This document shows, piece after piece, positions 1 to 64,000 of a stretch of 64,000 bases of DNA. Where the stretch lies: contig OY970192.1 of assembly GCA_963708135.1 (NCBI GenBank), forward strand, positions 4,736,001 through 4,800,000. The letters run 5' to 3'. The DNA comes from an uncultured Gemmatimonadales bacterium. Lineage in GTDB: Bacteria > Gemmatimonadota > Gemmatimonadetes > Longimicrobiales > RSA9. The position numbers and the translations under genes are program-made. A model generated the notes under the pieces. The model was not told the origin of the DNA. It searched no databases and saw nothing but the letters and a program-made list of their open reading frames with translations. Position 1 is the first letter of the stretch. Each line of letters begins with the position of its first letter.

Positions 1-44
1 AGTACGTGGCGACGCTCCTTCCGCTGGCGGCGGGTGCGCGGTGA
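1..44 (+). CDS. 3' end of upstream gene (possibly lasso peptide B2 leader peptidase), partial
   Basis: Open frame ...YVATLLPLAAGAR* whose TGA overlaps the GTG start of the cyclase (GTGA). Identity is inferred from position only. Confidence 0.35.
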   Translation, partial: YVATLLPLAAGAR

Positions 45-1882
45 GCGCCTACCTGTGCGGGCTCCGGCCCACGGGCGAGCCGCTCCGCAGGAGCGACCTG
101 TTCGGCCCCGTGGCGCGACTGGGAGGCGCGGAGGAGCCGCTCCGGTGGATCGAGACGGGGCCGTTCGTAGCGATGTCGCGGGATGCCTCGGCGCCCCGCC
201 CGCTGCTGGCGCGCTGGCGCACGCTGGCCGGTGTGGGCGACGTGCGGCTGGACAATCGGGCCGAGGTCGCCTCCTGGTGCCCGGCGGCGCCGGACACGGC
301 GAGCGACCTGGAGCTGGTGCTGGCGGCGCTCGACGAGATGGGCGAGGCGTGCGTTCCGCGGCTGCTCGGCGACTTCGCCTTCGCGGCATGGGACCCACGG
401 GCGCACAAGCTCTTGGCGGCGCGGGACGCGTTCGGCGTGAAGCAGCTCTTCTACCGCGCCGAGGACGGCCTGCTGCTCTTCTCCTCACGGCTGGCCGCCT
501 TCGAGGCCCCTGGCCGCTACGACCCCGAGTACATCGCGGACTTTCTGGTCACCGGGGGCGCGGCGCGTGACCGCACGATCTGGCTGAACGCGGGGTCGCT
601 CCCCGCCGGGACCCTGCTCGTCCAGCGCGGCACGGTGCGCTCCACCCGCCGCTTCTGGGACCCCGCCGACTACGAGCCGGCCCCGGGTGGCGACCTCCAC
701 GCGCTGCGGGACGAGTTCCGGGCGCTGTTCCGGAAGGCGGTCGCGCTGCGCGCGGAGCCCGGCGCGACGTGGGCGCAGCTCTCGGGCGGGATGGACTCCT
801 CCTCGATCGTGGCCACCGTCCAGTCCATGGCGGCGAGCGGAGCCCTGTCCGGCGGGTTGAGCGGGACGATCACGCTCGTGGACACCCTCGGGAGCGGCGA
901 CGAGCGGCTGTACTCGAACGCGGTGGTCTCCAGGTACGGCGTTCGCAACGAGCTCGTCACGGACTACTGGCCGTGGCAGGACGCCGGGGCCGGCGCACCG
1001 CGGACGGACGAGCCGCGTCCGCTCTATCCGTTCTTCGAGCGGGATCGGCACACGGCGGCGCGGGTGCGGGCCGGCGGTGGGCGCGTGCTGCTCAGCGGGC
1101 TCGGCTCGGACCACTTCCTCTACGGCAACCTCGGCTTCTTCTCCGACATGGCCGCGCACGGGCACGTCCTCGCCGCGCTGGCCGAGGCCGCGCGCTGGGC
1201 CGTGACCTGGCGGCAGTCGTTCTGGAGGGTGGCGGGCCGGCACATCGCCTATCCCTTCCTGCCGCGGGCGCTCAAGCTGCGCATGGCGAACCCGTGGGAG
1301 AGCCTGCCGCGCTGGCTGCCGCAGGGCTACGTGCGACGCTACGACGTCGCGCGGCGGCTCCCGATCATGCGCAAGATCGCCGGCCGGCCGGGGCGCAACT
1401 TCGCGCGCGAGACGGCGGATGAGGTGCTCCGGCTGCCGGAGATGATCGACCGCGAGCCGATCACGGACGGCATTGAGATGCGCTACCCGTTCCTGTACCG
1501 CCCCCTGGCCGAGTTGTGTCTCCGGCTGCCCATCCAGGCGCGTGTGCGGCCGGAGACCCGCAAGTGGGTGCTGCGGGAGGCGATGCGCGACGTGCTGCCG
1601 GAGACGGTCTACCGGCGGGTGCGGAAAGGCAGCATCGACGCCCGCATCCTGTGGGCGTTCGACCGCGAGCGCGGCCGGCTGGACGCCCTGCTGCGCGAGC
1701 CGATCCTGGCCGAGCTCGGCTGCGTGGACGCCGGCGCGCTGCGCGGCGCGGTGGAGGCGGCGCGGCGGGGCAGCGCGCCCAACCTGGTGTTCCTCGTCTT
1801 CGCGCTGTCGCTGGAGACGTGGCTGTCGGTCCGGCATGGCCGGTGGACGGCACGGCCCGCGGCCGCGCAGCCCGCGGCGTGA
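41..1882 (+). CDS. Lasso peptide cyclase (asparagine synthetase-like, C protein)
   Basis: AsnB-like motifs RLDNR, GDFAF, ARDxFG, LSGGMDSSSI, SGLGSD and RYPFL; no N-terminal catalytic Cys; directly followed by a lasso precursor. Confidence 0.88.
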   Translation: MSAYLCGLRPTGEPLRRSDLFGPVARLGGAEEPLRWIETGPFVAMSRDASAPRPLLARWRTLAGVGDVRLDNRAEVASWCPAAPDTASDLELVLAALDEMGEACVPRLLGDFAFAAWDPRAHKLLAARDAFGVKQLFYRAEDGLLLFSSRLAAFEAPGRYDPEYIADFLVTGGAARDRTIWLNAGSLPAGTLLVQRGTVRSTRRFWDPADYEPAPGGDLHALRDEFRALFRKAVALRAEPGATWAQLSGGMDSSSIVATVQSMAASGALSGGLSGTITLVDTLGSGDERLYSNAVVSRYGVRNELVTDYWPWQDAGAGAPRTDEPRPLYPFFERDRHTAARVRAGGGRVLLSGLGSDHFLYGNLGFFSDMAAHGHVLAALAEAARWAVTWRQSFWRVAGRHIAYPFLPRALKLRMANPWESLPRWLPQGYVRRYDVARRLPIMRKIAGRPGRNFARETADEVLRLPEMIDREPITDGIEMRYPFLYRPLAELCLRLPIQARVRPETRKWVLREAMRDVLPETVYRRVRKGSIDARILWAFDRERGRLDALLREPILAELGCVDAGALRGAVEAARRGSAPNLVFLVFALSLETWLSVRHGRWTARPAAAQPAA

Positions 1883-1935
1883 ACGCCGGACCCGTTTCGA
1901 TGGAGACCTACTAAACCTCAGGAGGGGAGAGGACC

Positions 1936-2076
1936 ATGGAGCAGAGCAAGAAGGCGTACACGCCCCCGTCGCTGGTGGAGCACGGCAAGGTGGAGGAGGA
2001 GACGAAGGGCTTCTGCACGTTCGACTGGGAGTCGTACGGCGCCCAGCAGCAGGACCCGCAGCCGATCAAGCCGTAG
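1936..2076 (+). CDS. Lasso peptide precursor, 46 aa (MEQSKKAYTPPSLVEHGKVEEETK-GFCTFDWESYGAQQQDPQPIKP)
   Basis: Translated by hand. Purine-rich RBS, leader motif YxxPxL...G, Thr at -2, core Gly1 with Glu8. Confidence 0.9.
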   Translation: MEQSKKAYTPPSLVEHGKVEEETKGFCTFDWESYGAQQQDPQPIKP

Positions 2077-2087
2077 ACGAGCCTATT

Positions 2088-2120
2088 GGCCGCGGACGGG
2101 GCGCTTGCCCGCCCGCGGCC
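2088..2120. terminator. GC-rich hairpin after the precursor gene
   Basis: GGCCGCGG-A-CGGG ... CCCG-C-CCGCGGCC inverted repeat between convergent genes; no clear U-tract. Confidence 0.45.
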
Positions 2121-2391
2121 GGGAGATCCGACGGACGCGTGACGCTGGTGGTGTGGACGGTGTGGAGTGTCGATGGGTGCACTGGAACGGCACGAGGGGC
2201 CATCGCCTCCCACCGTCCCGCCACCGCGCCGCGCGGCTGCCGATGATCCGGAGCGCAGTCCCCCGGACGGTGCCTGGCGACCGAGCAGTCCGATTGCCCC
2301 GAGCCAGCTGGACCCGACCCCGCAGTGCAGCCCGCCCATACTCCCAGGCCGCCGTCCATGGGGTCCGCCGCGGGGTGAGCGACCGAGAAGC

Positions 2392-3231
2392 TCACCCCGC
2401 GGCAAACTCCACGGTCACGCGATGCGGGATCACGCCCTCCTCGAATCCCCGATCCAGGAACAGCTGCACCGCGCGCCGGCCGTCCTCGCCGTAATCCAGC
2501 GTGCGGGCGTTGACGTACATGCCGACGAACTCGTCCGTCTGCGCGCGGTCGAGCCCGCGGCCGTAGGACTCCGCGTGCGCCAGCGCGGCGCTCCGGTGCT
2601 GGAGCCCGTAGGCGATCGACTGCCGCAGGAGCGCGGAGACGCGCGCGATGAGCTCGGGACCGAGATCGCGCCGGATGGCGTTGCCGCCGAGCGGGAGCGG
2701 CAGCCCACCGGTCTCGCCGGCCCACCACTCGCCCAGGTCCGCGACGAGGCGCAGTCCCGCGTCCGCGTAGGTGAGCTGTCCTTCGTGGATCAGCACCCCC
2801 GCATCGGCCCTGCCGGCGGCCACGTAGTCCATGATCTCGTCGAACGGGACCACCACCGTCGCGAGCTCCGGCTGGTAGAGCCGGAGCGCGAGCGCGGTGG
2901 AGGTCATGGTCCCCGGGATGGCGACGGTGCGGCCCCCGAGGTCCGCCGCCGAGAGCGGCTCCCGCGCCACGATGCGCGGGCCGTAGCGCTCGCCCATCGA
3001 GGCGCCGTGCGGCAGCAGCATGTAGGTGTCGGCGAGGTAGGCGTAGGCGTGGATCGAGACCGCTGTGACCTCGAGCTCGCCCGCCAGCGCGCGGCGGTTC
3101 AACGTCTCGATGTCCTGCAGCTCGTGGACGAACTCGAGGTCGCCGGTGTCGATCTTCCCCTCGGCCAGGGCGTAGAACATGAACGCGTCGTCGGAGTCCG
3201 GAGAGTGCGCGACGCGGATCGTCCTCGACAT
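2392..3231 (-). CDS. mqnD: MqnA/MqnD family protein, likely 1,4-dihydroxy-6-naphthoate synthase (futalosine menaquinone pathway)
   Basis: HSPDSDDAFMFYAL, DIETLN, LIHEGQLTY and PLPLGGNAIRRDLG motifs; start moved to ATG at 3231. Confidence 0.85.
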   Translation of the reverse strand: MSRTIRVAHSPDSDDAFMFYALAEGKIDTGDLEFVHELQDIETLNRRALAGELEVTAVSIHAYAYLADTYMLLPHGASMGERYGPRIVAREPLSAADLGGRTVAIPGTMTSTALALRLYQPELATVVVPFDEIMDYVAAGRADAGVLIHEGQLTYADAGLRLVADLGEWWAGETGGLPLPLGGNAIRRDLGPELIARVSALLRQSIAYGLQHRSAALAHAESYGRGLDRAQTDEFVGMYVNARTLDYGEDGRRAVQLFLDRGFEEGVIPHRVTVEFAAG

Positions 3232-3424
3232 GTGAAGCTCCGCTGGATCGGTGGACGGAAGCGGCGCAACGTAGGCGGGCGGACCTTCCACTGTCAAACG
3301 ACGGACGGGTCGGGGATGGCGTGGGGGTTCGGGTTCGACAAGGCCGGCTCGCCGGGGTGCGCGTGGACTGCGGCCCCGTAGCCCCGCGGCGAGACCGTTC
3401 AGGGGGGCGGCGGGTATTTCGGGC

Positions 3425-4666
3425 ATGGCATTTGGATTCGATCGGCCGGGCTCCGCGCCCGGCGCCGCGCTGGCCGAGCGGCTGAAGGCCGAGGGCCTGC
3501 GGCTGGGATTCGACGCGGTCGGGATCGCGGCGCTCGGGCCGAGCGACCACGCGGCGTTCTACCGCGCGTGGCTCGCGGCGGGACGCCATGGCGAGATGGC
3601 GTACCTGGCGCGGCCGGACGCGGTGGAGAAGCGGGCGAACCCGGCGCGGGCGTGGGGGCTGCGGTCCGCCGTCGTCGCCCTGCACGGCTATGCGCCGGAG
3701 GGCGACGATCCGGCCGGGGATCCCTCGCGCGGCGTGATCGCGCGCTACGCCCGCGGGCGGGATTACCACAGGGTGGTGAAGAAGCGGCTGCTCGCGCTGC
3801 TCGGCTGGCTGGAGGCGGAGCTCGGCCGTAGGCTGCCCGCGGCGCGCGCTTACGTCGACACGGGCCCCGTGCTCGAGCGCGAGCTGGCGCGGCGGGCCGG
3901 GCTCGGCTGGTTCGGCCGCAACACCATGCTCATCGACCCGCGGCGGGGGTCGTACCTCTTCATCGGCACGCTGCTGCTCGACCTGGAGCTTCCGCCGGAT
4001 CCGCCGTTCGAGGCGGACCGTTGCGGCACGTGCCGGGCGTGTCTGGACGCCTGCCCGACGGGCGCGCTGCTGGGCCGCAATGCGGCCGGCGCGCCGGTGA
4101 TGGATGCCACGCGCTGCATCTCCTACCTCACGATCGAGCAGCGCGGGCCGATCCCGGAGCAGCTGCGGCCGGCCATCCGTAACCGCGTGTACGGCTGCGA
4201 CATCTGCCAGGAATGTTGCCCATACACCCGTAAATTCTCACGACCGTCGTCCGAACCAGCGTTCGCGTCCCGCGGGCCGGGGGAAGCGCCGTTCGGCGTG
4301 CAGCTGGTGGCCGGCGCGTCACGGTCGCACCCGGGCACGCGGTCGCCTTCACTGATTGCGCTGCTCGAGATGTCCCTGGACGAGGCGGCGTGGGATTCGT
4401 TCTCGCGCGGCTCCGCGATACGGCGCTCCGGCAGGGCCGGATTCGCACGCAACGTGTGCGTCGGACTCGGCAACTGGGGCTCGCCAGAGGCCGTCGCCGT
4501 GCTCTCGCGGGCGTTATCCGACCCCGAACCGTTGGTGCGCGCGCACGCCGCCTGGGCACTCGGCAGAGTGGGCTCTGCCGAGGCCAGGTCAGCGCTGTCA
4601 GCGGCCGCGTCGGTGGAAACCGACGCGGCCGTGCTGGAGGAGTTGTCCGCGGCGATGGCCGCCTGA
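3425..4666 (+). CDS. queG: Epoxyqueuosine reductase, hybrid gene (host 5' part plus island-encoded 3' part from ~4213)
   Basis: ARYARGRDYH, YVDTGPVLER, CGTCRACLDACPT, CISYLTIE, GCDICQ and a HEAT-like tail. Confidence 0.93.
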   Translation: MAFGFDRPGSAPGAALAERLKAEGLRLGFDAVGIAALGPSDHAAFYRAWLAAGRHGEMAYLARPDAVEKRANPARAWGLRSAVVALHGYAPEGDDPAGDPSRGVIARYARGRDYHRVVKKRLLALLGWLEAELGRRLPAARAYVDTGPVLERELARRAGLGWFGRNTMLIDPRRGSYLFIGTLLLDLELPPDPPFEADRCGTCRACLDACPTGALLGRNAAGAPVMDATRCISYLTIEQRGPIPEQLRPAIRNRVYGCDICQECCPYTRKFSRPSSEPAFASRGPGEAPFGVQLVAGASRSHPGTRSPSLIALLEMSLDEAAWDSFSRGSAIRRSGRAGFARNVCVGLGNWGSPEAVAVLSRALSDPEPLVRAHAAWALGRVGSAEARSALSAAASVETDAAVLEELSAAMAA

Positions 4667-6357
4667 CGGTCGAGCGCGAAGAACTTCGGGTCGTTCGGCG
4701 CCGTGCGGAGCACAACAGCGGCCGACTTGTTGTTCGCGCGGAGCTTGCCGGGCACCGGTTCGACGATGACCTGCACGTCGTAGACCCAGTAGTCGAGCAG
4801 AATCTTCCGCTCCTCCTCACCCAGGCCCGGCCACGCGTCTGCGAGGTTGCGCGTCTCGCTGATGATGGTGGACAGGCGGTCCCACGCGTCTTCACGCGAC
4901 CGCGCGAACTTCTCCGCGTCCTTGAGCTCGGTGCGCGCAGCCGTCAGCTGCTGCTGGACAGCCCGCGCCTCCTTCTCGAACGCCTTGCTGTCGAAGTTCT
5001 CGTCGGCCGTGAGCACGGCCAGCGTGCGAGCGAGCTTGCTGTTCTGCCGCTCGAGGCGCTCGACCTCCTCCCTGGCCGACGCGACGGCCTCGTCCGCCTG
5101 CTTCCGGAACTCGTCGCGCTCCAGAATCGCCTGACGGACGAGGTCCTCGAACTCGGCGGAACCGCGCTCCGCGGCGATGAGGTCCTTGATGCCGTTCTCC
5201 AGTTCCTCCGCGTCCACGTACCAGACCTTGCAGCCGCACTCCATGAACCGCTGGTGCGCCTCCGCGTCCATGCGCTTCTTCGGCTTGGTGTGGACGTACG
5301 AGCGGGTGCGGCCCTGCGCCTCGGCGAGCCTGCCGCCGTGGTACTCGCCACCGCAATGGGCGCAGCCGGGCTTCAGGGGGAAGCCGCCCCGCTTCTTGCG
5401 CTTGGCGTTACGCGGCTGACGGTTCCGCTGCTCGAGCTCCTTCTCGACGGCCCTGAACAGGTCGACGTCCACGAACGGCTCCCACTTCGCCGTCACACGC
5501 ACGGGGTTCTTCTCGCCCGCGGGCGTGTACTCCACGAGGCCGATGAGGCCCGGGTTCGTGAGGAAGTTCTTGATGCTGCGGTGCCCGAGCTTGCCGCGGC
5601 GGGGACCGCGAACGCCGGCCTCTGTGAGCATGTCACCCACGGCGTCGAGGGATGCACCGGCGATGATACGGTTCGCGCACACCTCCCAGCGGGCCAGCAC
5701 CGGCTGGTCCGCAACCAGGACAGTCCCGCCGCCGCCGGGGGTGGACTGCTGTCCCTTGCTGAGAATCTTGCCGGTCCGCGTATCCATGCGCTTCGTGCCC
5801 CACGGTGCCGCGCCGCCCGTCCACCAACCCTGCGAGGCGTGATTGCCCATACCGCGCTTGACGTTGTTGGAGAGGTTGGTCGAGTAGATGGCCGCTGCGT
5901 ACGCGTAGAGCGCCATGGTGACGATGTCCGCCAGGTTGTCACCAACGCGGTTCACGGTGACGAAGTGGAGCTGCCACCCGGCCGACTCGAACTCCCCGTA
6001 CATGGACAGGAAGGCGAGGATGTCGGGCTTTCCGTCCTCGTCGAGGACGCGACCGAAACGCGAGGGGTCGTAGATATAGATGATTCCGGGGTCCGACTTG
6101 GGGCGCCGGTTCGCGCGGCAGAACTCACGGAGCTGCGAGAGCTGGTCGCGGTCGAACGTCGTACCCGTGCAGCTGTCGGCGAACCACCAGTTGTCGTCGA
6201 ACACGCCGAACTTGGACAGGATGGCTTCCTTCTGCTGGTCGTGTGAAGCGACCTGCCGCTCCTCACCCGTCGTGCTCTTCCGCGTGTAGAACAGGACTGC
6301 CGGGATGAGGCCGGCGGCAGCCGCAATGCGCTCGACCCAGGAACGAAACTTCTTCAT
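4123..6357 (-). CDS. Large serine recombinase (integrase) with a C-terminal extension antisense to queG
   Basis: YTRKST catalytic Ser motif, S-x-x-Q-Q, DSCTGT-x-x-DR, YDPSRFGR, recombinase domain (APWG), zinc ribbon CAHCG and coiled coil. Confidence 0.92.
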   Translation of the reverse strand: MKKFRSWVERIAAAAGLIPAVLFYTRKSTTGEERQVASHDQQKEAILSKFGVFDDNWWFADSCTGTTFDRDQLSQLREFCRANRRPKSDPGIIYIYDPSRFGRVLDEDGKPDILAFLSMYGEFESAGWQLHFVTVNRVGDNLADIVTMALYAYAAAIYSTNLSNNVKRGMGNHASQGWWTGGAAPWGTKRMDTRTGKILSKGQQSTPGGGGTVLVADQPVLARWEVCANRIIAGASLDAVGDMLTEAGVRGPRRGKLGHRSIKNFLTNPGLIGLVEYTPAGEKNPVRVTAKWEPFVDVDLFRAVEKELEQRNRQPRNAKRKKRGGFPLKPGCAHCGGEYHGGRLAEAQGRTRSYVHTKPKKRMDAEAHQRFMECGCKVWYVDAEELENGIKDLIAAERGSAEFEDLVRQAILERDEFRKQADEAVASAREEVERLERQNSKLARTLAVLTADENFDSKAFEKEARAVQQQLTAARTELKDAEKFARSREDAWDRLSTIISETRNLADAWPGLGEEERKILLDYWVYDVQVIVEPVPGKLRANNKSAAVVLRTAPNDPKFFALDRQAAIAADNSSSTAASVSTDAAADSADLASAEPTLPSAQAACARTNGSGSDNARESTATASGEPQLPSPTHTLRANPALPERRIAEPRENESHAASSRDISSSAISEGDRVPGCDRDAPATSCTPNGASPGPRDANAGSDDGRENLRVYGQHSWQMSQPYTRLRMAGRSCSGIGPRCSIVR
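4207..4231. other. attL (core CCAGGA 4207-4212 plus attP arm CACCCGT 4225-4231)
   Basis: Core shared with 43587-43592; the arm is the reverse complement of ACGGGTG at 43566-43572. Confidence 0.8.
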
Positions 6358-6387
6358 GTGGACCTGCCTTCTGGAGCCACGCTCCGT

Positions 6388-6609
6388 TTAGTCGCTCAGT
6401 GCCTTGAGCAGGTGGTTAGCGATGACCTCTGCTGAACGGCGCCGGAACACCCTGTCCTGCGCTTCGTCGTCCAGCCGGGCCTGAACTGCCTTTGCGCGCT
6501 TCTCGAGCGCCTTCGGCGAAATGAGGCCGGCGAGCCGGTGGGGCAGAGCCGAGCCACGGGGCTGCGCCGCAGCCCCCTGATTCAGCGTCGATTCTGCCTT
6601 CGTGCTCAT
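6388..6609 (-). CDS. Small basic protein upstream of the recombinase (possible directionality or accessory factor)
   Basis: 73-aa ATG ORF, co-oriented and 30 bp from the recombinase; function inferred from position. Confidence 0.5.
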   Translation of the reverse strand: MSTKAESTLNQGAAAQPRGSALPHRLAGLISPKALEKRAKAVQARLDDEAQDRVFRRRSAEVIANHLLKALSD

Positions 6610-6798
6610 TGCCTTCGGTCCGCCGTCCTGCTGTGCTCGGCTGGTCCCCGTGACCGCCGTATGAGCACTCTGTGGGCTTTTGAAGGCGACCCGGTAGTGG
6701 GGGGGTCAGGTCACGGCCGGGCGGGCCCCGGATGGCGCCGGGTTTCGGCTCTGCCCGACCACCGGACGCGGCAAGGAACGCCCGGGCGGCCAGCCGAA

Positions 6799-7917
6799 TC
6801 ACCGGACGTTCCTTCGGAGGCTGGCCGGCATGCAGATGTCGTCAGGACGCAGGGTGTAGCAGGTGCCGGGACGGGCTTCCACGTCCAGCAGTCGAAGCAG
6901 CGCGAGGTCAACAGCGGCCTGTATCCAGCCGAGTCCGGCGCGGGGTGTCACCTCGCTTGGCGCGTTCGCGACTGCCGCCGCCACGTACGCGAGTACCGAA
7001 TCAGGGACGGTGATGCCGAACCCGAATGCCTCGGCCGCCCTCACTGCCTTTACAGCGGCAGTCCGATAGATGGGTACCAGTTGGTGCGGCTCCAGGCGGC
7101 TGAACGGCACAATCATGGGGAACCGGCTCGCGAACTCCGGCAGGTAGCCGTACGCGACCAGGTCGCTTGGACCGGGGTCGGCGGGAAGTCCCTCGAACGC
7201 ACCGGCCGCGATGACCAGCATGTCGTCAGTCACGACCGAAACAGCTCGGCCCCGGTCCCCGTCCTCGGGGAAGCGAACCGGTACTCCTCCGGAGGCCAAG
7301 GTCAGCAGGCTGACCTGTTGACCGCGCTTGTGCTGTTTGCTGGTGCCCTGGGCATCACGGATTGCGACCTTGCAGGCTTCGTCCAACACGATGACGGCCC
7401 GCTGCATGACTTCGAGGTCGCGGTCGCACGTGGCGTAGAGTTCCGCCAACGCCGCATTCGCGTTGACGCCTGACCACCCGGCTTCTGAAGACGTACTGAT
7501 GTCCCATACGAGCGCCGGACACGACATGGCGCGCGCGAGTGCGACGAGAGTCGAGCTCTTACCCGAGCCGCTCGGTCCAATGACCAATGCCCGGTTACCG
7601 CCCCCCAGATGCACGTGCCGCGCACCGATGAGGCACAGTGCGTCCACGGCTGCGTCCTGACCGACAATGTCTGCGCGCAAGTGTCGGCGAATCTCACGGA
7701 ACGCAGCCGCCATAACGCCCGCCGGCGGCGGAGTGACTTCAGGTTCAGAGCTGTGCGTCACGACGGCTCCACATTCGCAACGCGGCCTTTCTGGCGCCCC
7801 TCGCACCGCGGGTCCGAGGCCGGCTGAACAGAAGGGACAGTTGACGGTCAGCGCCGATATGACCAGTTCGCGCTCATGGTTGCCGTCGGCCAACCAGTAC
7901 CTGCGTCGTGCACGCAT
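6799..7917 (-). CDS. ClpX-like AAA+ ATPase with N-terminal Zn finger
   Basis: CPFC..CEC, IVGQDAA, Walker A GPSGSGKS, Walker B IVLDE, QQVSLL, AGAFEGL and LPEFASRFP; AAGGAGG RBS before ATG 7917. Confidence 0.82.
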   Translation of the reverse strand: MRARRRYWLADGNHERELVISALTVNCPFCSAGLGPAVRGAPERPRCECGAVVTHSSEPEVTPPPAGVMAAAFREIRRHLRADIVGQDAAVDALCLIGARHVHLGGGNRALVIGPSGSGKSSTLVALARAMSCPALVWDISTSSEAGWSGVNANAALAELYATCDRDLEVMQRAVIVLDEACKVAIRDAQGTSKQHKRGQQVSLLTLASGGVPVRFPEDGDRGRAVSVVTDDMLVIAAGAFEGLPADPGPSDLVAYGYLPEFASRFPMIVPFSRLEPHQLVPIYRTAAVKAVRAAEAFGFGITVPDSVLAYVAAAVANAPSEVTPRAGLGWIQAAVDLALLRLLDVEARPGTCYTLRPDDICMPASLRRNVR

Positions 7918-7991
7918 GTAGCCTCCTTGTTGCGTGTCCGGCACAGGCTACCCGGCCGGATTCGCAGGCAGGAATCCGACCGGGCCCTAGT

Positions 7992-8213
7992 CTAGCGGCG
8001 GCCAGCGGCCGGCCGCGGGCTGGCTGTGTAGGTGGGGCCGTCGAGCGCGCGTGTGAGCGACTCCATGTATTCATCGAGTTCCTCGATGCGCAGCTGGAGT
8101 GCTTCCAGTTCAGCGATTCTGACGCGGCGCTCGATGAGCGCATTGGCGCGGTCGCGATGCGCCGTCTGGAGCTGGGCGGTGAGACGATCGCGATGTGACT
8201 TCGACCTGTTCAT
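7992..8213 (-). CDS. Small coiled-coil hypothetical protein
   Basis: 73-aa ORF with a heptad-like L/E/R pattern, co-oriented with the ATPase. Confidence 0.55.
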   Translation of the reverse strand: MNRSKSHRDRLTAQLQTAHRDRANALIERRVRIAELEALQLRIEELDEYMESLTRALDGPTYTASPRPAAGRR

Positions 8214-8410
8214 GGCGGGAGGTGGTTAGAGGTGGGAGGTGGGAGGTGGGATACCGCGGGTACGACCATCACTACCTGCTCGTCGTTGCAAACAGCAAGC
8301 GGTCCGTCAACGAGGATGACCGGCGGATTCCTCCGAACGGCCCGCGTCGGGTAGGCTCCACTGTGAGCGTTCGAGTGTGACACGCCGCACTGGACCCGGA
8401 GGAGCCTGCG

Positions 8411-8797
8411 ATGACGATTGCGGAACTACTTCAGCGCTGGACCGACGAAGCTGCACAGCTACGTGAGCGGTACGGCATGGAGGCGGCGGCACGTCTGTGC
8501 GACGCGCACGTGCGTGAACTGACTGCAGCGCTGCACGCGCGCCAGGACGAACTGCTGACCATCGCAGCCGCTGCGGTGGAAACTCGCTACTCAACCCAAC
8601 ATCTCCGTGCGCTCATCGCAGAGGGCGCCATTCCGAATGCCGGTTCAAAGGGACGACCACGTATCCGCCGGGCCGACCTTCCTCCGCCGAAGAGCGTCTC
8701 CTCACGTGTGCGTGCGGCTGCGGCCGACAGCCGCCAGCGAAATCAGGCGAACCGAAAGAAGGTGTTCGATGCGAGCCGGATCGTACGCCGTCCATGA
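8411..8797 (+). CDS. Excisionase/AlpA-like HTH DNA-binding protein
   Basis: LLTIAAAAVETRYSTQHLRALIAEGAIP...RIRRADL pattern; GGAGGAG RBS; precedes the integrase. Confidence 0.72.
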   Translation: MTIAELLQRWTDEAAQLRERYGMEAAARLCDAHVRELTAALHARQDELLTIAAAAVETRYSTQHLRALIAEGAIPNAGSKGRPRIRRADLPPPKSVSSRVRAAAADSRQRNQANRKKVFDASRIVRRP

Positions 8798-8894
8798 CGT
8801 GACTTGGCGGCGGCCCGGAAGCGGGAGTAGGGTCGAGGTGCGGCTACGAATCAGCGTCGTCCGCAATGCCACTCAACCATAAGGACACCAGCAC

Positions 8895-10589
8895 ATGGCA
8901 CAGTCGAGTCCAACCACCCGTAAGCGTCGCGGTAAGGCGAAGCGCGCGAGCAAGGGCAGCAAGGTCGTCCGTGAGGTCACGTCCGGAGAGGTCGTCGTCC
9001 ACGTGAAGAAGCGCGTGGACGGTCGCGGATGGCTCTTCTACGCCGAATTCCTGCATCCCACGAAGGGTCGTCAGCGGCCGTCGCTGCAGACTGATGACCT
9101 GGAGGAGGCGGTGCGGAACGCGCAGGAGATCGCGGACGAGTTGGCCCTCCTGATCGAGAGCGGTTCCGTCGAGCACCTCGCCGCGATCAGCCAGTCGCGA
9201 GTAACGCTGGGACAGGTGTTCGACGAGTACCGACGGGAGCAGCTGCCGAACTACATCGAGAGTGACGGCCGTCCGAACGGTCACTGGGTCAACATGGACC
9301 GCGTTATCCGCGTCGCAGAGGGTATCTGGGGCCGCGATCAGGTCGTATGTGAACTGGGACCCTCCCAGGTCGCTCGGCTGAAGGCGGCACGGCTCGCGGG
9401 CGGTGTGACGATTGTCGGCCGCGTGCTGCCCGACCAGTTCGATCGGCTCATCATGCCGGCGGAGCCGACTGTCCTCAAGCCCTGCGGCCCGCGAACGGTG
9501 CGCGGCGAGATCGCGCTGCTGTCCGTGCTCTTCAACTGGGCCAGGCGCCACAAGGTGAAGGGGGGACGCGGTCGCAAGCTGCTCGGCGACAATCCACTGC
9601 ACGGCATCCCATTCAAAGCGGGGGTGGAGGAGCCGAAGCGCCCGCTGATGACCCAGAAGCGGTACGACGTCATGCTGCAATACGCTCCCGAAGTCGAAGC
9701 GATCACGCGGGGTGAAATCGAGTACCAGCGGCACTTCAAGGATGGTCGCGTGGTGCTATCGCGGAACCCGTCAGGCCGGCGCGGGCGGAAGTTCGCGAAG
9801 ATGCCTCGTGGCTTCCTGGTGACGCTGCTCATGCTGGCTCGTGGCACATGGCATCGCATCGAATCGCTGCGGGGGCTGAGAGTCGGCGACATCCTGCTGA
9901 CCCACGATCAGATGCGGCGCAAGCTGCTCGACCTCGGTTGGCCTGAAGAATGGGCTGACGAGTGGCCGTGGGGGGCGATCTACTGGAATCCCGAGTTCGA
10001 CAAGGAAGGCTACAGCCGCGTCGTGGCCATCTCGAAGCGGCTTCATGACCAGCTCGTTCTCTACCTGCGCGAACTCGGCACGATCGACCCCAACGCGTGG
10101 CTCTTCCCCTCGCCGTCCAAGCGTGGCAGGCATGTCAGCAATGGGCAGGTGTGGCGCTGGTTCCGCCGTATCGAGCGAGTGGCGGCAGCGAATGGCGCCG
10201 ACCTCCTTCCGCTGAAGTACGGGGCGTTCCACCCGTTCCGCCGCCAAGGCAGGAGCGAGAGGGCCGGCCATTTCGATGACAAACTCATCGCGCTGTGCGG
10301 CGGCTGGCAGCGTTTCAAGGACAGCCAGGAAGCTATGAACCAGGGCTACCTACAGTACAGCGCGCGGGCTCTGTACCTCTGCGTCGAGTTCGACGTGACG
10401 CGCGACGTTCCGGATGACGGCTGCGTGCCCGGCGTGAACATCACCGTGAACGCGCCGCCGGCGCCTCGCGCCGTCGAGGCCGAAACGGCCACGATAGGCG
10501 CACAGAATAGTCACACGCTCACGCCGGCGAACTCGATGGGGCCCCGCAAGATCGTGCCGCTCAAGACGTTGAACGAGCGGGCCTCATAA
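8895..10589 (+). CDS. Tyrosine recombinase / phage-type integrase
   Basis: N-terminal arm-binding-like RPSLQTDD, catalytic R (HRIESLRGLRVGDI), K (FDKEG), HPFRR, GGW and GYLQY. Confidence 0.85.
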   Translation: MAQSSPTTRKRRGKAKRASKGSKVVREVTSGEVVVHVKKRVDGRGWLFYAEFLHPTKGRQRPSLQTDDLEEAVRNAQEIADELALLIESGSVEHLAAISQSRVTLGQVFDEYRREQLPNYIESDGRPNGHWVNMDRVIRVAEGIWGRDQVVCELGPSQVARLKAARLAGGVTIVGRVLPDQFDRLIMPAEPTVLKPCGPRTVRGEIALLSVLFNWARRHKVKGGRGRKLLGDNPLHGIPFKAGVEEPKRPLMTQKRYDVMLQYAPEVEAITRGEIEYQRHFKDGRVVLSRNPSGRRGRKFAKMPRGFLVTLLMLARGTWHRIESLRGLRVGDILLTHDQMRRKLLDLGWPEEWADEWPWGAIYWNPEFDKEGYSRVVAISKRLHDQLVLYLRELGTIDPNAWLFPSPSKRGRHVSNGQVWRWFRRIERVAAANGADLLPLKYGAFHPFRRQGRSERAGHFDDKLIALCGGWQRFKDSQEAMNQGYLQYSARALYLCVEFDVTRDVPDDGCVPGVNITVNAPPAPRAVEAETATIGAQNSHTLTPANSMGPRKIVPLKTLNERAS

Positions 10590-10771
10590 ACGGCGACTAC
10601 GACGTCAACGGAATCACAAGAACGCTATAGGGGCAAGTTTTCCAGCAATCACGCCGAAATCCATCTCAGATCCGCGACGTTCCCCCTCCAGATCCGCACC
10701 TTTCCGCACTCCCGCAGTCACACACGTTGTCACACTAACTGCCTTCCCCGCACCTGCCTCGACCGCCCTCC

Positions 10772-11434
10772 ATGTCCATCACTCCGCAACAGCACGCGGT
10801 GTATCGAGCGGCCCTCGACGTCGCCGACAGCATCGACCCCAGCGGCCGCTTCCGCGCCATCCTGCATCTCCTCCGGTGCGCCGGTGGCGAGCAGATCGGC
10901 CGGATGCTGTCGCTGCGGCTCGACGCTGTCGGCTTCGTCAGGCCCTCGACTGCCAGGGCCCGCAGCAGCACCGCGCGAGGTCAGGAACTGGAACTGTTCA
11001 ATGGTTGCACAATCGTCCTGGACGAAGAAGCCGTCGCTGAACTGCATCTGTATGCTCGGCGCAGGTCTCGTCACGTGCGCATGCGCCTCGTCCAGCGACG
11101 GGAGCGCAGCTCGCTCTGGTATGCTCATGTGATCTGTGCAGGAGGCCATGCATTCACATCCCTCGGAACCCATGACCACGAGGTGGCGCGCCAGCGTGCG
11201 CGTGAGCGGCGCATGGAACTGGCCTGCACTGCCCGAAGCCGCGGATGCCGGTTTCTCTTTCCGGCCAGCTGGAAACGCGATACGCACGTGAGCGTGGGCG
11301 AACTCCGTCAGTGGATCAATGCCGCTGTGGGTCGCGGATCCCTGGGCTCGACTCGCGAGGCGTGTGAGCAGACTCGCCCGATACATCGCATCCAGGAGCG
11401 CCGGCGGCGGAAGGACAATGACCCACCCACCTGA
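10772..11434 (+). CDS. Degenerate integrase-like protein, paralogous in blocks to 8895-10589
   Basis: FLFPASWKRDTHVS resembles WLFPSPSKRGRHVS; WYAHV..SLGTHDHEVA resembles FYAEF..SLQTDDLEEA; no HxxR or catalytic Tyr region. Confidence 0.55.
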   Translation: MSITPQQHAVYRAALDVADSIDPSGRFRAILHLLRCAGGEQIGRMLSLRLDAVGFVRPSTARARSSTARGQELELFNGCTIVLDEEAVAELHLYARRRSRHVRMRLVQRRERSSLWYAHVICAGGHAFTSLGTHDHEVARQRARERRMELACTARSRGCRFLFPASWKRDTHVSVGELRQWINAAVGRGSLGSTREACEQTRPIHRIQERRRRKDNDPPT

Positions 11435-11536
11435 ACGTATCGCGCCGCGCAGCCGCGCAGCCGCGTGCCGGGGCGGATTCCGCGCAGCGGCCGACACCGG
11501 GTAGGAGTGTTCCCGGACTCGCAACCGGGAGAGATC

Positions 11537-11731
11537 ATGAGACACTGGGATCACGCGTCGTTCGAGCACGCACGCATCGGTGAGGACCTCGGCAGCGTCA
11601 TCGATGAGATCGTGGGGCTCTACGTCGAGCTCGAGGGGGCGAAGGTGGCAGAGCGGGCAACGCTGCGCCGGAAACTCGCGGCGGCCGGCTTTCGCCTGAA
11701 TCGTCTCGCCGCCCGACGGAGGACCGCATGA
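11537..11731 (+). CDS. Small hypothetical protein
   Basis: GGGAGAG RBS, ATG start, and a stop overlapping the xseA start (ATGA). Confidence 0.5.
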   Translation: MRHWDHASFEHARIGEDLGSVIDEIVGLYVELEGAKVAERATLRRKLAAAGFRLNRLAARRRTA

Positions 11732-13119
11732 TCCAGCGACAATGTGCGCCGCGGCGTGGTGTGAGCACGCTCGGCCTCACCGCTGAGCATCCGATCCCGG
11801 TGTCGCTGGCCGTGCCGCGCGTGGCCGCCGTCGTAGACCAGCACTGCGGCACCCCATACTGGTTCAGCGGCGAGCTGTCATCGCTGCGGCCGGGTCGTGG
11901 CTCGTGGATGTTCGGGTCCGTGTCCGACGGCGATGCACGGCTCGACGTCCGCATTGGGCCGGGAACACGGCACGACCTCAATTCCGATTCCGTAGGCCGC
12001 TTGGTCGTGTTCAGGGGCGCGCTGCGTCTGGACCGAGCGGCCCGGCTTAGTGTGGCCGTCATCGAAGCAGTCAGCGTGGACGCCCAGGGAGTGCGCCTGC
12101 TCGTCCGTGAGGATGTCCGACGCCGTCTGGTGGCGGAGGGCGTTCTCGGGCGGCAACACAGGCTTCTTCCAGAGTGGCCCGCCACTATCGCCGTTGTGAC
12201 GGCCGCCCGGGGCGCAGCTGTCGAGGACATCCGCGCGGTTGTCATGCGCCGCGCGCCGTGGGTTCAGCTGGTGATCTGTGACTCAGCGGTCCAAGGTCGC
12301 AACGCGCCGGCGTCGCTGACGCGTGCGCTGACCGCAGCGGCCGCCTCAGGTGCAGAAGTAGTGCTTCTCACGCGTGGCGGCGGCGCCGCGGAGGACTTGG
12401 CCGTGTTCGATGACGAACTCGTGGTTCGCGCCGTCGCGGCCTCATGCGTGCCGGTCGTCTGCGCGGTCGGGCACCAGATGGACCGCACGCTCTGCGACGA
12501 CGTTGCGGACGTCTCCGTCGCCACACCCACTGCGGCGGCCGAGCACGTCACGCCTGACCGGAATGCGCTGAAGCGGGAACTCGAACAGCTGCGGATGCGC
12601 GCTCGCGACGGCGCGAAGCGCCTCTTGCGAGCCAAGGACGCAGAGCTTCGGGGTATGGCGAGACACGCGATGCCGGCCATGGCGCGACTGCTCGAGCTGC
12701 TCGAGAACCGCTTGAGTGCATCGGGGCCACCGGTGCTGGAGCAGCGGATGCATCGTGCGGTCGATGCCCGGCGCCGGGCTGCCGACGATGCACTTCTCCG
12801 CTGCCAACGGGCCTCTGTGTCTCTGGTCCGCACTGCGCTCACCGACGTTGAACGGACGCGTGGACGGCTTCTTACCGCAAGGCAGCACTTCCTCATGTCT
12901 GCAACGAGGAACCTGGAGCATCAGTGGACGCACATCGCCGTGCTTTCACCGCAACGGGTTCTCGACCGCGGTTACGCGATTGTGCGAAGCCACGGGGCTC
13001 TGTGCCGCTCGACTGCGGATGTCGGCCCGGGAGCGACGGTGCACATCCGCTTCGCAGATGGAGTTGTTTCGGCGACGATTACCAACATCGCACCTTCGAC
13101 GAAAGGACGGGCTGCATGA
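11728..13119 (+). CDS. xseA: Exodeoxyribonuclease VII large subunit
   Basis: GELS OB-fold start, IAVVT..GAAVEDI, VQG, RGGG..EDL..F.DE, AVGH..D..L.D.VAD...TPTAAAE and LSP..VL.RGYAIV. Confidence 0.9.
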   Translation: MIQRQCAPRRGVSTLGLTAEHPIPVSLAVPRVAAVVDQHCGTPYWFSGELSSLRPGRGSWMFGSVSDGDARLDVRIGPGTRHDLNSDSVGRLVVFRGALRLDRAARLSVAVIEAVSVDAQGVRLLVREDVRRRLVAEGVLGRQHRLLPEWPATIAVVTAARGAAVEDIRAVVMRRAPWVQLVICDSAVQGRNAPASLTRALTAAAASGAEVVLLTRGGGAAEDLAVFDDELVVRAVAASCVPVVCAVGHQMDRTLCDDVADVSVATPTAAAEHVTPDRNALKRELEQLRMRARDGAKRLLRAKDAELRGMARHAMPAMARLLELLENRLSASGPPVLEQRMHRAVDARRRAADDALLRCQRASVSLVRTALTDVERTRGRLLTARQHFLMSATRNLEHQWTHIAVLSPQRVLDRGYAIVRSHGALCRSTADVGPGATVHIRFADGVVSATITNIAPSTKGRAA

Positions 13120-13352
13120 GCACAGCGTTGGCAACGCGGAACGGTAGCCAGAGTGAGTACCGGACGCATCTGCGGGCTCTCGAGCACGCGGCCGCGCAGC
13201 TCGAGCGCGGCGACCTCGACCCCGAGCAGGCGTTGGAGGTCTATCGTGACGCACTTCGGAGGTACGAAGCGGCCAGGGTTATACTCGACGCGGTGGCCGA
13301 GGCGTTCGTTCGCGTGGAAGGCGGGGCGGACAAGACAAACACCACACAGTAG
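13116..13352 (+). CDS. xseB: Exodeoxyribonuclease VII small subunit
   Basis: LE...QLERGDL..EQALEVY pattern; ATGA overlap with xseA. Confidence 0.8.
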   Translation: MSTALATRNGSQSEYRTHLRALEHAAAQLERGDLDPEQALEVYRDALRRYEAARVILDAVAEAFVRVEGGADKTNTTQ

Positions 13353-13483
13353 GAGTCCCATGATCTGATTGCCAAGACTGGTTGGAGGGGTGGCCGGGCC
13401 TGCTGTCTGTGGAGGCAAGGCGCGGATATGCCCGCCTGCCGCCGGCCCGGCCGGCACCTCTTCCGACGAAGGAAGGTCGTACC

Positions 13484-14545
13484 ATGGTGTTCTTCTCGAA
13501 TCTCTTTAGTCGCCGCACTTCCCAGCACAGTGCGGTCCCCGCTTCGCCCCAGCCCTCGCCGGCGGCCAGCTCCGACCCCTACCTCGTGGCCCAGCGGCCG
13601 CTGGTGCTGCTGGCAGACGACGAGCTGGAGTCGCTTCCGCAGCTCGAGTACATCGTGCCGGGAATGATTCCCGCCGGTGGCTTCGTCGTGCTGGTGGGTG
13701 CTCCCGGCTGCGGCAAGACGTTCCTGGTCCTCGACATCGTCATGAGCGTGGCGACCGGTCTGCCGTGGCACGGGCGCGACGTGGTCCGGGGTCCCGTCGT
13801 CTATGTCGCCGGCGAGGGGGTACGTGGTCTCACGAGCCGCATCGTAGCCTGGAAGGAGGAGCAGGCATTCGCCGGCAGGGCAGGCGTCTTCGTGCTCCCG
13901 CAGGCGACTGCCCTCGCGCAGCCTGACGAGGTGGCTCGGCTGATTGCCGCCATCGGCGCGTTGCCGGCGCCTCCGCTTGCGGTCGTCATCGATACCCTCG
14001 CCAGGAACATGGGGGAGGGCGACGAGAACAGCGCTCGGGACGTCGCCCGGCTGACCGCCGGGGTCAACCGGATTCGTCACGCGACGGGCGCCACGGTCAT
14101 CCTCGTCCACCACACGGGACTCAAGGGCGAGCGTGAACGTGGCAGTTCGGCGCTGCGTGGCAACGCAGACACGACCATGCTCCTGCGTGGGAGCAGGACC
14201 GGGCTCGTGCGGCTGGACTGCCTGAAGCAGAAGGAGGACGAGCCGTTCGCCAGCATGGCCCTCCAGCTGACGAAGCGCGGCGACTCCTGCGTGCTGCTGC
14301 CGGCACCGCCGAACACCTCGGCCGGGCCCGCGGTTTCACCCACCGAGCTGCGCGCGCTCCGCGCTCTGGCGGCCGCAATGCCGAACGGCCTCAGCTACTC
14401 GGCGTGGGGCACTGCGTGCGGGGCCAAGGGCGGTGCGTTCGACCGCATCACGAAGGCCTTCGTACGCGACGGGCTGGTGGCCGGCGGCGGCGGCAAGGGC
14501 GTTCCCTACGTGCTGACACCCCTCGGGATCAGCGCCGCAGCCTGA
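13484..14545 (+). CDS. RepA(RSF1010)-like / AAA_25 helicase
   Basis: Walker A GAPGCGKT, YVAGEG, VVIDTLAR, DEN, ILVHHTG..RGSSAL; C-terminal wHTH-like tail. Confidence 0.85.
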   Translation: MVFFSNLFSRRTSQHSAVPASPQPSPAASSDPYLVAQRPLVLLADDELESLPQLEYIVPGMIPAGGFVVLVGAPGCGKTFLVLDIVMSVATGLPWHGRDVVRGPVVYVAGEGVRGLTSRIVAWKEEQAFAGRAGVFVLPQATALAQPDEVARLIAAIGALPAPPLAVVIDTLARNMGEGDENSARDVARLTAGVNRIRHATGATVILVHHTGLKGERERGSSALRGNADTTMLLRGSRTGLVRLDCLKQKEDEPFASMALQLTKRGDSCVLLPAPPNTSAGPAVSPTELRALRALAAAMPNGLSYSAWGTACGAKGGAFDRITKAFVRDGLVAGGGGKGVPYVLTPLGISAAA

Positions 14546-14562
14546 CGGTCTCCCTGCCACCA

Positions 14563-14616
14563 CGAAACAGTACCCCCACTCCGGTCCTACGAGACCGGAG
14601 TGGGGGTACTGTTTCG
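14563..14616. repeat. Perfect 24-bp inverted repeat with a 6-nt loop (candidate origin hairpin)
   Basis: CGAAACAGTACCCCCACTCCGGTC-CTACGA-GACCGGAGTGGGGGTACTGTTTCG, 17 bp after the helicase stop. Confidence 0.9.
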
Positions 14617-14703
14617 GCGCCGGACTCCGCGCGCAGAGCCGTGTCCCGTAGACCGGTACAGGACGGCACGATGCCGTTCCCGAAACCAGCCGCGGAGCAA
14701 TCA

Positions 14704-15054
14704 ATGACACGGCCCATCCTGCTGCCCGCCGACCGCCAGCTCGAGTTCACCTTCGACTCCTACATGGAGGAGCTCGAAGCGCTTGACGCAGCCCTCGGAG
14801 CCCACCTCCTCGACACTGCGCTGACACCTGGCGCAGCCGCCACGACTGGCCGCCGCGGCTCGCCGGCCTGGTGGCGGACGCAGGTCATGGCCTGGTGCGG
14901 CCTCGCTTCCACCGCAGCACGGTTCGACCCGGAGGCGGTCGGCTCGGCCGCCATGGCTGCGCAGCACATGGAGGACTACCTGCTCATGCCGTGGATTCGT
15001 TCTCTCCTCGCAGCAGGCGCCGCCGTCGACCAGCCGGACAGGCCCGCCGCCTGA
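14704..15054 (+). CDS. Hypothetical protein
   Basis: ATG after GGAG; GC-rich third positions; no recognisable motif. Confidence 0.5.
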   Translation: MTRPILLPADRQLEFTFDSYMEELEALDAALGAHLLDTALTPGAAATTGRRGSPAWWRTQVMAWCGLASTAARFDPEAVGSAAMAAQHMEDYLLMPWIRSLLAAGAAVDQPDRPAA

Positions 15055-15079
15055 GCGACCGCCGAAGAGGGGGTTCTCA

Positions 15080-15120
15080 CAGCGGGTCGCACTCCCACAC
15101 CATGTGAGTGCGACCCGCTG
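15080..15120. repeat. 15-bp perfect inverted repeat (terminator or binding site)
   Basis: CAGCGGGTCGCACTC ... GAGTGCGACCCGCTG in an intergenic position. Confidence 0.75.
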
Positions 15121-15168
15121 CGGGCCGCCGCCGCACGGCGATAATCCCCAGAACGCAGGAACCTGAAC

Positions 15169-15480
15169 ATGCGCGCAGTCATTGACGGGAAGCGGTACAA
15201 CACGGAGACGGCCACGGAGGTCGCCTGCATCGAAAATGGGCACAACCTGAGCGACTTCGAATACTTCACGGAGGGGCTGTACCACACCGGGAAGGGTGCC
15301 TGGTTCCTCGCCGGCTGGGGAAACGCTCGGTCGCCGTATGGGACGGTGGCCGGCAACACCCGCGGCTCAGGCGAGCGAATCACCGTCCTGACCCCGGCCG
15401 AGGCGCAGGAGTGGCTGGAGGAGCACGGCAAGGTGGACGCCCTGGAGGCATACTTCGGCGAGCTGATCGAGGACGCATAG
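15169..15480 (+). CDS. Small phage/ICE-type hypothetical protein
   Basis: IDGKRYNTETA...LYHTGKGAWFL...LTPAEAQEWLE pattern, recalled from a mobile-element protein family. Confidence 0.7.
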   Translation: MRAVIDGKRYNTETATEVACIENGHNLSDFEYFTEGLYHTGKGAWFLAGWGNARSPYGTVAGNTRGSGERITVLTPAEAQEWLEEHGKVDALEAYFGELIEDA

Positions 15481-15699
15481 CCATTACGCGGCCATTATCG
15501 GGAGCCGCCAAGTCCTGCGCGTGCGGTCGTAGGAGGCGGGAGTCAATCATCGTCAGGCCGAAGGGGGAGAACCGCGTCCCGCCGTTGCACCCCAGTATCG
15601 AGCGCCGTCGGCAAGTGCCGGCGGCGCTCGGCCGTTAGAGCTACACCCGCATCTTCGTCAAAGCCTGCCGAACATCTGTGAGTCGGAGCCCCATTGCCC

Positions 15700-16548
15700 T
15701 CATTCGCCCGCAGGCACAACCTGCTTCTTGCTGCGCCGACGGCGCGTCGAGTGGGCCGGCGAGCTTGCGTCTGCGGCCGTCGGCGGCGTCGGGCAGTTAC
15801 GCAGGTCCTGGAGCGCGCGGTCACGCTCGATTTCCACGGCGCCGAGCTGGCGTAGAAGTTCCTCGCAGCGCGCCCGCACAGCGTTGCTCTCCAGACTCTT
15901 GCGCTCAAGCTCCGCGGCCGCCGCCCGAGCCGTGGCGCCTGCCGCAGCGGCCTCGGCCTCGGCCCGGCTGCGCCCTGCACCCCGCCTCGCGACCTCTTCC
16001 TGCGCCCGCGTGAGCGCGTCCGTGAGCGCGAGCCGTTCCCGGCTGTGGGACTCGTTCTCGGACCGTCGGAGCTCCTCGGCGGCGTCACGGGCGGTGCCCG
16101 CCTCGCCCAGCGCCGTGGCCAGCCGCTCGACTTCTGCGCGCAGCTCCTGCACTTCAGCTTCGCAGGCCGCGAGGTCCTCGTTCAGCAGGGAGAGATTCGT
16201 CTCGGCTGTCCGCATGGCCGCCTCGTGCCGGGCCGCGGCTGCGGTCTCCGCCGAACGGGCGCGGTCGAGCTCGGCGACGCGTACCGCCGTCAGCTGCCGG
16301 ATGATGTCAGCGGTTACACGCGCGAGCCCGTCCCGGAGACAGACAGGCAGTTCCGGGTCGGCCGTGGCTGTCTCAGTCCCGACTGCCGGCAGCACGCGGT
16401 CCGCCGCGGCCTCGCGGACGCGCCGCACGACTGCCATGAGGCGTTCCCGCTGCCCGCCGCCGGCGACCCGCTTCAAGCGGTCGACCGACAGCTCGCCGCG
16501 TGCGTGGAGGTCTTCCGCGGCGGCCAAGAGCTCTTCTTCGGATTTCAT
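15700..16548 (-). CDS. KfrA-like DNA-binding coiled-coil protein
   Basis: N-terminal LLAAAEDL..RG..SVDRLK...GGG (KfrA_N-like) followed by a long Ala/Glu/Arg coiled coil; the ATG abuts the IS target duplication. Confidence 0.7.
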   Translation of the reverse strand: MKSEEELLAAAEDLHARGELSVDRLKRVAGGGQRERLMAVVRRVREAAADRVLPAVGTETATADPELPVCLRDGLARVTADIIRQLTAVRVAELDRARSAETAAAARHEAAMRTAETNLSLLNEDLAACEAEVQELRAEVERLATALGEAGTARDAAEELRRSENESHSRERLALTDALTRAQEEVARRGAGRSRAEAEAAAAGATARAAAAELERKSLESNAVRARCEELLRQLGAVEIERDRALQDLRNCPTPPTAADASSPAHSTRRRRSKKQVVPAGE

Positions 16549-16557
16549 GGGGGTTCT

Positions 16558-17879
16558 CAGTAGTGTCCGGTCACAAGTTGAAGAGCGACAACTGGTTACG
16601 ATCGGAGGGGACTTCGGGGGTGTAGGCCGAACGCGTAAGTACTTGTGCGAGAGGGGCTTTCTCGAACGCATAGACGCTCAGGATCTGTAGAATTGTGTAG
16701 AGTTCGCGCTCGATCCGGAGCCGCTTGCGGACGATCGCGACGAGGACGTAAACGCTGATCGCGATCCAGATCTGCGTGCGCACAGCGTTCGCGCTCGTGC
16801 CGAAGAAGCGCTTGATCCTGAGGTGCTGCTTGATCCATTTGAAGAAGAGCTCGATCTGCCACCGCAGGCGGTAGAGCTCGGCCACGGTAACGGCGGGCAG
16901 CGCGACGTCGTTGGTCAGAAGGACGAGGTCCTGCCCGGACCCTGCGTCCTTGAAACGCACGCGGCGAAGCCGGTCGGGATAGGCCCTGGCAGACCGGGGC
17001 AGCGCAAGGCGGATGATCTGATCACAGAAGACGCCGGTGGTGCGATCGACGGGTCCTGAGGAGAGCCGGTTGAACTTGAGGTTTGCCTTGGCGCGAACGA
17101 CGAAGGTGGCCCGGTGCTGATCGAGTCGGTAGAGCCGGGCGAAGTCGACGTAGCCGCGGTCCAGGACGTAGATCGATCCGGGCTCCGGGATAAGCGCATC
17201 GAGGATGCGCACATCGTGGGTGCTCGCGTCCGTGATCCAGGCGTAGGCGGGGATCCTGCCTGCCAAGTCGAGCAGTGTATGCAGCTTCACGCCGCCTTTG
17301 CTCGTACGAAACGAGGCCCAGGGGAACAGCGACAAACACAGGTCGATCGTGGTGGAATCCAGCGCGTAGACGGTGTTCGTGAGCTCGATCCCCAACGTGT
17401 CGTCGGCGTAGAGCCGACGCGCGTCTGCGATCAGGCGTTGAGCGAAATCGGCGTAGATGCGCCAGTCGCGATTCTCGTTCGCATCGGCGAGCGTGCTGCG
17501 AGAGAGCGGCGAACGGAAGCCAAGATGGTACAGCTTCTCGGGGGCCGCCCCGAGGGTGGCCTCGAGGTCCCGCAGGCTCTCCCGGTAGGTGAGCTGGGCA
17601 AAGGCCATGGCGAGGAACTGGTCCCGACACGAGAAACGTCGGACCCTCCGGTTGCCGTGGTAGCGGCGGATGCACCGATCGAGCGCGAAGCGAGATGCGT
17701 GGGCCATCACCTGTGAGAAAACCGTGCTTCCGGGATTCATGCGCTACTCCGGCCGGGGGGTCCGGGCAGGATAGCGGCGCAGGAGCGAAGTTCAAATCGG
17801 TGCGGCAACCAAAACGTCGTAACGCACCATGTAGCAATCCGTTACGGCATCATCATCTCAGCTTAACCGGACAGTACTG
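16558..17879 (-). mobile_element. IS4-family insertion sequence, 1322 bp, with a 9-bp target site duplication
   Basis: Terminal IRs CAGTAGTGTCCGGTCA / CAGTACTGTCCGGTTA; TSD GGGGGTTCT at 16549-16557 and 17880-17888. Confidence 0.93.
16571..17740 (-). CDS. IS4-family DDE transposase
   Basis: LDSTTI, KLHT, DRGY and YRLRWQIELFFKWIKQ (YREK-type motif). Confidence 0.95.
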   Translation of the reverse strand: MNPGSTVFSQVMAHASRFALDRCIRRYHGNRRVRRFSCRDQFLAMAFAQLTYRESLRDLEATLGAAPEKLYHLGFRSPLSRSTLADANENRDWRIYADFAQRLIADARRLYADDTLGIELTNTVYALDSTTIDLCLSLFPWASFRTSKGGVKLHTLLDLAGRIPAYAWITDASTHDVRILDALIPEPGSIYVLDRGYVDFARLYRLDQHRATFVVRAKANLKFNRLSSGPVDRTTGVFCDQIIRLALPRSARAYPDRLRRVRFKDAGSGQDLVLLTNDVALPAVTVAELYRLRWQIELFFKWIKQHLRIKRFFGTSANAVRTQIWIAISVYVLVAIVRKRLRIERELYTILQILSVYAFEKAPLAQVLTRSAYTPEVPSDRNQLSLFNL

Positions 17880-18110
17880 GGGGGTTCTCATTCTCGGCCT
17901 CTTTCCGGAACGGACCGGAATCCGGCGGTCCGATTCCCTATTCTGTTCTGGTCTGGTGCGGCCCTGCGGCCGCATGAGACACCGTACGGGACCGCCGGGG
18001 CTGGCGAGAATCCGGTTGTCGAACCGCAATAGCGAGCACGGATGGCGGAGGCGTTACTCCGGTGGCTACCCGCGGCCACAATGAATTGGGTGCGTGAGCG
18101 CGTGAGATGC

Positions 18111-18140
18111 TTGACGGGGACGAGGCGCCGACTGTACTTT
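18111..18140 (+). promoter_or_regulatory. Sigma70-like promoter of the 16-gene operon
   Basis: TTGACG-N18-TACTTT, 27 bp upstream of the first GTG start. Confidence 0.55.
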
Positions 18141-18167
18141 GGTCGGCGGCAATGAGTAGGTGAGCGC

Positions 18168-19460
18168 GTGAAAGGGTTTCGCTTGGACACAACAAGCTAT
18201 CTATCCAACCTCGGCATCGAGCTGGCCGCGCCCGCGCTCCCAACTATTGGTCGCCTGGCGCTGATGGGGGAGTTCCTCCTCGGCGGCAACCGCGGTGTGC
18301 TCCTTCGCCCCAAGCGTGGCAAGATCTCCACCCGGTATCTGGAGGTGCTCGGCCGTGAGGGCTTCGGGCTTGCGGTCATTGATGGAACTGGCTTCCCCAC
18401 GTTTTACGCCCGCGAGGGCGAGGAATTTGTACCGATCCGGGCCTTGCCCGTACTCCACCGGCGGTTTTTCCCCTCGGAAGCCGTCCTCGACGCATGGGCG
18501 GGTCTCATCCGCGATGCGGCAACTCGAGGGGAAGCGGCGCGAGTGGGCGTGGGGCAGTTGCTTACCTGGCTCGGGGACGACTCACGCTTCGACGCGGCCC
18601 TCGTGCTTCCGCACGGAGACCTGCCCATCGAGCAACTTGGTGGAGACGAAACGGTAAGCGCCGAGCCCTTCCGAACGGCGGCCGCCTTGCTCGCCGGGTT
18701 TCGAGCGCAACCCGAGTCGCCCGAGGAGGTCGTTCGCCTGCTGGGCGCGGTCTCGCCGCTTCTCACCGACATTGGTGATGTCTCTGGTCTGATGGAAACC
18801 CTCACGCCGCTGGTCCGCGTTGACGGGCTCGGAGCCCACCGATTGTTGGTCTCGCATGGCATCGGTGCGGAAGTGGCTGCCCTCTTCGGAGCGGAAGGCA
18901 CGATGGTCCTGCCGATCGAGCTCCGAGTTCTTGAGCCGCTGCTGCTGCGGCTGCTGCCCAGCATCGACTGTGTGTTTACCGACTTTCTGCAGTTGAGCTC
19001 GGAGCGCTCCTACGACGGTGTCATCGTAGTCCCTCCGGTCGGTATTCGCCTCAGCGGAGCCCAGCTTGGCGGATACGATCTCGCGAAGCGGGGAGGCAAG
19101 GTACGCAGCGGTGTGGCCGCAGAGCTGCTGTTCGTGGAGCGCGCCCTCGCAGCAGTGGTCGATGGTGGTCTCCTTGTGACGGTTCTGTCGGAAGGCTTGC
19201 TCTCGAGCGCCGGTCATGTGGACTTCCGAGAGTGGCTGCTTGATCGCGCGCGCCTGCTGGCGGTCGTCAGCCTCCCTGCGGGAACCTGCTTCCCCGGGAG
19301 CGGGGTGAAATGCTCCGTCGTGCTGCTCCGAAAGCCGCCCGAAAAAGACTACTCGATCCTCATGGTCGAGGTAGAGGCAGACGACCTCACAGGCGAAATC
19401 GCGGCGGCACAATCGAAGCTCCAGGAGTTCCTCGAACGGGAGGTGCCGGCATCCGCGTAG
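18168..19460 (+). CDS. Degenerate (probably inactive) HsdM-like N6-methyltransferase
   Basis: C-terminal half matches an N6-MTase (YDGVIVVPPVG, ELLFVERAL, GLL, FREWLL, VVSLP..F..SGVK), but NPPF is VPPV and no GxG SAM motif is visible. Confidence 0.7.
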   Translation: MKGFRLDTTSYLSNLGIELAAPALPTIGRLALMGEFLLGGNRGVLLRPKRGKISTRYLEVLGREGFGLAVIDGTGFPTFYAREGEEFVPIRALPVLHRRFFPSEAVLDAWAGLIRDAATRGEAARVGVGQLLTWLGDDSRFDAALVLPHGDLPIEQLGGDETVSAEPFRTAAALLAGFRAQPESPEEVVRLLGAVSPLLTDIGDVSGLMETLTPLVRVDGLGAHRLLVSHGIGAEVAALFGAEGTMVLPIELRVLEPLLLRLLPSIDCVFTDFLQLSSERSYDGVIVVPPVGIRLSGAQLGGYDLAKRGGKVRSGVAAELLFVERALAAVVDGGLLVTVLSEGLLSSAGHVDFREWLLDRARLLAVVSLPAGTCFPGSGVKCSVVLLRKPPEKDYSILMVEVEADDLTGEIAAAQSKLQEFLEREVPASA

Positions 19461-20833
19461 CCACGCTCTCCCGCAGCGGCCTCGGAAAGTCGCACGTTCG
19501 ACTCGACCCCGCCTTCTACGTCGGCCGCGACCTGGTTCGCTCGACGATGAATTCCGAGAGCAGTCGACACGTTCGCCTGGAGGACATGGTCGAGTTCATT
19601 CAGGACGGGGCGCGGCTGCCGTCGGCAGAGCCGGGCATTCCGATGCTCCGCTTGAACAACGTGCTGCCCTGCGAGCTCGACTTGAGCGGCATGGCCCTCG
19701 TCGACGGCGCCGCGGCCAAGTGGGTGAGCGTTCGGGAGCATGATGTCCTGTTTACGCGTGCTGCTCAGCCGTTTCGCGCCGCCGCTGTGCAGCCCGGCGT
19801 GCCGGCGGAGCTCGCCGCGTCGTCGGAGCTCAGCATCATTCGGCCCCGGCCGGCCGTATTGCCCGAGTATCTCGCCGCAGTCTTCTGCACACCAACGCTC
19901 AACCAGATTCTGCGACACCTCGCCTATCGGGGCCGCTCGTCGGCTCTCCCGCGCCTGCGTTTATCGGACATCGCACGCCTGCCCATCCCGCTCCCCCCGA
20001 GGAGTCTGCAGGAGGCGCTGCGGCAGCAGTATCAAGGGGCGGTCGACCTCACCGCGAGCGCGCGTGTCGAAATCAGCGCAGTGGTGTCGGCAATTCATGC
20101 CGAGATTGATCACCGCGTCTGGGGTACGGAGCCTCCCAGGAGAGCCATCGAGGTGCGTCGCTCATACCTGCCAAACCGCTGGGATGTGCCATACAATCGC
20201 GGCCGCGGTTTCCGAGAATCCTTGGCTGCGTCCTCAACGATGCGACCGCTGCTTCAGCTTGCGAGTCCGCGGACGTCGAGCCTCAGCGGTCTCACCGACG
20301 AGGAGGAAGTCTTCCTTGTTCAGGCCAACGACGTGAACGAGGCGAGCTTCCTCGTCGAGGGCGGAGAGAACCGTTCTCTCGCGGGACTCTCGTCTCGCAT
20401 GCGCCAGCGGCTCGAAGTCGGGGATGTCCTCCTCTGCACGACGGGATCGGGCGATCAGGTCGCCTACTTGGATGAGGATCTCGGACGCGGCGGAGAGTCG
20501 ATCCTCGGAAGTGCGACGTTCACGGCTCTTCGCTTCCGCGAGACACCCCGCGTCTTCGCTGTCGCTCTCGCCCATCCTGTGGTACGCGAGCAGCTGCGCC
20601 TGCTCTCGTCAGGGTCAGTGCAGCGCTTCATCAACAAGCGTGACCTCGACGATCTTCTCGTCCCCGTTCTCGGTGCTGTTTGGCGCGGGGACTTCGAGAC
20701 GAGGCTCACCCAAGCGATGCAGCGGCGCCGGGAGGCTTTGCGGGCGCGGAGTGCGCTCATCGAGGTGGCCGACGAGTACCTGAGGGAGTTGAGCAGTCCT
20801 TCCCTTGCCCTTGCCGGGGGAAAGGACGCATGA
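19451..20833 (+). CDS. HsdS-like specificity subunit 1 (apparent ATC start)
   Basis: RLDPAFY, two TRD-like halves (DVLFTRA / GDVLLCTTG), LPIPLPP..LQ; GGAGG lies 7 nt before ATC 19451; first in-frame ATG after it is at 19547. Confidence 0.72.
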   Translation: MRVATLSRSGLGKSHVRLDPAFYVGRDLVRSTMNSESSRHVRLEDMVEFIQDGARLPSAEPGIPMLRLNNVLPCELDLSGMALVDGAAAKWVSVREHDVLFTRAAQPFRAAAVQPGVPAELAASSELSIIRPRPAVLPEYLAAVFCTPTLNQILRHLAYRGRSSALPRLRLSDIARLPIPLPPRSLQEALRQQYQGAVDLTASARVEISAVVSAIHAEIDHRVWGTEPPRRAIEVRRSYLPNRWDVPYNRGRGFRESLAASSTMRPLLQLASPRTSSLSGLTDEEEVFLVQANDVNEASFLVEGGENRSLAGLSSRMRQRLEVGDVLLCTTGSGDQVAYLDEDLGRGGESILGSATFTALRFRETPRVFAVALAHPVVREQLRLLSSGSVQRFINKRDLDDLLVPVLGAVWRGDFETRLTQAMQRRREALRARSALIEVADEYLRELSSPSLALAGGKDA

Positions 20834-21207
20834 CCGGCCTCATCACCACGAAGATCCGTGACTTCCTGATCGGCCGTGGTCCTGCGACGCCCGAACGCGT
20901 GGCGGAGGCCGTCCCCGAGCTCGCGGAGGCGGGAGGTGCGGAGCGGGCCCTCTTGCTGATGCGGCTCGACCCCGCCCTCGAGCGCACCGGAAGCGAGATG
21001 TGGGCGGCTCGAGGAACCGCCATCACCGACGACCGCCGCGTGCGAATGGCGGCTGAGAAGTTCTTCGATGGGCGGCCGGGCGCTCCGCTAGGGAGCGTTA
21101 TCCGCGCGGTGGCAAGCGAGACCGGTCTGCCCGAGCACCAGGCGCGTGAGCTCCTCACCGCACAGTTCGTCGTGGCGGGCACGAACATTTTTAACCGGCG
21201 ACGGTAG
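20830..21207 (+). CDS. Small hypothetical protein (winged-helix-like)
   Basis: ATGA overlap with the upstream gene; two short HTH-like halves. Confidence 0.65.
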   Translation: MTGLITTKIRDFLIGRGPATPERVAEAVPELAEAGGAERALLLMRLDPALERTGSEMWAARGTAITDDRRVRMAAEKFFDGRPGAPLGSVIRAVASETGLPEHQARELLTAQFVVAGTNIFNRRR

Positions 21208-21220
21208 CGAAACGACCCCT

Positions 21221-23224
21221 ATGGCCAAGAATAAGAAGAACACGACAGACGCAGTGCGCGGTGGCGCGCGGGAGAAGCTCTCGCAGCTCGGCTACCAGCA
21301 GATCGAGGACGACTTCGCGCTCTTCGATCCGCTCGGTGACGGATCCATGACGGCGACCGCCGAGCTCGTGGCGCTCGATGAGGGCGAGCCCGTCATCCTC
21401 TTCGCCAGCGGCGACCCCGGCGATGCCTCGCGGCCTCCCGTGCAGGACGATGCGAAGTTCAAGGCAGGCCTCGGCGCCGCCGCCGGCAAGCCGTTTCGTT
21501 TCGTCTGGGTGTCGGACGGCGAGAACGACTTCATCTTCGACGTCCAGAAGGACGCGCAGGTCTCGGCGCTGCCGGCCCGGGACGAGTGGAAGACCGTCGC
21601 CCGGCCAATCTCCGATACCCGCACCCGGCTCGTGCAGGAGGTCTCAGCAGAGTACCACCGCGGCGACTTCCGAGCGATCCAGCGGAAGTTCGATCAGCTG
21701 CACGAGGCCATCTACTCGCGTGGCGGCGTCAAGCCCACCAACGCTGCCATTGACGAACTCGGCAAGCTGCTCTTTCTCAAGGTACACCTCGAGAAGGCGC
21801 CCAGCTACGTGCTCACGAGCGGCGCCGCGAAGGGCAAGCGCTTCGCTGACATCTACTCGGCCGACCACGTGCGGGAGCACAAGAAGGATGCGGTCATTCA
21901 GCTCAAGGACGCCTTCCGCGAGATAAACAACCTCCCGCAGTACAAGGCGACCGACATCACGGGCGAGGTGCACACTATCTTTTCGTACGACGAGCCGCTG
22001 CGTCTCGAGAACCCCGACGTTCTCGCGCTCGCCATCGAGGCCCTCGAGCTGCGCGACCGCCATGGCAAGTCCATCCGGCTCTCGGTGCCCGACCGCGAGC
22101 TCCTCGGCAACGGGGAGAAGGCGCGCGAGATGCGGGCGCACCTCATCCACGAGGATCTCCTCGGCTGGGCCTTTGACGTGTTCCTTCGCGGCAAGTACGC
22201 AAGCGACGAGGGACTCGCGACCTACCTGACGCCGAGTCAGGTCGTGGAGTGCATGGCCCGCATGGTCTTCCACGACATCCCGGACGCGGACCTCTGGGCG
22301 CGACGGGGCGACGACGGGCAGCGCGAGCGCTGGAGTCCCCAGACCGACGAGGAGGCCGCGCTCCCCGCCTTCCTGTGCGGCGACATCTGCTGCGGCACGG
22401 GGCGCTTCCCCATAGGCGCGCTGCGCGAGGTGAAGCGGCGCGTGCTCGACGACCGCCACGTCGGCCACTCCGACCACGACAAGCTGCGTTGGCTCTCGCA
22501 GATGAAGCGGCACAGCTTCTTCGGCGCCGACCAAGCCGCGGGCTCGATCCAGAAAGCGCGCATCAACATGCTGCTGTACGGCGAGGACCACAGCCAGCTG
22601 CTGAAGGTCGACGACTCGCTGGTCGACCCGCATCTCGATCGGCTCATCGGGAAGTTCGACGTCATCCTGACCAACCCGCCCTTCGGCTCGGGCAAGTACA
22701 ATGATCCCCGCGGACTGGTGCGCATGCGCGACGAGGGGCGCGGTGTCGAGCTGGGCTGGTCGTGGACGCCCGGGAACCGGGCGAAGCGGAAGGAGCTCGC
22801 CAAGGCCGACCCGGCCTCGCTGTTCATCGACCGCAACCTACAGCTCCTGAAGCCGGGCGGGCGGCTCTTGATCGTCGTGCCTGACGGCATCCTCTGCAAC
22901 TCGGGGGACGCCTACATCCGCGAGTACTTCATGGGGACTCAGGACGAGGAGACGGGGGAGTTCCTCGGCGGAAAGGCGATCGTGCGCGCCGTCGTGAGCC
23001 TGCCCACCGAGACATTCTCCATCGCGGGCACGGGCGCCAAGACCAGCTTCCTCTACCTGCAGAAGAAGCGACATCCGGCTGAGAAGCAGGGCCCGGTCTT
23101 CATGGCCGTGGCCGAGCATGTCGGGTACCTGAAGAAGGGCAAGACCGAGGTTCCCGATCCTAGCGGCAACGACCTCGTCGCCATCTCGTCAACGTACGTG
23201 ACGACCGCGGGGGGCGGGCGATGA
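21221..23224 (+). CDS. HsdM-like N6-adenine DNA methyltransferase
   Basis: YLTP, DICCGTGRF (motif I), ARINM, ILTNPPFG (motif IV), LKPGG..IVVPDGIL and VVSLP. Confidence 0.92.
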   Translation: MAKNKKNTTDAVRGGAREKLSQLGYQQIEDDFALFDPLGDGSMTATAELVALDEGEPVILFASGDPGDASRPPVQDDAKFKAGLGAAAGKPFRFVWVSDGENDFIFDVQKDAQVSALPARDEWKTVARPISDTRTRLVQEVSAEYHRGDFRAIQRKFDQLHEAIYSRGGVKPTNAAIDELGKLLFLKVHLEKAPSYVLTSGAAKGKRFADIYSADHVREHKKDAVIQLKDAFREINNLPQYKATDITGEVHTIFSYDEPLRLENPDVLALAIEALELRDRHGKSIRLSVPDRELLGNGEKAREMRAHLIHEDLLGWAFDVFLRGKYASDEGLATYLTPSQVVECMARMVFHDIPDADLWARRGDDGQRERWSPQTDEEAALPAFLCGDICCGTGRFPIGALREVKRRVLDDRHVGHSDHDKLRWLSQMKRHSFFGADQAAGSIQKARINMLLYGEDHSQLLKVDDSLVDPHLDRLIGKFDVILTNPPFGSGKYNDPRGLVRMRDEGRGVELGWSWTPGNRAKRKELAKADPASLFIDRNLQLLKPGGRLLIVVPDGILCNSGDAYIREYFMGTQDEETGEFLGGKAIVRAVVSLPTETFSIAGTGAKTSFLYLQKKRHPAEKQGPVFMAVAEHVGYLKKGKTEVPDPSGNDLVAISSTYVTTAGGGR

Positions 23225-24681
23225 CAGTAAACCCCTCCGCCGTGTGGGTCGGACCCGCGCGCGTTCGTCCGTCTCGACTTGCCGCCGAGTTCTATCGTCA
23301 GGAGTACACCGACCTTGAGGACCAGCTCGATCGCTCCGGCCACAAGCTCGTCGTACTCGGAAAACTAGGCCGGCTGTTCACGGGCCCGTTCGGGTCGAAG
23401 CTACCCGCGTCCCTGTACGACACCCCCAACGGAGTCCCACTCCTCCGTGTGCAGAACATCGGGGACCTCTTTCTGAACGAGACTGATCTCGCGCGGATCC
23501 CGCTTGAAGTCCACGACGACATCCACCGCTCAAAGCTCGAGTCGGGGGATCTCGCCCTCGCGAAGGCAGGCCGCTTGGGAGCGCTCTCCAAGATCCCTGC
23601 TGACATCCCGGAGTGCAACATCACGCAGCACATTGTTGGCGTGAAAGTGCGCGCCGACAAAGTGCGTGGAAGCTACCTGGCTGCGTTCTTCCTTTCTCGC
23701 TTCGGGAGCTTTCAGCTCAAGCGTCAAGGGATCGGAACTCTGATCAAGTACCTCGGGATCGAGGAGACGCGCGCTGCGAAGGTGGTCGTTCCCGAGCGAG
23801 GCGTCCAAGACTACATCGGCGCGAAGGTCGAGTTGGCGGAGCGCTGTCGGGCGCGGTCTGGATACCTCCGTGCAGAAGCCATCGCACGCTTCGACGCGCT
23901 TCTCCGAACGCCCGAGTTCAGCCCGGGATCAGCTCTCACCAACGTCGTCGATTCCCCAGCCCTCACCGGTCGTCTGACCGGCGAGTTCTACCTCCCTCGT
24001 TACTTTGCGCTCGAATCGCACCTGGCGGGCCTTGGGGTATCGGTCAAACCACTCCGCTCGCTACTCCGCAGCGACATCATTCGGTCCTCGACGCCAGAAC
24101 GAGACGAAGCGGCGCCCGTCCCCTGCATTCTCACCTCGGACATCGACCCTCACGAGATCCGTTGGCGAAACCCGAGCTTGCGCATCACGCAGTCGGTGCA
24201 CGACCGCCACGTTGGTCGGCTCGCTGCACTAGACGTCGTTTACACGTCTGTCGGTCCGCCTGTGGGAGAAGCAGCCGTGGTGTTGCCACAGTTTCTTCCG
24301 ATGGCTGTGGGTGGCGATGTGTCCATCCTCCGCCATGGCGCCGATCTCCATCCCGGCTTCCTCGCCCTGTACCTGAACTCGGTGTTCGGGCGGATGCAGA
24401 ACGATCGCTACTCGCGGGGAATTCGACAGCGCCGCGTGTACCCCGAGGACATCGGCGCGTTTTTGATCCCAGCGTTCGGCGCCAAGGATCAGGCCTACGT
24501 GGGCGAGCGGATCGTGCGACATCAAGTCCTCAACGAGCTGGCTATCGACCTCGTCAACGAGGCCAGGGCCGACGTTGAAGCGCTGGTCCAAGGCACCCTC
24601 GACGTGCAGGCGATCCTCGCCGGAACGCTCAGGGCGCCCACCGCCGACGACATCCCGGAGCTGGCGGAGGACGGCGTATGA
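23221..24681 (+). CDS. HsdS-like specificity subunit 2
   Basis: RLAAEFY and RLTGEFY halves, TGPFGSKL, GVPLLRVQNI, GDLALAKAG and FLALYLNS.FG..Q. Confidence 0.85.
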   Translation: MTVNPSAVWVGPARVRPSRLAAEFYRQEYTDLEDQLDRSGHKLVVLGKLGRLFTGPFGSKLPASLYDTPNGVPLLRVQNIGDLFLNETDLARIPLEVHDDIHRSKLESGDLALAKAGRLGALSKIPADIPECNITQHIVGVKVRADKVRGSYLAAFFLSRFGSFQLKRQGIGTLIKYLGIEETRAAKVVVPERGVQDYIGAKVELAERCRARSGYLRAEAIARFDALLRTPEFSPGSALTNVVDSPALTGRLTGEFYLPRYFALESHLAGLGVSVKPLRSLLRSDIIRSSTPERDEAAPVPCILTSDIDPHEIRWRNPSLRITQSVHDRHVGRLAALDVVYTSVGPPVGEAAVVLPQFLPMAVGGDVSILRHGADLHPGFLALYLNSVFGRMQNDRYSRGIRQRRVYPEDIGAFLIPAFGAKDQAYVGERIVRHQVLNELAIDLVNEARADVEALVQGTLDVQAILAGTLRAPTADDIPELAEDGV

Positions 24682-25136
24682 ATGTCCTCGGCATAGCTCC
24701 AAGTTCGACCGGCTTCAAGTGGGCGCTCCTCGATGGCAGCCGGGCTCAGCCCCGGGTTCTGCCGCTCCCGTCCACGTCGCAGAAGCTCCCCGCCGACGCT
24801 TGTGAGGGGCACGCGCTGCTGAGCCTACGGCGGCTGCTCTCGACCTTCCTAGCGGAGCAGAGAGTAGAGCGTATCTGCGTGCTGCAGGCCGGCTCCTCAC
24901 AGTTCCGCGGCCCGTCGGCGGCTCGCGTCAAAGCCGAGGGCATCGTCCAGCTGGTGGGTGCCGAGCTCGAGCTCACCGTCAACTTGGTCGCGCCACAGTC
25001 CCTCCGTGCGCATGAGAAGCGCTTCACCTCCATCGCGTCCGGTTCGCCCGAGGATGTGTTGAACGGCGGCGCGGACTTCAAGCCCAAGGCCTGGCGCGAC
25101 GCCGTGCTCGTCGCGTGGTGGGGGCTCGGCGAATGA
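24678..25136 (+). CDS. RNase H/RuvC-fold protein (DUF3010-like)
   Basis: N-terminal VLGIAPSSTGFKWALL (RuvC-like LGIDP with D replaced by A) and KAEGIVQL. Confidence 0.6.
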   Translation: MNVLGIAPSSTGFKWALLDGSRAQPRVLPLPSTSQKLPADACEGHALLSLRRLLSTFLAEQRVERICVLQAGSSQFRGPSAARVKAEGIVQLVGAELELTVNLVAPQSLRAHEKRFTSIASGSPEDVLNGGADFKPKAWRDAVLVAWWGLGE

Positions 25137-26269
25137 GCACGATCCTTCAGGACATCCAGGAGCTCATCGCTGCGACTGGGAAGTACAGGCTCGAGGCGGA
25201 GAACACCGAGGGCGCGAACGCGTACGCCTTCCGTGCCCATCACGTGCCCCTCGACCTGCCGGTGTTCCTGAAGGTCCTCTACCCTGATCCGAGCGGCGAC
25301 CTCTTCACGGAGCCACGCCTCCTGGTGGAGGCTACACGGACCGAGGGCAGCGAGAGCAACCTCGTGCGCGTTCACGATGCGCAGCGCCTCGGCGACAACT
25401 TCGTCCTCGTCGCCATGGAGTACGTCGACGGCGGCAGCATCCTATCGCGCTTGAGCGGCGGGCCACTCCCGATGATGGAGGCCGTCTGCGCGGCGATTGG
25501 CATCCTCCACGGGCTCGCGCAGCTTCACCAGGCACTCCTCGTTCACCGGGACATCAAGCCCGCCAACGTGCTGATCTCGCAGCGCCAAGGGCGCATTTGG
25601 CCGAAGATCACCGACTTCGGTTCGGTCGCGCGCCTCGCTCATGCGAGTGCGAGCGTGATGGCCTCCCGCCACAGCGCGCTGTATGTGCCGGCCGAGGGAT
25701 GGGCGACGCCGAGTCGATACGACGTACGGTCGGACCTCTATCAGGTGGGCCTGGTGCTCTTCGAGATGGTCCACGGCTCCCTGCCGTACAGCGACGACGC
25801 CTACTTGGACCGTGAGGCGAGGAAGGAGCTTCGCGAGCTGGCGAAAGCGTCGGGCGGCGGCGTCGCCGATTTCGACAGACAACAGGTGGTCGATCGCGCG
25901 CTAGGCCGGGCCGCGTCCGGCAAGGGCGTGATTTCGTTCGGGCAGATGCAGCCGTACGTGCCCAGGAGCTTGGCGCGCATCATCAACAAGGCGGTCTCGA
26001 CCGACCCCGCCGCCCGCTACCAGACACCGTCCGAGATGATCGGCGATCTCGAGGCGCTCCGCCTTCCCGATTGGAGGCTGGCCCCCTGCGGTGAGAAGTA
26101 CGCCGCCAGCGGATGGTCGGGCTGGGACTGGAGCATCGAGAAGGATCCAAAAATGCCGGAGCAGTGGGTCGTCCTGCGCTCACGCCAGGCGGCAACGAGC
26201 TTCCGCCGGTGGGCCGCGGCCGAGAACGCGCGAGCGGCCTGTCGCCTCGTCATGGAGGCCGCTGCATGA
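25133..26269 (+). CDS. Ser/Thr protein kinase
   Basis: VFLK, MEYVDGG, HRDIKPAN, TDFG and SDLYQVG. Confidence 0.92.
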   Translation: MSTILQDIQELIAATGKYRLEAENTEGANAYAFRAHHVPLDLPVFLKVLYPDPSGDLFTEPRLLVEATRTEGSESNLVRVHDAQRLGDNFVLVAMEYVDGGSILSRLSGGPLPMMEAVCAAIGILHGLAQLHQALLVHRDIKPANVLISQRQGRIWPKITDFGSVARLAHASASVMASRHSALYVPAEGWATPSRYDVRSDLYQVGLVLFEMVHGSLPYSDDAYLDREARKELRELAKASGGGVADFDRQQVVDRALGRAASGKGVISFGQMQPYVPRSLARIINKAVSTDPAARYQTPSEMIGDLEALRLPDWRLAPCGEKYAASGWSGWDWSIEKDPKMPEQWVVLRSRQAATSFRRWAAAENARAACRLVMEAAA

Positions 26270-27493
26270 GTCTCCCCGCCCGCCCGAGCGATGCGTTGGC
26301 GCTCTTCGAGCATCTTGCCCAGTGGGGCGAGGTGTCGGCCTATGAGGCCGAGGACCTCGGCGCTGGGGCGTGGATCACGTTGTTGAAGAACGCAGGCGCC
26401 CTTGAGTGCGTTCACGACGATCACGGTCGTCCCTTGGCCTGGCATTCTGACGCCACCCTTCGTGCACCTGCTCGAGTCCGACGCGCAGCAGGTCGGACGT
26501 CGTCTGTGCTTCGCAGTGCCCGAGTACCGCGCCTACCTACTCAGGATCCTCGTCGACGGCCTGGTCGATGCCGGCCGGGCGGGCATGACCGTGGAACTCG
26601 AGGAGTGGACGAAGGGTGAGCTCGCACCGCTGCTGGCCGAGCTCAACGCATTTCTCGCGCCTCTGGAGAGCGGCAAGCGGCTGGTCGATCTCGCGCCGGC
26701 GGAGCTCGAGGCCCGAATGGCCGACCTCCCCGAGGGCACTCGATCGTTCGCCGCCTGGGACAGCTACGCACTGGGACACTCCGCGCGTCCCAAGGGGCTC
26801 TTCGAGTACGCGCTCCGGCGCTTCGGCCCCGCAAGCGTGGCGCTGCCCATCGCCGTCGAGACCGCTGCGGTGCTGCGCCCGCTGCCACTCAATCGAGAGG
26901 ACGGCTTCAGCCACGAGCGCGTCTTGCTTCCGCACGCATGGAACACGCGGCGCTTCGTTGTAGTGAGTGGGGCTGCGGTTGTGGACGTTCAGGGCGAGGT
27001 CTTGTTCGACAAAGATGCGCCCCTCAACGACGTACTCATCGAACACCTCCGCGATGCTGTGGTGGAGCACCCGTTCTACGCCGCGGTGATTCACTTGGGC
27101 ATCTGTGCCTGGCGCTCGCCGGCGTCGACAATACCGACCGTGGAGCTCTACGTGCCGGCATCGGGCGAGCTGCAGGAGATCTCGGTGCTCGTAGGATCCC
27201 GTGGCGTGGGCCGCGTCGCAGCGCTGCTCGGCGACCTCGTTCGCGCGCAGGGCTACGTACCCTTCGGCCTAGTCGAGGACCGAGTCCCAGACGAACTCAT
27301 GGCAAACCTGCTTCGGAACCTGCTGGAACTTCGAATCCTGCGCCGCCAGGACGAGCTGCTGGTGCTCGACGACGACTACCGGTCGTCTCTGATGGCGGCG
27401 CGCCTGCGCACCGTGTTTCGTCCCGGGAAGGAACTACAGAAGCGGGTGGTCGAAGAGCTGGCGATGCGGGCGTCCGAGGGAGGTGCCGCATGA
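26266..27493 (+). CDS. Winged-helix-like protein A, interrupted by a +1 frameshift at ~26446 (408 aa if joined)
   Basis: ATGA-coupled at both ends; span is 3n+1; the joined product aligns with the C-terminal part of the next gene. Confidence 0.75.
26439..26453 (+). repeat. CTGGCATTCTGACGC motif, copy 1 (frameshift site)
   Basis: Identical to 28941-28955 and in the same codon register (TGG CAT T CTG ACG). Confidence 0.9.
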
Positions 27494-29788
27494 GGACGGG
27501 GATGGAACAGGTCGAGGACTGGATCGTTGCCGCACTACGCTCAGCCGGCGGGCGCATGGAGCTGAACGAACTCATTCGCCATCTCGAAGCCTCTTGTCCG
27601 CTCACGGCAGAGGACCGGGTGCCTCAGAAGGGTCATGAACACGAGTCGCAGTTTGCCTACCGCTGCCGGTGGGCGGTGACACGGTTGCGGAACAAGGGCG
27701 TCGTTCTTCGCCCCGGTGCGCAGCGTGGCTCAGTCCAGCTTGGCGAAGACGGAAGTCCTAGCGGTGTCAGCCTGCCCAGCTTGCCTGACGCGCGTAAGCA
27801 GCGCGTCTGGATCTTCCAGGCCAACCCCAAATATTACCGCATCCTCGAGGCGCTTCAGCAGCTCGACCGGATGCAGTTCCTGGCCAACCGATACAAGGAC
27901 CGCATCCAGGTCGGTGACACCGTCCTGCTCTGGATGTCGGGCAACCACGCGGGCATCTACGCACAAGCCCGTGTCGTGGAGGGCGTCGCGGAGCGGAAGT
28001 CCGACGGCGACGATGCGGCGTTCTGGGCGGACCCGAGCAGTGGAAGCACAACGAAGCCTCGCGTCGTGCTCGCGATCGAGAGACGGTTCCTCGGCAACCC
28101 GCTCCTCAAGACCACCATCGTGGCCACGGAGGGGCTGGGCAACCTGATGATCCTCCGGCAGCCGAACGGCACCAACTTCCCCGTCGACGTCGACTCGTGG
28201 GAGCTGTTGCGCCCGTTACTGCCGACCGAGCAGACCCGCGAGCCGGCGCGCGAGGTCCTCACGTGGGCGATGAAGCGAGCCAGGGGTGGCAAGATCTACG
28301 ACGAGAGCTGCAACGAGCTGCTCGAGCGCTTCGTCGCCGAGACGTTCGCCGGTGGGGAGGAACACTCCCGGGACGAGATCACCAGCTGGTTTGCAGCGAA
28401 CTACCCGCTCTTCAAGCCGATCACCGTCCAGTGTCACATCGAGAAGTACACAACCAACTTCCGCAGTCGCGTCCACTACAACGCGACGCCAGAGCACGAC
28501 CTCCTCTTCCGCGTCGACGACGACTGGGCGCGCCTCCGCCTCTACCGCCCGGGTGACGATCCCGCTCCGATCCACGACAAGCCTGACGCGCCGAAGGGCT
28601 CGAAGGCCAAGTCCTCGACGAAGGCGAAGCATGTCTCACCCCTCGACCGCAACCGCCGGCTGCTCGCGCATCTCGCCACCCTCGGTGAGCTGACGCCGGG
28701 CGATCTCGAGGACCTCGGGCTCGAAGAGACGGACCTGAGCGACTGGCTCGACTCGCTGCTGGCGCGTCGTCCCGAGGCCCACGTAGTCACCCCGCTCTTC
28801 CTTCATCTCGTGGACGGAGACGCGGGCCCGTCCGCGTTCACCACCCGGCTCGCGGCGCGCTTCATGGGCGAGCACCTACGGAGATACGCCCCGGAGCCGA
28901 TCCCGGGGCTCGAGGATCACGTCTGGGCACGATTCGGACGCTGGCATTCTGACGCAGCCCCACGGCGGCGACCAGAAGACGCATGCCTACCTCAGTGTGC
29001 CGATCCGCGAACCGCACGACGTGGCGGCCTCGGAGCGACTCGACCTGTTCGCGCAGCTGCCGCCGAAGGTGATCGGTGACCTGATTCGCGAGCCCGAGTT
29101 CCTCTCGGAGCAGCAATCCTGGAGTGCCGACGCGGCGTCGAAGTCGTCGGATGGGCCGCTCAGCACGCAGCTCCGTCGAAGCTGGAAGCGCCCGTTGCTC
29201 CTCAGCACCGTGGAGCTGCTCGTGGCCGACGACCGCCAAGTGCTGATCGGCGAGATGGAGCGCACCGACGTTATCGAGCGCAACTACGTCGTCGCCGGCC
29301 TACCGCTCTGTCGCGACGGCGAGTGGGAGCCTGCAGCCACGCTCGATCGAGAGGCCGCCGCAGAACGTCTCTTCCAACACCCGGTCGCGGCGGCACTCCT
29401 GCAGTTCGAGGTTCATCGCCTGTTCGCCGGCCTGTCGAGCGACGTGGCGGCGCTGATCCACCTCGGCGGGGGTATGGCGCAGCTCGAGCTCGATGGCGCC
29501 GGGCGAGGGCCTCTGTGGCGCCACGTCCGCTCGATGCTCGAGCAGGTCGGCTACTGGCCGGTGGGGGCCAGCACCCAGGATTCGCTCTGGGCGACCGCCG
29601 TCCACGTGATGCTGAAGAACCTCGAGCTGCTCGATGTGTTCGAGCGTGACGGCGACACACTGCGTCTGACCGACGACTACCAATCCAAGATCAAGGCTCA
29701 TCCGGCACACCGGCAGAACCGGGGCGAGAAGCCCTACCGCGTTCGCCTGTCGCCGTTCCTGGCGGCTCTCCACGGAGGACAGGCATGA
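27490..29788 (+). CDS. Mrr_N-like + EVE-domain + protein-A-like multidomain protein B, interrupted by a +1 frameshift at ~28948 (765 aa if joined)
   Basis: Mrr_N-like F.YRCRWA..RL..KG; EVE-like WIFQANP..Y, IQVGD.VLLW.SG..AGIYA.ARV; third-position GC bias switches frame near 28948. Confidence 0.78.
28941..28955 (+). repeat. CTGGCATTCTGACGC motif, copy 2 (frameshift site)
   Basis: Identical to 26439-26453. Confidence 0.9.
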
Positions 29789-30960
29789 CGACGGCGTCGG
29801 TGCGCATCGCGCTCCCCAAGCTATTTCTATGGAGCGAGCCGGCTCGCATCCAGGAGTATCCGGAGGCGGCGTCCCGTGCCGAGCCCGGCCTCGTCTATTC
29901 GCGGGCTGACCTCGAGCGCGTCGTCTTCGACATCGCTCCCACGATGGAGTTCAAGGGTGGGGCGCCGCGCGGCAAGGGGACCGACGGCGTCGTCAACACG
30001 TACGGGATGGAGCGCAGCGGCGCCCGTTACCGTGTCAACGGGATCAATCTCTTCGAGCGGGTCGACAAGGGCCTCCGGGCCACGCCCGAAGGCGTCGAGC
30101 TGGGGAAGGCGTTTCGTGACGCGGACGCTGACATCGACTGGGCTCGCGCCCTCGCGAAGCAGCTGCTTCGACGTGAGCCTAGAACGCGTTTGGTGATCGG
30201 GCTTTGCCTCGCGGGTTGGCAGCTGGGCGTCGAGGCGCCGGGCGGTATCCCCACGGGCTCGTTGTCGCTCATGTCGCCCGAAGGCGACGCCCTGGAGATC
30301 GCACAGCGCAACTGCGACGACTTCAACGCGCTGCTGTGCGACAACGCAGAGCTCGCCCTCGGGCCGCGTTGGCGCGCTGACCTTTCGGCACTCGGGGAAA
30401 CCGCAGCGGTCGTGTGGGAGGGCGTCCAGGGTGGAACCCCCTCGACGAACGACCTCCCTACGGCGCTCAAGAAGGCCTTGGCCGTGTTCTTCCACATCCG
30501 AGCCTTCGACGGTGGTCCTTCGACCTGGAGCCTGGACGCCGGCGGACTCGCCGATGCGCTGGCGGTGGAGGATCTCGTCGAGCTCGGCTTTGAGGGAGCA
30601 GCGCCGGTGCGGCTGACCGACGACGAGGCGTTCGCGCGGGCGCTCCGCGACAGCACGGACGCCGAGGGCTTTTTAATCGTGAGTCAGCTCGGCGAGCGCT
30701 TCGGCGAGCTCCTTCAGGTGCCGGACGAGGATCGAGCCGCCGTCCTCGACAGCTACATCCGGACAGCGATGTACCACGACCATCTGCGGGTGCTCGACCG
30801 CCACCCAGGACAGCCCCGCATGGGACGAGGGCTCTTCGGCGAGCCCGGCGCACGTCGCGTTCGCATCGAATTCACGCCCAGCCACCAGACTACGAACGTA
30901 GACGCCGCGGAGCAGATTCCCGCGGGCTCATCCAGCGAGACGCAGCGAGAAGACCGATGA
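29785..30960 (+). CDS. Hypothetical protein, probably winged-helix
   Basis: ATGA-coupled; LFERVDKGLRATPEG.ELG resembles a wHTH wing. Confidence 0.75.
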   Translation: MTTASVRIALPKLFLWSEPARIQEYPEAASRAEPGLVYSRADLERVVFDIAPTMEFKGGAPRGKGTDGVVNTYGMERSGARYRVNGINLFERVDKGLRATPEGVELGKAFRDADADIDWARALAKQLLRREPRTRLVIGLCLAGWQLGVEAPGGIPTGSLSLMSPEGDALEIAQRNCDDFNALLCDNAELALGPRWRADLSALGETAAVVWEGVQGGTPSTNDLPTALKKALAVFFHIRAFDGGPSTWSLDAGGLADALAVEDLVELGFEGAAPVRLTDDEAFARALRDSTDAEGFLIVSQLGERFGELLQVPDEDRAAVLDSYIRTAMYHDHLRVLDRHPGQPRMGRGLFGEPGARRVRIEFTPSHQTTNVDAAEQIPAGSSSETQREDR

Positions 30961-33900
30961 CCATTACGAAGCCGTGGGCCGCCAAGGGCGTCGCGCTCTA
31001 TCCGCCCTCCTTCTCCATGGTCGGCCAGAACCAGGTGTTCAACGCCCTCCACCAGTTCCGCCGGTCCTTCTGGGACGGCGCAGCCAATGACATCGCGGGC
31101 TTCTTCATCGCGTTCGGCGACTGGGGTCTGGGCAAGACGCGGCTTGGCTACGAGCTCATCGCGGAAGCGACGGGTACCGTCGACCGGTGGCTGCTCAATA
31201 AGAACGAGTACGTCATCCCGCCGTTCCATCAGCCCGATAAGAAGCCGCGCGTGCTCGAGCCGGCGCTGCAGGATGGGGTCCTGCCGCTTTACATCCGCTA
31301 CAGCACCGTGTGCGACGACGCGCTCGACGCTGCGACGTGGGTGGCTCGCCTGGCGGTCGAGGCCCTGCGGCACACGTTGCACGCCGACCCCGCCGCTGGC
31401 GGGCCGCGGGACCTGTACGAGGATCTCAAGGCCGCCATGCAGGCCAAGGGCGTCAACCTGAAGGCGCTCTCCCTCGTCAACGACGACACTCGGTCGTTCG
31501 AGGACCGGCTCCGCGACGCGAAGAAGGTCTTGCGAGATGCTGGGCTGAACCACCTCTGGATCATCGTCGACGAGGTCGAGACTCCCGGTGACCTGAAGCG
31601 GGGCCTTCGCGAGGACACGCAGACCAAGGTCAACGACGAGTACCTCCTGATGGTCTCGGAGGTCATCAAGCATGAGAACTGGAGGAACCAGCATCCGGAC
31701 GTGAACTTCCTTCTGCTGTGCAGCGTGGGCATGCGCGACCAGATCCACATCGGTCCGAACCTGCGCCGCGCGAGCTCGGTGACGATCGAGCCGAACCAGC
31801 TGACCGACGTGCAGAGCTACGTCGATCACATCAAGGGCAGCCTGGTCAACCCGCACGCCGTCGAGTACCCGGTGGGTACGCTCGAGGGCGCCTTCCTCTC
31901 GGCCAACCGGAACTTCGGCTGGCTGAACGTGATCATGGCGTCCATTCACGAGACGCACGCACGACATCTCGAGCGCGGAGACGGCTCGAGCGCGTGGGAG
32001 CTTCTGAAGGACTTCGCCAAGACCGAGGCGCGGGCCAAGCACATCTTCAACGATGATGCCGTCCTGCCGCTGCTCGGCAAGGTGACCGGGGTCCCCAAGC
32101 AAGAGGTGGAGCGACTCGTGTACGGCCAGCTGCCGGCTCCGGTCGGCGGAGCGGCCGAGGCGGCGCTGACCGAGGAGATGGCTGATGCGCTGCTCGCCCA
32201 CGAGGTCGCGGGCCGCGGGAACGCCTTCGCAGAACTCTTCCAGGTTCACATAGATGAGCGAGCGCTCGCCAACGAGCTGACCCGCCCCGAGTTCGGCTTC
32301 AAAGCGAAGGAGGGGAAGACCGACACGTACTTCACCCCGAACTGCGAAGTGTCCGTCGTTGGGTTAGTCGAGGCTCTCCGTGCCTTCTCCGTTGCGGTCG
32401 GGGGCGCTCCTGGCGCGGCCGGCGATTTCGTCGTCTACGCCGACCTAGAGCAGTGGGGCGAGCAGCTAGCGGCGCTCTATCCGCGCGAAGGTATCGAGTT
32501 CGCGGCCGAGTCGCTCCACCGGATCTTCTCGAAGCCCGAGTACCGGGTCGATGGCACTCGGTTCATCGGGATGTCGTTTCGGCTCTGGCGAGAGTTCAAC
32601 AAGCTCCTGGTTTCGGCGGCCGAGAGCGTTCGCTTCTTCAAGGACGGCAAGTACGAGGCCTCCCTCGACCAGTACGTCAGAGGCGTCAGCCAGACGAAAG
32701 CGAAGCGCGGGACGGCGATCTGCCTGGGCCTCGCGAAGCTCCTCGACGACCACCTCAAGGACGATGACACGAAGCAGGTCTCGGGGCTCAAGGACGTCCC
32801 GCACCAGGCCTTCGCGTCCACCTTCGGCTCGCCGTCGCTCGATGGGCTTCGGGTCACGCCGGACGGTCGGTGCACGATCGTGTACTGCCTTGACCCCCAG
32901 GAGACCCTCGACAAGCTCCGCGCCTACATCGGCCTCGAGCGGGTCCACCCGATCCTTGTGCTGTTTCCGGCGAGCGCGGACGTAGCCTCGTTCGAGCTGC
33001 AGCTCGATGCCTCGCCGGCCCTTCGCCGGTGCGTCCTGACACGGCGCCTCCTGTCGCAGGAGGAGGAGTTCCTTCTCAAGTACTCGGGCCGGGGCTCGGC
33101 CTACAACGCCCACGAGGCACGCCTGAGTAAGGTCGCGAAGGGGCTTGAGGGTTCCTACCGCGACGAGTGGCAGGGGAAGAGCCGGGAGTGGGCGAACGGC
33201 CTCCGAAAGACCGGCTACCTGCTGGCGCCCATCTGGAGCCGCAAGACCGGCAACAACACGGCCGACTTCGCAAAGGGCTACCGCTACATGCTGGCGAAGG
33301 ACTGCTCGCTCGATGCGGCGGTCAACACGGCAGGCGGACCGCTCAACAACGTGGAGTTCGAGAACTGCCGGCAGGCGGCGAAGAAGAACATCGATGCGCC
33401 GGCCGCGTGGAAGTACGGCGACCTCCTCGGCGTGTTGACGACCGATGGTAGCCTGCTGCCGAAGGTGCCCCGGTGCTTCTTCGCGCTCCTCCAGGAGCTC
33501 AAGACGCAGTCGGCCGTGAGCAAGCTCGCCAACGGCTTCTTCTTCGCGGTGCCCGACAGCGAGATGAAGGCGCCGCAGCAGCTCGAGCAGATCCTCGAGG
33601 TACTCATCGGCATCGGGCTCATCCGCAAGAAGAACGACCTCTACAAGGCCGTCGACCGGACGATGCTCGAGAGCCGGCGTCAGTCGGCCTCGACCTGGCT
33701 CGAGGGAGAGTGCAAGGACTCGATCAAGAAGCTCCATGACCTGTTCCCCACCCAGGCCAGCATTCTCCTGAGCAACAACTACCCCACCGCCAAGCAGCAG
33801 CTGGTGACGGCGGAGAAGCAGATCCAGCAGGTGAGCTCGGATCACCTGACCGCGGACATCGACAGCCTGACGGAGGACTCGCTGAAGACGGTCGTCGCTC

Positions 33901-35036
33901 AGATCCTCGACATCGAGGAGCGCATCCTCGGGGTGTGCCCGCTCGAGATCGGCGAGACGACGTTCGACTTCGACTGCTCGCCGGCGCGAATCCTGTCGTA
34001 CGAGAACCGGTACTCGAGCCTCTCGCTGTGGGAGCGCGTCGCCTTCCTCGCGTGGCTGAAGAAGACGTTCCTCGAGACGCGGGACGAGATGATCGGCGAG
34101 ATCGATGATTTGCTCGGCGAGGCCGCCACACTCGATGAGGCCGAGGGCCACCCGTTCCCGGTCGCCCCAGTTACGCTGCCGCTGAAGGCCATCAAGTCCG
34201 AGCTCGAGAACGCCGTGAAGGGGCCTGCCGCGGCAGGCACCCAGACACGCATGGCCACGATCCCTGTGGCGACGTACACGCTCATGATCGACCAGTACCT
34301 GGTCAACTCGCAGTACGAGCACGCGTGGAAGCGCATGGACGCGCTGAAAGACCTCATCAGCAAGGAGAGGCCCGGTAGCTTCTTCGCACGGTTCAAGAAG
34401 CTCCATGAGCAGTGGTCGAAGGCGGTCAAGGACTTCAAGGCCGCCGCGTCTGCGTGGCAATCGCTGGCCGACTTCACGGCCGACGCTCCGCAGTCGGTGC
34501 AGGGCTCGCTGAACCCGCTCAAGCTCGAGGTTCAGAAGTTCCGCGGACTTGTTGAGGGGGGCCTGAAACAGCAGGTGCAGTCGCTGATCGACCAGGTGGC
34601 GGAGACCGAGCTCTTGAAGAGCTTGGAGACCGAGGTCGTGGCGACCGCGCAAGCGGTCCAGGGGCTGCCGCAGCAAGTCACCGAGAAGCTCGAGGAGTTC
34701 AAGTCGGGGCTCCGGCAGGTGATCCGGCAGAAGGAACTGCGAGCGCTCAACCGAGTCCTGAAGTCGAACGGGAAGCCGGCCAAGGCGGAGCCGACGCCGG
34801 CCGCGACCTTCGGCACCACCAAATCGCGCTACGAGGCGTTCAACGGCCAGGTCTCGCAGGAGGGGGCAGGCTTCTTCGAGGGCGCGGGCAAGGTCATTCA
34901 CTTCGGTTTGTGGGTCAACATCTCCGGCGACCTGGAGGCCGACTCCTACGACGAAGACCAGCATCCAGACCACGCCGACGCGATTCGCGAGCTCAAGGAG
35001 ATGAAGCTCATCCGCTCGAAGCTGGAGCTCCGATGA
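30957..35036 (+). CDS. Large P-loop ATPase (BrxC/PglY-like architecture) with a long helical C-terminus
   Basis: Walker A GDWGLGKT, Walker B WIIVDEVE, 1359 aa, coiled-coil tail. Confidence 0.8.
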   Translation: MTITKPWAAKGVALYPPSFSMVGQNQVFNALHQFRRSFWDGAANDIAGFFIAFGDWGLGKTRLGYELIAEATGTVDRWLLNKNEYVIPPFHQPDKKPRVLEPALQDGVLPLYIRYSTVCDDALDAATWVARLAVEALRHTLHADPAAGGPRDLYEDLKAAMQAKGVNLKALSLVNDDTRSFEDRLRDAKKVLRDAGLNHLWIIVDEVETPGDLKRGLREDTQTKVNDEYLLMVSEVIKHENWRNQHPDVNFLLLCSVGMRDQIHIGPNLRRASSVTIEPNQLTDVQSYVDHIKGSLVNPHAVEYPVGTLEGAFLSANRNFGWLNVIMASIHETHARHLERGDGSSAWELLKDFAKTEARAKHIFNDDAVLPLLGKVTGVPKQEVERLVYGQLPAPVGGAAEAALTEEMADALLAHEVAGRGNAFAELFQVHIDERALANELTRPEFGFKAKEGKTDTYFTPNCEVSVVGLVEALRAFSVAVGGAPGAAGDFVVYADLEQWGEQLAALYPREGIEFAAESLHRIFSKPEYRVDGTRFIGMSFRLWREFNKLLVSAAESVRFFKDGKYEASLDQYVRGVSQTKAKRGTAICLGLAKLLDDHLKDDDTKQVSGLKDVPHQAFASTFGSPSLDGLRVTPDGRCTIVYCLDPQETLDKLRAYIGLERVHPILVLFPASADVASFELQLDASPALRRCVLTRRLLSQEEEFLLKYSGRGSAYNAHEARLSKVAKGLEGSYRDEWQGKSREWANGLRKTGYLLAPIWSRKTGNNTADFAKGYRYMLAKDCSLDAAVNTAGGPLNNVEFENCRQAAKKNIDAPAAWKYGDLLGVLTTDGSLLPKVPRCFFALLQELKTQSAVSKLANGFFFAVPDSEMKAPQQLEQILEVLIGIGLIRKKNDLYKAVDRTMLESRRQSASTWLEGECKDSIKKLHDLFPTQASILLSNNYPTAKQQLVTAEKQIQQVSSDHLTADIDSLTEDSLKTVVAQILDIEERILGVCPLEIGETTFDFDCSPARILSYENRYSSLSLWERVAFLAWLKKTFLETRDEMIGEIDDLLGEAATLDEAEGHPFPVAPVTLPLKAIKSELENAVKGPAAAGTQTRMATIPVATYTLMIDQYLVNSQYEHAWKRMDALKDLISKERPGSFFARFKKLHEQWSKAVKDFKAAASAWQSLADFTADAPQSVQGSLNPLKLEVQKFRGLVEGGLKQQVQSLIDQVAETELLKSLETEVVATAQAVQGLPQQVTEKLEEFKSGLRQVIRQKELRALNRVLKSNGKPAKAEPTPAATFGTTKSRYEAFNGQVSQEGAGFFEGAGKVIHFGLWVNISGDLEADSYDEDQHPDHADAIRELKEMKLIRSKLELR

Positions 35037-35941
35037 AAGCGCGCATCATTGAAGCACAAACTGACCTGTTCGAGGTCGGCGTCCTGTCGCAGACGGCCGA
35101 GGTCGAGAGCATTTCGATGGACCGGATCCTGGCTGATCCGTCGGGGCCTCCGCTCGTCGTTGTTGGTGGACTGCTGGGGGCCGAGCGCCTCGCCGACATG
35201 CGTAAGCTGTCGTCCGCGCTCGCACGGGCGGGGGTCGCGGTCATCGTCGTGCCGCCGTTCACGGATCTGGATGTCGGCCGCTACTTCGAGACGCCGGTCC
35301 AGCTGGGAGTCCGACGTCGTACCGCGGAGCCGGTTGCCCGCGTCAACGAGGGAGTGCTCGAGGAGGTGCTCGGCGGAAGGGTGAAGGTCCGCTCAGACCA
35401 CTTCGTCGACACGGCTCTCGGCGCAGGCGTGCTCGCCGTGGATGCCCAGGGCAAACCCGTGCTCATCCGGTACCAGGCGACCAACACGGCCGGGCCGGTG
35501 TTCTTCTCCGCACTCCAGTTGCTCACCTACACGGCGCTGACCGACGAGGCGCATCGCCAGGCACTCCTCGGCCACCTCTTGGCGTGGACGCCGACCGTCG
35601 CGACGGAGGCCCTGGAGGCCGCCCGGCAGCCGTCGAGCCCGCCGAGGGCCGAGGCGGTGGGCGAAGGGGTGCTCGTCCTCGTGGCGCTTCTTCTCGCGGC
35701 CGGGGGCGGGCAGGCGGCGGAGCAGCTGCGGTCTCGAGCCGGGACTCTCCTTGGCGCGGACCTCAGCGCTACTGACGCCGCACGCGCCGTGGAGGAGCTC
35801 GCGCGTCGGGGCCTGCTGGCCGCCGATGCACCGGCACCGAGCGATCGCGGGGCCCTCGTCCGGTTTCTCGAGCAGCGCGGGATGCACCCGTACCTGCGTG
35901 AGCTTGGGCCCCTGCTCGCTTCCGAGGGGACGACCACATGA
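35033..35941 (+). CDS. Hypothetical protein with a C-terminal wHTH-like segment
   Basis: ATGA-coupled on both sides. Confidence 0.7.
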   Translation: MKARIIEAQTDLFEVGVLSQTAEVESISMDRILADPSGPPLVVVGGLLGAERLADMRKLSSALARAGVAVIVVPPFTDLDVGRYFETPVQLGVRRRTAEPVARVNEGVLEEVLGGRVKVRSDHFVDTALGAGVLAVDAQGKPVLIRYQATNTAGPVFFSALQLLTYTALTDEAHRQALLGHLLAWTPTVATEALEAARQPSSPPRAEAVGEGVLVLVALLLAAGGGQAAEQLRSRAGTLLGADLSATDAARAVEELARRGLLAADAPAPSDRGALVRFLEQRGMHPYLRELGPLLASEGTTT

Positions 35942-37077
35942 AGAGCATCGAGCTGGCTCGCGCACTCGCCGCGGCGATGAGCCTGCGGCTTCCCGGCACC
36001 GTCGGGAAGATCGCAAACAAGATGCGGTACATCGACTCGAAGGCCCCGCTCTTCGTGCGTGGCGGCATCATCCGCAGCATCGAGTCGCGCCGGTTCGATC
36101 GCGTCTACGCCGTTGGCGTCTCCTCCAAGAGCCGGAGCATGCCCGCCTTGGGCGGCATCCTCTATGGAGCCGCGGCGCTCCGCCACGACATCGTCGTGAC
36201 CGGCAACCAGGTGACGGAGGGTTTCCAGGACAGCCGGGTCAACATCAACGACATGAACTTTCTCGACGCCTCCGAGCGACTGGTATGGAAGGAGTACATC
36301 CTCGTCTACCAGCTCCTGACGGACCTGCTGGATTCGGACACAAAGCCGGATGTCATCTTCGTCAACATCCCGCTCCTGGTCCCACGTGCCGAGCAGAGCC
36401 TCAGCCTCGCCGAGCCCGACGTCGAGGGGGAGTGGCACGAGCTCATCGAGGTCATGGAGGCGTTCTGGCAGCGCTTCCTGCCGTCGATCTACCCGAACGA
36501 CCCGAACGGGCCGTTCCTCGTCTCGCTCCAGTCGCGCCGCGACCTCAACGCCGCTGTCTTGAACGCGTTGCGCGAGAAGGGCCTGGCGGGTTCGCCCGAG
36601 GCGATCAGCAGTGAGGCGCTGGACCTCGTGCAGAGCGAGTGGGTGCAGCTGCGGCGGGTCGGCATTCTTCGCTTTCTACGTGGTGCCCTACGTGCAGGGC
36701 ATCGGACCGCCGCCTACTACTACGAGGCGCTGGGGCGCCAGATGAAGCGCTTCGAGCCTCGAACGGTCGCTAACCACGGCCTTATCGGCTTCCACATTCA
36801 AGTGGGCCTCCGAACTCCGATCTGGAAGATCGAGACCGTCGGTGCTCCCGGGCAATGGGATTCCGAGGCACTCGACAAGCTGGCCAGCGTCACCGCCTTC
36901 CTGACCCTGAACGACAACCCGCGGATGAAACCGCTGCCGCTCTGGTATGCCGAAGAGCTCGTGAAGATGCCACGCGAGGTCCTGTCCAACTACCTGCGTT
37001 CAACCTTGGGCATGCTCAAGGACCGCGCCGTTGATCGAGCCTGGCTCGAGGGCGTTAACACCATGGATGAGGAGTGA
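35938..37077 (+). CDS. NurA-like protein with substituted catalytic aspartates
   Basis: Directly upstream of HerA; VYAVGVSS in place of AVDGS, DVIFVNIPL in place of DGPL; P.PLWYAEELVK tail. Confidence 0.65.
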   Translation: MKSIELARALAAAMSLRLPGTVGKIANKMRYIDSKAPLFVRGGIIRSIESRRFDRVYAVGVSSKSRSMPALGGILYGAAALRHDIVVTGNQVTEGFQDSRVNINDMNFLDASERLVWKEYILVYQLLTDLLDSDTKPDVIFVNIPLLVPRAEQSLSLAEPDVEGEWHELIEVMEAFWQRFLPSIYPNDPNGPFLVSLQSRRDLNAAVLNALREKGLAGSPEAISSEALDLVQSEWVQLRRVGILRFLRGALRAGHRTAAYYYEALGRQMKRFEPRTVANHGLIGFHIQVGLRTPIWKIETVGAPGQWDSEALDKLASVTAFLTLNDNPRMKPLPLWYAEELVKMPREVLSNYLRSTLGMLKDRAVDRAWLEGVNTMDEE

Positions 37078-38774
37078 GCATGTTCGAAGATGACGACAAC
37101 TACATTGGCAAGCTGGTTGGCAACACCGGAGAGCCCAACAAGCTGACAATCGCGCTACGTACGAGCTTTTCGGCACGGCGCGGCGAGTTCGTGCGGGTGG
37201 CCCACCAGGAGCGGGAGTCTGAGTCGCAGATCGACGTGCTGGGCCGCGTCGTGGGGCTCTCGCGGTCGAACATCCTGTTCAGTCCGGCGCTCGGCGAAGG
37301 GATCAGTGAAGTCGAGCTGCTCCCACAGTCGCGGCTCTCGGGCGAGACCGTCTACGCGACGCTCGAACTGGTCGGCTACAAGGACCCGTATACCGGTGAG
37401 ATCCGTATCCCACGACGTCCCCTGACGCCAGGGACCAAGGTCTACGGGGTCGACTACGCCTTCCTCACGAGCTTCTACGAATTCTCAGAGGATACCAGCA
37501 TCCACCTGGGGAACCTCGTCGGCTACGAGAAAGGCGAGAACATCGTCCCGGTCTTCCTCGACGCTAACACGCTGGTGACTGAGCACCTCGCGGTGCTTGC
37601 AATGACGGGCTCGGGAAAGAGCTACACGGTCGGGCGCGTGATCGAGCGGCTCGTCTCGCAGCTCAATGCGTCAGTCGTGGTCTTCGACCCGCATGGCGAG
37701 TACGGCAAGGCCTTCCGAACCGGCAAGCTCAATTTCAACGACCGGCTCGACAAAGTGGAGGATCCTCGGGATCGGCAGAAGCTGGCGGAGATTCAGGATT
37801 CGCTCCAGCAGTTGCAGGATCGCGGGGGCGGCATCAAGGTCTACACGCCGCAGCTGCGTAGCTTCGACGAGAAGTACGCGGGGAAGAACACGCGTCTGGC
37901 GCTTCAGCTCGACCACTTCGACGTGGACGAGTTCTCGGGTGTGCTTCCTGGCCTGACGGAGCCGCAGCAGCGCGTGCTCGACGTCGCGCTGCGCTACTGG
38001 AAGGAGAACGTCGACGAGCCTCGCGACATTCAGGAGCTCTTCGGAGTCCTCGACGATCTCGATCGCCTGAAGGAGTGGGTGACGGAGTCCGGCAGCCAGG
38101 GCGAGGCGAACGCGCTGCGCGGAGGAAGTGCCAACATCGCCGCCATCCGTCTTCGGCGCATGATCAACGAAGCCCAGAGCTTCTACTCGCGCGCGGCTGG
38201 TGACCCCTTCGACGTGTACGAGATGGTCGGCGACGATAACGCCGAGGCCGGACGGCTCTGCATCATCGACCTCCAAGGGCTCTCGAACACGGCAAGGCAG
38301 GTCATCGTCGCGCTCATCTCGAGCGAGCTCATGAAGGCGGCGGCCGACAAGCAGCGTCCGACCCGACCGGTGTTCATCGTCTACGAGGAAGGGCACAACT
38401 TTGCGCCCGCCGGCGAAGCGGCGATCTCGAAGAACATCATCAAGCGCATCGCGGCCGAGGGCCGAAAGTTCGGCGTCGGATTCGCGATCGTCAGCCAGCG
38501 GCCGAGCAAGCTCGACTCCGACGTGACGAGTCAGTGCAACACCATCGTCGCGATGCGCATCAAGAACCCCGACGACCAGCGGTTCATCCAGAAAACCTCC
38601 GACTACTTCTCTGCAGCGGATCTGGCGGAGCTTCCGACGCTATCGACCGGCGAGGCACTGATCTGCGGACGCGCGATCATCGCGCCGCTCGTCGTGAAGG
38701 TCGGCACCAAGGCGCTCATTCACGGCGGTGAGTCACCACGCGTGTGCGAGCGGTGGGGGCGGGCGAGCGGATGA
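37074..38774 (+). CDS. herA: HerA-family ATPase/translocase
   Basis: HAS-barrel N-terminus, HLAVLAMTGSGKS, FDPHGEY, YEEGHNFAP, EGRKFGVG..IVSQRPS and SQCNT. Confidence 0.92.
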   Translation: MSMFEDDDNYIGKLVGNTGEPNKLTIALRTSFSARRGEFVRVAHQERESESQIDVLGRVVGLSRSNILFSPALGEGISEVELLPQSRLSGETVYATLELVGYKDPYTGEIRIPRRPLTPGTKVYGVDYAFLTSFYEFSEDTSIHLGNLVGYEKGENIVPVFLDANTLVTEHLAVLAMTGSGKSYTVGRVIERLVSQLNASVVVFDPHGEYGKAFRTGKLNFNDRLDKVEDPRDRQKLAEIQDSLQQLQDRGGGIKVYTPQLRSFDEKYAGKNTRLALQLDHFDVDEFSGVLPGLTEPQQRVLDVALRYWKENVDEPRDIQELFGVLDDLDRLKEWVTESGSQGEANALRGGSANIAAIRLRRMINEAQSFYSRAAGDPFDVYEMVGDDNAEAGRLCIIDLQGLSNTARQVIVALISSELMKAAADKQRPTRPVFIVYEEGHNFAPAGEAAISKNIIKRIAAEGRKFGVGFAIVSQRPSKLDSDVTSQCNTIVAMRIKNPDDQRFIQKTSDYFSAADLAELPTLSTGEALICGRAIIAPLVVKVGTKALIHGGESPRVCERWGRASG

Positions 38775-39397
38775 TGCGCGGCCGCTCGACATCACCGTCG
38801 GACTTGGTGTTCGGCGGGATCACCAACCGCGACCTGATGGTCGAGCATTTCCCGATGCTGCTGTCTTCGGGGATTCCGGACATGGGGCTTACGGTTCACT
38901 CACACTTCCTCACGTTGCTGGCGAGCGCGGGGCAGTTGCAGGGCTACTCTGCCGTGGCGGAGTGCCCAATCTGTTGGACGCGCGACAATGGTCTTGGAGA
39001 CGTCCGCGTGGACTCGGTGTGGTTCGAGAAGCAATCGGGCGAAGCCTCGCTCGCGTTTGAATTCGAACGGTTCGAGCGCGGCGACAAAGGGAAGCTGCGG
39101 GGCAAGGTCGAGAACCTTGCAGTCGCGTCGACCGCGGCCCCGAGTCTGAAGCTGTGTGTCCTGATCTACTGGGTGCGCAGCGGCTCGGCTCCGCGGAGCA
39201 TGGACGCGATCATCGCGAGCTACCGCGACGGCTTCCGGCGACGTGGCATTGTTGTGGCCCCGGCGCGCACGCCGTTGATGATCATCAAGTGCGTGATGCG
39301 CCCGGTACCCAATTCCGACCGGCTGGTGTTCGGCGAGTTCTTGCGCGACGAGCGCAACGAGAGGCTTGCGCTGGGCAGGGCAGAGCCGTGGCGCTGA
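38771..39397 (+). CDS. Putative PD-(D/E)xK-fold nuclease
   Basis: GY....E, RVDSVW ... LAFEFE and K..NL pattern of a restriction-like fold. Confidence 0.6.
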   Translation: MMRGRSTSPSDLVFGGITNRDLMVEHFPMLLSSGIPDMGLTVHSHFLTLLASAGQLQGYSAVAECPICWTRDNGLGDVRVDSVWFEKQSGEASLAFEFERFERGDKGKLRGKVENLAVASTAAPSLKLCVLIYWVRSGSAPRSMDAIIASYRDGFRRRGIVVAPARTPLMIIKCVMRPVPNSDRLVFGEFLRDERNERLALGRAEPWR

Positions 39398-40968
39398 TCC
39401 TATTCCGTGGCAAACCCGGCGAGGAGCTGGGCGATCGGTTTCGCTTGCTGGCCGAGCTCGGCAAAGGGAGCTTCGGCGAGGTGTGGCAGGCACGTAGACT
39501 GAAGGATGGTGCCACGGTCGCGATCAAGATCCCGAAGGACCAGGAGAAGGGCGAGGAGGTGCTTCGCAAGGAGTCGGACATCATCAGGGACATTCACCAT
39601 CCGAACATCGTTCGCGTCCAAGGCTTCCACAACATCAGCGAGCTTTTCGTGATAGAGATGGAGTTCGTCAATGGCTATGACTTGGCGAAGGTCCTCGATA
39701 GCGTCAGTACCCGGGCGCCGCTCACCTTCGAACAAATGCTCGAATGGACGCTGCAGATTCTCGACGGTTTGGCTGCCGTCCACGCCGCGAACATATCGCA
39801 CAACGATCTGAAGCCGCAGAACATCCTCGTCGATAAGGCGTCCGGGGTAGCGAAGATCACTGATTTCGGATTGAGCCGCCGGCTCGAGGATGTCTGGGTG
39901 TGGACCAAGCGCCACGGCACGGAGGCGTACATGGCCCCTGAGGTCGCTCTCGAGGGGAAGCGCGCTCGGGACGTGACCGACATCTACTCGATCGGCGTCC
40001 TACTCTACGAGATGGCCACGGGACGGCTGCCGTATTCTACCCCGCATCAACTGCTCACCGGGGTGCAGATCGCAAAGCCTCGTGAGGTCAACCGCGATGT
40101 GCCCGCCGACCTGGAGGACGTGATCCTTCGTGCGATGGCGCGGCGGCCCGAGAGCCGTTTTCAGACCTGCGGATCGATGCGCGCCGCCGTGCAAACATGC
40201 CTTGTCCGGCTGCGCGCCGACGCGGCAACGGCAGCCATGCCGGCTCGCTCGGAGCCCAGCCAGCTCGGCTTCCGGCCGCCCTCGTCCAGCCCGCTTTACT
40301 ACCTCGAGCTTGCTAAGCAACGACTGGCCGCGGGCGATGCTGAGGGCGCCCTGGGGGCGGCGGAGGCGGCTGTGGATCGAAGCGACGGCCATCCGCAGTA
40401 CCTGCGAATGCTCGGCGGCATCTGCTTACGTTTGGGTTACGACCGCAAAGCAGCCGAAGCATACGAGCAGCTGCTCGCCGCCTTCGATCGGGGCTACCCG
40501 GTGGAAGGACATCTACGAAGGGACGTGTTCGAGCGACTTGGTCAGCTGTACATCAACCTTCAGCGGTACGGAGAAGCCGTAGCGATCTACGAGCGCCTCG
40601 TAGACGCCCTTGACCGGCCATTCTCCCGCTTCCGACTGGCTGTCGCTGTGGGTCTCGATGGCGACTATGGGCGCGCGATTCAGTTGCTCGAATCCGTTCG
40701 AGCAGAGCGGCCAGACGCCGTCGTCGTCTACTCCAAGCTCGGGTGGGCCCACGCGCTCAACGGGAACGATCGTGTCGCGCTCAGCTTCTACAACCAGGCC
40801 CTGGCCCGGGACGCCTTTGACCTGTTCAGCCTCTTCGAGCTCGGGAAGTACTACTACATGCTTGGTAGCCGCCGACGCGCTCGGGAGTACTTCGAGCGGG
40901 TCATGGACGCAGACAAGCAGGGGGGCTACGCCGATCGCGTGCGTGAGCTCACTAACTCCAGTGCGTGA
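39388..40968 (+). CDS. Ser/Thr kinase with C-terminal TPR repeats
   Basis: LGKGSFGEV, VAIK, HNDLKPQN, TDFG, GTEAYMAPE and TPR-like helices. Confidence 0.92.
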   Translation: MALILFRGKPGEELGDRFRLLAELGKGSFGEVWQARRLKDGATVAIKIPKDQEKGEEVLRKESDIIRDIHHPNIVRVQGFHNISELFVIEMEFVNGYDLAKVLDSVSTRAPLTFEQMLEWTLQILDGLAAVHAANISHNDLKPQNILVDKASGVAKITDFGLSRRLEDVWVWTKRHGTEAYMAPEVALEGKRARDVTDIYSIGVLLYEMATGRLPYSTPHQLLTGVQIAKPREVNRDVPADLEDVILRAMARRPESRFQTCGSMRAAVQTCLVRLRADAATAAMPARSEPSQLGFRPPSSSPLYYLELAKQRLAAGDAEGALGAAEAAVDRSDGHPQYLRMLGGICLRLGYDRKAAEAYEQLLAAFDRGYPVEGHLRRDVFERLGQLYINLQRYGEAVAIYERLVDALDRPFSRFRLAVAVGLDGDYGRAIQLLESVRAERPDAVVVYSKLGWAHALNGNDRVALSFYNQALARDAFDLFSLFELGKYYYMLGSRRRAREYFERVMDADKQGGYADRVRELTNSSA

Positions 40969-41095
40969 GCCGTCACACGGCGCCCACCTGCAGACGAGTC
41001 ACAAGCAACACTCACACGGAAGGCCGGCACGCCGAAACTCTCTTGTCGTAGCCAGCCGGCCAGCGGCTCGTGAAAGCCGCCGGCCGGCCGTCAAT

Positions 41096-43375
41096 TCAGC
41101 GGAGACGTGCCCCAACTTCTTGGGCAGCTGCCTCCACCTCAGCGACCACTTCCCTGAGGAAGAGGTTTCGGTCGGGTGACGGGACGACATCCGGGACAGG
41201 TGCTGCCGGCTCGTAAATGTCGTCACCGATGATCCGCGCACGCACGAAGGTTGAGCCAGTGCCGTGCTTGTCGTAGGCGTCTCGCCATTCGTTCGCGCGA
41301 TCCCGCCACACACGGCGCGTTGACAGCTCCATCAGTCGGCTCGCGATGTTCTCGGCGATGGCGTCGTACGTGGCCTGCTCCTCGTCTTCAGTAGGTTCCG
41401 GCCCCTCCCATTCAAGCGGGTTCTGGACGAAAACGTAGATCTTCTGGGTCAGCTCGCGCCGGAGATCAGCAACGGGCTTCAACGTGTCGTATTCGTCCGC
41501 CATCCCGGTGGCAAGCCGCCTGCTCAACGCCTTGACGCGGGTCCAGTGTTCCTTGGTCATAGCCACGCCAGACTCCAGGCCCAGCCGCTGCCGCCATGCA
41601 TGCTGGAACGCTTCGGCTGCGCTGCGGATCCCGAGTACGAGATCCATTCTATCATATACCGGTTGAGCAGATGCCGGCTGCGGACGATCTACCACGTCTT
41701 CGATCGCTTGCAGCAGGCCGCGAAGTTGCTTTACCGTTCGCCTTCCTGCGGCGGTATTCGTTGCCAGTGGCTCGTGTAGGCCGCCTAGGAAGAAGCGTGC
41801 ACCATCTAGGCGCTTTCGCACTGCACGCTCCGCATGCGCACCCAGTTCCTCGCCGAACGCAGCCAGCACGTTCTCGGCCGACGCCAGAACGTGTTGAGCC
41901 TTTGCATCAGCGTTAGGGAGGTTGTCACCTTTCACCTCATCGAAATGGGTGAACGCGACGATGAGCTTACGCGCGTTGCCAGTGGATATGATTTCGCGCA
42001 TTGCCGCGACGGGCGCGGCCTGCATCGGCTGCGTTGCGTTGTCGATCAACAAGACGGCGTCGACCACTTCAATGCGACGGCTCACTCCTGTTGAGACAGA
42101 GGATGCTGATGTCGGAGTGTGGCCGAGTCCTTCACCGTCCAGGATGACGAGCTTCGGAGGACTCTGCCCCTCCAGCCATGTGGGTGTGAAGGGGCCGGAT
42201 ACCCGAACTCCGTTGACCAGGGGAGTCAGGAGGCGACCGTAGTAGGGCGCGTAGTTGCTGGAGAACCTGGTGATCGCCTTCAGGAAGTCACGGCGAGCAT
42301 CGGTATCCCATTCGGCGTGCCATGAAAGCGGCCAGCCTTGCTTTGTCTTCTTGACCGTACCCTGCGGTAGGAGTTCGAAGCGCTTCTCGATCTCGTCCAT
42401 CAGAGCGTCGGCAACAGCGTGGAACTCCTCGTCGTCCCGGAGCAGATTATCGAGCTCTTCCTCGAACAGTTCTTCGAGGACACGCTCGTCCCCTTCATCG
42501 GCAGCGGCAAGCTCGTCCCGGAGGCGCTCTCCGAGGCGCTGTGAGACACTTCGCAGCTGAGACACAACGCGCTGGAGCAGTTCTGCGGTTACGTCCATGT
42601 CAATGTCGCCGAGTTCCTCCGCGGTAAAGAGCTCGTCGTCGCCCTGGTCGTCTTCGTCCTCGTCATCAAGGCCGAAGGCGACGCTCTTCACGCTCGGCCC
42701 CGTCCCGAGGACGTAGCTGAAGCGATACCGCTGGTTCACATGGTTCAAGAGGCGCCGCAGGATCGTTGCGTCGTCCGCGCCCTTTGATGCGGCCAGTACA
42801 GCCGCCGAAATGCATTCATTCAGGTACTCTCGGATCTCGTCGGAAGTCGCAAATGTGACAATCGCCCGCCATGGCCCGTCGTCGACGATGATCTCGGTAT
42901 CGTGAATGGTCGTCTTTGCCGTTGAGGTTGACGGAAAGCGCTCCGTCGCCGGGTCGGTTCCGATCAGTTGCCGCACGACAGTTGTCTTGCCGGCTCCCGT
43001 CGTGCCCAACAGCAGCACACGACGATACCCGTCAGGCGAGGAAGGCGGCAGAGCAACCGCTTCGTCGCGGATCCGAGCAAAGTCGACCTCCTCGGGCACC
43101 ATCTTATCGAAAAAGATGTTGACGACTCTCTGGTCGAAACGCCGTTCGGCCTCCGGACGGGCGGCTGCGTCATGGAACAGCGTGTCCCGGAGGAGTTCGT
43201 TGAGTTGATCGCGCAGTCGCCCTGCCTCGGCCACGTCGCGGGTCCCGAGACCTTTGCGCACACGAACGCCGGGCTTTCCTGTCGCCTCATCTCGGCGTAC
43301 AGGATGCCGGAAGATCACGGTGTAGCCGGACCGGCCCTGAGTCTGGCTCAGACTGGCGGTGTACCGCTTGCTCAT
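41096..43375 (-). CDS. Dynamin-like GTPase with an N-terminal integrase-arm-like domain
   Basis: G1 GTTGAGKT, G2 STAKTT, G3 DGEG, G4 THFD; N-terminal RVRKGLGTRD..EA; GGAGG RBS. Confidence 0.72.
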   Translation of the reverse strand: MSKRYTASLSQTQGRSGYTVIFRHPVRRDEATGKPGVRVRKGLGTRDVAEAGRLRDQLNELLRDTLFHDAAARPEAERRFDQRVVNIFFDKMVPEEVDFARIRDEAVALPPSSPDGYRRVLLLGTTGAGKTTVVRQLIGTDPATERFPSTSTAKTTIHDTEIIVDDGPWRAIVTFATSDEIREYLNECISAAVLAASKGADDATILRRLLNHVNQRYRFSYVLGTGPSVKSVAFGLDDEDEDDQGDDELFTAEELGDIDMDVTAELLQRVVSQLRSVSQRLGERLRDELAAADEGDERVLEELFEEELDNLLRDDEEFHAVADALMDEIEKRFELLPQGTVKKTKQGWPLSWHAEWDTDARRDFLKAITRFSSNYAPYYGRLLTPLVNGVRVSGPFTPTWLEGQSPPKLVILDGEGLGHTPTSASSVSTGVSRRIEVVDAVLLIDNATQPMQAAPVAAMREIISTGNARKLIVAFTHFDEVKGDNLPNADAKAQHVLASAENVLAAFGEELGAHAERAVRKRLDGARFFLGGLHEPLATNTAAGRRTVKQLRGLLQAIEDVVDRPQPASAQPVYDRMDLVLGIRSAAEAFQHAWRQRLGLESGVAMTKEHWTRVKALSRRLATGMADEYDTLKPVADLRRELTQKIYVFVQNPLEWEGPEPTEDEEQATYDAIAENIASRLMELSTRRVWRDRANEWRDAYDKHGTGSTFVRARIIGDDIYEPAAPVPDVVPSPDRNLFLREVVAEVEAAAQEVGARLR

Positions 43376-43565
43376 TTGCCGCCTCCACGTTGTTCCTTTG
43401 TTGTTCCGACGGAAGAGTAAGGCCGTAGCAGCCGGCACGCAAGAGTCTCGGGAACAACCAAGGAACAACGGAAGCGCCGGCGCAGCTGTCTCACCCAGCT
43501 TGTGTCAGAATCCGATCCGTGTTCTAAGGTGTTGTCAATCCGCGCCTTCCGAGCTTGATCTCAAA

Positions 43566-43592
43566 ACGGGTGAGTCGATACAGGACCCAGGA
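43566..43592. other. attR (arm ACGGGTG 43566-43572 plus core CCAGGA 43587-43592)
   Basis: See attL; QueG similarity begins exactly at the core. Confidence 0.8.
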
Positions 43593-44028
43593 GGTGTGTC
43601 CGTGGAATTCGGCGAAAATCGTTCAGCTCACGGCTGGCCTGGACTTTTTCCCGCGGGCCGGGGAACCGCCGGATTCGGATTCCGCGCCTGCGGCGCTGGA
43701 TTCGGATTCGGATTCGTTGCGGGCGGGGCAGGACGCGGCGCGCGGCGTCGTGCTGCCGGGTACGGATGCGCCATCGCTCGTTCGGCTCATGCGGATGACG
43801 CGGGAGGAGTGGGACCGGTGGACGCGCGGGTCGGCGATCCGGCGCGCCGGCTACGAGGGGTTCCGGCGCAACGTGGCGGTGGCGCTTGGGAACTGGCTGG
43901 CATCCGGGGCTGAGGCACCGGAGGATGCGGTGGCGGTGCTCCGGGATGCTCTCGAGGACGAGAGCGAGCTGGTGCGGGAGCACGCGGCGTGGGCGCTGCG
44001 GCGCGCGGGTCGATCCGGCGGCGGCTGA
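43587..44028 (+). pseudogene. queG: Displaced native 3' end of queG
   Basis: QEVCPWN...PGTDAPSL...RGSAIRRAGYEGFRRNVAVALGNW...LVREHAAWAL, homologous to 4207-4666. Confidence 0.9.
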
Positions 44029-44227
44029 GCCTCCCACCGAGCCAGCTCCGACGCGGTGGTCCAGCCGGACCGAGATTGGCTCACCCGCAAGCTGTCCGTG
44101 TACGCGGAGCCAGAGTTCCTCGAGATCCGCGACGTGATGCGCGGCCCGGCGACGACGCGCTGCCGGGCGAGTTCTACGACGCACGCAACGAGCAGTCGTC
44201 CGGCGGAGGCTTTCCGGGCGACGCCGA

Positions 44228-44602
44228 CTACCAGAGAGAGTTGATGATCGGTGATGCAGGCGTGCCGTACAGGCTGCACTTGCCGAGCCACTCGACCAGC
44301 GCCGGAAAGTCCTCCCAGCTCTCCTGCGCCCGCTGGAAGTGGTCTGCAACACCAGCATCCGTCTCGTAGACTTCCGCGAGCACGTAGCACATGTTGCCGG
44401 TAGGCGCAGAACCCGTGTCCATCGGGTTTTCCAGCTCCGGGGCTCTGGACACCTCGTAGCTCAGCAGGGCCCGGTCTCCGCTGCGATGGTGCGTCCGCTC
44501 CATCCACTTCTTGTGGCTCCGGAAGATCCGATCACCCTCCGCGACGTGCTCCTCGGGAGCAATGATCACGTAGTTGAGGTGGGTCTTGCCCTCGTGCGCC
44601 AT
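44228..44602 (-). CDS. Hypothetical protein (possible dimeric alpha+beta barrel)
   Basis: GGAGG RBS, ATG 44602, and YVLAEVYETDAGVADH. Confidence 0.7.
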   Translation of the reverse strand: MAHEGKTHLNYVIIAPEEHVAEGDRIFRSHKKWMERTHHRSGDRALLSYEVSRAPELENPMDTGSAPTGNMCYVLAEVYETDAGVADHFQRAQESWEDFPALVEWLGKCSLYGTPASPIINSLW

Positions 44603-44743
44603 CGTGGCCTCCATTGTGGGGGAAAATGCCTTCGGAATGTGCAAGGTAGGCTTGCGTGCGCGGAGGCACCACCGCGGCGCGCCGGAATCCACGAGGCAAA
44701 GGCGGCGGCCAGAGCGAGACCGCGCCACACGACGCTGGCTGCC

Positions 44744-44938
44744 ACGGTGGAGCTGGTAGAGGTCGATGCGCTCGACGCCGAGCCGGCGCAGGCTCGCTTC
44801 CGCGTTCTTCCGCACGTTCTCCGGCGCGCCGCCATCCGCCATGCCGCCGCTGGACGAGCCGAACTTCGTCGCGATCACGGCTCGCTCCCGTTTCCCGCGC
44901 AGCGCCCGTCCCGGATACTCCTCGCTCGTGCCGCCGTT
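44744..44938 (-). pseudogene. Aldo/keto reductase internal fragment
   Basis: SEE..GRALRGKRERAVIATKFG...EASLRRLGVERIDLYQLHR; both ends are missing. Confidence 0.8.
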
Positions 44939-45062
44939 CTCGGGCTTCCACCTTCACTTCCCGCGCCGCCGGAACCGGCCGGCAGCGCTGCGGGTGCTGA
45001 TCGAGGACGTGCGTCGGGAGATCCGAGGGCAGGGCGACGGTGAGGCGTCTAATCGATTCTGA
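44929..45062 (+). pseudogene. LysR-type regulator C-terminal remnant
   Basis: PPFSGFHLHFPRRRNRPAALRVLIE resembles the LysR/CrgA C-terminal motif. Confidence 0.55.
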
Positions 45063-45510
45063 AGAGCAGCTCCGTCACGTCGTCCTCCGGGTCGGCCGGG
45101 ACCGTCTCGATCTGCACGAACCCGCACTTCTCCAGGACGCGCCGGGAGCCGACGTTGCGCTCGGCCACGCGCGCGAAGAGGGGGCGCGCCGGGACTTCGG
45201 CGAGCAGCCGCACGAGGGCCGCAGTGGCGATCCCCCTTCCCCAGAACGGGCGGCCGAGCCAATAGCCGACGTTCAGGACGTCGTGTTGCGGAAAGCAGGC
45301 GATATACCCCGCCACGTCCCCGGCCACCAGGATGGTCCATGTGCGGTTCCCGGGATCCTCGAGCACACGGGTCCAGTGGGTCAGAAAGGCCTCCCGGTGC
45401 CGCGGCGGGAATGCCGCCATTGCCAGTGCATCCGCGTCAGTCTGGTGCTCGAAGAAGATGTCGAGGTCGTCTGCCTGGACGTCCCGCAGGTGAACGAGGG
45501 ACGCTGTCAT
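45049..45510 (-). CDS. GNAT N-acetyltransferase (RimJ/RimL-like)
   Basis: VGYWLGRPFWGRGIAT and NVGSRRVLEKCGF. Confidence 0.9.
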   Translation of the reverse strand: MTASLVHLRDVQADDLDIFFEHQTDADALAMAAFPPRHREAFLTHWTRVLEDPGNRTWTILVAGDVAGYIACFPQHDVLNVGYWLGRPFWGRGIATAALVRLLAEVPARPLFARVAERNVGSRRVLEKCGFVQIETVPADPEDDVTELLFRID

Positions 45511-45973
45511 TTCTCGTCCGGGGCGCCACAGGGCGCGTTGTCGAGCGTGGGAAAGGCCGGAATCAGAGGGGTCAGGGGCAGGCGGCGCTGCATGAATCGC
45601 TCCGGCTCGAAGTCCCGTGCCTGCGCCGCATGATATCACTGCGCAGCGGGTTCCGCACGGATGGTCCTGATCCGCCTCGCCTCGCCTTCGCGAGCAGTTC
45701 GTCGAGCCGACGATCGGCGTGTCCGCGACCACGGGGTGCACGACCTGCGTCGGCCGCGCGGGCAAGAAGTCAGCCGGGCTCTGGAAGAGGTGCCAGTCAC
45801 ATTCCGGACGTGTGCGTGACCTCCCAATCCTCCGCGATCTTGCCGTCAACGATCCGGCTGATGACCCTGCCCTCGGTCGTCCAGATCCGAGTGCCGGCGG
45901 TTCAGGGCGAAGCGAAGGCTGCCGTAGTCTCCGACCGCACCTCCCGCCGCAGCCGCATTGGCTGTTCCCGCCG

Positions 45974-47566
45974 TCACTTCGGCGGCGCCACGACCCCCTT
46001 CCCGTTGCAGTGGTCCGCGCGCTTGTGTGGCGGCGGGATGAAGACCGGCTCCAGGCAGCCGGATGCGAAGGTGCTCCCCGCCGTGAAGACCGTGCCGTAG
46101 GGGGCGCCCTCGCTGGTGACGTCGGGAGTGAGCGTTACCCTGCTGAGCCCGCCGTTCGATGCGGTGAGCGTCACGGCCCCGGGTTTCCGGCCGCCCCAGG
46201 CGGCTACCCCTGCGTCGCGGATCGCGGCGTGGTCGAAGTATGCCTGGCTATCGTGGACCTGGATGCCCCGCCACCGGGTGTCGTCGCCGCGGAGCGTCAC
46301 GGGCTTCCCGGCCGTGCCCATCAGGGCGAGGAAGCCACCCTTGATGATCGAGAAGCCCATGCCGGCGCCGAACCGGATCTCCACGCCCGACTGGATGCGG
46401 AGCGCCGCCCCCTCCAGGTCGAGCTCGTTGGGGGCACCGGCCCTGATGCGGTACGGCACGCCGAGGTCACGCCACGTGGCATCCTTGCGGATGTTGTTGA
46501 TTCCACCCCCGTTGGTCACGGTGATGAAGTCGGCGTCGTTGCCGGTGTAGACGCCATCGTCGAGGATGCCATCCACGGCCGGCGGCGCTAGCAGTGCGGG
46601 GCCCAGAGTGTTCGCGGTGAGGGTGTCCTTGCTGAAGTTCGTCACCTCGTCCTCGCCGCGGATCCAGAGGCCGTACCCGGCGCTCTCACGCAGCACCGAA
46701 CTGGTCACCGCGACCCTGCTGCGCAGTGCGCTCGTGCTGTGGGTGACCATCAGATCCGCGTCCGGAATCGATCCCGACCCCCCGGGGCCTCCGCCGTACT
46801 CGATCGTCACGTGGTCCAGCCGATTCGTGGCGCTTCCGCTGTCGGTGAAGCGGAGCCCGCGCCAGGCGCCCCGCCGCCGCTCGACGCCGGTGAGCCGGAT
46901 CGGCCGTGTCGCCGTGCCCACCGCGGAGAGCGCCGCGTCGCGGCTTACGACGAGCTCCGCACCGTTGCTGAACCCGACCACCGTTCCCGGCTGGATCCTG
47001 AGCACGCCACCCGTCCACTCGACGGCCCCCCGGGACTCGTAGTCGAAGCAGCTCGGATCCAGGATCCAGTCTTCCCACGTGGCATTCTGCCGCCCGCCAG
47101 TGGGGACGACCCGCGGCGCCGGGCACTCGATCGTGAGCAGGACGGACGCCGAGTGGCGGTGGTCAGCCGTGCTCCTCGCCCGGATCGAGACCTTTCCGGT
47201 GCGCACGGCGGTGACCAGCCCCGCGGCATCGACAACGGCGACGGTCGTATCCGCGCTGGACCAGCTCACCTTCTGCGGCGCGCTGGGCGGCTCCACCTTC
47301 GCGCGGAGGCGCACGGTGCCGCCCGCCTTCACCGTCCGCTTCGGCGCGGCGATGGTCACGCCCGTGACCGTGTCCTCCCCTGCCGTCGGCAGGCGGCGCG
47401 CGGCGTGTCCCGTCCGAGGCAGGGGGCCGCGGGTATGGCGGCCGGCCTCCGGTCTCGCGTGGCGGGAAGCGCGGTATCTCCCGGCGGGAGTGGCCGCCGC
47501 CCGCGCGCCAGTGGCCAGCGCCAGGGTCGCGGCGGCGGTGATGAGGAGCGGACCGGCTCTGCACAT
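45974..47566 (-). CDS. Secreted protein with an Ig-like (Big_2) domain and a beta-helix region
   Basis: Signal-like N-terminus; VSWSSAD..VA.VD..GLVTA..G; repeated LRIQ.G....F..G and GT...PI..G....W.G units. Confidence 0.75.
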   Translation of the reverse strand: MCRAGPLLITAAATLALATGARAAATPAGRYRASRHARPEAGRHTRGPLPRTGHAARRLPTAGEDTVTGVTIAAPKRTVKAGGTVRLRAKVEPPSAPQKVSWSSADTTVAVVDAAGLVTAVRTGKVSIRARSTADHRHSASVLLTIECPAPRVVPTGGRQNATWEDWILDPSCFDYESRGAVEWTGGVLRIQPGTVVGFSNGAELVVSRDAALSAVGTATRPIRLTGVERRRGAWRGLRFTDSGSATNRLDHVTIEYGGGPGGSGSIPDADLMVTHSTSALRSRVAVTSSVLRESAGYGLWIRGEDEVTNFSKDTLTANTLGPALLAPPAVDGILDDGVYTGNDADFITVTNGGGINNIRKDATWRDLGVPYRIRAGAPNELDLEGAALRIQSGVEIRFGAGMGFSIIKGGFLALMGTAGKPVTLRGDDTRWRGIQVHDSQAYFDHAAIRDAGVAAWGGRKPGAVTLTASNGGLSRVTLTPDVTSEGAPYGTVFTAGSTFASGCLEPVFIPPPHKRADHCNGKGVVAPPK

Positions 47567-47667
47567 GGACGGCCTCCGGGTTCGGGTGTGCCTGCGGGCA
47601 TCGTACCAAGCGATGGCGCTCGCTCAGCCCGCCGGGAGCGCATGGAACGTTCAGGTCAGCCCGTCAA

Positions 47668-50600
47668 TCACGGGACGGTGCACTTGAAGTCGAAGGTCGG
47701 CCCCACCAGTCCTGGATCGTAGTCCGGTGGCACGCTGATCTCGAACGTCGCCTGGATCGGCGCTTCCGTGCGATCTCTGGCGTCCTGCCCGCCGTTGCAG
47801 TCCAGCGGTGTCTTGGGATAACAGCCCGGGTCGAGGACCACGGTTCCCGAGACGGAGCCGATCAGCCTCTGCCCGAGATCGTATGCCTGGACCGTGAGCC
47901 AGGCCTGCGGGGGCACCTCGTTACCGTTCTCGTCCCCCTCGAGGGTGTAGTAGGGATCGGAGAAACCGTCCGGCCGGCCGAGCTCGCCGGCGAGTCCGAC
48001 GGGGTAGGTCCCGGGACTCAGGATCACGAAAGGCGACTGGGGCTGGATGTCGAGTACCCCACCGGTCTGTGCATCCGACAGCTCGACGACATAGAGCTGA
48101 CCGTTGTAGGTCGGGCTCAGGACGACGTCCTGGAAGAGCGCCGCATCCCCGGCGTCCCCCACGACCGGCGTGCCGCCCGTGACCTGCACGCCGAACTGGC
48201 AGCGGCAGCCGAGATCGATCGTGACCGTTCCACTAACCCCTGGATCGTCCGCGCTCGTGGCCGTGATCCTCGCCACACTGCCGGCGGGGAAGCTGGAGGG
48301 CGCCGTGTAGGTCGCACTCAGTCCCGACCCCACGATGGTGCCCACGTCGGCGCTCCACACGATCGACGTGGTGTCCGGCAAACCGATCGGGGAGGCCGTG
48401 AGGGTCTGCATTGCGCCTTCGGCCAGACAGGTGAAGCCGGGCGAGATCACGATCTGGCCGCAATCCAGCTGGACCGTCGCGGTGTCGGCGATCGTCGGAT
48501 GGTTGGCACTCGAGGCGACGACCGTCGCCACACCGCTCGCGGGAGGTGTGGTGGGCGCGGTGTAGGTGACCTGGAGTCCGGTTCCGGGGATGCTCCCCGC
48601 GTCGGTGCGCCACGCGATGGTGGTGGAGTCGGGCAGGCCGACCAGCGCGGCCGTGAACGTCTGCTGGGCGCCCGGCGCGAGGCAGATCGTCCGCGGCCTC
48701 ACGAGGATGTGGCCGAAGCGGATCGTGGCGGTCGCGGTCGGCTCGACGCCCGAAGCGGCGAGCGCGCCGGTCGTGGCGACGTCCCGCACGGTGAGCAGGT
48801 CGGGCGTGGACACGTCGGGATTCTTCGGCGCCTGATAGAAGACGGTGTCAACGGTGTCGTTGCCGAGCTTGATGTTGGCGAGTCCCTGGAGAGGGGAGCT
48901 CGCGTCGATCTCGACCTGCTCCGGGTGAGCCGCGTTGTGGACGGTCAGCTTGAACCTGATGAAGTCCTCCGGCGCGGCGAGCGTGTCCGTGGGAGCGATG
49001 CCCAGCTCGATCTGCGTGACTTCGATCGGCATCGGCTCCGAGCGGATCTGCTGGAACCCGAACTGCCCGTCGTCGGGATCCACGGTGCGCACCTCGAGGT
49101 GCGAGATGCCCACCTGTCGGGGGACGTACGCTCCGTGCGAGACCAGCTCCACGGAGTTGCCCGAGACGATCGCCTGGTCGCTCCAGGCGGGATCCGTCAC
49201 GTCCACCGGACCGGCGAGCTTCGGCGCGACCTCGATGAAGTCGGAGCCGGCGGTCGAGTCGATGAACGCCTGAATGATCGTGTTGAGCACGAAGTCCGCG
49301 ATGGCGGAGCCCTGCAGAGTCGGGAAACGGTCGAGGAAGGCGTCCAGCCCCTCGCCGGCGGTTCCCACGTACTGGAAGATGGTGTTGAGCACCGCCTTGT
49401 CCATCTTCCACCCGATGCTCGTCGCCGTGGCCCGTGCCCGGGTCCACTCCCCCGGCCCGGCCTCGTCCTCGAGGAAGACGGACTTGTAGTCGAACGTGAG
49501 GGAAACGAACTGCGAGGGGAGAATGCCGGCCATCCCCTCCAGCGTCGTCTGGCGCAGCCAGACAAGGGCGCCGATGACTTTCGCCGCGAGCTTCGTCGGA
49601 GGCGTGGGGATCTCGCCGATCACGGCGAAGCTGTCACCGAGGTCCGAAGTGATCTTCGCCGTCGCGCCGCTGCCCTGGAACTTCGCCGCGACCGCCATGC
49701 GCATGCAGCGGTCGAGCTCGGCCACGTCGGCCAGCCCGATGACGGTGCATTCCACGACCGCGTCCGCCGACTCGGTCCGGATCGCGGCCGGAGCCGCCAC
49801 GCTTCCGGAGCGGAGCGGTGCGGGAGCGAGCTGATCCTGAAGCATCTCGAGGATCCCGATCCTGGCGAGCAGGGCGTCCAGGAGCGCCTCGGTCTCGGGG
49901 TCCAGGCCGCCCCCGGCGAGGGTGGTGAGGGAATTCGGGTTCGTCGAGTCCGCGACGATGCTCTGCATCACCGCGACCGGGATCAGGTAGCCCGGAAGGC
50001 TCGTGGGATCCGACAGCAGCTCGTCGGGGGCCACGCCGGCGAGGCCCGCCTGCCGCTGCACGATCGCTTCCAGCGCGGCCACGACGCGGCCGAACTCGCC
50101 CGGCGCGGGCGGCAGCGGGTCAATGGTGAACGACACCGCGGCGCACGCCCGGGTCCCGTCGGTGAAGCGTAGCGTCACCTTGCCGCCACCCGGATCCCCG
50201 GACGGGTGGAGCGGCGCGACGAGAACGGCGGTCCCGTCCTCCGCCCGGATCAGCGGCGCCGGAGCGGCCTCGCCGCCGGTGCCGGTGACCAGAGCGTACG
50301 GCGTGGCGTCGAATTCGTCCGGGAACCGACCGACGGCCACCCTGTCCAGCGGCAGAGCGTTCGCCTCGGCAAGGGAAAGATCCGGGCACGGGATGGTGAC
50401 GAAGTCGTCGCCGGCGCCGCACATGGCGATCGGGTGCGTCACGTACGTGGCCCAGCTACCCCTCGGTGCGATGCGTTCCGCGTCCGTGCCGCCCGCCCAC
50501 GCCCCTTCCTGGCGGTCACCGAGCGCGACGTCCGCATGCGCGGCGACGATGACGGGGTCCGCCGATCCGAGCGTCGACCGCGCAATCGCGTACGTGTAGG

Positions 50601-51000
50601 ACGTGACTCCCGCGCCGTGCGCGGCGGCGTATGGAAAGCGGCCCGGCACCGGGTTCCCCGCCTGATTCACCGGGATCGCCTCCGCCGAGGCGCCGACGAA
50701 GAGGTGCGTGTCTTCGAGCTTCCACCCGTCCCGGGTCGAGAAGGTGACGAAGACGGTGTTGTCGTCGTTGGCGATGCTCACCGAGCCGACGACCTGGCGG
50801 CCGTTCCCAGCCACCAGGTTGACGACCGTGGGGCTGCCGCACGCGGAAGAAGGATCGGCAGCCGGAGATACGCCGGCATCGACCGTCGGCACCTGTCGCC
50901 GACCCGGCTGCGTCGCGGAGTCGCCGCAGGCGGCGGAGAGAAGCGCGAGGAAGAGGCCGGTCATCAGCGCCGGGACGGGTCGTGCGCGTCGCGTAGGCAT
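47668..51000 (-). CDS. Large lipoprotein with tandem Ig-like repeats
   Basis: Lipobox LSAAC; two ~80-aa repeats (TCLA.GA.QT.TA...GLPD.T.I.W..D.G.I.G.GL..TYTAP). Confidence 0.8.
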   Translation of the reverse strand: MPTRRARPVPALMTGLFLALLSAACGDSATQPGRRQVPTVDAGVSPAADPSSACGSPTVVNLVAGNGRQVVGSVSIANDDNTVFVTFSTRDGWKLEDTHLFVGASAEAIPVNQAGNPVPGRFPYAAAHGAGVTSYTYAIARSTLGSADPVIVAAHADVALGDRQEGAWAGGTDAERIAPRGSWATYVTHPIAMCGAGDDFVTIPCPDLSLAEANALPLDRVAVGRFPDEFDATPYALVTGTGGEAAPAPLIRAEDGTAVLVAPLHPSGDPGGGKVTLRFTDGTRACAAVSFTIDPLPPAPGEFGRVVAALEAIVQRQAGLAGVAPDELLSDPTSLPGYLIPVAVMQSIVADSTNPNSLTTLAGGGLDPETEALLDALLARIGILEMLQDQLAPAPLRSGSVAAPAAIRTESADAVVECTVIGLADVAELDRCMRMAVAAKFQGSGATAKITSDLGDSFAVIGEIPTPPTKLAAKVIGALVWLRQTTLEGMAGILPSQFVSLTFDYKSVFLEDEAGPGEWTRARATATSIGWKMDKAVLNTIFQYVGTAGEGLDAFLDRFPTLQGSAIADFVLNTIIQAFIDSTAGSDFIEVAPKLAGPVDVTDPAWSDQAIVSGNSVELVSHGAYVPRQVGISHLEVRTVDPDDGQFGFQQIRSEPMPIEVTQIELGIAPTDTLAAPEDFIRFKLTVHNAAHPEQVEIDASSPLQGLANIKLGNDTVDTVFYQAPKNPDVSTPDLLTVRDVATTGALAASGVEPTATATIRFGHILVRPRTICLAPGAQQTFTAALVGLPDSTTIAWRTDAGSIPGTGLQVTYTAPTTPPASGVATVVASSANHPTIADTATVQLDCGQIVISPGFTCLAEGAMQTLTASPIGLPDTTSIVWSADVGTIVGSGLSATYTAPSSFPAGSVARITATSADDPGVSGTVTIDLGCRCQFGVQVTGGTPVVGDAGDAALFQDVVLSPTYNGQLYVVELSDAQTGGVLDIQPQSPFVILSPGTYPVGLAGELGRPDGFSDPYYTLEGDENGNEVPPQAWLTVQAYDLGQRLIGSVSGTVVLDPGCYPKTPLDCNGGQDARDRTEAPIQATFEISVPPDYDPGLVGPTFDFKCTVP

Positions 51001-51222
51001 TCGCGGCTCCGGGTGAGATTGGGGCGACTCGATGGTGACCGTCAGCTCGATCAGGGCCCTATAGACGCCGTCGACGGCGTCGCCGGGTACGGGCCTCAGG
51101 ACGCGCGGGGCTTCCGCCGCCCACATTCCAAGAGCGAGAAAACCGGCGGAGGTCCGCCACGTGGGGACCAGCGCGTGGGGCAGGCGAGCTGTGGTGCGGC
51201 TGCCGAGCGGTGGGGCAGGATC

Positions 51223-51298
51223 AGGAAATCCAGACGCCGTTTCGGCTGCTTTCGGCAGGTACGGTGGGGGATCGGCGGGTCAAGGGTGAGGGCGAGGG
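51223..51298. repeat. ~76-bp direct repeat, copy 1 (promoter-like on the minus strand)
   Basis: AGGAAATCC...TTTCGGCTGCTTTCGG...GTGGGGGATCGGCGGGTCAAGGGTGAGGGCGAGGG shared with 52007-52085. Confidence 0.85.
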
Positions 51299-51396
51299 GC
51301 CGATGAGGCGCCTGGGAGCGGGGGAGGGGCCGGAATCGAGGCGAGGGGAGCGGGAACCGCTTCGTCGAGCGTATGCCTCCTTACGCGTGTTTGTTG

Positions 51397-51960
51397 CTAG
51401 ATCTGGCCTGAAATCTTCTTTGCCAGGCTCTGGAGCGCGTCCGCCTTGCTTTTCTGGAATGGGTTGGATTCATATTTCAAGTCAAAGAAGTTGCCGTTCT
51501 GAACCCAATAGATATTTATCGACATGGTGGTTTCGTCTATGATCAATTGGCTATCGTCACCCAGATTGAGTGGCGGGGCGTTGTCGACCTTGAAATAATG
51601 GTCGCCTGGATTGGTCATGACCTTGATGGACAGTTGCTGGGTCTCCTCGCTCCCGACCCAGCCCCACTGGCAGGCCCCGACTTGGTCGGGGAGGGGAGCC
51701 ATTTCCGGCTTCTGGGAACTGGCGGGCTTGCCGAAAAGAGCCGTGGCGTCTGGCCTGGTCAACAGCTTGCAGGCGTCCACCGAACTGCTCCCGCTCGTAT
51801 TTGCAGTCGCCGCAGACGTATTCGCTACTGGGGGCGGATTATGTCCTCTCGCCGAGGAAGTGTCCGCGTTATTGCCGCCGCAACTTGCCAGCGCCAGCAC
51901 GAGTACAACGTTGCCCATTAATGGAAACACGTATCTGCATGCGTGCCCGTATCTCTTCAT
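51397..51960 (-). CDS. Lipoprotein (DUF3558-like), visibly more AT-rich than its flanks
   Basis: Lipobox LASC, Ser/Thr-rich linker, DACKLLT and C.W. Confidence 0.75.
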   Translation of the reverse strand: MKRYGHACRYVFPLMGNVVLVLALASCGGNNADTSSARGHNPPPVANTSAATANTSGSSSVDACKLLTRPDATALFGKPASSQKPEMAPLPDQVGACQWGWVGSEETQQLSIKVMTNPGDHYFKVDNAPPLNLGDDSQLIIDETTMSINIYWVQNGNFFDLKYESNPFQKSKADALQSLAKKISGQI

Positions 51961-52006
51961 TATTCAGCACCTCCGTTGCTGCGGCCGTCCCTGCTGCCGA
52001 AGGGAT

Positions 52007-52085
52007 AGGAAATCCGAACGGGGTTTCGGCTGCTTTCGGTAGGGTACGGGGTGGGGGATCGGCGGGTCAAGGGTGAGGGCGAGGG
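52007..52085. repeat. Direct repeat, copy 2
   Basis: See 51223-51298. Confidence 0.85.
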
Positions 52086-52220
52086 CGAGGGCCTCGCCGT
52101 CGCGGCGCTGCTGGCGGTGGTGGGCGTGGTGGCGAGCTACGCGCCGGCATGGACCCCGTCTCGGCGCTGCGGACGGTCTGAGCGCCGCCGCCAGTCGTCG
52201 TTCAGTACCCAGGCGCGAGG

Positions 52221-53063
52221 TCACGACCGCGCGGCGACGGCCAAGGCCTTCCGGCACCGCTCCGGCAGCCGCGGATCGCCGAGCCGCTCGATCCAGCCCT
52301 CGAGCTCCGGCCGGGGTCCTCTCCAGCGAAGCGCCTCGATGTCCTCGAATAGCGGAGCATCGGTGCGCAGCGTCGCGAGCCGCTTGAACAGCAGGGCCAG
52401 CTTGTGGTCCGTCTCGTCGAGCACGCCCCGGGGGAAGTCCTCGATGGGTCCGTGCCGGAGCAGAAGCCTGGCCGCCGTCCTCGCCCCGATGCCGCCGATG
52501 CCCGGATAGCCGTCGGCCGCGTCGCCGACCAGGGCGAGGCGATCGGGGATGAGCGCGGGCGGGACGCCGAACTTCGACTGTACGCCCGCCGCGTCAAAGA
52601 TCCGGCCGCTGCGCCGATCCACCTGCACCACCCGGTCGCCCACGACACACTGCGCCAGGTCCTTGTCCGGCGACCAGATCGACACCTTCGCCACGCGACG
52701 GTCCGCCGCCGCGAGGCGGGCAGCGGAGGCGAGGCCGTCGTCCGCCTCCAGCTCGACCATCGGCCATACCGGCACGCCCAGAGCCGCGAGCGCCTCCTCG
52801 AGCGGCTGGAACTGGCCCCACAGCGCCGGCTCGAGCCCCGCCCCCGTCTTGTAGCCCGGCCACAGCTGATTGCGGAACGACTCGACCACGTGGTCCGTCG
52901 CCACACCGAGATGCGTGGCACCCTCCTCGTACATCTTCAGCACCGTGCGCAGGACGTTGAGGACCGCGCCGAGCGGCGGATCCCGGCCGTCCTTCACGAA
53001 GCGCCTGAGGCCGTAGAAGTGGCGGAAGAGCTCGTAGGTGCCGTCGATCAGGTGGACGATCAT
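52221..53063 (-). CDS. Stand-alone 5'-3' exonuclease / flap endonuclease
   Basis: LIDG, FR....GYK, EADD, DKDL.Q and LVGDAADGYPGI.GIG. Confidence 0.92.
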   Translation of the reverse strand: MIVHLIDGTYELFRHFYGLRRFVKDGRDPPLGAVLNVLRTVLKMYEEGATHLGVATDHVVESFRNQLWPGYKTGAGLEPALWGQFQPLEEALAALGVPVWPMVELEADDGLASAARLAAADRRVAKVSIWSPDKDLAQCVVGDRVVQVDRRSGRIFDAAGVQSKFGVPPALIPDRLALVGDAADGYPGIGGIGARTAARLLLRHGPIEDFPRGVLDETDHKLALLFKRLATLRTDAPLFEDIEALRWRGPRPELEGWIERLGDPRLPERCRKALAVAARS

Positions 53064-53160
53064 TGCGGCAAGATAGGCAACTCGCCCGAAGAACGCCCGG
53101 CGCCCCGCCGCGCAGGGCGGACGACTCCATGAGGGCGGCCGTCGCGCGGGCCGTGCGAGT

Positions 53161-56100
53161 CTATGCGGCCGTTCGCGAGCCCGGGGCCGGGAGCCGGACG
53201 AGAACCTGATGGTCCATCCCGTCGTCCACGAGGGGGATGTCGGGGCCGTCGAGGACCCGGCCATCGAGCGTCACCTCCGCCCGTGTGTCGGCCGCGAATC
53301 TGCCAGGCTCCTCGACGACGATCGTGTATCTCGCGCTGCCGAAGCGATAGTCGATGGTCAGCTCCGGCCAGGCTGCGGGCACGCGCGGCTCGATGCGCAG
53401 CACGTTGCCGCGGCGGTCGAAGCCGAGGATGGCCTCGAGTCCCACACGATACATCCAGCCCGCGGCGCCCGTGTACCAGGTCCAGCCGCCCCGACCCACG
53501 TGGCCGGGCGCCGTGTAGACGTCCGCCGCGATGACGTACGGCTCGACCTTGTAGGTCGCGACTTCCTCGGGGGTCCGGGTGTGCAGCAGCGGATTGAGCA
53601 TCTGGAACAGCTCGAACGCCCGGCCGCCCTCGCCCGATCGCGCGGTGGCGAGCACGGCCCAGGCGGCGGCGTGCGTGTACTGGGCGCCGTTCTCCCGTAC
53701 GCCGGGCAGATACCCCTTGATGTAGCCGGGATCGCGCGGCGACTTGTCGAACGGCGGCGCGAGCAGGCGGATGAGCCGGGCATCCTCGTCCACCAGGTGC
53801 TCCTCGAGGGCGCGCATGGCGCGGGCCTGGCGCTCCGGCGCGCCGGCGCCGGAGATCACGCTCCAGCTCTGGGCGATGGAGTCGATGCGGCATTCATCGC
53901 TCCGGCTGGAGCCGAGCGGCGTGCCGTCGTCGAAGAAGGCGCGCAGGTACCAGTCGCCGTCCCAGCCGTGCGTTTCCACGGCGGACGCGTACGCGTCCGC
54001 ACGTCGCCGCAGCTCGCCGGCGACCTCCTCATCGCCGCGCCCCGCGGCTCGGACGGCGAACGAGCGGAGACTCGCGATGAGGAACCATGCCAGCCATACG
54101 CTCTCGCCGCGTCCCTCAACGCCGACGCGGTTCATGCCGTCGTTCCAGTCGCCCGTGCCGATCAGCGGCAGGCCGTGGGGGCCCGAGGTGGACGCGCGCC
54201 GGAGCGCGCGCAGGCAGTGCTCGTAGACGCTGCCGTGCTCGTCGCTGATACCCGGCACATCGTAGATCTCGTCCTCCCCCGGCTCGAGCGGGCGCATGGT
54301 CAGGAAGGGCACGTACTCGTCGAGCACCGAGCCATCGCCGGTCCGGGTGACATACTCGTCGACGACCCAGGGCAGCCAGGCGAGGTCGTCGGAGAAGCGG
54401 GAGCGCACGCCGGCGCCCGTGTGGGGATGCCACCAGTGCTGGACATCGCCCTCGAGGAACTGGCGTGCGGCGGCGCGCAGGATATGCTCGCGGGCCAGCG
54501 CCGGCTCCGCGTGGACGACGGCGAGGACGTCCTGGAGCTGGTCGCGGAACCCGTAGGCGCCGCTGCTCTGATAGAGAGCGGAACGGGCCCACAGCCGGCA
54601 GGACAGCGTCTGATACGGCAGCCACCGGTTGAGCAGCGCGTCGAAGGCGGCCTCGGGGGTGCGCACGGTGATGACCGACAGGCGCTGGCGCCACTGTTCG
54701 ACGGTACGCCCGGCCGCCGCCGTGGCGGCGTCGATGCTGCGGAACAGGCTCGCGAGCTGGCGCGCGTCGGCATCGGTGCCGCCGGCGCCGAGGGCCACGA
54801 CCACATCGCGTGACTCGCCGGGGGCGAGGACGAGGACGCACTGGAGCGCGGCGCACGGGTCGAGGCCGGTACCGGTCGTGCCGGAGAGGTCACGGCCCCC
54901 GAGGGCGGCGGGCCCCTGCACGCTCCCGTTCCGGCCGAGGAACTCGCGGCGGTCGCCGGTGTGGCCGGTGACCGGCTCGCTCAGCGCGCAGAACGCGACG
55001 CGGCCGTGGAAGTGCGGGTCGAAGTGGTTCCGGGCGAGAACCGCGCCGAGCCCCGGCTCGAAGGTGGTGCGCACGTGGTGCTGCGTGCGCTCGCGCTGTG
55101 CGCCGAGCGTCCATTCCACGTACGCGGTCAGGCGGATCCTGCGCTCGACGGCGTCGCGGTTCGTGACCCGGAGCATGGACAGCCGCACCGGCTCGTCAGC
55201 GGCCATGGTCAGCGTGAGGCGGGTGGCGATGCGGTTGCGCTCGGCCTCGAACACCGAGATGCCGGCGCCGTGGCGCACCGTGTACTCGGTCTCGTGTCCG
55301 AGCGGTGCGGGCGTGGCGCTCCACAGGTCGCCAGACGCCTCGTCCCGGAGGTAGAGAACATCCGAGATCGGGTCACTGACAGGATCGTTGTGCCACGGGG
55401 TGAGTCGGAAGAAGTAGCTGCTGTCCGCCCAGGTGCAGCCCGCGCCGCGCTCGCTGACGATGAACCCGCCGCGCCCGTGCGCGACGACGTTGACCCAGGG
55501 GGCGGGCGGCAGGGCGTCGCCTGCGACACGGATCACGTAGTCGCCGTTCGCGTCGAGGCCGCCCGTTCCATTGTCGAACCCGAGGCCGGCGCGACGGCCG
55601 TCGAGGGCGGCCTTCCGCGCCGGCCGGTCTGCCGGCGGTCGGACGGGCCGGCGGGCGTGGGTCCAGCGCTCGAGGGCGGAAAGGGGGGTCGCCTGTCGCT
55701 CGAGAATCCGGGGCGCCGGCGCGGACGGCGCGGTGTCGGGCTGGCCGGTCGCCGGCTCCATGAGCAGGTCTTCGAGGTGCGTGAGCGAGCGACCGTCGCA
55801 CGGGAGGACGAGCCGGGCCGTGGCTCGCAGCATGAGCAGCGTCTCCGCATCCAGCGACTCGACGTTCCGGAGAAAGGCACCGCCGGGCCGATCCATGGCC
55901 GTGCCGCCGATGGCGAACAGGGTCTCCATGATGCGGTCCTGCAGCTCCTGCCGGTAGGACGCGGGCTGCGCGAAGAGGATCACCAGGTCAACCACGAGGC
56001 CGCGGCGGCGCCAGAACTGATGCGCGGCCCCGACCTGCCGCAACGTCGGGAGCCCGTCCACGCCATCGATGGTGGCGAGCACGATGCGCCGGTCACCGGA

Positions 56101-59100
56101 TATGCCGGCGGACCACAGCAGCGGCTGCGCGCCGCGGTTGCGGTCTACTTCCTCCGGGCTCGCGCGGAGATCCCGGTGGGGAAAGAGCAGGCAGCCGGCG
56201 AGCTCCTGAAAGATGGCGGCGTCGGCGGGCGTCAGGTCCCGCTCGCGCAGCTCCACCTGTTGGGACGCCCATGCCAGGTCCAGGGCGCGCTGCGCCGTAT
56301 GCGGATCGTGATACCGGTCGGCCAGGCGGAATGCGTCCTCGCGCGTGGCGGCGACCAGCGTCGTGAAGGTGACCGTGGCCGAGTCTCCGGGGGCGAGTCG
56401 GAGCCGCGTCCGCAGCGCGAAGATCGGGTCGAGCACGGCACCGGTGGTGCCGGAGAGCGGACCGGCACCGTCGAGGGCTGCGGGTGCGCGGGTGGTCCGG
56501 CCGCGGCCGATGAAGCGGGCGCGGTCCGTCTCGCAGGAAACGGGGCCGACCCGGCCGGTGCCGGCGTCCATCACGTGCACGCACCAGAGGGACGGCTCCG
56601 CCGCGGAACGCGGGCGCCGCGTGGCGGTGAGGGCCGAACACCACTCGTGCCATTCCGTCTCGACGAACAGGTTGGCGAAGGCCGGGTGCGCCCGATCGGC
56701 CTCCGCCGGACCGAGCACCACCTCGCCGTAGCTCGTGAGCTCGACCTCCCGCGGGGAATGGGCATGATTCGTGACCGTCACGCAGCGCACCTCGGCGGCG
56801 TCGTCGGGCACCACGGTGATCTCGGTGCGCGTCTCGATGTCTCCATCGGCGCGGTTGAACGTCACGCGGTCGCTGGCGAGCAGCGCCCGGTACGCATCGG
56901 CTGGAGCGCACACCGGCTGGTGGGCCGTCGACCACACCCGGTCGCTGGTGACATCCCTCACGTAGCAGAACTGGCCCATGGCGTCCGTGGTGCCGTCAGC
57001 GCGCCAGCGGGTGACCGCCATGTCCTCGTACCGGGAGAACCCGGACCCCGTGTGCGTCACCATCACGGTGTAGGGCTGACGGCCGAGCAGCGCGACGTGC
57101 GGCCGCGGGGTGTCGGGCCGCGTGAGCTCGCGCACGGCCTGATTCTCGTCCTCCGGGCGTGAAAGCGCCCCGGCGGCGCCCGCCGGCCTGGCGGGGTGCA
57201 GCACGATGCGGCGCGGGATCCGCTCCTGGAGCAGGAGCTCGGCCGACTGCACGAGGGGATCGGAGTGGAACCGTCGTTGCCACACGTCATCGGTGAGCAC
57301 GTTCGTCAGTGCGACGAGGCTCATGCCGATGTGGTGGGCCATGTAGTTGCGGACCACGGCGTGATCCTCGCCTGGCTCCGGCCGGGCGTAGTCGATGGCG
57401 TCGCGGAAGCCATAGGGCCCGAGGGCCTCCATTCCGGCGAGCACGGAGAGGTTCTCCAGCGCGCGATCCGGCTCCACCAGCAGGGCCAGTGCGGAGGCGT
57501 ACGGAGCGATCACGAGGTCACGGCCGAGCCCGCGCTTGAGGCCCAGGTCCGGCACGCCGAACGCCCGGTACTGATAGGTGAGCTGATGATCGCGCAGGTT
57601 GTACGCGCTCTCGCTCACTCCCCAGGGGACGCCGCGCCGGGCGCCGTAGGCGATCTGCCGCCGGACCGCACCGCGGTAGGTCTGGTCGAGGAGCGTGGAC
57701 GGATAGGAGCGCATGACAAGCGCCGGCATCAGGTACTCGAACATGCTGCCGCTCCAGGAGACGAGCGCGGTGGCGCCCGACGCGTGGGTCAGCGAGCGAC
57801 CGAGCCGGAACCAGTGGTCGAGCGGCACGTCGTTCTTCGCGACCGCGACAAAGCTCGCGACGCGCGACTCCGAGGCGAGCAGGTCGTAATGCGACACATC
57901 CAGCGACTGGCTGGCGAGCTGATAGCCGATGGAGAAGAGCTCGCGATCCCCGTCGAAGAGGAAGCGGAAGTCCATCTCGGCGACGTAATCGCCGGCGCGG
58001 TCGGCCAGCGCGTCCAGCCGGGCGGGCAGCTCGGGACCGGCCGCCCCCTCGTCTCCGGGCCTGGGGCGGGCATCCAGACAGGCCTGCCGCACGGCGAGCA
58101 GGTGGCCCGCGAGGTTGCCGCTGTCCACCGTGGAGATGTAGGCCGGCTCGAGGACGCTCAGGTCGTGCAGGTCGTACCAGTTGAAGAAGTGCCCGCGGAA
58201 GCGCCGCATGCGCTCCAGGGAACGGAACACGCGCTCCAGTCGCCGCGTCATCTCCTCGGTGGTGATGAAGCCGAGGTCGCGGGCGCTCCCGATCGCGAGC
58301 AACTGAAGGCCGATGTTCGTCGGCGACGTGCGCATGGCGACGGCGGCGCCGGGCTCTTCCTGCACGTTGTCCGGCACCAGCCACTGCGTGCCGGCAGCGA
58401 CGAAGTCGTCGAAATAGCGCCAGTGCCGCCGCGCGAGGTCCCTGGCCGTGGCGGCCTGTGGCGCCGTGAGCTGTCGGCGCCGTGGCACGGCCGGGCGGCC
58501 GAGGGCATGGGCGATGGCGGGCGACGCGGCCCACAGCAGGGCTAGGACACCGATGGCCAGCACATCGGGCCACCAGAGGACCCCCGCGCCCGGGCCTGCC
58601 GACCGGGCGATCGCGATCAGTGCGACGGCCACCCCGGCGATTGCCGCCGGCGACATCGCCCGCCACACGAGGGCCCGGCCCGTACGCGGGTCTCGTTCCG
58701 CGGTCGATGCGGTCTGCCACTCGAGCAGGTTCCGCCTCGTGACACCGAGGCGCCAGAGGGTGCGGATGATCGCATCGGCCGACACCCACGCCTGGTGGGG
58801 CAGGAAGGCGATGGCCAGCAGGAGCTGCCGCACGGCCGTGCGCGCGTCGCGGGCGACGGATGCGTAGTACGCGCGCCACGAGCGGTCGAGCGGCGGGCGC
58901 AGCGCGGCGAGCAGGACCGAGACGATCCAGGGCGCGCCGACAATGGTCAGTGCCAGCGCGGTCCAGCGGAGCGCCGAGCCCGGTAGCAGCACCCAGCCGG
59001 CGAAGAGAAAGAGCACCAGCCCGATCTCCACCGTGCTGCGCCGCAGGTTGTCGAAGATCTTCCAGCGCGAGAGGAGCGACAGCCGGTTGGCCTCCGGCCC

Positions 59101-61500
59101 CTCGGGCCCCGGCACCCGCGGCGACAGCCACCGGAGCAGCTGCCAGTCGCCCCGTATCCAGCGATGCTTCCGCCGGGTGAACGTGAGGTAGCGCGCGGGA
59201 TAGTCGTCGTAGACCATGATGTTGGTGACGAGCCCCGCGCGGGCGTAGCTGCCCTCGATCAGGTCGTGCGACAGCAGCGTGTTCTCGGGGAACCGGCCGC
59301 GCATCGCCCGCTCGAAGACCTCCACATCGTAGATGCCCTTCCCCGTGAAGCTGCCCTCGCCGAACAGGTCCTGGTACACGTCGGAGGTGGCGCTCGTGTA
59401 CGGGTCCACGCCCGGATGCCCGGAGTGGATGGACGAGAAATGGGTCCGGTACGCGCTGGGCAGCGTAACCCCCACGCGCGGCTGGAGGATGCCGTAGCCG
59501 CGCACCACACGGCTCCGACCCGGGTCGTACACGGCGCGATTGAGCGGGTGCGCCAGCGTGCCGATGAGTGCCGCGGCACTGCCCGGTGGCAGCACGGTAT
59601 CCGCGTCCAGCGTGATCACATACCGGACAGAGCCCAGCGGCTCTACGTTGCCGGCAATGGTGGCGAACGCGCCCGCAGCTCCGTCGCGCAGGAAGTGATT
59701 GAACTCGGCCAGCTTGCCGCGCTTGCGCTCCCAGCCCATCCAGACGCCCTGGCGCGCGTTCCAGCGGCGGGGCCGATGAAAGAGCTGGAACGCATCCCGG
59801 TCAAGGGGCGCATAGCGGTCGTTGAGGTCGTGGACGCGCGCCACGGCCGCGGCGACGATGGCCGCATCGGTCTCGCGGGTCTGCTCCGCCGCGTCGGTGA
59901 AGTCGCTCAGGACGCAGAAATGCAGGTGCGCTCCCCGGTTGGCGAGGAACTGGACCTCGAGGTGATCGAACGCTTCGTCCACGGCCGCGATGCTGTCGAA
60001 CAGCGTAGGCACGACCACGGCGGTGCGGAGCTCCGCGGGCACGCCGTCGCAAGGGCCGAGGTCGAGCCTGGGGAGCGTGCGCGGCGGCAGCAGCACCGTG
60101 ACCAGCTGGTCGACGACGACGCTGGCGACGTGGCTCGCGGGGATGAGCGCGAGGATGAGGATCGGAATCCATGCGCCGCGGGCGGCGGGCCCGGCCAGCC
60201 ACAGCACGGCGGCGAGTGCCGCGACGAAGCCGGTGAGCACGCTTGCGGCGAACGCGGTGTCCGGGTGCCTCAGCACCCACCGGTGGAGTGCCTCGCGCGC
60301 CCGGGGCCGATACCCCGCGGCGGCCTCCAGCTCCCGGAGCCCGTCGTCCACGAGGAAGTAGCCGACGTGAGAGCGGACGTGGTCCGGCCCGTGGTCCTGC
60401 GCCGCGGCGCGGGCGAGGTCCACGGCCATCCGCGCCACGTCCTCCTCCGGTTGACGCGTCCGGCGCGCGACGCGCTCGACCACGTGGCGGTAATGGTCAC
60501 GCGTCCCGAACGCCATGCGGGCATGGTACCCCGCAGGGTCGGTGAGCAGAACGGCCTCCAGCACGCTGTGCCGCTCGACGAACATTCGCCAGTCCAGCTG
60601 TGCGATCGTGCGCAGGCTCGTGATGCTGTGGGCCATGATCACCTGCGTCAGGGCCAGGTGCTGCGCCGCCCGCGCCGACGCCACTTCGTCGGTCACCATC
60701 CGCTCGCTGATCCACTCCTCGATCTCGACGAGCGGGAGAATCGCGCCGCGGGTGAGACGCAGCTGGTGCAGGAAGCGCGCGATGAATACCGCCGTCAGCC
60801 GCGGCGGCGCCTGGACGAACGCATCCAGGGCCCCCCCCAGCTCGACCGCCCCCTGCTCGCTCGCGGTCTCGATGCGCAGGGCCCACGCGTCCGCCTCCTC
60901 GATCTCCCTCATCCGGCGCATGGTGCGCAGCGTCATGCGCCGTACGCTCTCGATCAGCCCGATCCGGAACATCGCGGGCAGCGCCCACAGTTCGCCGATC
61001 GTGAGGGGCGTGACCGATTGGTAGGCGGAGACGAAGAGGTCCAGGTTGTCAACGTCGATGCGCGCTTCGGAGTGGGAGATCAGCGCAATCGCGAGCTCGT
61101 ACACGCGCGGGTATCCGGCCAGCCGCCCGCTCGCCAGCTCGGGCAGCTCCCGGTAGTAGCCTCGCGGGAGCGCCTCGTGCACTTCCCGGACGTGCTCCTG
61201 CACTATGTGGAAGTTGTCCAGCAGCCATTCGCCGGCCGGGCCGACGTCGACATCCCGGGCCGCGCCCGCGGACAGGGCCGCGTGCGCGTCGTCCAGGATG
61301 CGTCGCGTGCGGGACAGGCGAAGGAGGAGGGCGGCCTCGCGGCGGGACCGCGGTGGCGGCTGCACGCGTTCGCGCCCGGCGACCTCGCGGGCCTTTTCGG
61401 CGAGTTGATCGGTGCCGAGAAGCGCACCGCGGATGGGGCCGGTCAGAAGCTCGTCCCGACCGGATTTCCGGGCCGGACGGACGAAGGCCTGAAGGCGCTG
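53161..61500 (-). CDS. ndvB: Cyclic beta-1,2-glucan synthase (Cgs/NdvB-like, glycosyltransferase plus GH94); start uncertain
   Basis: EWLLDN, GWERKRGKL, TLDADT, LSHDLIEG, RHRW-like KHRWIRGDWQ, YQSSGAYGFRDQLQD, GDWNDG and RENGAQYTH; homology (PIRGALL) extends upstream of GTG 61365. Confidence 0.9.
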   Translation of the reverse strand, partial: QRLQAFVRPARKSGRDELLTGPIRGALLGTDQLAEKAREVAGRERVQPPPRSRREAALLLRLSRTRRILDDAHAALSAGAARDVDVGPAGEWLLDNFHIVQEHVREVHEALPRGYYRELPELASGRLAGYPRVYELAIALISHSEARIDVDNLDLFVSAYQSVTPLTIGELWALPAMFRIGLIESVRRMTLRTMRRMREIEEADAWALRIETASEQGAVELGGALDAFVQAPPRLTAVFIARFLHQLRLTRGAILPLVEIEEWISERMVTDEVASARAAQHLALTQVIMAHSITSLRTIAQLDWRMFVERHSVLEAVLLTDPAGYHARMAFGTRDHYRHVVERVARRTRQPEEDVARMAVDLARAAAQDHGPDHVRSHVGYFLVDDGLRELEAAAGYRPRAREALHRWVLRHPDTAFAASVLTGFVAALAAVLWLAGPAARGAWIPILILALIPASHVASVVVDQLVTVLLPPRTLPRLDLGPCDGVPAELRTAVVVPTLFDSIAAVDEAFDHLEVQFLANRGAHLHFCVLSDFTDAAEQTRETDAAIVAAAVARVHDLNDRYAPLDRDAFQLFHRPRRWNARQGVWMGWERKRGKLAEFNHFLRDGAAGAFATIAGNVEPLGSVRYVITLDADTVLPPGSAAALIGTLAHPLNRAVYDPGRSRVVRGYGILQPRVGVTLPSAYRTHFSSIHSGHPGVDPYTSATSDVYQDLFGEGSFTGKGIYDVEVFERAMRGRFPENTLLSHDLIEGSYARAGLVTNIMVYDDYPARYLTFTRRKHRWIRGDWQLLRWLSPRVPGPEGPEANRLSLLSRWKIFDNLRRSTVEIGLVLFLFAGWVLLPGSALRWTALALTIVGAPWIVSVLLAALRPPLDRSWRAYYASVARDARTAVRQLLLAIAFLPHQAWVSADAIIRTLWRLGVTRRNLLEWQTASTAERDPRTGRALVWRAMSPAAIAGVAVALIAIARSAGPGAGVLWWPDVLAIGVLALLWAASPAIAHALGRPAVPRRRQLTAPQAATARDLARRHWRYFDDFVAAGTQWLVPDNVQEEPGAAVAMRTSPTNIGLQLLAIGSARDLGFITTEEMTRRLERVFRSLERMRRFRGHFFNWYDLHDLSVLEPAYISTVDSGNLAGHLLAVRQACLDARPRPGDEGAAGPELPARLDALADRAGDYVAEMDFRFLFDGDRELFSIGYQLASQSLDVSHYDLLASESRVASFVAVAKNDVPLDHWFRLGRSLTHASGATALVSWSGSMFEYLMPALVMRSYPSTLLDQTYRGAVRRQIAYGARRGVPWGVSESAYNLRDHQLTYQYRAFGVPDLGLKRGLGRDLVIAPYASALALLVEPDRALENLSVLAGMEALGPYGFRDAIDYARPEPGEDHAVVRNYMAHHIGMSLVALTNVLTDDVWQRRFHSDPLVQSAELLLQERIPRRIVLHPARPAGAAGALSRPEDENQAVRELTRPDTPRPHVALLGRQPYTVMVTHTGSGFSRYEDMAVTRWRADGTTDAMGQFCYVRDVTSDRVWSTAHQPVCAPADAYRALLASDRVTFNRADGDIETRTEITVVPDDAAEVRCVTVTNHAHSPREVELTSYGEVVLGPAEADRAHPAFANLFVETEWHEWCSALTATRRPRSAAEPSLWCVHVMDAGTGRVGPVSCETDRARFIGRGRTTRAPAALDGAGPLSGTTGAVLDPIFALRTRLRLAPGDSATVTFTTLVAATREDAFRLADRYHDPHTAQRALDLAWASQQVELRERDLTPADAAIFQELAGCLLFPHRDLRASPEEVDRNRGAQPLLWSAGISGDRRIVLATIDGVDGLPTLRQVGAAHQFWRRRGLVVDLVILFAQPASYRQELQDRIMETLFAIGGTAMDRPGGAFLRNVESLDAETLLMLRATARLVLPCDGRSLTHLEDLLMEPATGQPDTAPSAPAPRILERQATPLSALERWTHARRPVRPPADRPARKAALDGRRAGLGFDNGTGGLDANGDYVIRVAGDALPPAPWVNVVAHGRGGFIVSERGAGCTWADSSYFFRLTPWHNDPVSDPISDVLYLRDEASGDLWSATPAPLGHETEYTVRHGAGISVFEAERNRIATRLTLTMAADEPVRLSMLRVTNRDAVERRIRLTAYVEWTLGAQRERTQHHVRTTFEPGLGAVLARNHFDPHFHGRVAFCALSEPVTGHTGDRREFLGRNGSVQGPAALGGRDLSGTTGTGLDPCAALQCVLVLAPGESRDVVVALGAGGTDADARQLASLFRSIDAATAAAGRTVEQWRQRLSVITVRTPEAAFDALLNRWLPYQTLSCRLWARSALYQSSGAYGFRDQLQDVLAVVHAEPALAREHILRAAARQFLEGDVQHWWHPHTGAGVRSRFSDDLAWLPWVVDEYVTRTGDGSVLDEYVPFLTMRPLEPGEDEIYDVPGISDEHGSVYEHCLRALRRASTSGPHGLPLIGTGDWNDGMNRVGVEGRGESVWLAWFLIASLRSFAVRAAGRGDEEVAGELRRRADAYASAVETHGWDGDWYLRAFFDDGTPLGSSRSDECRIDSIAQSWSVISGAGAPERQARAMRALEEHLVDEDARLIRLLAPPFDKSPRDPGYIKGYLPGVRENGAQYTHAAAWAVLATARSGEGGRAFELFQMLNPLLHTRTPEEVATYKVEPYVIAADVYTAPGHVGRGGWTWYTGAAGWMYRVGLEAILGFDRRGNVLRIEPRVPAAWPELTIDYRFGSARYTIVVEEPGRFAADTRAEVTLDGRVLDGPDIPLVDDGMDHQVLVRLPAPGSRTAA

Positions 61501-61787
61501 GAACCCTATTGCTGAATCGTCATGGAGCGCATCGTCCTTTGGCGAAGGCTGAGGCGACCGTGCTGGCCGAAAGAAGACTACCCCGCTGGCGTGGGGGGGT
61601 TACGCTGTCGCCGCGGTCGCTCATGACGGGCCCGTCGTGCTCGCGTCGCGCCGGTCCTCCTCGTCCGTCACCTTCTCCAGCCCGTCCACCACCTTGTCCG
61701 GCGGTCTTGCATCGAACGCATCGCGGCCCCATGGTCCACCATTCCCCCGCGCCGCTCGGCGGCGCCCCACCCTTACAAGGATGTCCG

Positions 61788-63182
61788 ATGCGTCGATCGT
61801 CCTTCGTCCTGGCAGCGCTCGCCTCCCTGGCCGGCGCAAGCGTGCTCTGCGCGCAGGACCCCGGGAGCTCCGTGGTGCCCTTCAACAAGAAGGCCGGTGG
61901 CAGCAAATCCGTCACCATGGTTGCGCACGTCGTCACCCACCCCGGCGCCTGGAAGCTCTCGGACGTCGAGATGGAGCAGGACCGCGGGCGGCCGTACGTC
62001 TACGCGTCCGGCTTCACGAACTTCGACTTCCAGGTCTACGACGTGAGGGACCCGTCGCACCCGAAGAAGGTCTACGACTGGACGATTCCGAATGCCGAGC
62101 TGCACCGCGGCATCGGGGCGATGGACGGGAAGTACTTCAAGATCGGGGACCGGTACTACTACGCGCAGTCGTACCAGTTCATGCAGGGCAGCCCCGATGC
62201 GGACCTGGGGGCGGTGATCTTCGATGTGACCGGGCTGCCGGATGCGTCGAAGGTGAAGAAGGTCGCCGAGATCCGGTATCCGCAGGCGCCGGGCGGGTTC
62301 CACAACACCTTCGCCTACAAGCACTCCGACGGCCACGTGTACTACATCACGACGGCCAACGAGGGTGACGCGCTGGTGTGGGACGCCGACAAGATCGTGA
62401 GCGGCGCGCCCGAGAGCGAGTGGCTCGCCGGCAAGATTCCGAATCCCACCCCGTTCAGGCAGATGGGCACCGGCAGCTACCACGACTTCTACGTGGGCTA
62501 CGAGCCGGCTTCGCACGAGGACAAGTTCTACGGCGCCGGCCTGGGCGGCTATTCGGTGTGGAACATCACCGACGTCAAGGACCCGAAGCAGCTGTTCACC
62601 ATCACGGGCCTCGGCCTCGACATCGCGCACACGTTCACGCCGTCGCCCGACGGACACTACGCCGTGACGGAGACGGAGTACGAGTACACGCCGCTGCGCA
62701 TCTGGGATCTCGAGCCCGGGCAGAGCGGCAAGACCAAGAACATCGACGTGCCGATCGCCGGCTGGGCCGCCGACTGGCGGGATCTGGCGCACAACCACGA
62801 AGTCCGGTGGCCCTACGTGTTCGTGTCGGCGTACGAGGATGGATTCCAGGTGTTCGACCTCAAGAATCCGCGCGAGCCGCATACCGACGGCTGGTACTTC
62901 ACGTGTAACGTCCATTGCGAGCACATGCACGGCTTCGGCGGCACGCCGAACAACGGCTACGAGAGCACGGTCAGCGTCGAGCAGGGCGCCTTCGGCGTCA
63001 ATGTGCGCAACTACGACGGGCTGATCGCGCTGTCCGACATGCGCTCGGGGCTCTGGCTCTTCCACCTCCAGGGCTTCGACGGGTGGAATGGAGCGAAGGA
63101 GGGCGTGGCGAACATCTCCAGCGTCCAGGACTTCGACCACGGGCCGGCGGCCGCGGCGACCCGGAGCGCCGGGCAGAACTGA
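61788..63182 (+). CDS. Secreted LVIVD-repeat beta-propeller protein
   Basis: Signal peptide; repeated F/Y.V.D/N...P..P units; HN/HD/HT His motifs. Confidence 0.8.
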   Translation: MRRSSFVLAALASLAGASVLCAQDPGSSVVPFNKKAGGSKSVTMVAHVVTHPGAWKLSDVEMEQDRGRPYVYASGFTNFDFQVYDVRDPSHPKKVYDWTIPNAELHRGIGAMDGKYFKIGDRYYYAQSYQFMQGSPDADLGAVIFDVTGLPDASKVKKVAEIRYPQAPGGFHNTFAYKHSDGHVYYITTANEGDALVWDADKIVSGAPESEWLAGKIPNPTPFRQMGTGSYHDFYVGYEPASHEDKFYGAGLGGYSVWNITDVKDPKQLFTITGLGLDIAHTFTPSPDGHYAVTETEYEYTPLRIWDLEPGQSGKTKNIDVPIAGWAADWRDLAHNHEVRWPYVFVSAYEDGFQVFDLKNPREPHTDGWYFTCNVHCEHMHGFGGTPNNGYESTVSVEQGAFGVNVRNYDGLIALSDMRSGLWLFHLQGFDGWNGAKEGVANISSVQDFDHGPAAAATRSAGQN

Positions 63183-63184
63183 TC

Positions 63185-63745
63185 GTGGAGCGAGGAGGAC
63201 GTGCGGCCGGCACACACCGTGGCGTGACGCCGCGTGTGCCGGCCGCGCTTGGACGGGTGGCGGCGACGCTCGCGCTGATGGGGCTTCCGGCCGCCCTGCA
63301 CGCCCAGGCCCCGGGCCACCGCGAGGGGCCGTACGACATCCCGCTGTTCAACACGCCGCGGACCGCCGGGGCGTCGGGAGCGGCGCGCCTGGTCTACGCG
63401 TCCTCTCCCTTCGGCGTGGCGGTCACCGTGGACGGGATCGACCGCTACGACGTCCGCACGACCATCCAGGGGTTGCCCGCTCCCGCGTCACTGGGACCGT
63501 ACAGGGCCTACGTGGCCTGGGCGGTGACCACCGACCTCTCGAAGTGGGACCGCCTGGGCGCGGTGCAGAACGGCACGACCGTCGTCGGCACCACCGCGAT
63601 GAACAAGTTTCTGCTGGTCGTCACGGCCGAAGCCAACCCGACCGTCGCCGTGCACGCTGGGCCGACCGTGCTGCACGGCACATCGCCGAGCGGCTGGCTG
63701 GAGAACTTCCTGACGCACGACGCGTTCTTCCGTGGGGTCTATTAG
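63185..63745 (+). CDS. Secreted hypothetical protein
   Basis: Signal-like ALHAQ; operonic spacing; start codon uncertain. Confidence 0.65.
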   Translation: MERGGRAAGTHRGVTPRVPAALGRVAATLALMGLPAALHAQAPGHREGPYDIPLFNTPRTAGASGAARLVYASSPFGVAVTVDGIDRYDVRTTIQGLPAPASLGPYRAYVAWAVTTDLSKWDRLGAVQNGTTVVGTTAMNKFLLVVTAEANPTVAVHAGPTVLHGTSPSGWLENFLTHDAFFRGVY

Positions 63746-63748
63746 CCG

Positions 63749-64000
63749 ATGAAGATGTCGCTGGTCCTGGCGCTAGCGCTGGCCCTCGCGGTGCGGGCGG
63801 CGCCCGCGGTGGCGCAGCAGCCGCCGCACAAGCCGCCGCCGGCCGCGGACAGCAGCGCGGGCCGGAGCCCGATGCCATCCGACAGCGGCATGGCGGGCAT
63901 GGAGATGGGCGGTCACGCCGACATGGGGATGCCCATCCCGATGCCGAAGGGCATGCCAATGTTCGGTGCGCTCAGGGGGCTCACACCGCCCATCACGCCC
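63749..64000 (+). CDS. Secreted Met-rich protein, partial (possibly a multicopper oxidase N-terminus)
   Basis: MKMSLVLALALALAVRAAPAVAQ followed by GMAGMEMGGHADMGMPIPMPKGMPM; runs off the window. Confidence 0.5.
   Translation, partial: MKMSLVLALALALAVRAAPAVAQQPPHKPPPAADSSAGRSPMPSDSGMAGMEMGGHADMGMPIPMPKGMPMFGALRGLTPPITP

Follow-up and report, generated by a model that had tools for sequence, protein, structure and literature searches.

A probable large-serine-recombinase island at queG that carries a substitute 3′ end for its target gene

Serine integrases are usually described as inserting between genes or disrupting them, and target repair is regarded as a speciality of tyrosine integrases. 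In staphylococci, serine-family recombinases (CcrAB) insert the SCCmec island into the 3′ part of rlmH (orfX) with the reading frame kept, and the rlmH site can carry tandem arrays of elements as well as decayed remnants. Phage 21 and e14 supply a substitute 3′ target end at icd of E. coli and leave the displaced fragment at their far end. Gene-interrupting elements of large serine recombinases (LSRs) include SPbeta (SprA/spsM), skin (SpoIVCA/sigK), the Anabaena XisF/fdxN element and Listeria A118 (comK). The general target-restoring principle, to which islands in tRNA and tmRNA genes also conform, is described in PMC4383910 and PMC12884075. PMC6070905 places the attP of Mx8 (IntP/IntX) inside the integrase ORF, so that integration alters the 3′ end of the gene, and PMC7253208 describes an att site within the integrase ORF of SSV-type archaeal integrases. 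A literature search returned no relevant paper on queG as a serine-recombinase target or integration site.

Here we analyse a window of 64,000 nucleotides (the whole stretch of DNA examined) and propose, with a probability of about 0.85, that positions 4207-43592 are an integrated LSR island that replaces the 3′ end of queG, keeps QueG whole and belongs to a lineage dedicated to queG. As with SCCmec and CcrAB, a serine recombinase would act on the 3′ part of a housekeeping gene, the frame is kept, and tandem arrays and decayed remnants are found. However, SCCmec replaces just a few terminal codons, whereas the queG island swaps 152 codons, a whole HEAT-repeat domain, at 5-6 bp of identity, and its recombinase gene directly adjoins the att site and runs antisense over the end of the replaced gene. 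Like phage 21 and e14 at icd, the element brings a substitute 3′ end and the displaced fragment marks its far end, but those elements and the tRNA/tmRNA islands combine a tyrosine integrase and a long identical core with a shorter, near-identical segment, whereas the queG island has an LSR and a substitute whose protein sequence is 57% identical in its alignable part. With SPbeta, skin, XisF and A118 it shares an LSR, an attB within a protein-coding gene and short att sites centred on a dinucleotide, although those elements inactivate their gene until excision and the queG island keeps it whole. Finally, as in Mx8 and the SSV-type integrases, the recombinase ORF crosses the attachment site and integration alters its 3′ end; in contrast to those tyrosine recombinases, in which the att site is part of functional coding sequence, a stretch of ~150 codons antisense to the host-gene substitute separates the body of the LSR from the att site.

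Table 1 Features of the queG locus and the proposed island, in window coordinates
Feature	Position	Strand	Remarks
Hybrid queG, 413 aa	3425..4666	+	host codons 1-261 and island codons 262-413; TIGR00276, Fer4_16, QueG_DUF1730, HEAT_2
3′ extension of LSR ORF (residues 564-744)	4123..4666	-	antisense to replacement queG tail; crosses attL; stop in host DNA, 4123-4125
attL core CCAGGA	4207..4212	.	probable crossover dinucleotide CA 4208-4209, within Gln262 of the CDICQE(V/C)CP motif
Island-borne queG 3′ end, HEAT-repeat tail	4208..4666	+	152 codons + stop; first ~25 nt also attP right (P′) arm, including CACCCGT 4225-4231
LSR, conserved body (residues 1-563)	4667..6357	-	PF00239, PF07508; adjoins attL
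73-aa ORF directly upstream of LSR	6388..6609	-	positional candidate regulator or directionality factor
Cargo region as a whole	6799..43468
ClpX-like AAA ATPase	6799-7944	-	cargo
Weak tyrosine-recombinase-like protein	8895-10589		cargo; phrog_1 60.8 bits; PF00589 19 bits, below cut-off
XseA-like exonuclease	11728-13119		cargo
AAA_25 primase/helicase-like protein	13382-14545		cargo
IS4-type transposase	16571-17740	-	cargo
Two methyltransferase/specificity-subunit pairs	18168-24681		cargo
Ser/Thr kinases	25115-26269, 39154-40968		cargo
Six-gene operon, last gene HerA-type ATPase	28997-38774		cargo
790-aa protein, no family match	41096-43468	-	cargo
attP left (P) arm	43566..43586	.	at right end of island; ACGGGTG at 43566-43572
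attR core CCAGGA	43587..43592	.	CA at 43588-43589
Displaced native queG 3′ end	43588..44028	+	146 codons + stop, frame still open; at right junction

Attachment sites and the two queG ends

The limits of the 39,380-bp island are set by two CCAGGA cores (Table 1), the sole block common to attL and attR (5-6 bp identity), and the left edge of this block is identical in other genomes. The core spans the final base of Cys261, the whole of Gln262 and two bases of Glu263; the original prediction had placed it inside the CDICQEVCP cysteine motif, and it does lie there. The same prediction proposed an attP with inverted arms ACGGGTG and CACCCGT centred on the CA of the core, and the rebuilt site agrees: both arms stand 15 nt from CA, forming a symmetric 7-nt run (P = 0.00125, 20,000 arm shuffles), while five alternative centres give runs of at most 3. 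The rebuilt attB is weakly symmetric, its longest symmetric run being 3 (P = 0.42), with matches at 16 of 40 positions (P = 0.04). Short att sites with imperfect inverted repeats around a 2-bp crossover and little else in common are the pattern of serine integrases, and the locus follows it, with a symmetric attP and a weakly symmetric attB.

Since only 6 bp are common to attL and attR, the position of the crossover rests on symmetry and on cross-genome comparison, which together point to CA as the probable crossover dinucleotide. ACGGGT recurs at the 15-nt offset in five of the 11 attR-type junctions examined (the window, G006, G354, G217 and G399), so that the left arm of the window's attP reappears at queG junctions in four further genomes, drawn from two further families. 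The islands of G354, G217 and G399, which encode homologous LSRs, repeat both the attL/attR layout and the offset of the ACGGGT arm. Across the island, GC content drops from ~0.73 to 0.63-0.69.

At the left junction queG is full length, its ORF including YGCDICQECCPYT, and a displaced fragment of the gene, in an ORF that includes TQEVCPWNSAKIV, lies at the distal junction, the arrangement expected of a target-restoring island. Its usual form, which pairs a tyrosine integrase with a long core of identity, does not apply, as an LSR stands at the junction and 6 bp are identical. The hybrid QueG scores 323.8 bits over the whole protein against the TIGR00276 equivalog (cut-off 200) and contains QueG_DUF1730 (residues 70-146), Fer4_16 (199-267) and HEAT_2 (334-410) domains, and thus the two Cys-rich Fe-S motifs and the C-terminal HEAT-repeat domain of QueG; both of its parts align to B. 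subtilis QueG (5d08). We infer that the hybrid enzyme is probably active.

A divergent replacement end of ~150 codons had been predicted, and the 152 codons found are homologous to the native tail, with 57% identity over 87 aa and the first ~40 residues unalignable. Insertion changes EVCPWN to ECCPYT, as given in the original prediction, and the final Cys of the second motif is retained; in the hybrid it is island-encoded and adjoined by an extra Cys (ECCP). The cysteines of this motif we take to be Fe-S ligands. The displaced native tail is closest to the tails of G012, G011 and G020 (98% SH-aLRT), and the gene downstream of it (45049-45849) also follows the contiguous queG of G012. A promoter and terminator scan of positions 3300-6800 found neither.

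Under the proposed mechanism, recombination by the LSR would join an attP spanning at least about 46 bp to an attB in queG, where the second Fe-S motif has the codons TGC-CAG-GAG. Because attP adjoins an alternative copy of the last 152 queG codons carried by the island, integration would fuse the first 261 codons of the host in frame to the island's HEAT-repeat tail. QueG would stay whole, and the native tail would be left promoterless at attR. The module would comprise the LSR, the substitute tail and the att arms, with cargo changing between islands, and islands would stack in tandem and then decay into chimeric queG genes, orphan tails and integrase stubs. If so, a serine-integrase lineage keeps its target gene alive through a whole-domain swap at near-zero identity at the joint.

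The recombinase at the junction

The LSR contains an N-terminal resolvase-type catalytic domain (PF00239, 37.4 bits against a cut-off of 23.3, residues 22-177) and a Recombinase domain (PF07508, 32.8 bits against 21.1, residues 229-311). Y24, R26, K27 and S28 are invariant among 21 homologues, and from its position S28 is the likely nucleophile. C332, C335 and C376 are also invariant in these homologues, and no Pfam zinc-ribbon model was matched by the protein. In the structure model, which is folded over residues 1-564, short strands (338-382) are followed by long helices (401-503), consistent with a ribbon rich in cysteines and with a long coiled coil. The score against the XisF equivalog is 28.6 bits, for a cut-off of 375. 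Homologues form 51 clusters; a related-locus search of genome contigs with the single LSR as query returned none, and relatives were taken from a genome search. The domains, the fold and the att sites bear out the expectation that a recombinase/attP/attB set could be predicted from the sequence, and such natural sets are available from several genomes with comparative support. The ORF of 73 aa immediately upstream of the LSR matches no Pfam or PHROG family, and G009 has a homologue (39% identity over its full length) at the equivalent position; a regulator or a directionality factor are its candidate roles.

Tyrosine integrases are the typical agents of target-restoring islands, a general point also made in PMC4383910, and one cargo protein has a phrog_1 ‘integrase’ match. 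Integration could therefore have been carried out by this tyrosine-recombinase-like protein, or by homologous recombination of duplicated queG ends, with the LSR as cargo. We consider this highly improbable: attL and attR have 6 bp in common, the product scores below the Pfam cut-off and has no homologue in the parts of other queG islands that were covered, and the gene that adjoins the junction in all 10 genomes is the LSR rather than this one.

queG islands and their cargo across Gemmatimonadota

In all 10 genomes that hold it, the LSR lineage lies directly behind a queG tail and convergent with it. These comprise G000, G054, G009, G007 and G068 among 73 family genomes, and G344, G217, G354, G399 and G372 in a phylum sample of 401 genomes. 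Judged by this gene order, the lineage in Gemmatimonadota is dedicated to queG. The original prediction would fall if relatives lacked a contiguous queG at the junction, but relatives do have one (for example G011, G001, G041 and G087); synteny upstream of queG is kept in many relatives, and downstream synteny in G012.

In many relatives queG is chimeric, and surplus displaced tails and stubs of the integrase are present. Additional copies of the queG 3′ end only are present in nine of 41 relatives, tblastn found LSR 3′ stubs behind queG in G067, G046, G085 and G073, and in G071 a profile match extends into the LSR body. Tails of the island type complete uninterrupted queG ORFs in >20 relatives, many of them with no native tail nearby, which points indirectly to a working hybrid enzyme. 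For the G000/G083 pair, the island-borne tail is 90% identical and the N-terminal part only 66%, as expected of a chimeric queG; over 741 pairs, the median difference between tail and N-part identity is −9 points. Taken as sequence evidence, these comparisons indicate that the C-terminal third of queG is exchanged horizontally, which would make this part of a housekeeping enzyme an element-borne module across a bacterial family. This is a route for core-gene domain replacement that annotation pipelines will miss, the overlapping LSR ORF often suppressing the queG call.

A rule equating type-B tails with islands and type-A tails with native genes was rejected, being broken by three genomes. All three tails of G006, including the island-borne ones, are of type A and group together; a tail brought by an island thus need not look foreign. 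In G070 an attR-type junction is followed by a tail of type B, and the tail fragment that G012 has 31 kb away, not accounted for by simple integration, is of type B as well.

The sequence of the LSR suggests that it is catalytically competent and that the island may be mobile today. In soil metagenomes, the only contig to bridge the site, X1, spans attL without differences and so represents the integrated form; other runs gave only short related pieces. Neither an empty attB nor a circular junction turned up in these contigs, but contigs cannot show rare forms, so that the result speaks for neither side. The island might alternatively be a fossil, integrated once by the LSR, with excision since lost and the hybrid queG now a host gene. 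The IS4-type transposase and possible nested module inside it, the decayed remnants that are all most relatives retain, and the failure to see an excised or empty form in metagenome contigs point that way. Against these stand the uninterrupted LSR ORF with its invariant catalytic residues, the two intact att arms, the open frame of the displaced native tail and the existence of an LSR 98% identical to the window's in metagenome record P0005, and we regard a fossil as unlikely.

The cargo here is mainly of the restriction/defence type (Table 1), and the other queG islands compared carry different cargo. PADLOC matches are to generic methyltransferase, specificity-subunit, kinase and HerA models. 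A methylation-associated defence system (MADS) was considered and rejected: MAD2, MAD5 and MAD6 score 126.9, 82.3 and 165.4 bits against equivalog cut-offs of 720, 400 and 460, and because these matches fall so far below, the defence system is left unassigned. Prophage and conjugative origins were likewise discarded; Pfam and PHROGs revealed no structural, packaging or transfer genes, and the element is therefore called a genomic island with defence-type cargo. A nested element bounded by a 22-nt imperfect repeat (8684/15059) was also rejected, as the repeat is too weak.

The stop-less recombinase frame

Two points were overlooked in the original prediction: the LSR ORF lacks its own stop codon and runs antisense through the full length of the replacement queG tail, with which its extension has wobble positions in common, and the phenomenon extends across the lineage. 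Among 47 complete homologues, which include 29 clusters at <70% identity and 20 at <60%, the frame is open through the whole tail to the att core in every case, and in 25 the stop codon lies exactly at the junction. These ORFs contain 191 sites at which a single wobble change would produce a stop, and the unconstrained gap that immediately follows the conserved body is free of stops in all homologues. The extension of roughly 150-180 aa is predicted to be disordered, with pLDDT <50 over residues 565-744.

The extension may be a passive by-product, a disordered 180-aa appendage that is tolerated, functionless and unselected. Antisense frames with common wobble positions are often open in genomes of ~70% GC, and among queG tails this one is open in seven of the 24 outside the island type and in 11 of the 16 island-type ones that have no LSR; with amino-acid sequence fixed, codon usage gives a probability of 0.32-0.88 per tail that it is open. 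Except at wobble bases the sequence of the extension is dictated by queG, and its predicted disorder fits the same explanation. Harder to accommodate are the fact that all 47 complete ORFs stay open as far as the att core, with clusters below 60% identity among them, the unused one-change-to-stop sites, the uninterrupted gap after the conserved body, the stop present in the decayed G068 copy, and a joint codon-level probability of 0.01 (seven DNA-level cases). On balance we give a passive origin somewhat short of an even chance.

A more tentative proposal, which we think rather doubtful, treats the LSR gene and the substitute queG tail as one obligate two-strand coding module. The disordered extension would be translated, antisense to the HEAT tail, and its frame kept open by selection up to the crossover, the stop would be assembled at integration in about half of the lineage, and the C-terminus would report the integrated or free state, as might the stability of the LSR or its expression in the face of convergent queG transcription. 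The stop made by integration would consist of TG from the crossover dinucleotide and A from a host TGT codon. A conserved antisense overlap of 450-540 nt between two real genes is rare, and this one lends itself to tests of dual coding and of integrase regulation by integration state. In the integrated LSR, the last 28 residues replace the 21 of the circular form.

Island boundaries, att sites and the hybrid queG

The GC content is ~72–73% in host DNA and 63–69% between ~4.2 and 44 kb of the window. At the left edge lies a hybrid queG, whose product passes the TIGR00276 equivalog model (323.8 bits, cut-off 200) and carries CDICQECCPYT as its second cysteine motif. On the right edge, in the frame that terminates at 44028, ...TQEVCPWNSAKIV... 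is followed by a QueG HEAT tail. CCAGGA is the only sequence shared between the left (attL) and right (attR) junctions, and the flanks joined at this core yield an in-frame CDICQEVCPWN, the form found in relatives. The two cores bound an island of 39,380 bp that supplies 152 replacement queG codons and displaces 146 native ones; the island and native tails are 57% identical across 87 residues and cannot be aligned over the first ~40. The original prediction had placed the core inside the CDICQEVCP motif, followed by a long and divergent replacement 3′ end, with an att arm that changes EVCPWN to ECCPYT, and the two junctions bear this out.

Features of the queG island and its flanks (window coordinates)
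Feature	Position	Strand	Remarks
Asparagine-synthase-like gene	41–1882	+	host DNA upstream of queG
Hybrid queG	3425–4666	+	413 aa; QueG_DUF1730, Fer4_16, HEAT_2 domains
LSR ORF	4123–6357	-	Pfam Resolvase and Recombinase domains, both scoring above cut-off
Core CCAGGA, attL	4207–4212		sequence common to both junctions
attP arm CACCCGT	4225–4231		
73-aa ORF	6388–6609	-	immediately upstream of LSR; same position kept in G009; no family match
Tyrosine-recombinase-like gene	8895–10589		weak: phrog_1 60.8 bits; Pfam below cut-off
323-aa ORF	15700–16671	-	no family match; adjoins IS4-type transposase
IS4-type transposase	16571–17740	-	DDE_Tnp_1 and DUF4372; inside island
attP arm ACGGGTG	43566–43572		
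Core CCAGGA, attR	43587–43592		sequence common to both junctions
Very large ORF	53161–61365	-	host DNA; 2734 aa

Inverted attP arms centred on the CA of the core had also been proposed, and the rebuilt attP agrees: each of its arms is set off by 15 nt from the CA that opens the shared block, and the two form a symmetric 7-nt run (P = 0.00125, 20,000 shuffles) that needs CA as its centre, with five other tried centres giving runs of 3 or less. The rebuilt attB is weakly symmetric (16/40 matches, P = 0.04). Among 11 attR-type junctions (an island end with a queG tail behind it) compared from 8 genomes, ACGGGT occurs at the identical 15-nt offset in five (the window, G006, G354, G217, and G399), and degenerate versions occur in the remaining six. 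This recurrence in other genomes strengthens the att-site assignment. In the compared genomes the identity between attL and attR always has its left edge at C/CAGGA; where the host encodes the preceding Cys as TGT, the shared sequence starts no earlier than CAGGA. From the arm symmetry and this common left edge, we infer a crossover at CA. Tails linked to the large serine recombinase (LSR) keep, among their first codons, CCA/CCG-TAY, CGT, AAA/AAG, TTC, and TCA, unusual synonymous choices for the GC content, as expected if the P′ arm of attP is constrained at the DNA level.

Contiguous, tandem-tailed and chimeric queG genes in relatives

queG is present in all 41 genomes of a first sample drawn from the same family or order, the genome of the window (G000) included. 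In many relatives (e.g., G011, G001, G041, and G087) it is contiguous across the junction with a native-type tail, and its upstream neighbour gene is also conserved in many. In G012, whose queG tail is one of those most closely related to the displaced tail of the window, a 73%-identical homologue of the window gene at 45049–45849 sits directly behind a contiguous queG, an arrangement that by its synteny corresponds to the empty-site configuration. Relatives with a contiguous queG at this junction thus exist; their absence would have spoken against the original prediction. The G012 gene (locus L026, G012:C2 ~15811–15840) has a 1-base insertion immediately left of the att core (GACATTC vs GACATC), which frameshifts this otherwise contiguous and syntenic queG and may reflect either a scar or a sequencing error. 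A fragment of a type-B tail, one of the tail classes (which include A and B), lies 31 kb from the contiguous gene.

Extra copies of the queG 3′ end alone were found in 9 of the 41 genomes (G000, G005, G006 with three, G008, G012, G018, G020, G028, and G032). The few-kb intervals between tails in G005, G006, G008, and G018 contain unrelated cargo, including glycosidases, Fic, LarA, KaiC-like proteins, transposases, and RHS, and no LSR was found in them; these multi-tail loci seem to have grown by tandem accretion and then decayed. At one such locus (L024, G006:C189 3371–14900), a single queG is followed by a tandem array of three full queG tails and one partial tail, spaced by 2–5 kb of unrelated cargo without an integrase. 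The three full G006 tails are most closely related to one another, suggesting that they were captured repeatedly or underwent gene conversion within the lineage.

Over 741 genome pairs, conservation of the queG tail typically falls 9 points short of that of the N-terminal part preceding the core. The G000 and G083 genes are 90% identical in the tail and 66% in the N-terminal part, and the tail also exceeds the N-terminal part in G000/G053 (+14 points) and G000/G079 (+10 points). G083 and G003, which belong to one genus, carry different tail types. Remnants of the last 40–60 conserved LSR codons lie directly behind queG in G067, G046, G085, and G073, and in a profile search the G071 match extends into the LSR body. 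Therefore, many seemingly ordinary queG genes in the family have an element-derived tail. The tallies of tail types, tail relationships, genome pairs, and antisense openness (below) take in the unpublished genomes G015, G016, G019, and G076, of which the named examples are independent.

The recombinase lineage and its stop-less reading frame

Residues R26, K27, and S28 of the LSR and three cysteines are invariant across 21 homologues. An AlphaFold model, confident over residues 1–564, folds into a catalytic domain, a recombinase domain, a Cys-rich ribbon region, and long paired helices at 401–503. Pfam zinc-ribbon models gave no match to the LSR, so the zinc-ribbon feature is drawn from the model and the conserved cysteines.

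Protein database searches recovered 51 clusters of LSR homologues (42–98% identity), and those with a named source are from Gemmatimonadota. The LSR body was detected in 5 of 73 family genomes (G000, G054, G009, where it is frameshifted, G068, and G007) and in 6 of 401 genomes sampled phylum-wide (G000, G344, G217, G354, G399, and G372, where it is fragmented). The anatomy of the queG island recurs in these genomes: in 10/10 holding the LSR body across both samples, the LSR is convergent to and immediately behind the queG tail, pointing to a lineage dedicated to queG as its target. G354 also encodes a second LSR paralogue away from queG (34–36% identity; L079, G354:C1:4354794–4359416), a possible outgroup for dating the origin of the stop-less architecture described here.

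The last residue of the conserved LSR body, 563 (window 4667), is encoded a few bases away from the queG stop, and the frame has no stop of its own: it runs antisense through the whole substitute tail and across attL to a stop in host DNA at 4123, sharing wobble positions with the queG frame. Forty-six of the 51 database homologues extend to the att core, read in antisense as ...G[HQ]T[SA], and the remaining five are fragments or partial records; with the window, all 47 complete ORFs are thus open to the core. Their stops fall exactly at the core (25), within 10 codons (11), within 11–40 codons (9), or later (2). A host Cys codon TGT produces a TGA stop, made up of the complement of the putative crossover CA and one host base. 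The frame continues in the circular form, giving a window LSR of 737 aa vs 744 aa when integrated, with different last residues.

The equivalent antisense frame is open in 4/15 type-A tails, 3/9 other tails, and 11/16 island-type tails without an LSR. Conditional on the protein sequence of the tail in question, the probability of openness expected from codon usage is 0.32–0.88, and the joint probability for seven DNA-level tails adjoining uninterrupted LSR ORFs is 0.01. The 47 ORFs form 29 clusters below 70% identity and contain 191 sites where a single wobble change would create a stop; the decayed G068 copy has acquired a stop in the extension frame. Together these provide real but moderate evidence that the extension frame is kept open beyond chance. 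The extension itself (residues 565–744) has a pLDDT below 50 and is predicted to be disordered, its sequence being dictated by queG.

Proposed mechanism, precedents and cargo

We propose a circular element in which attP has the LSR gene and the substitute queG tail immediately on one side, and which the LSR would recombine with the Fe-S-motif codons of queG. Expression from the host promoter through the first 261 codons would then yield a presumably active hybrid QueG whose last Fe-S cysteine and entire HEAT tail are element-encoded. The native tail would stay silent, allowing exact restoration upon excision if the island is still mobile. The regenerated site could be used by later insertions, and deletions would then remove cargo and integrase.

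Phage 21 and e14 restore their target gene icd with an element-borne 3′ end. LSRs with attB inside genes are well known and usually disrupt them (SPbeta, skin, XisF, and A118), and SCCmec at rlmH is, we presume, the nearest serine-family case of gene-sparing insertion, although it replaces a few codons only, compared with 152 in queG. For tyrosine-integrase islands, restoration of the target gene by an element-borne 3′ end is well known (PMC4383910; PMC12884075). Integrase ORFs spanning attP are likewise described for Mx8 (PMC6070905) and SSV-type integrases (PMC7253208), but these are tyrosine enzymes, whereas the queG-island integrase is an LSR. A literature search for integration into queG yielded no relevant papers.

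The island encodes a ClpX-like AAA ATPase, an XseA-like exonuclease, an AAA_25 primase/helicase-like protein, two methyltransferase/specificity-subunit pairs, two Ser/Thr kinases, a six-gene operon ending in a HerA-type ATPase, and an IS4-type transposase that is probably a secondary insertion. No phage structural or conjugation genes were found in it. Because MADS defence models match with scores far short of their equivalog cut-offs, we call the cargo defence-type without naming a system. The tyrosine-recombinase-like, XseA-like, and AAA_25 genes, bracketed at 8684–15080 by the copies of a 22-nt imperfect direct repeat (82% identity), may form a nested module.

Just past the displaced queG tail, the region 44000–52000 has a GC content of 0.67–0.71 vs 0.71–0.74 in the core and codes for large proteins, three of them without an NCBIfam match (44228–47566); this might be older island material. 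The host DNA beyond it contains a very large ORF, and the asparagine-synthase-like protein encoded upstream of queG matches lasso-peptide cyclase models weakly (189.6 bits, cut-off 525).
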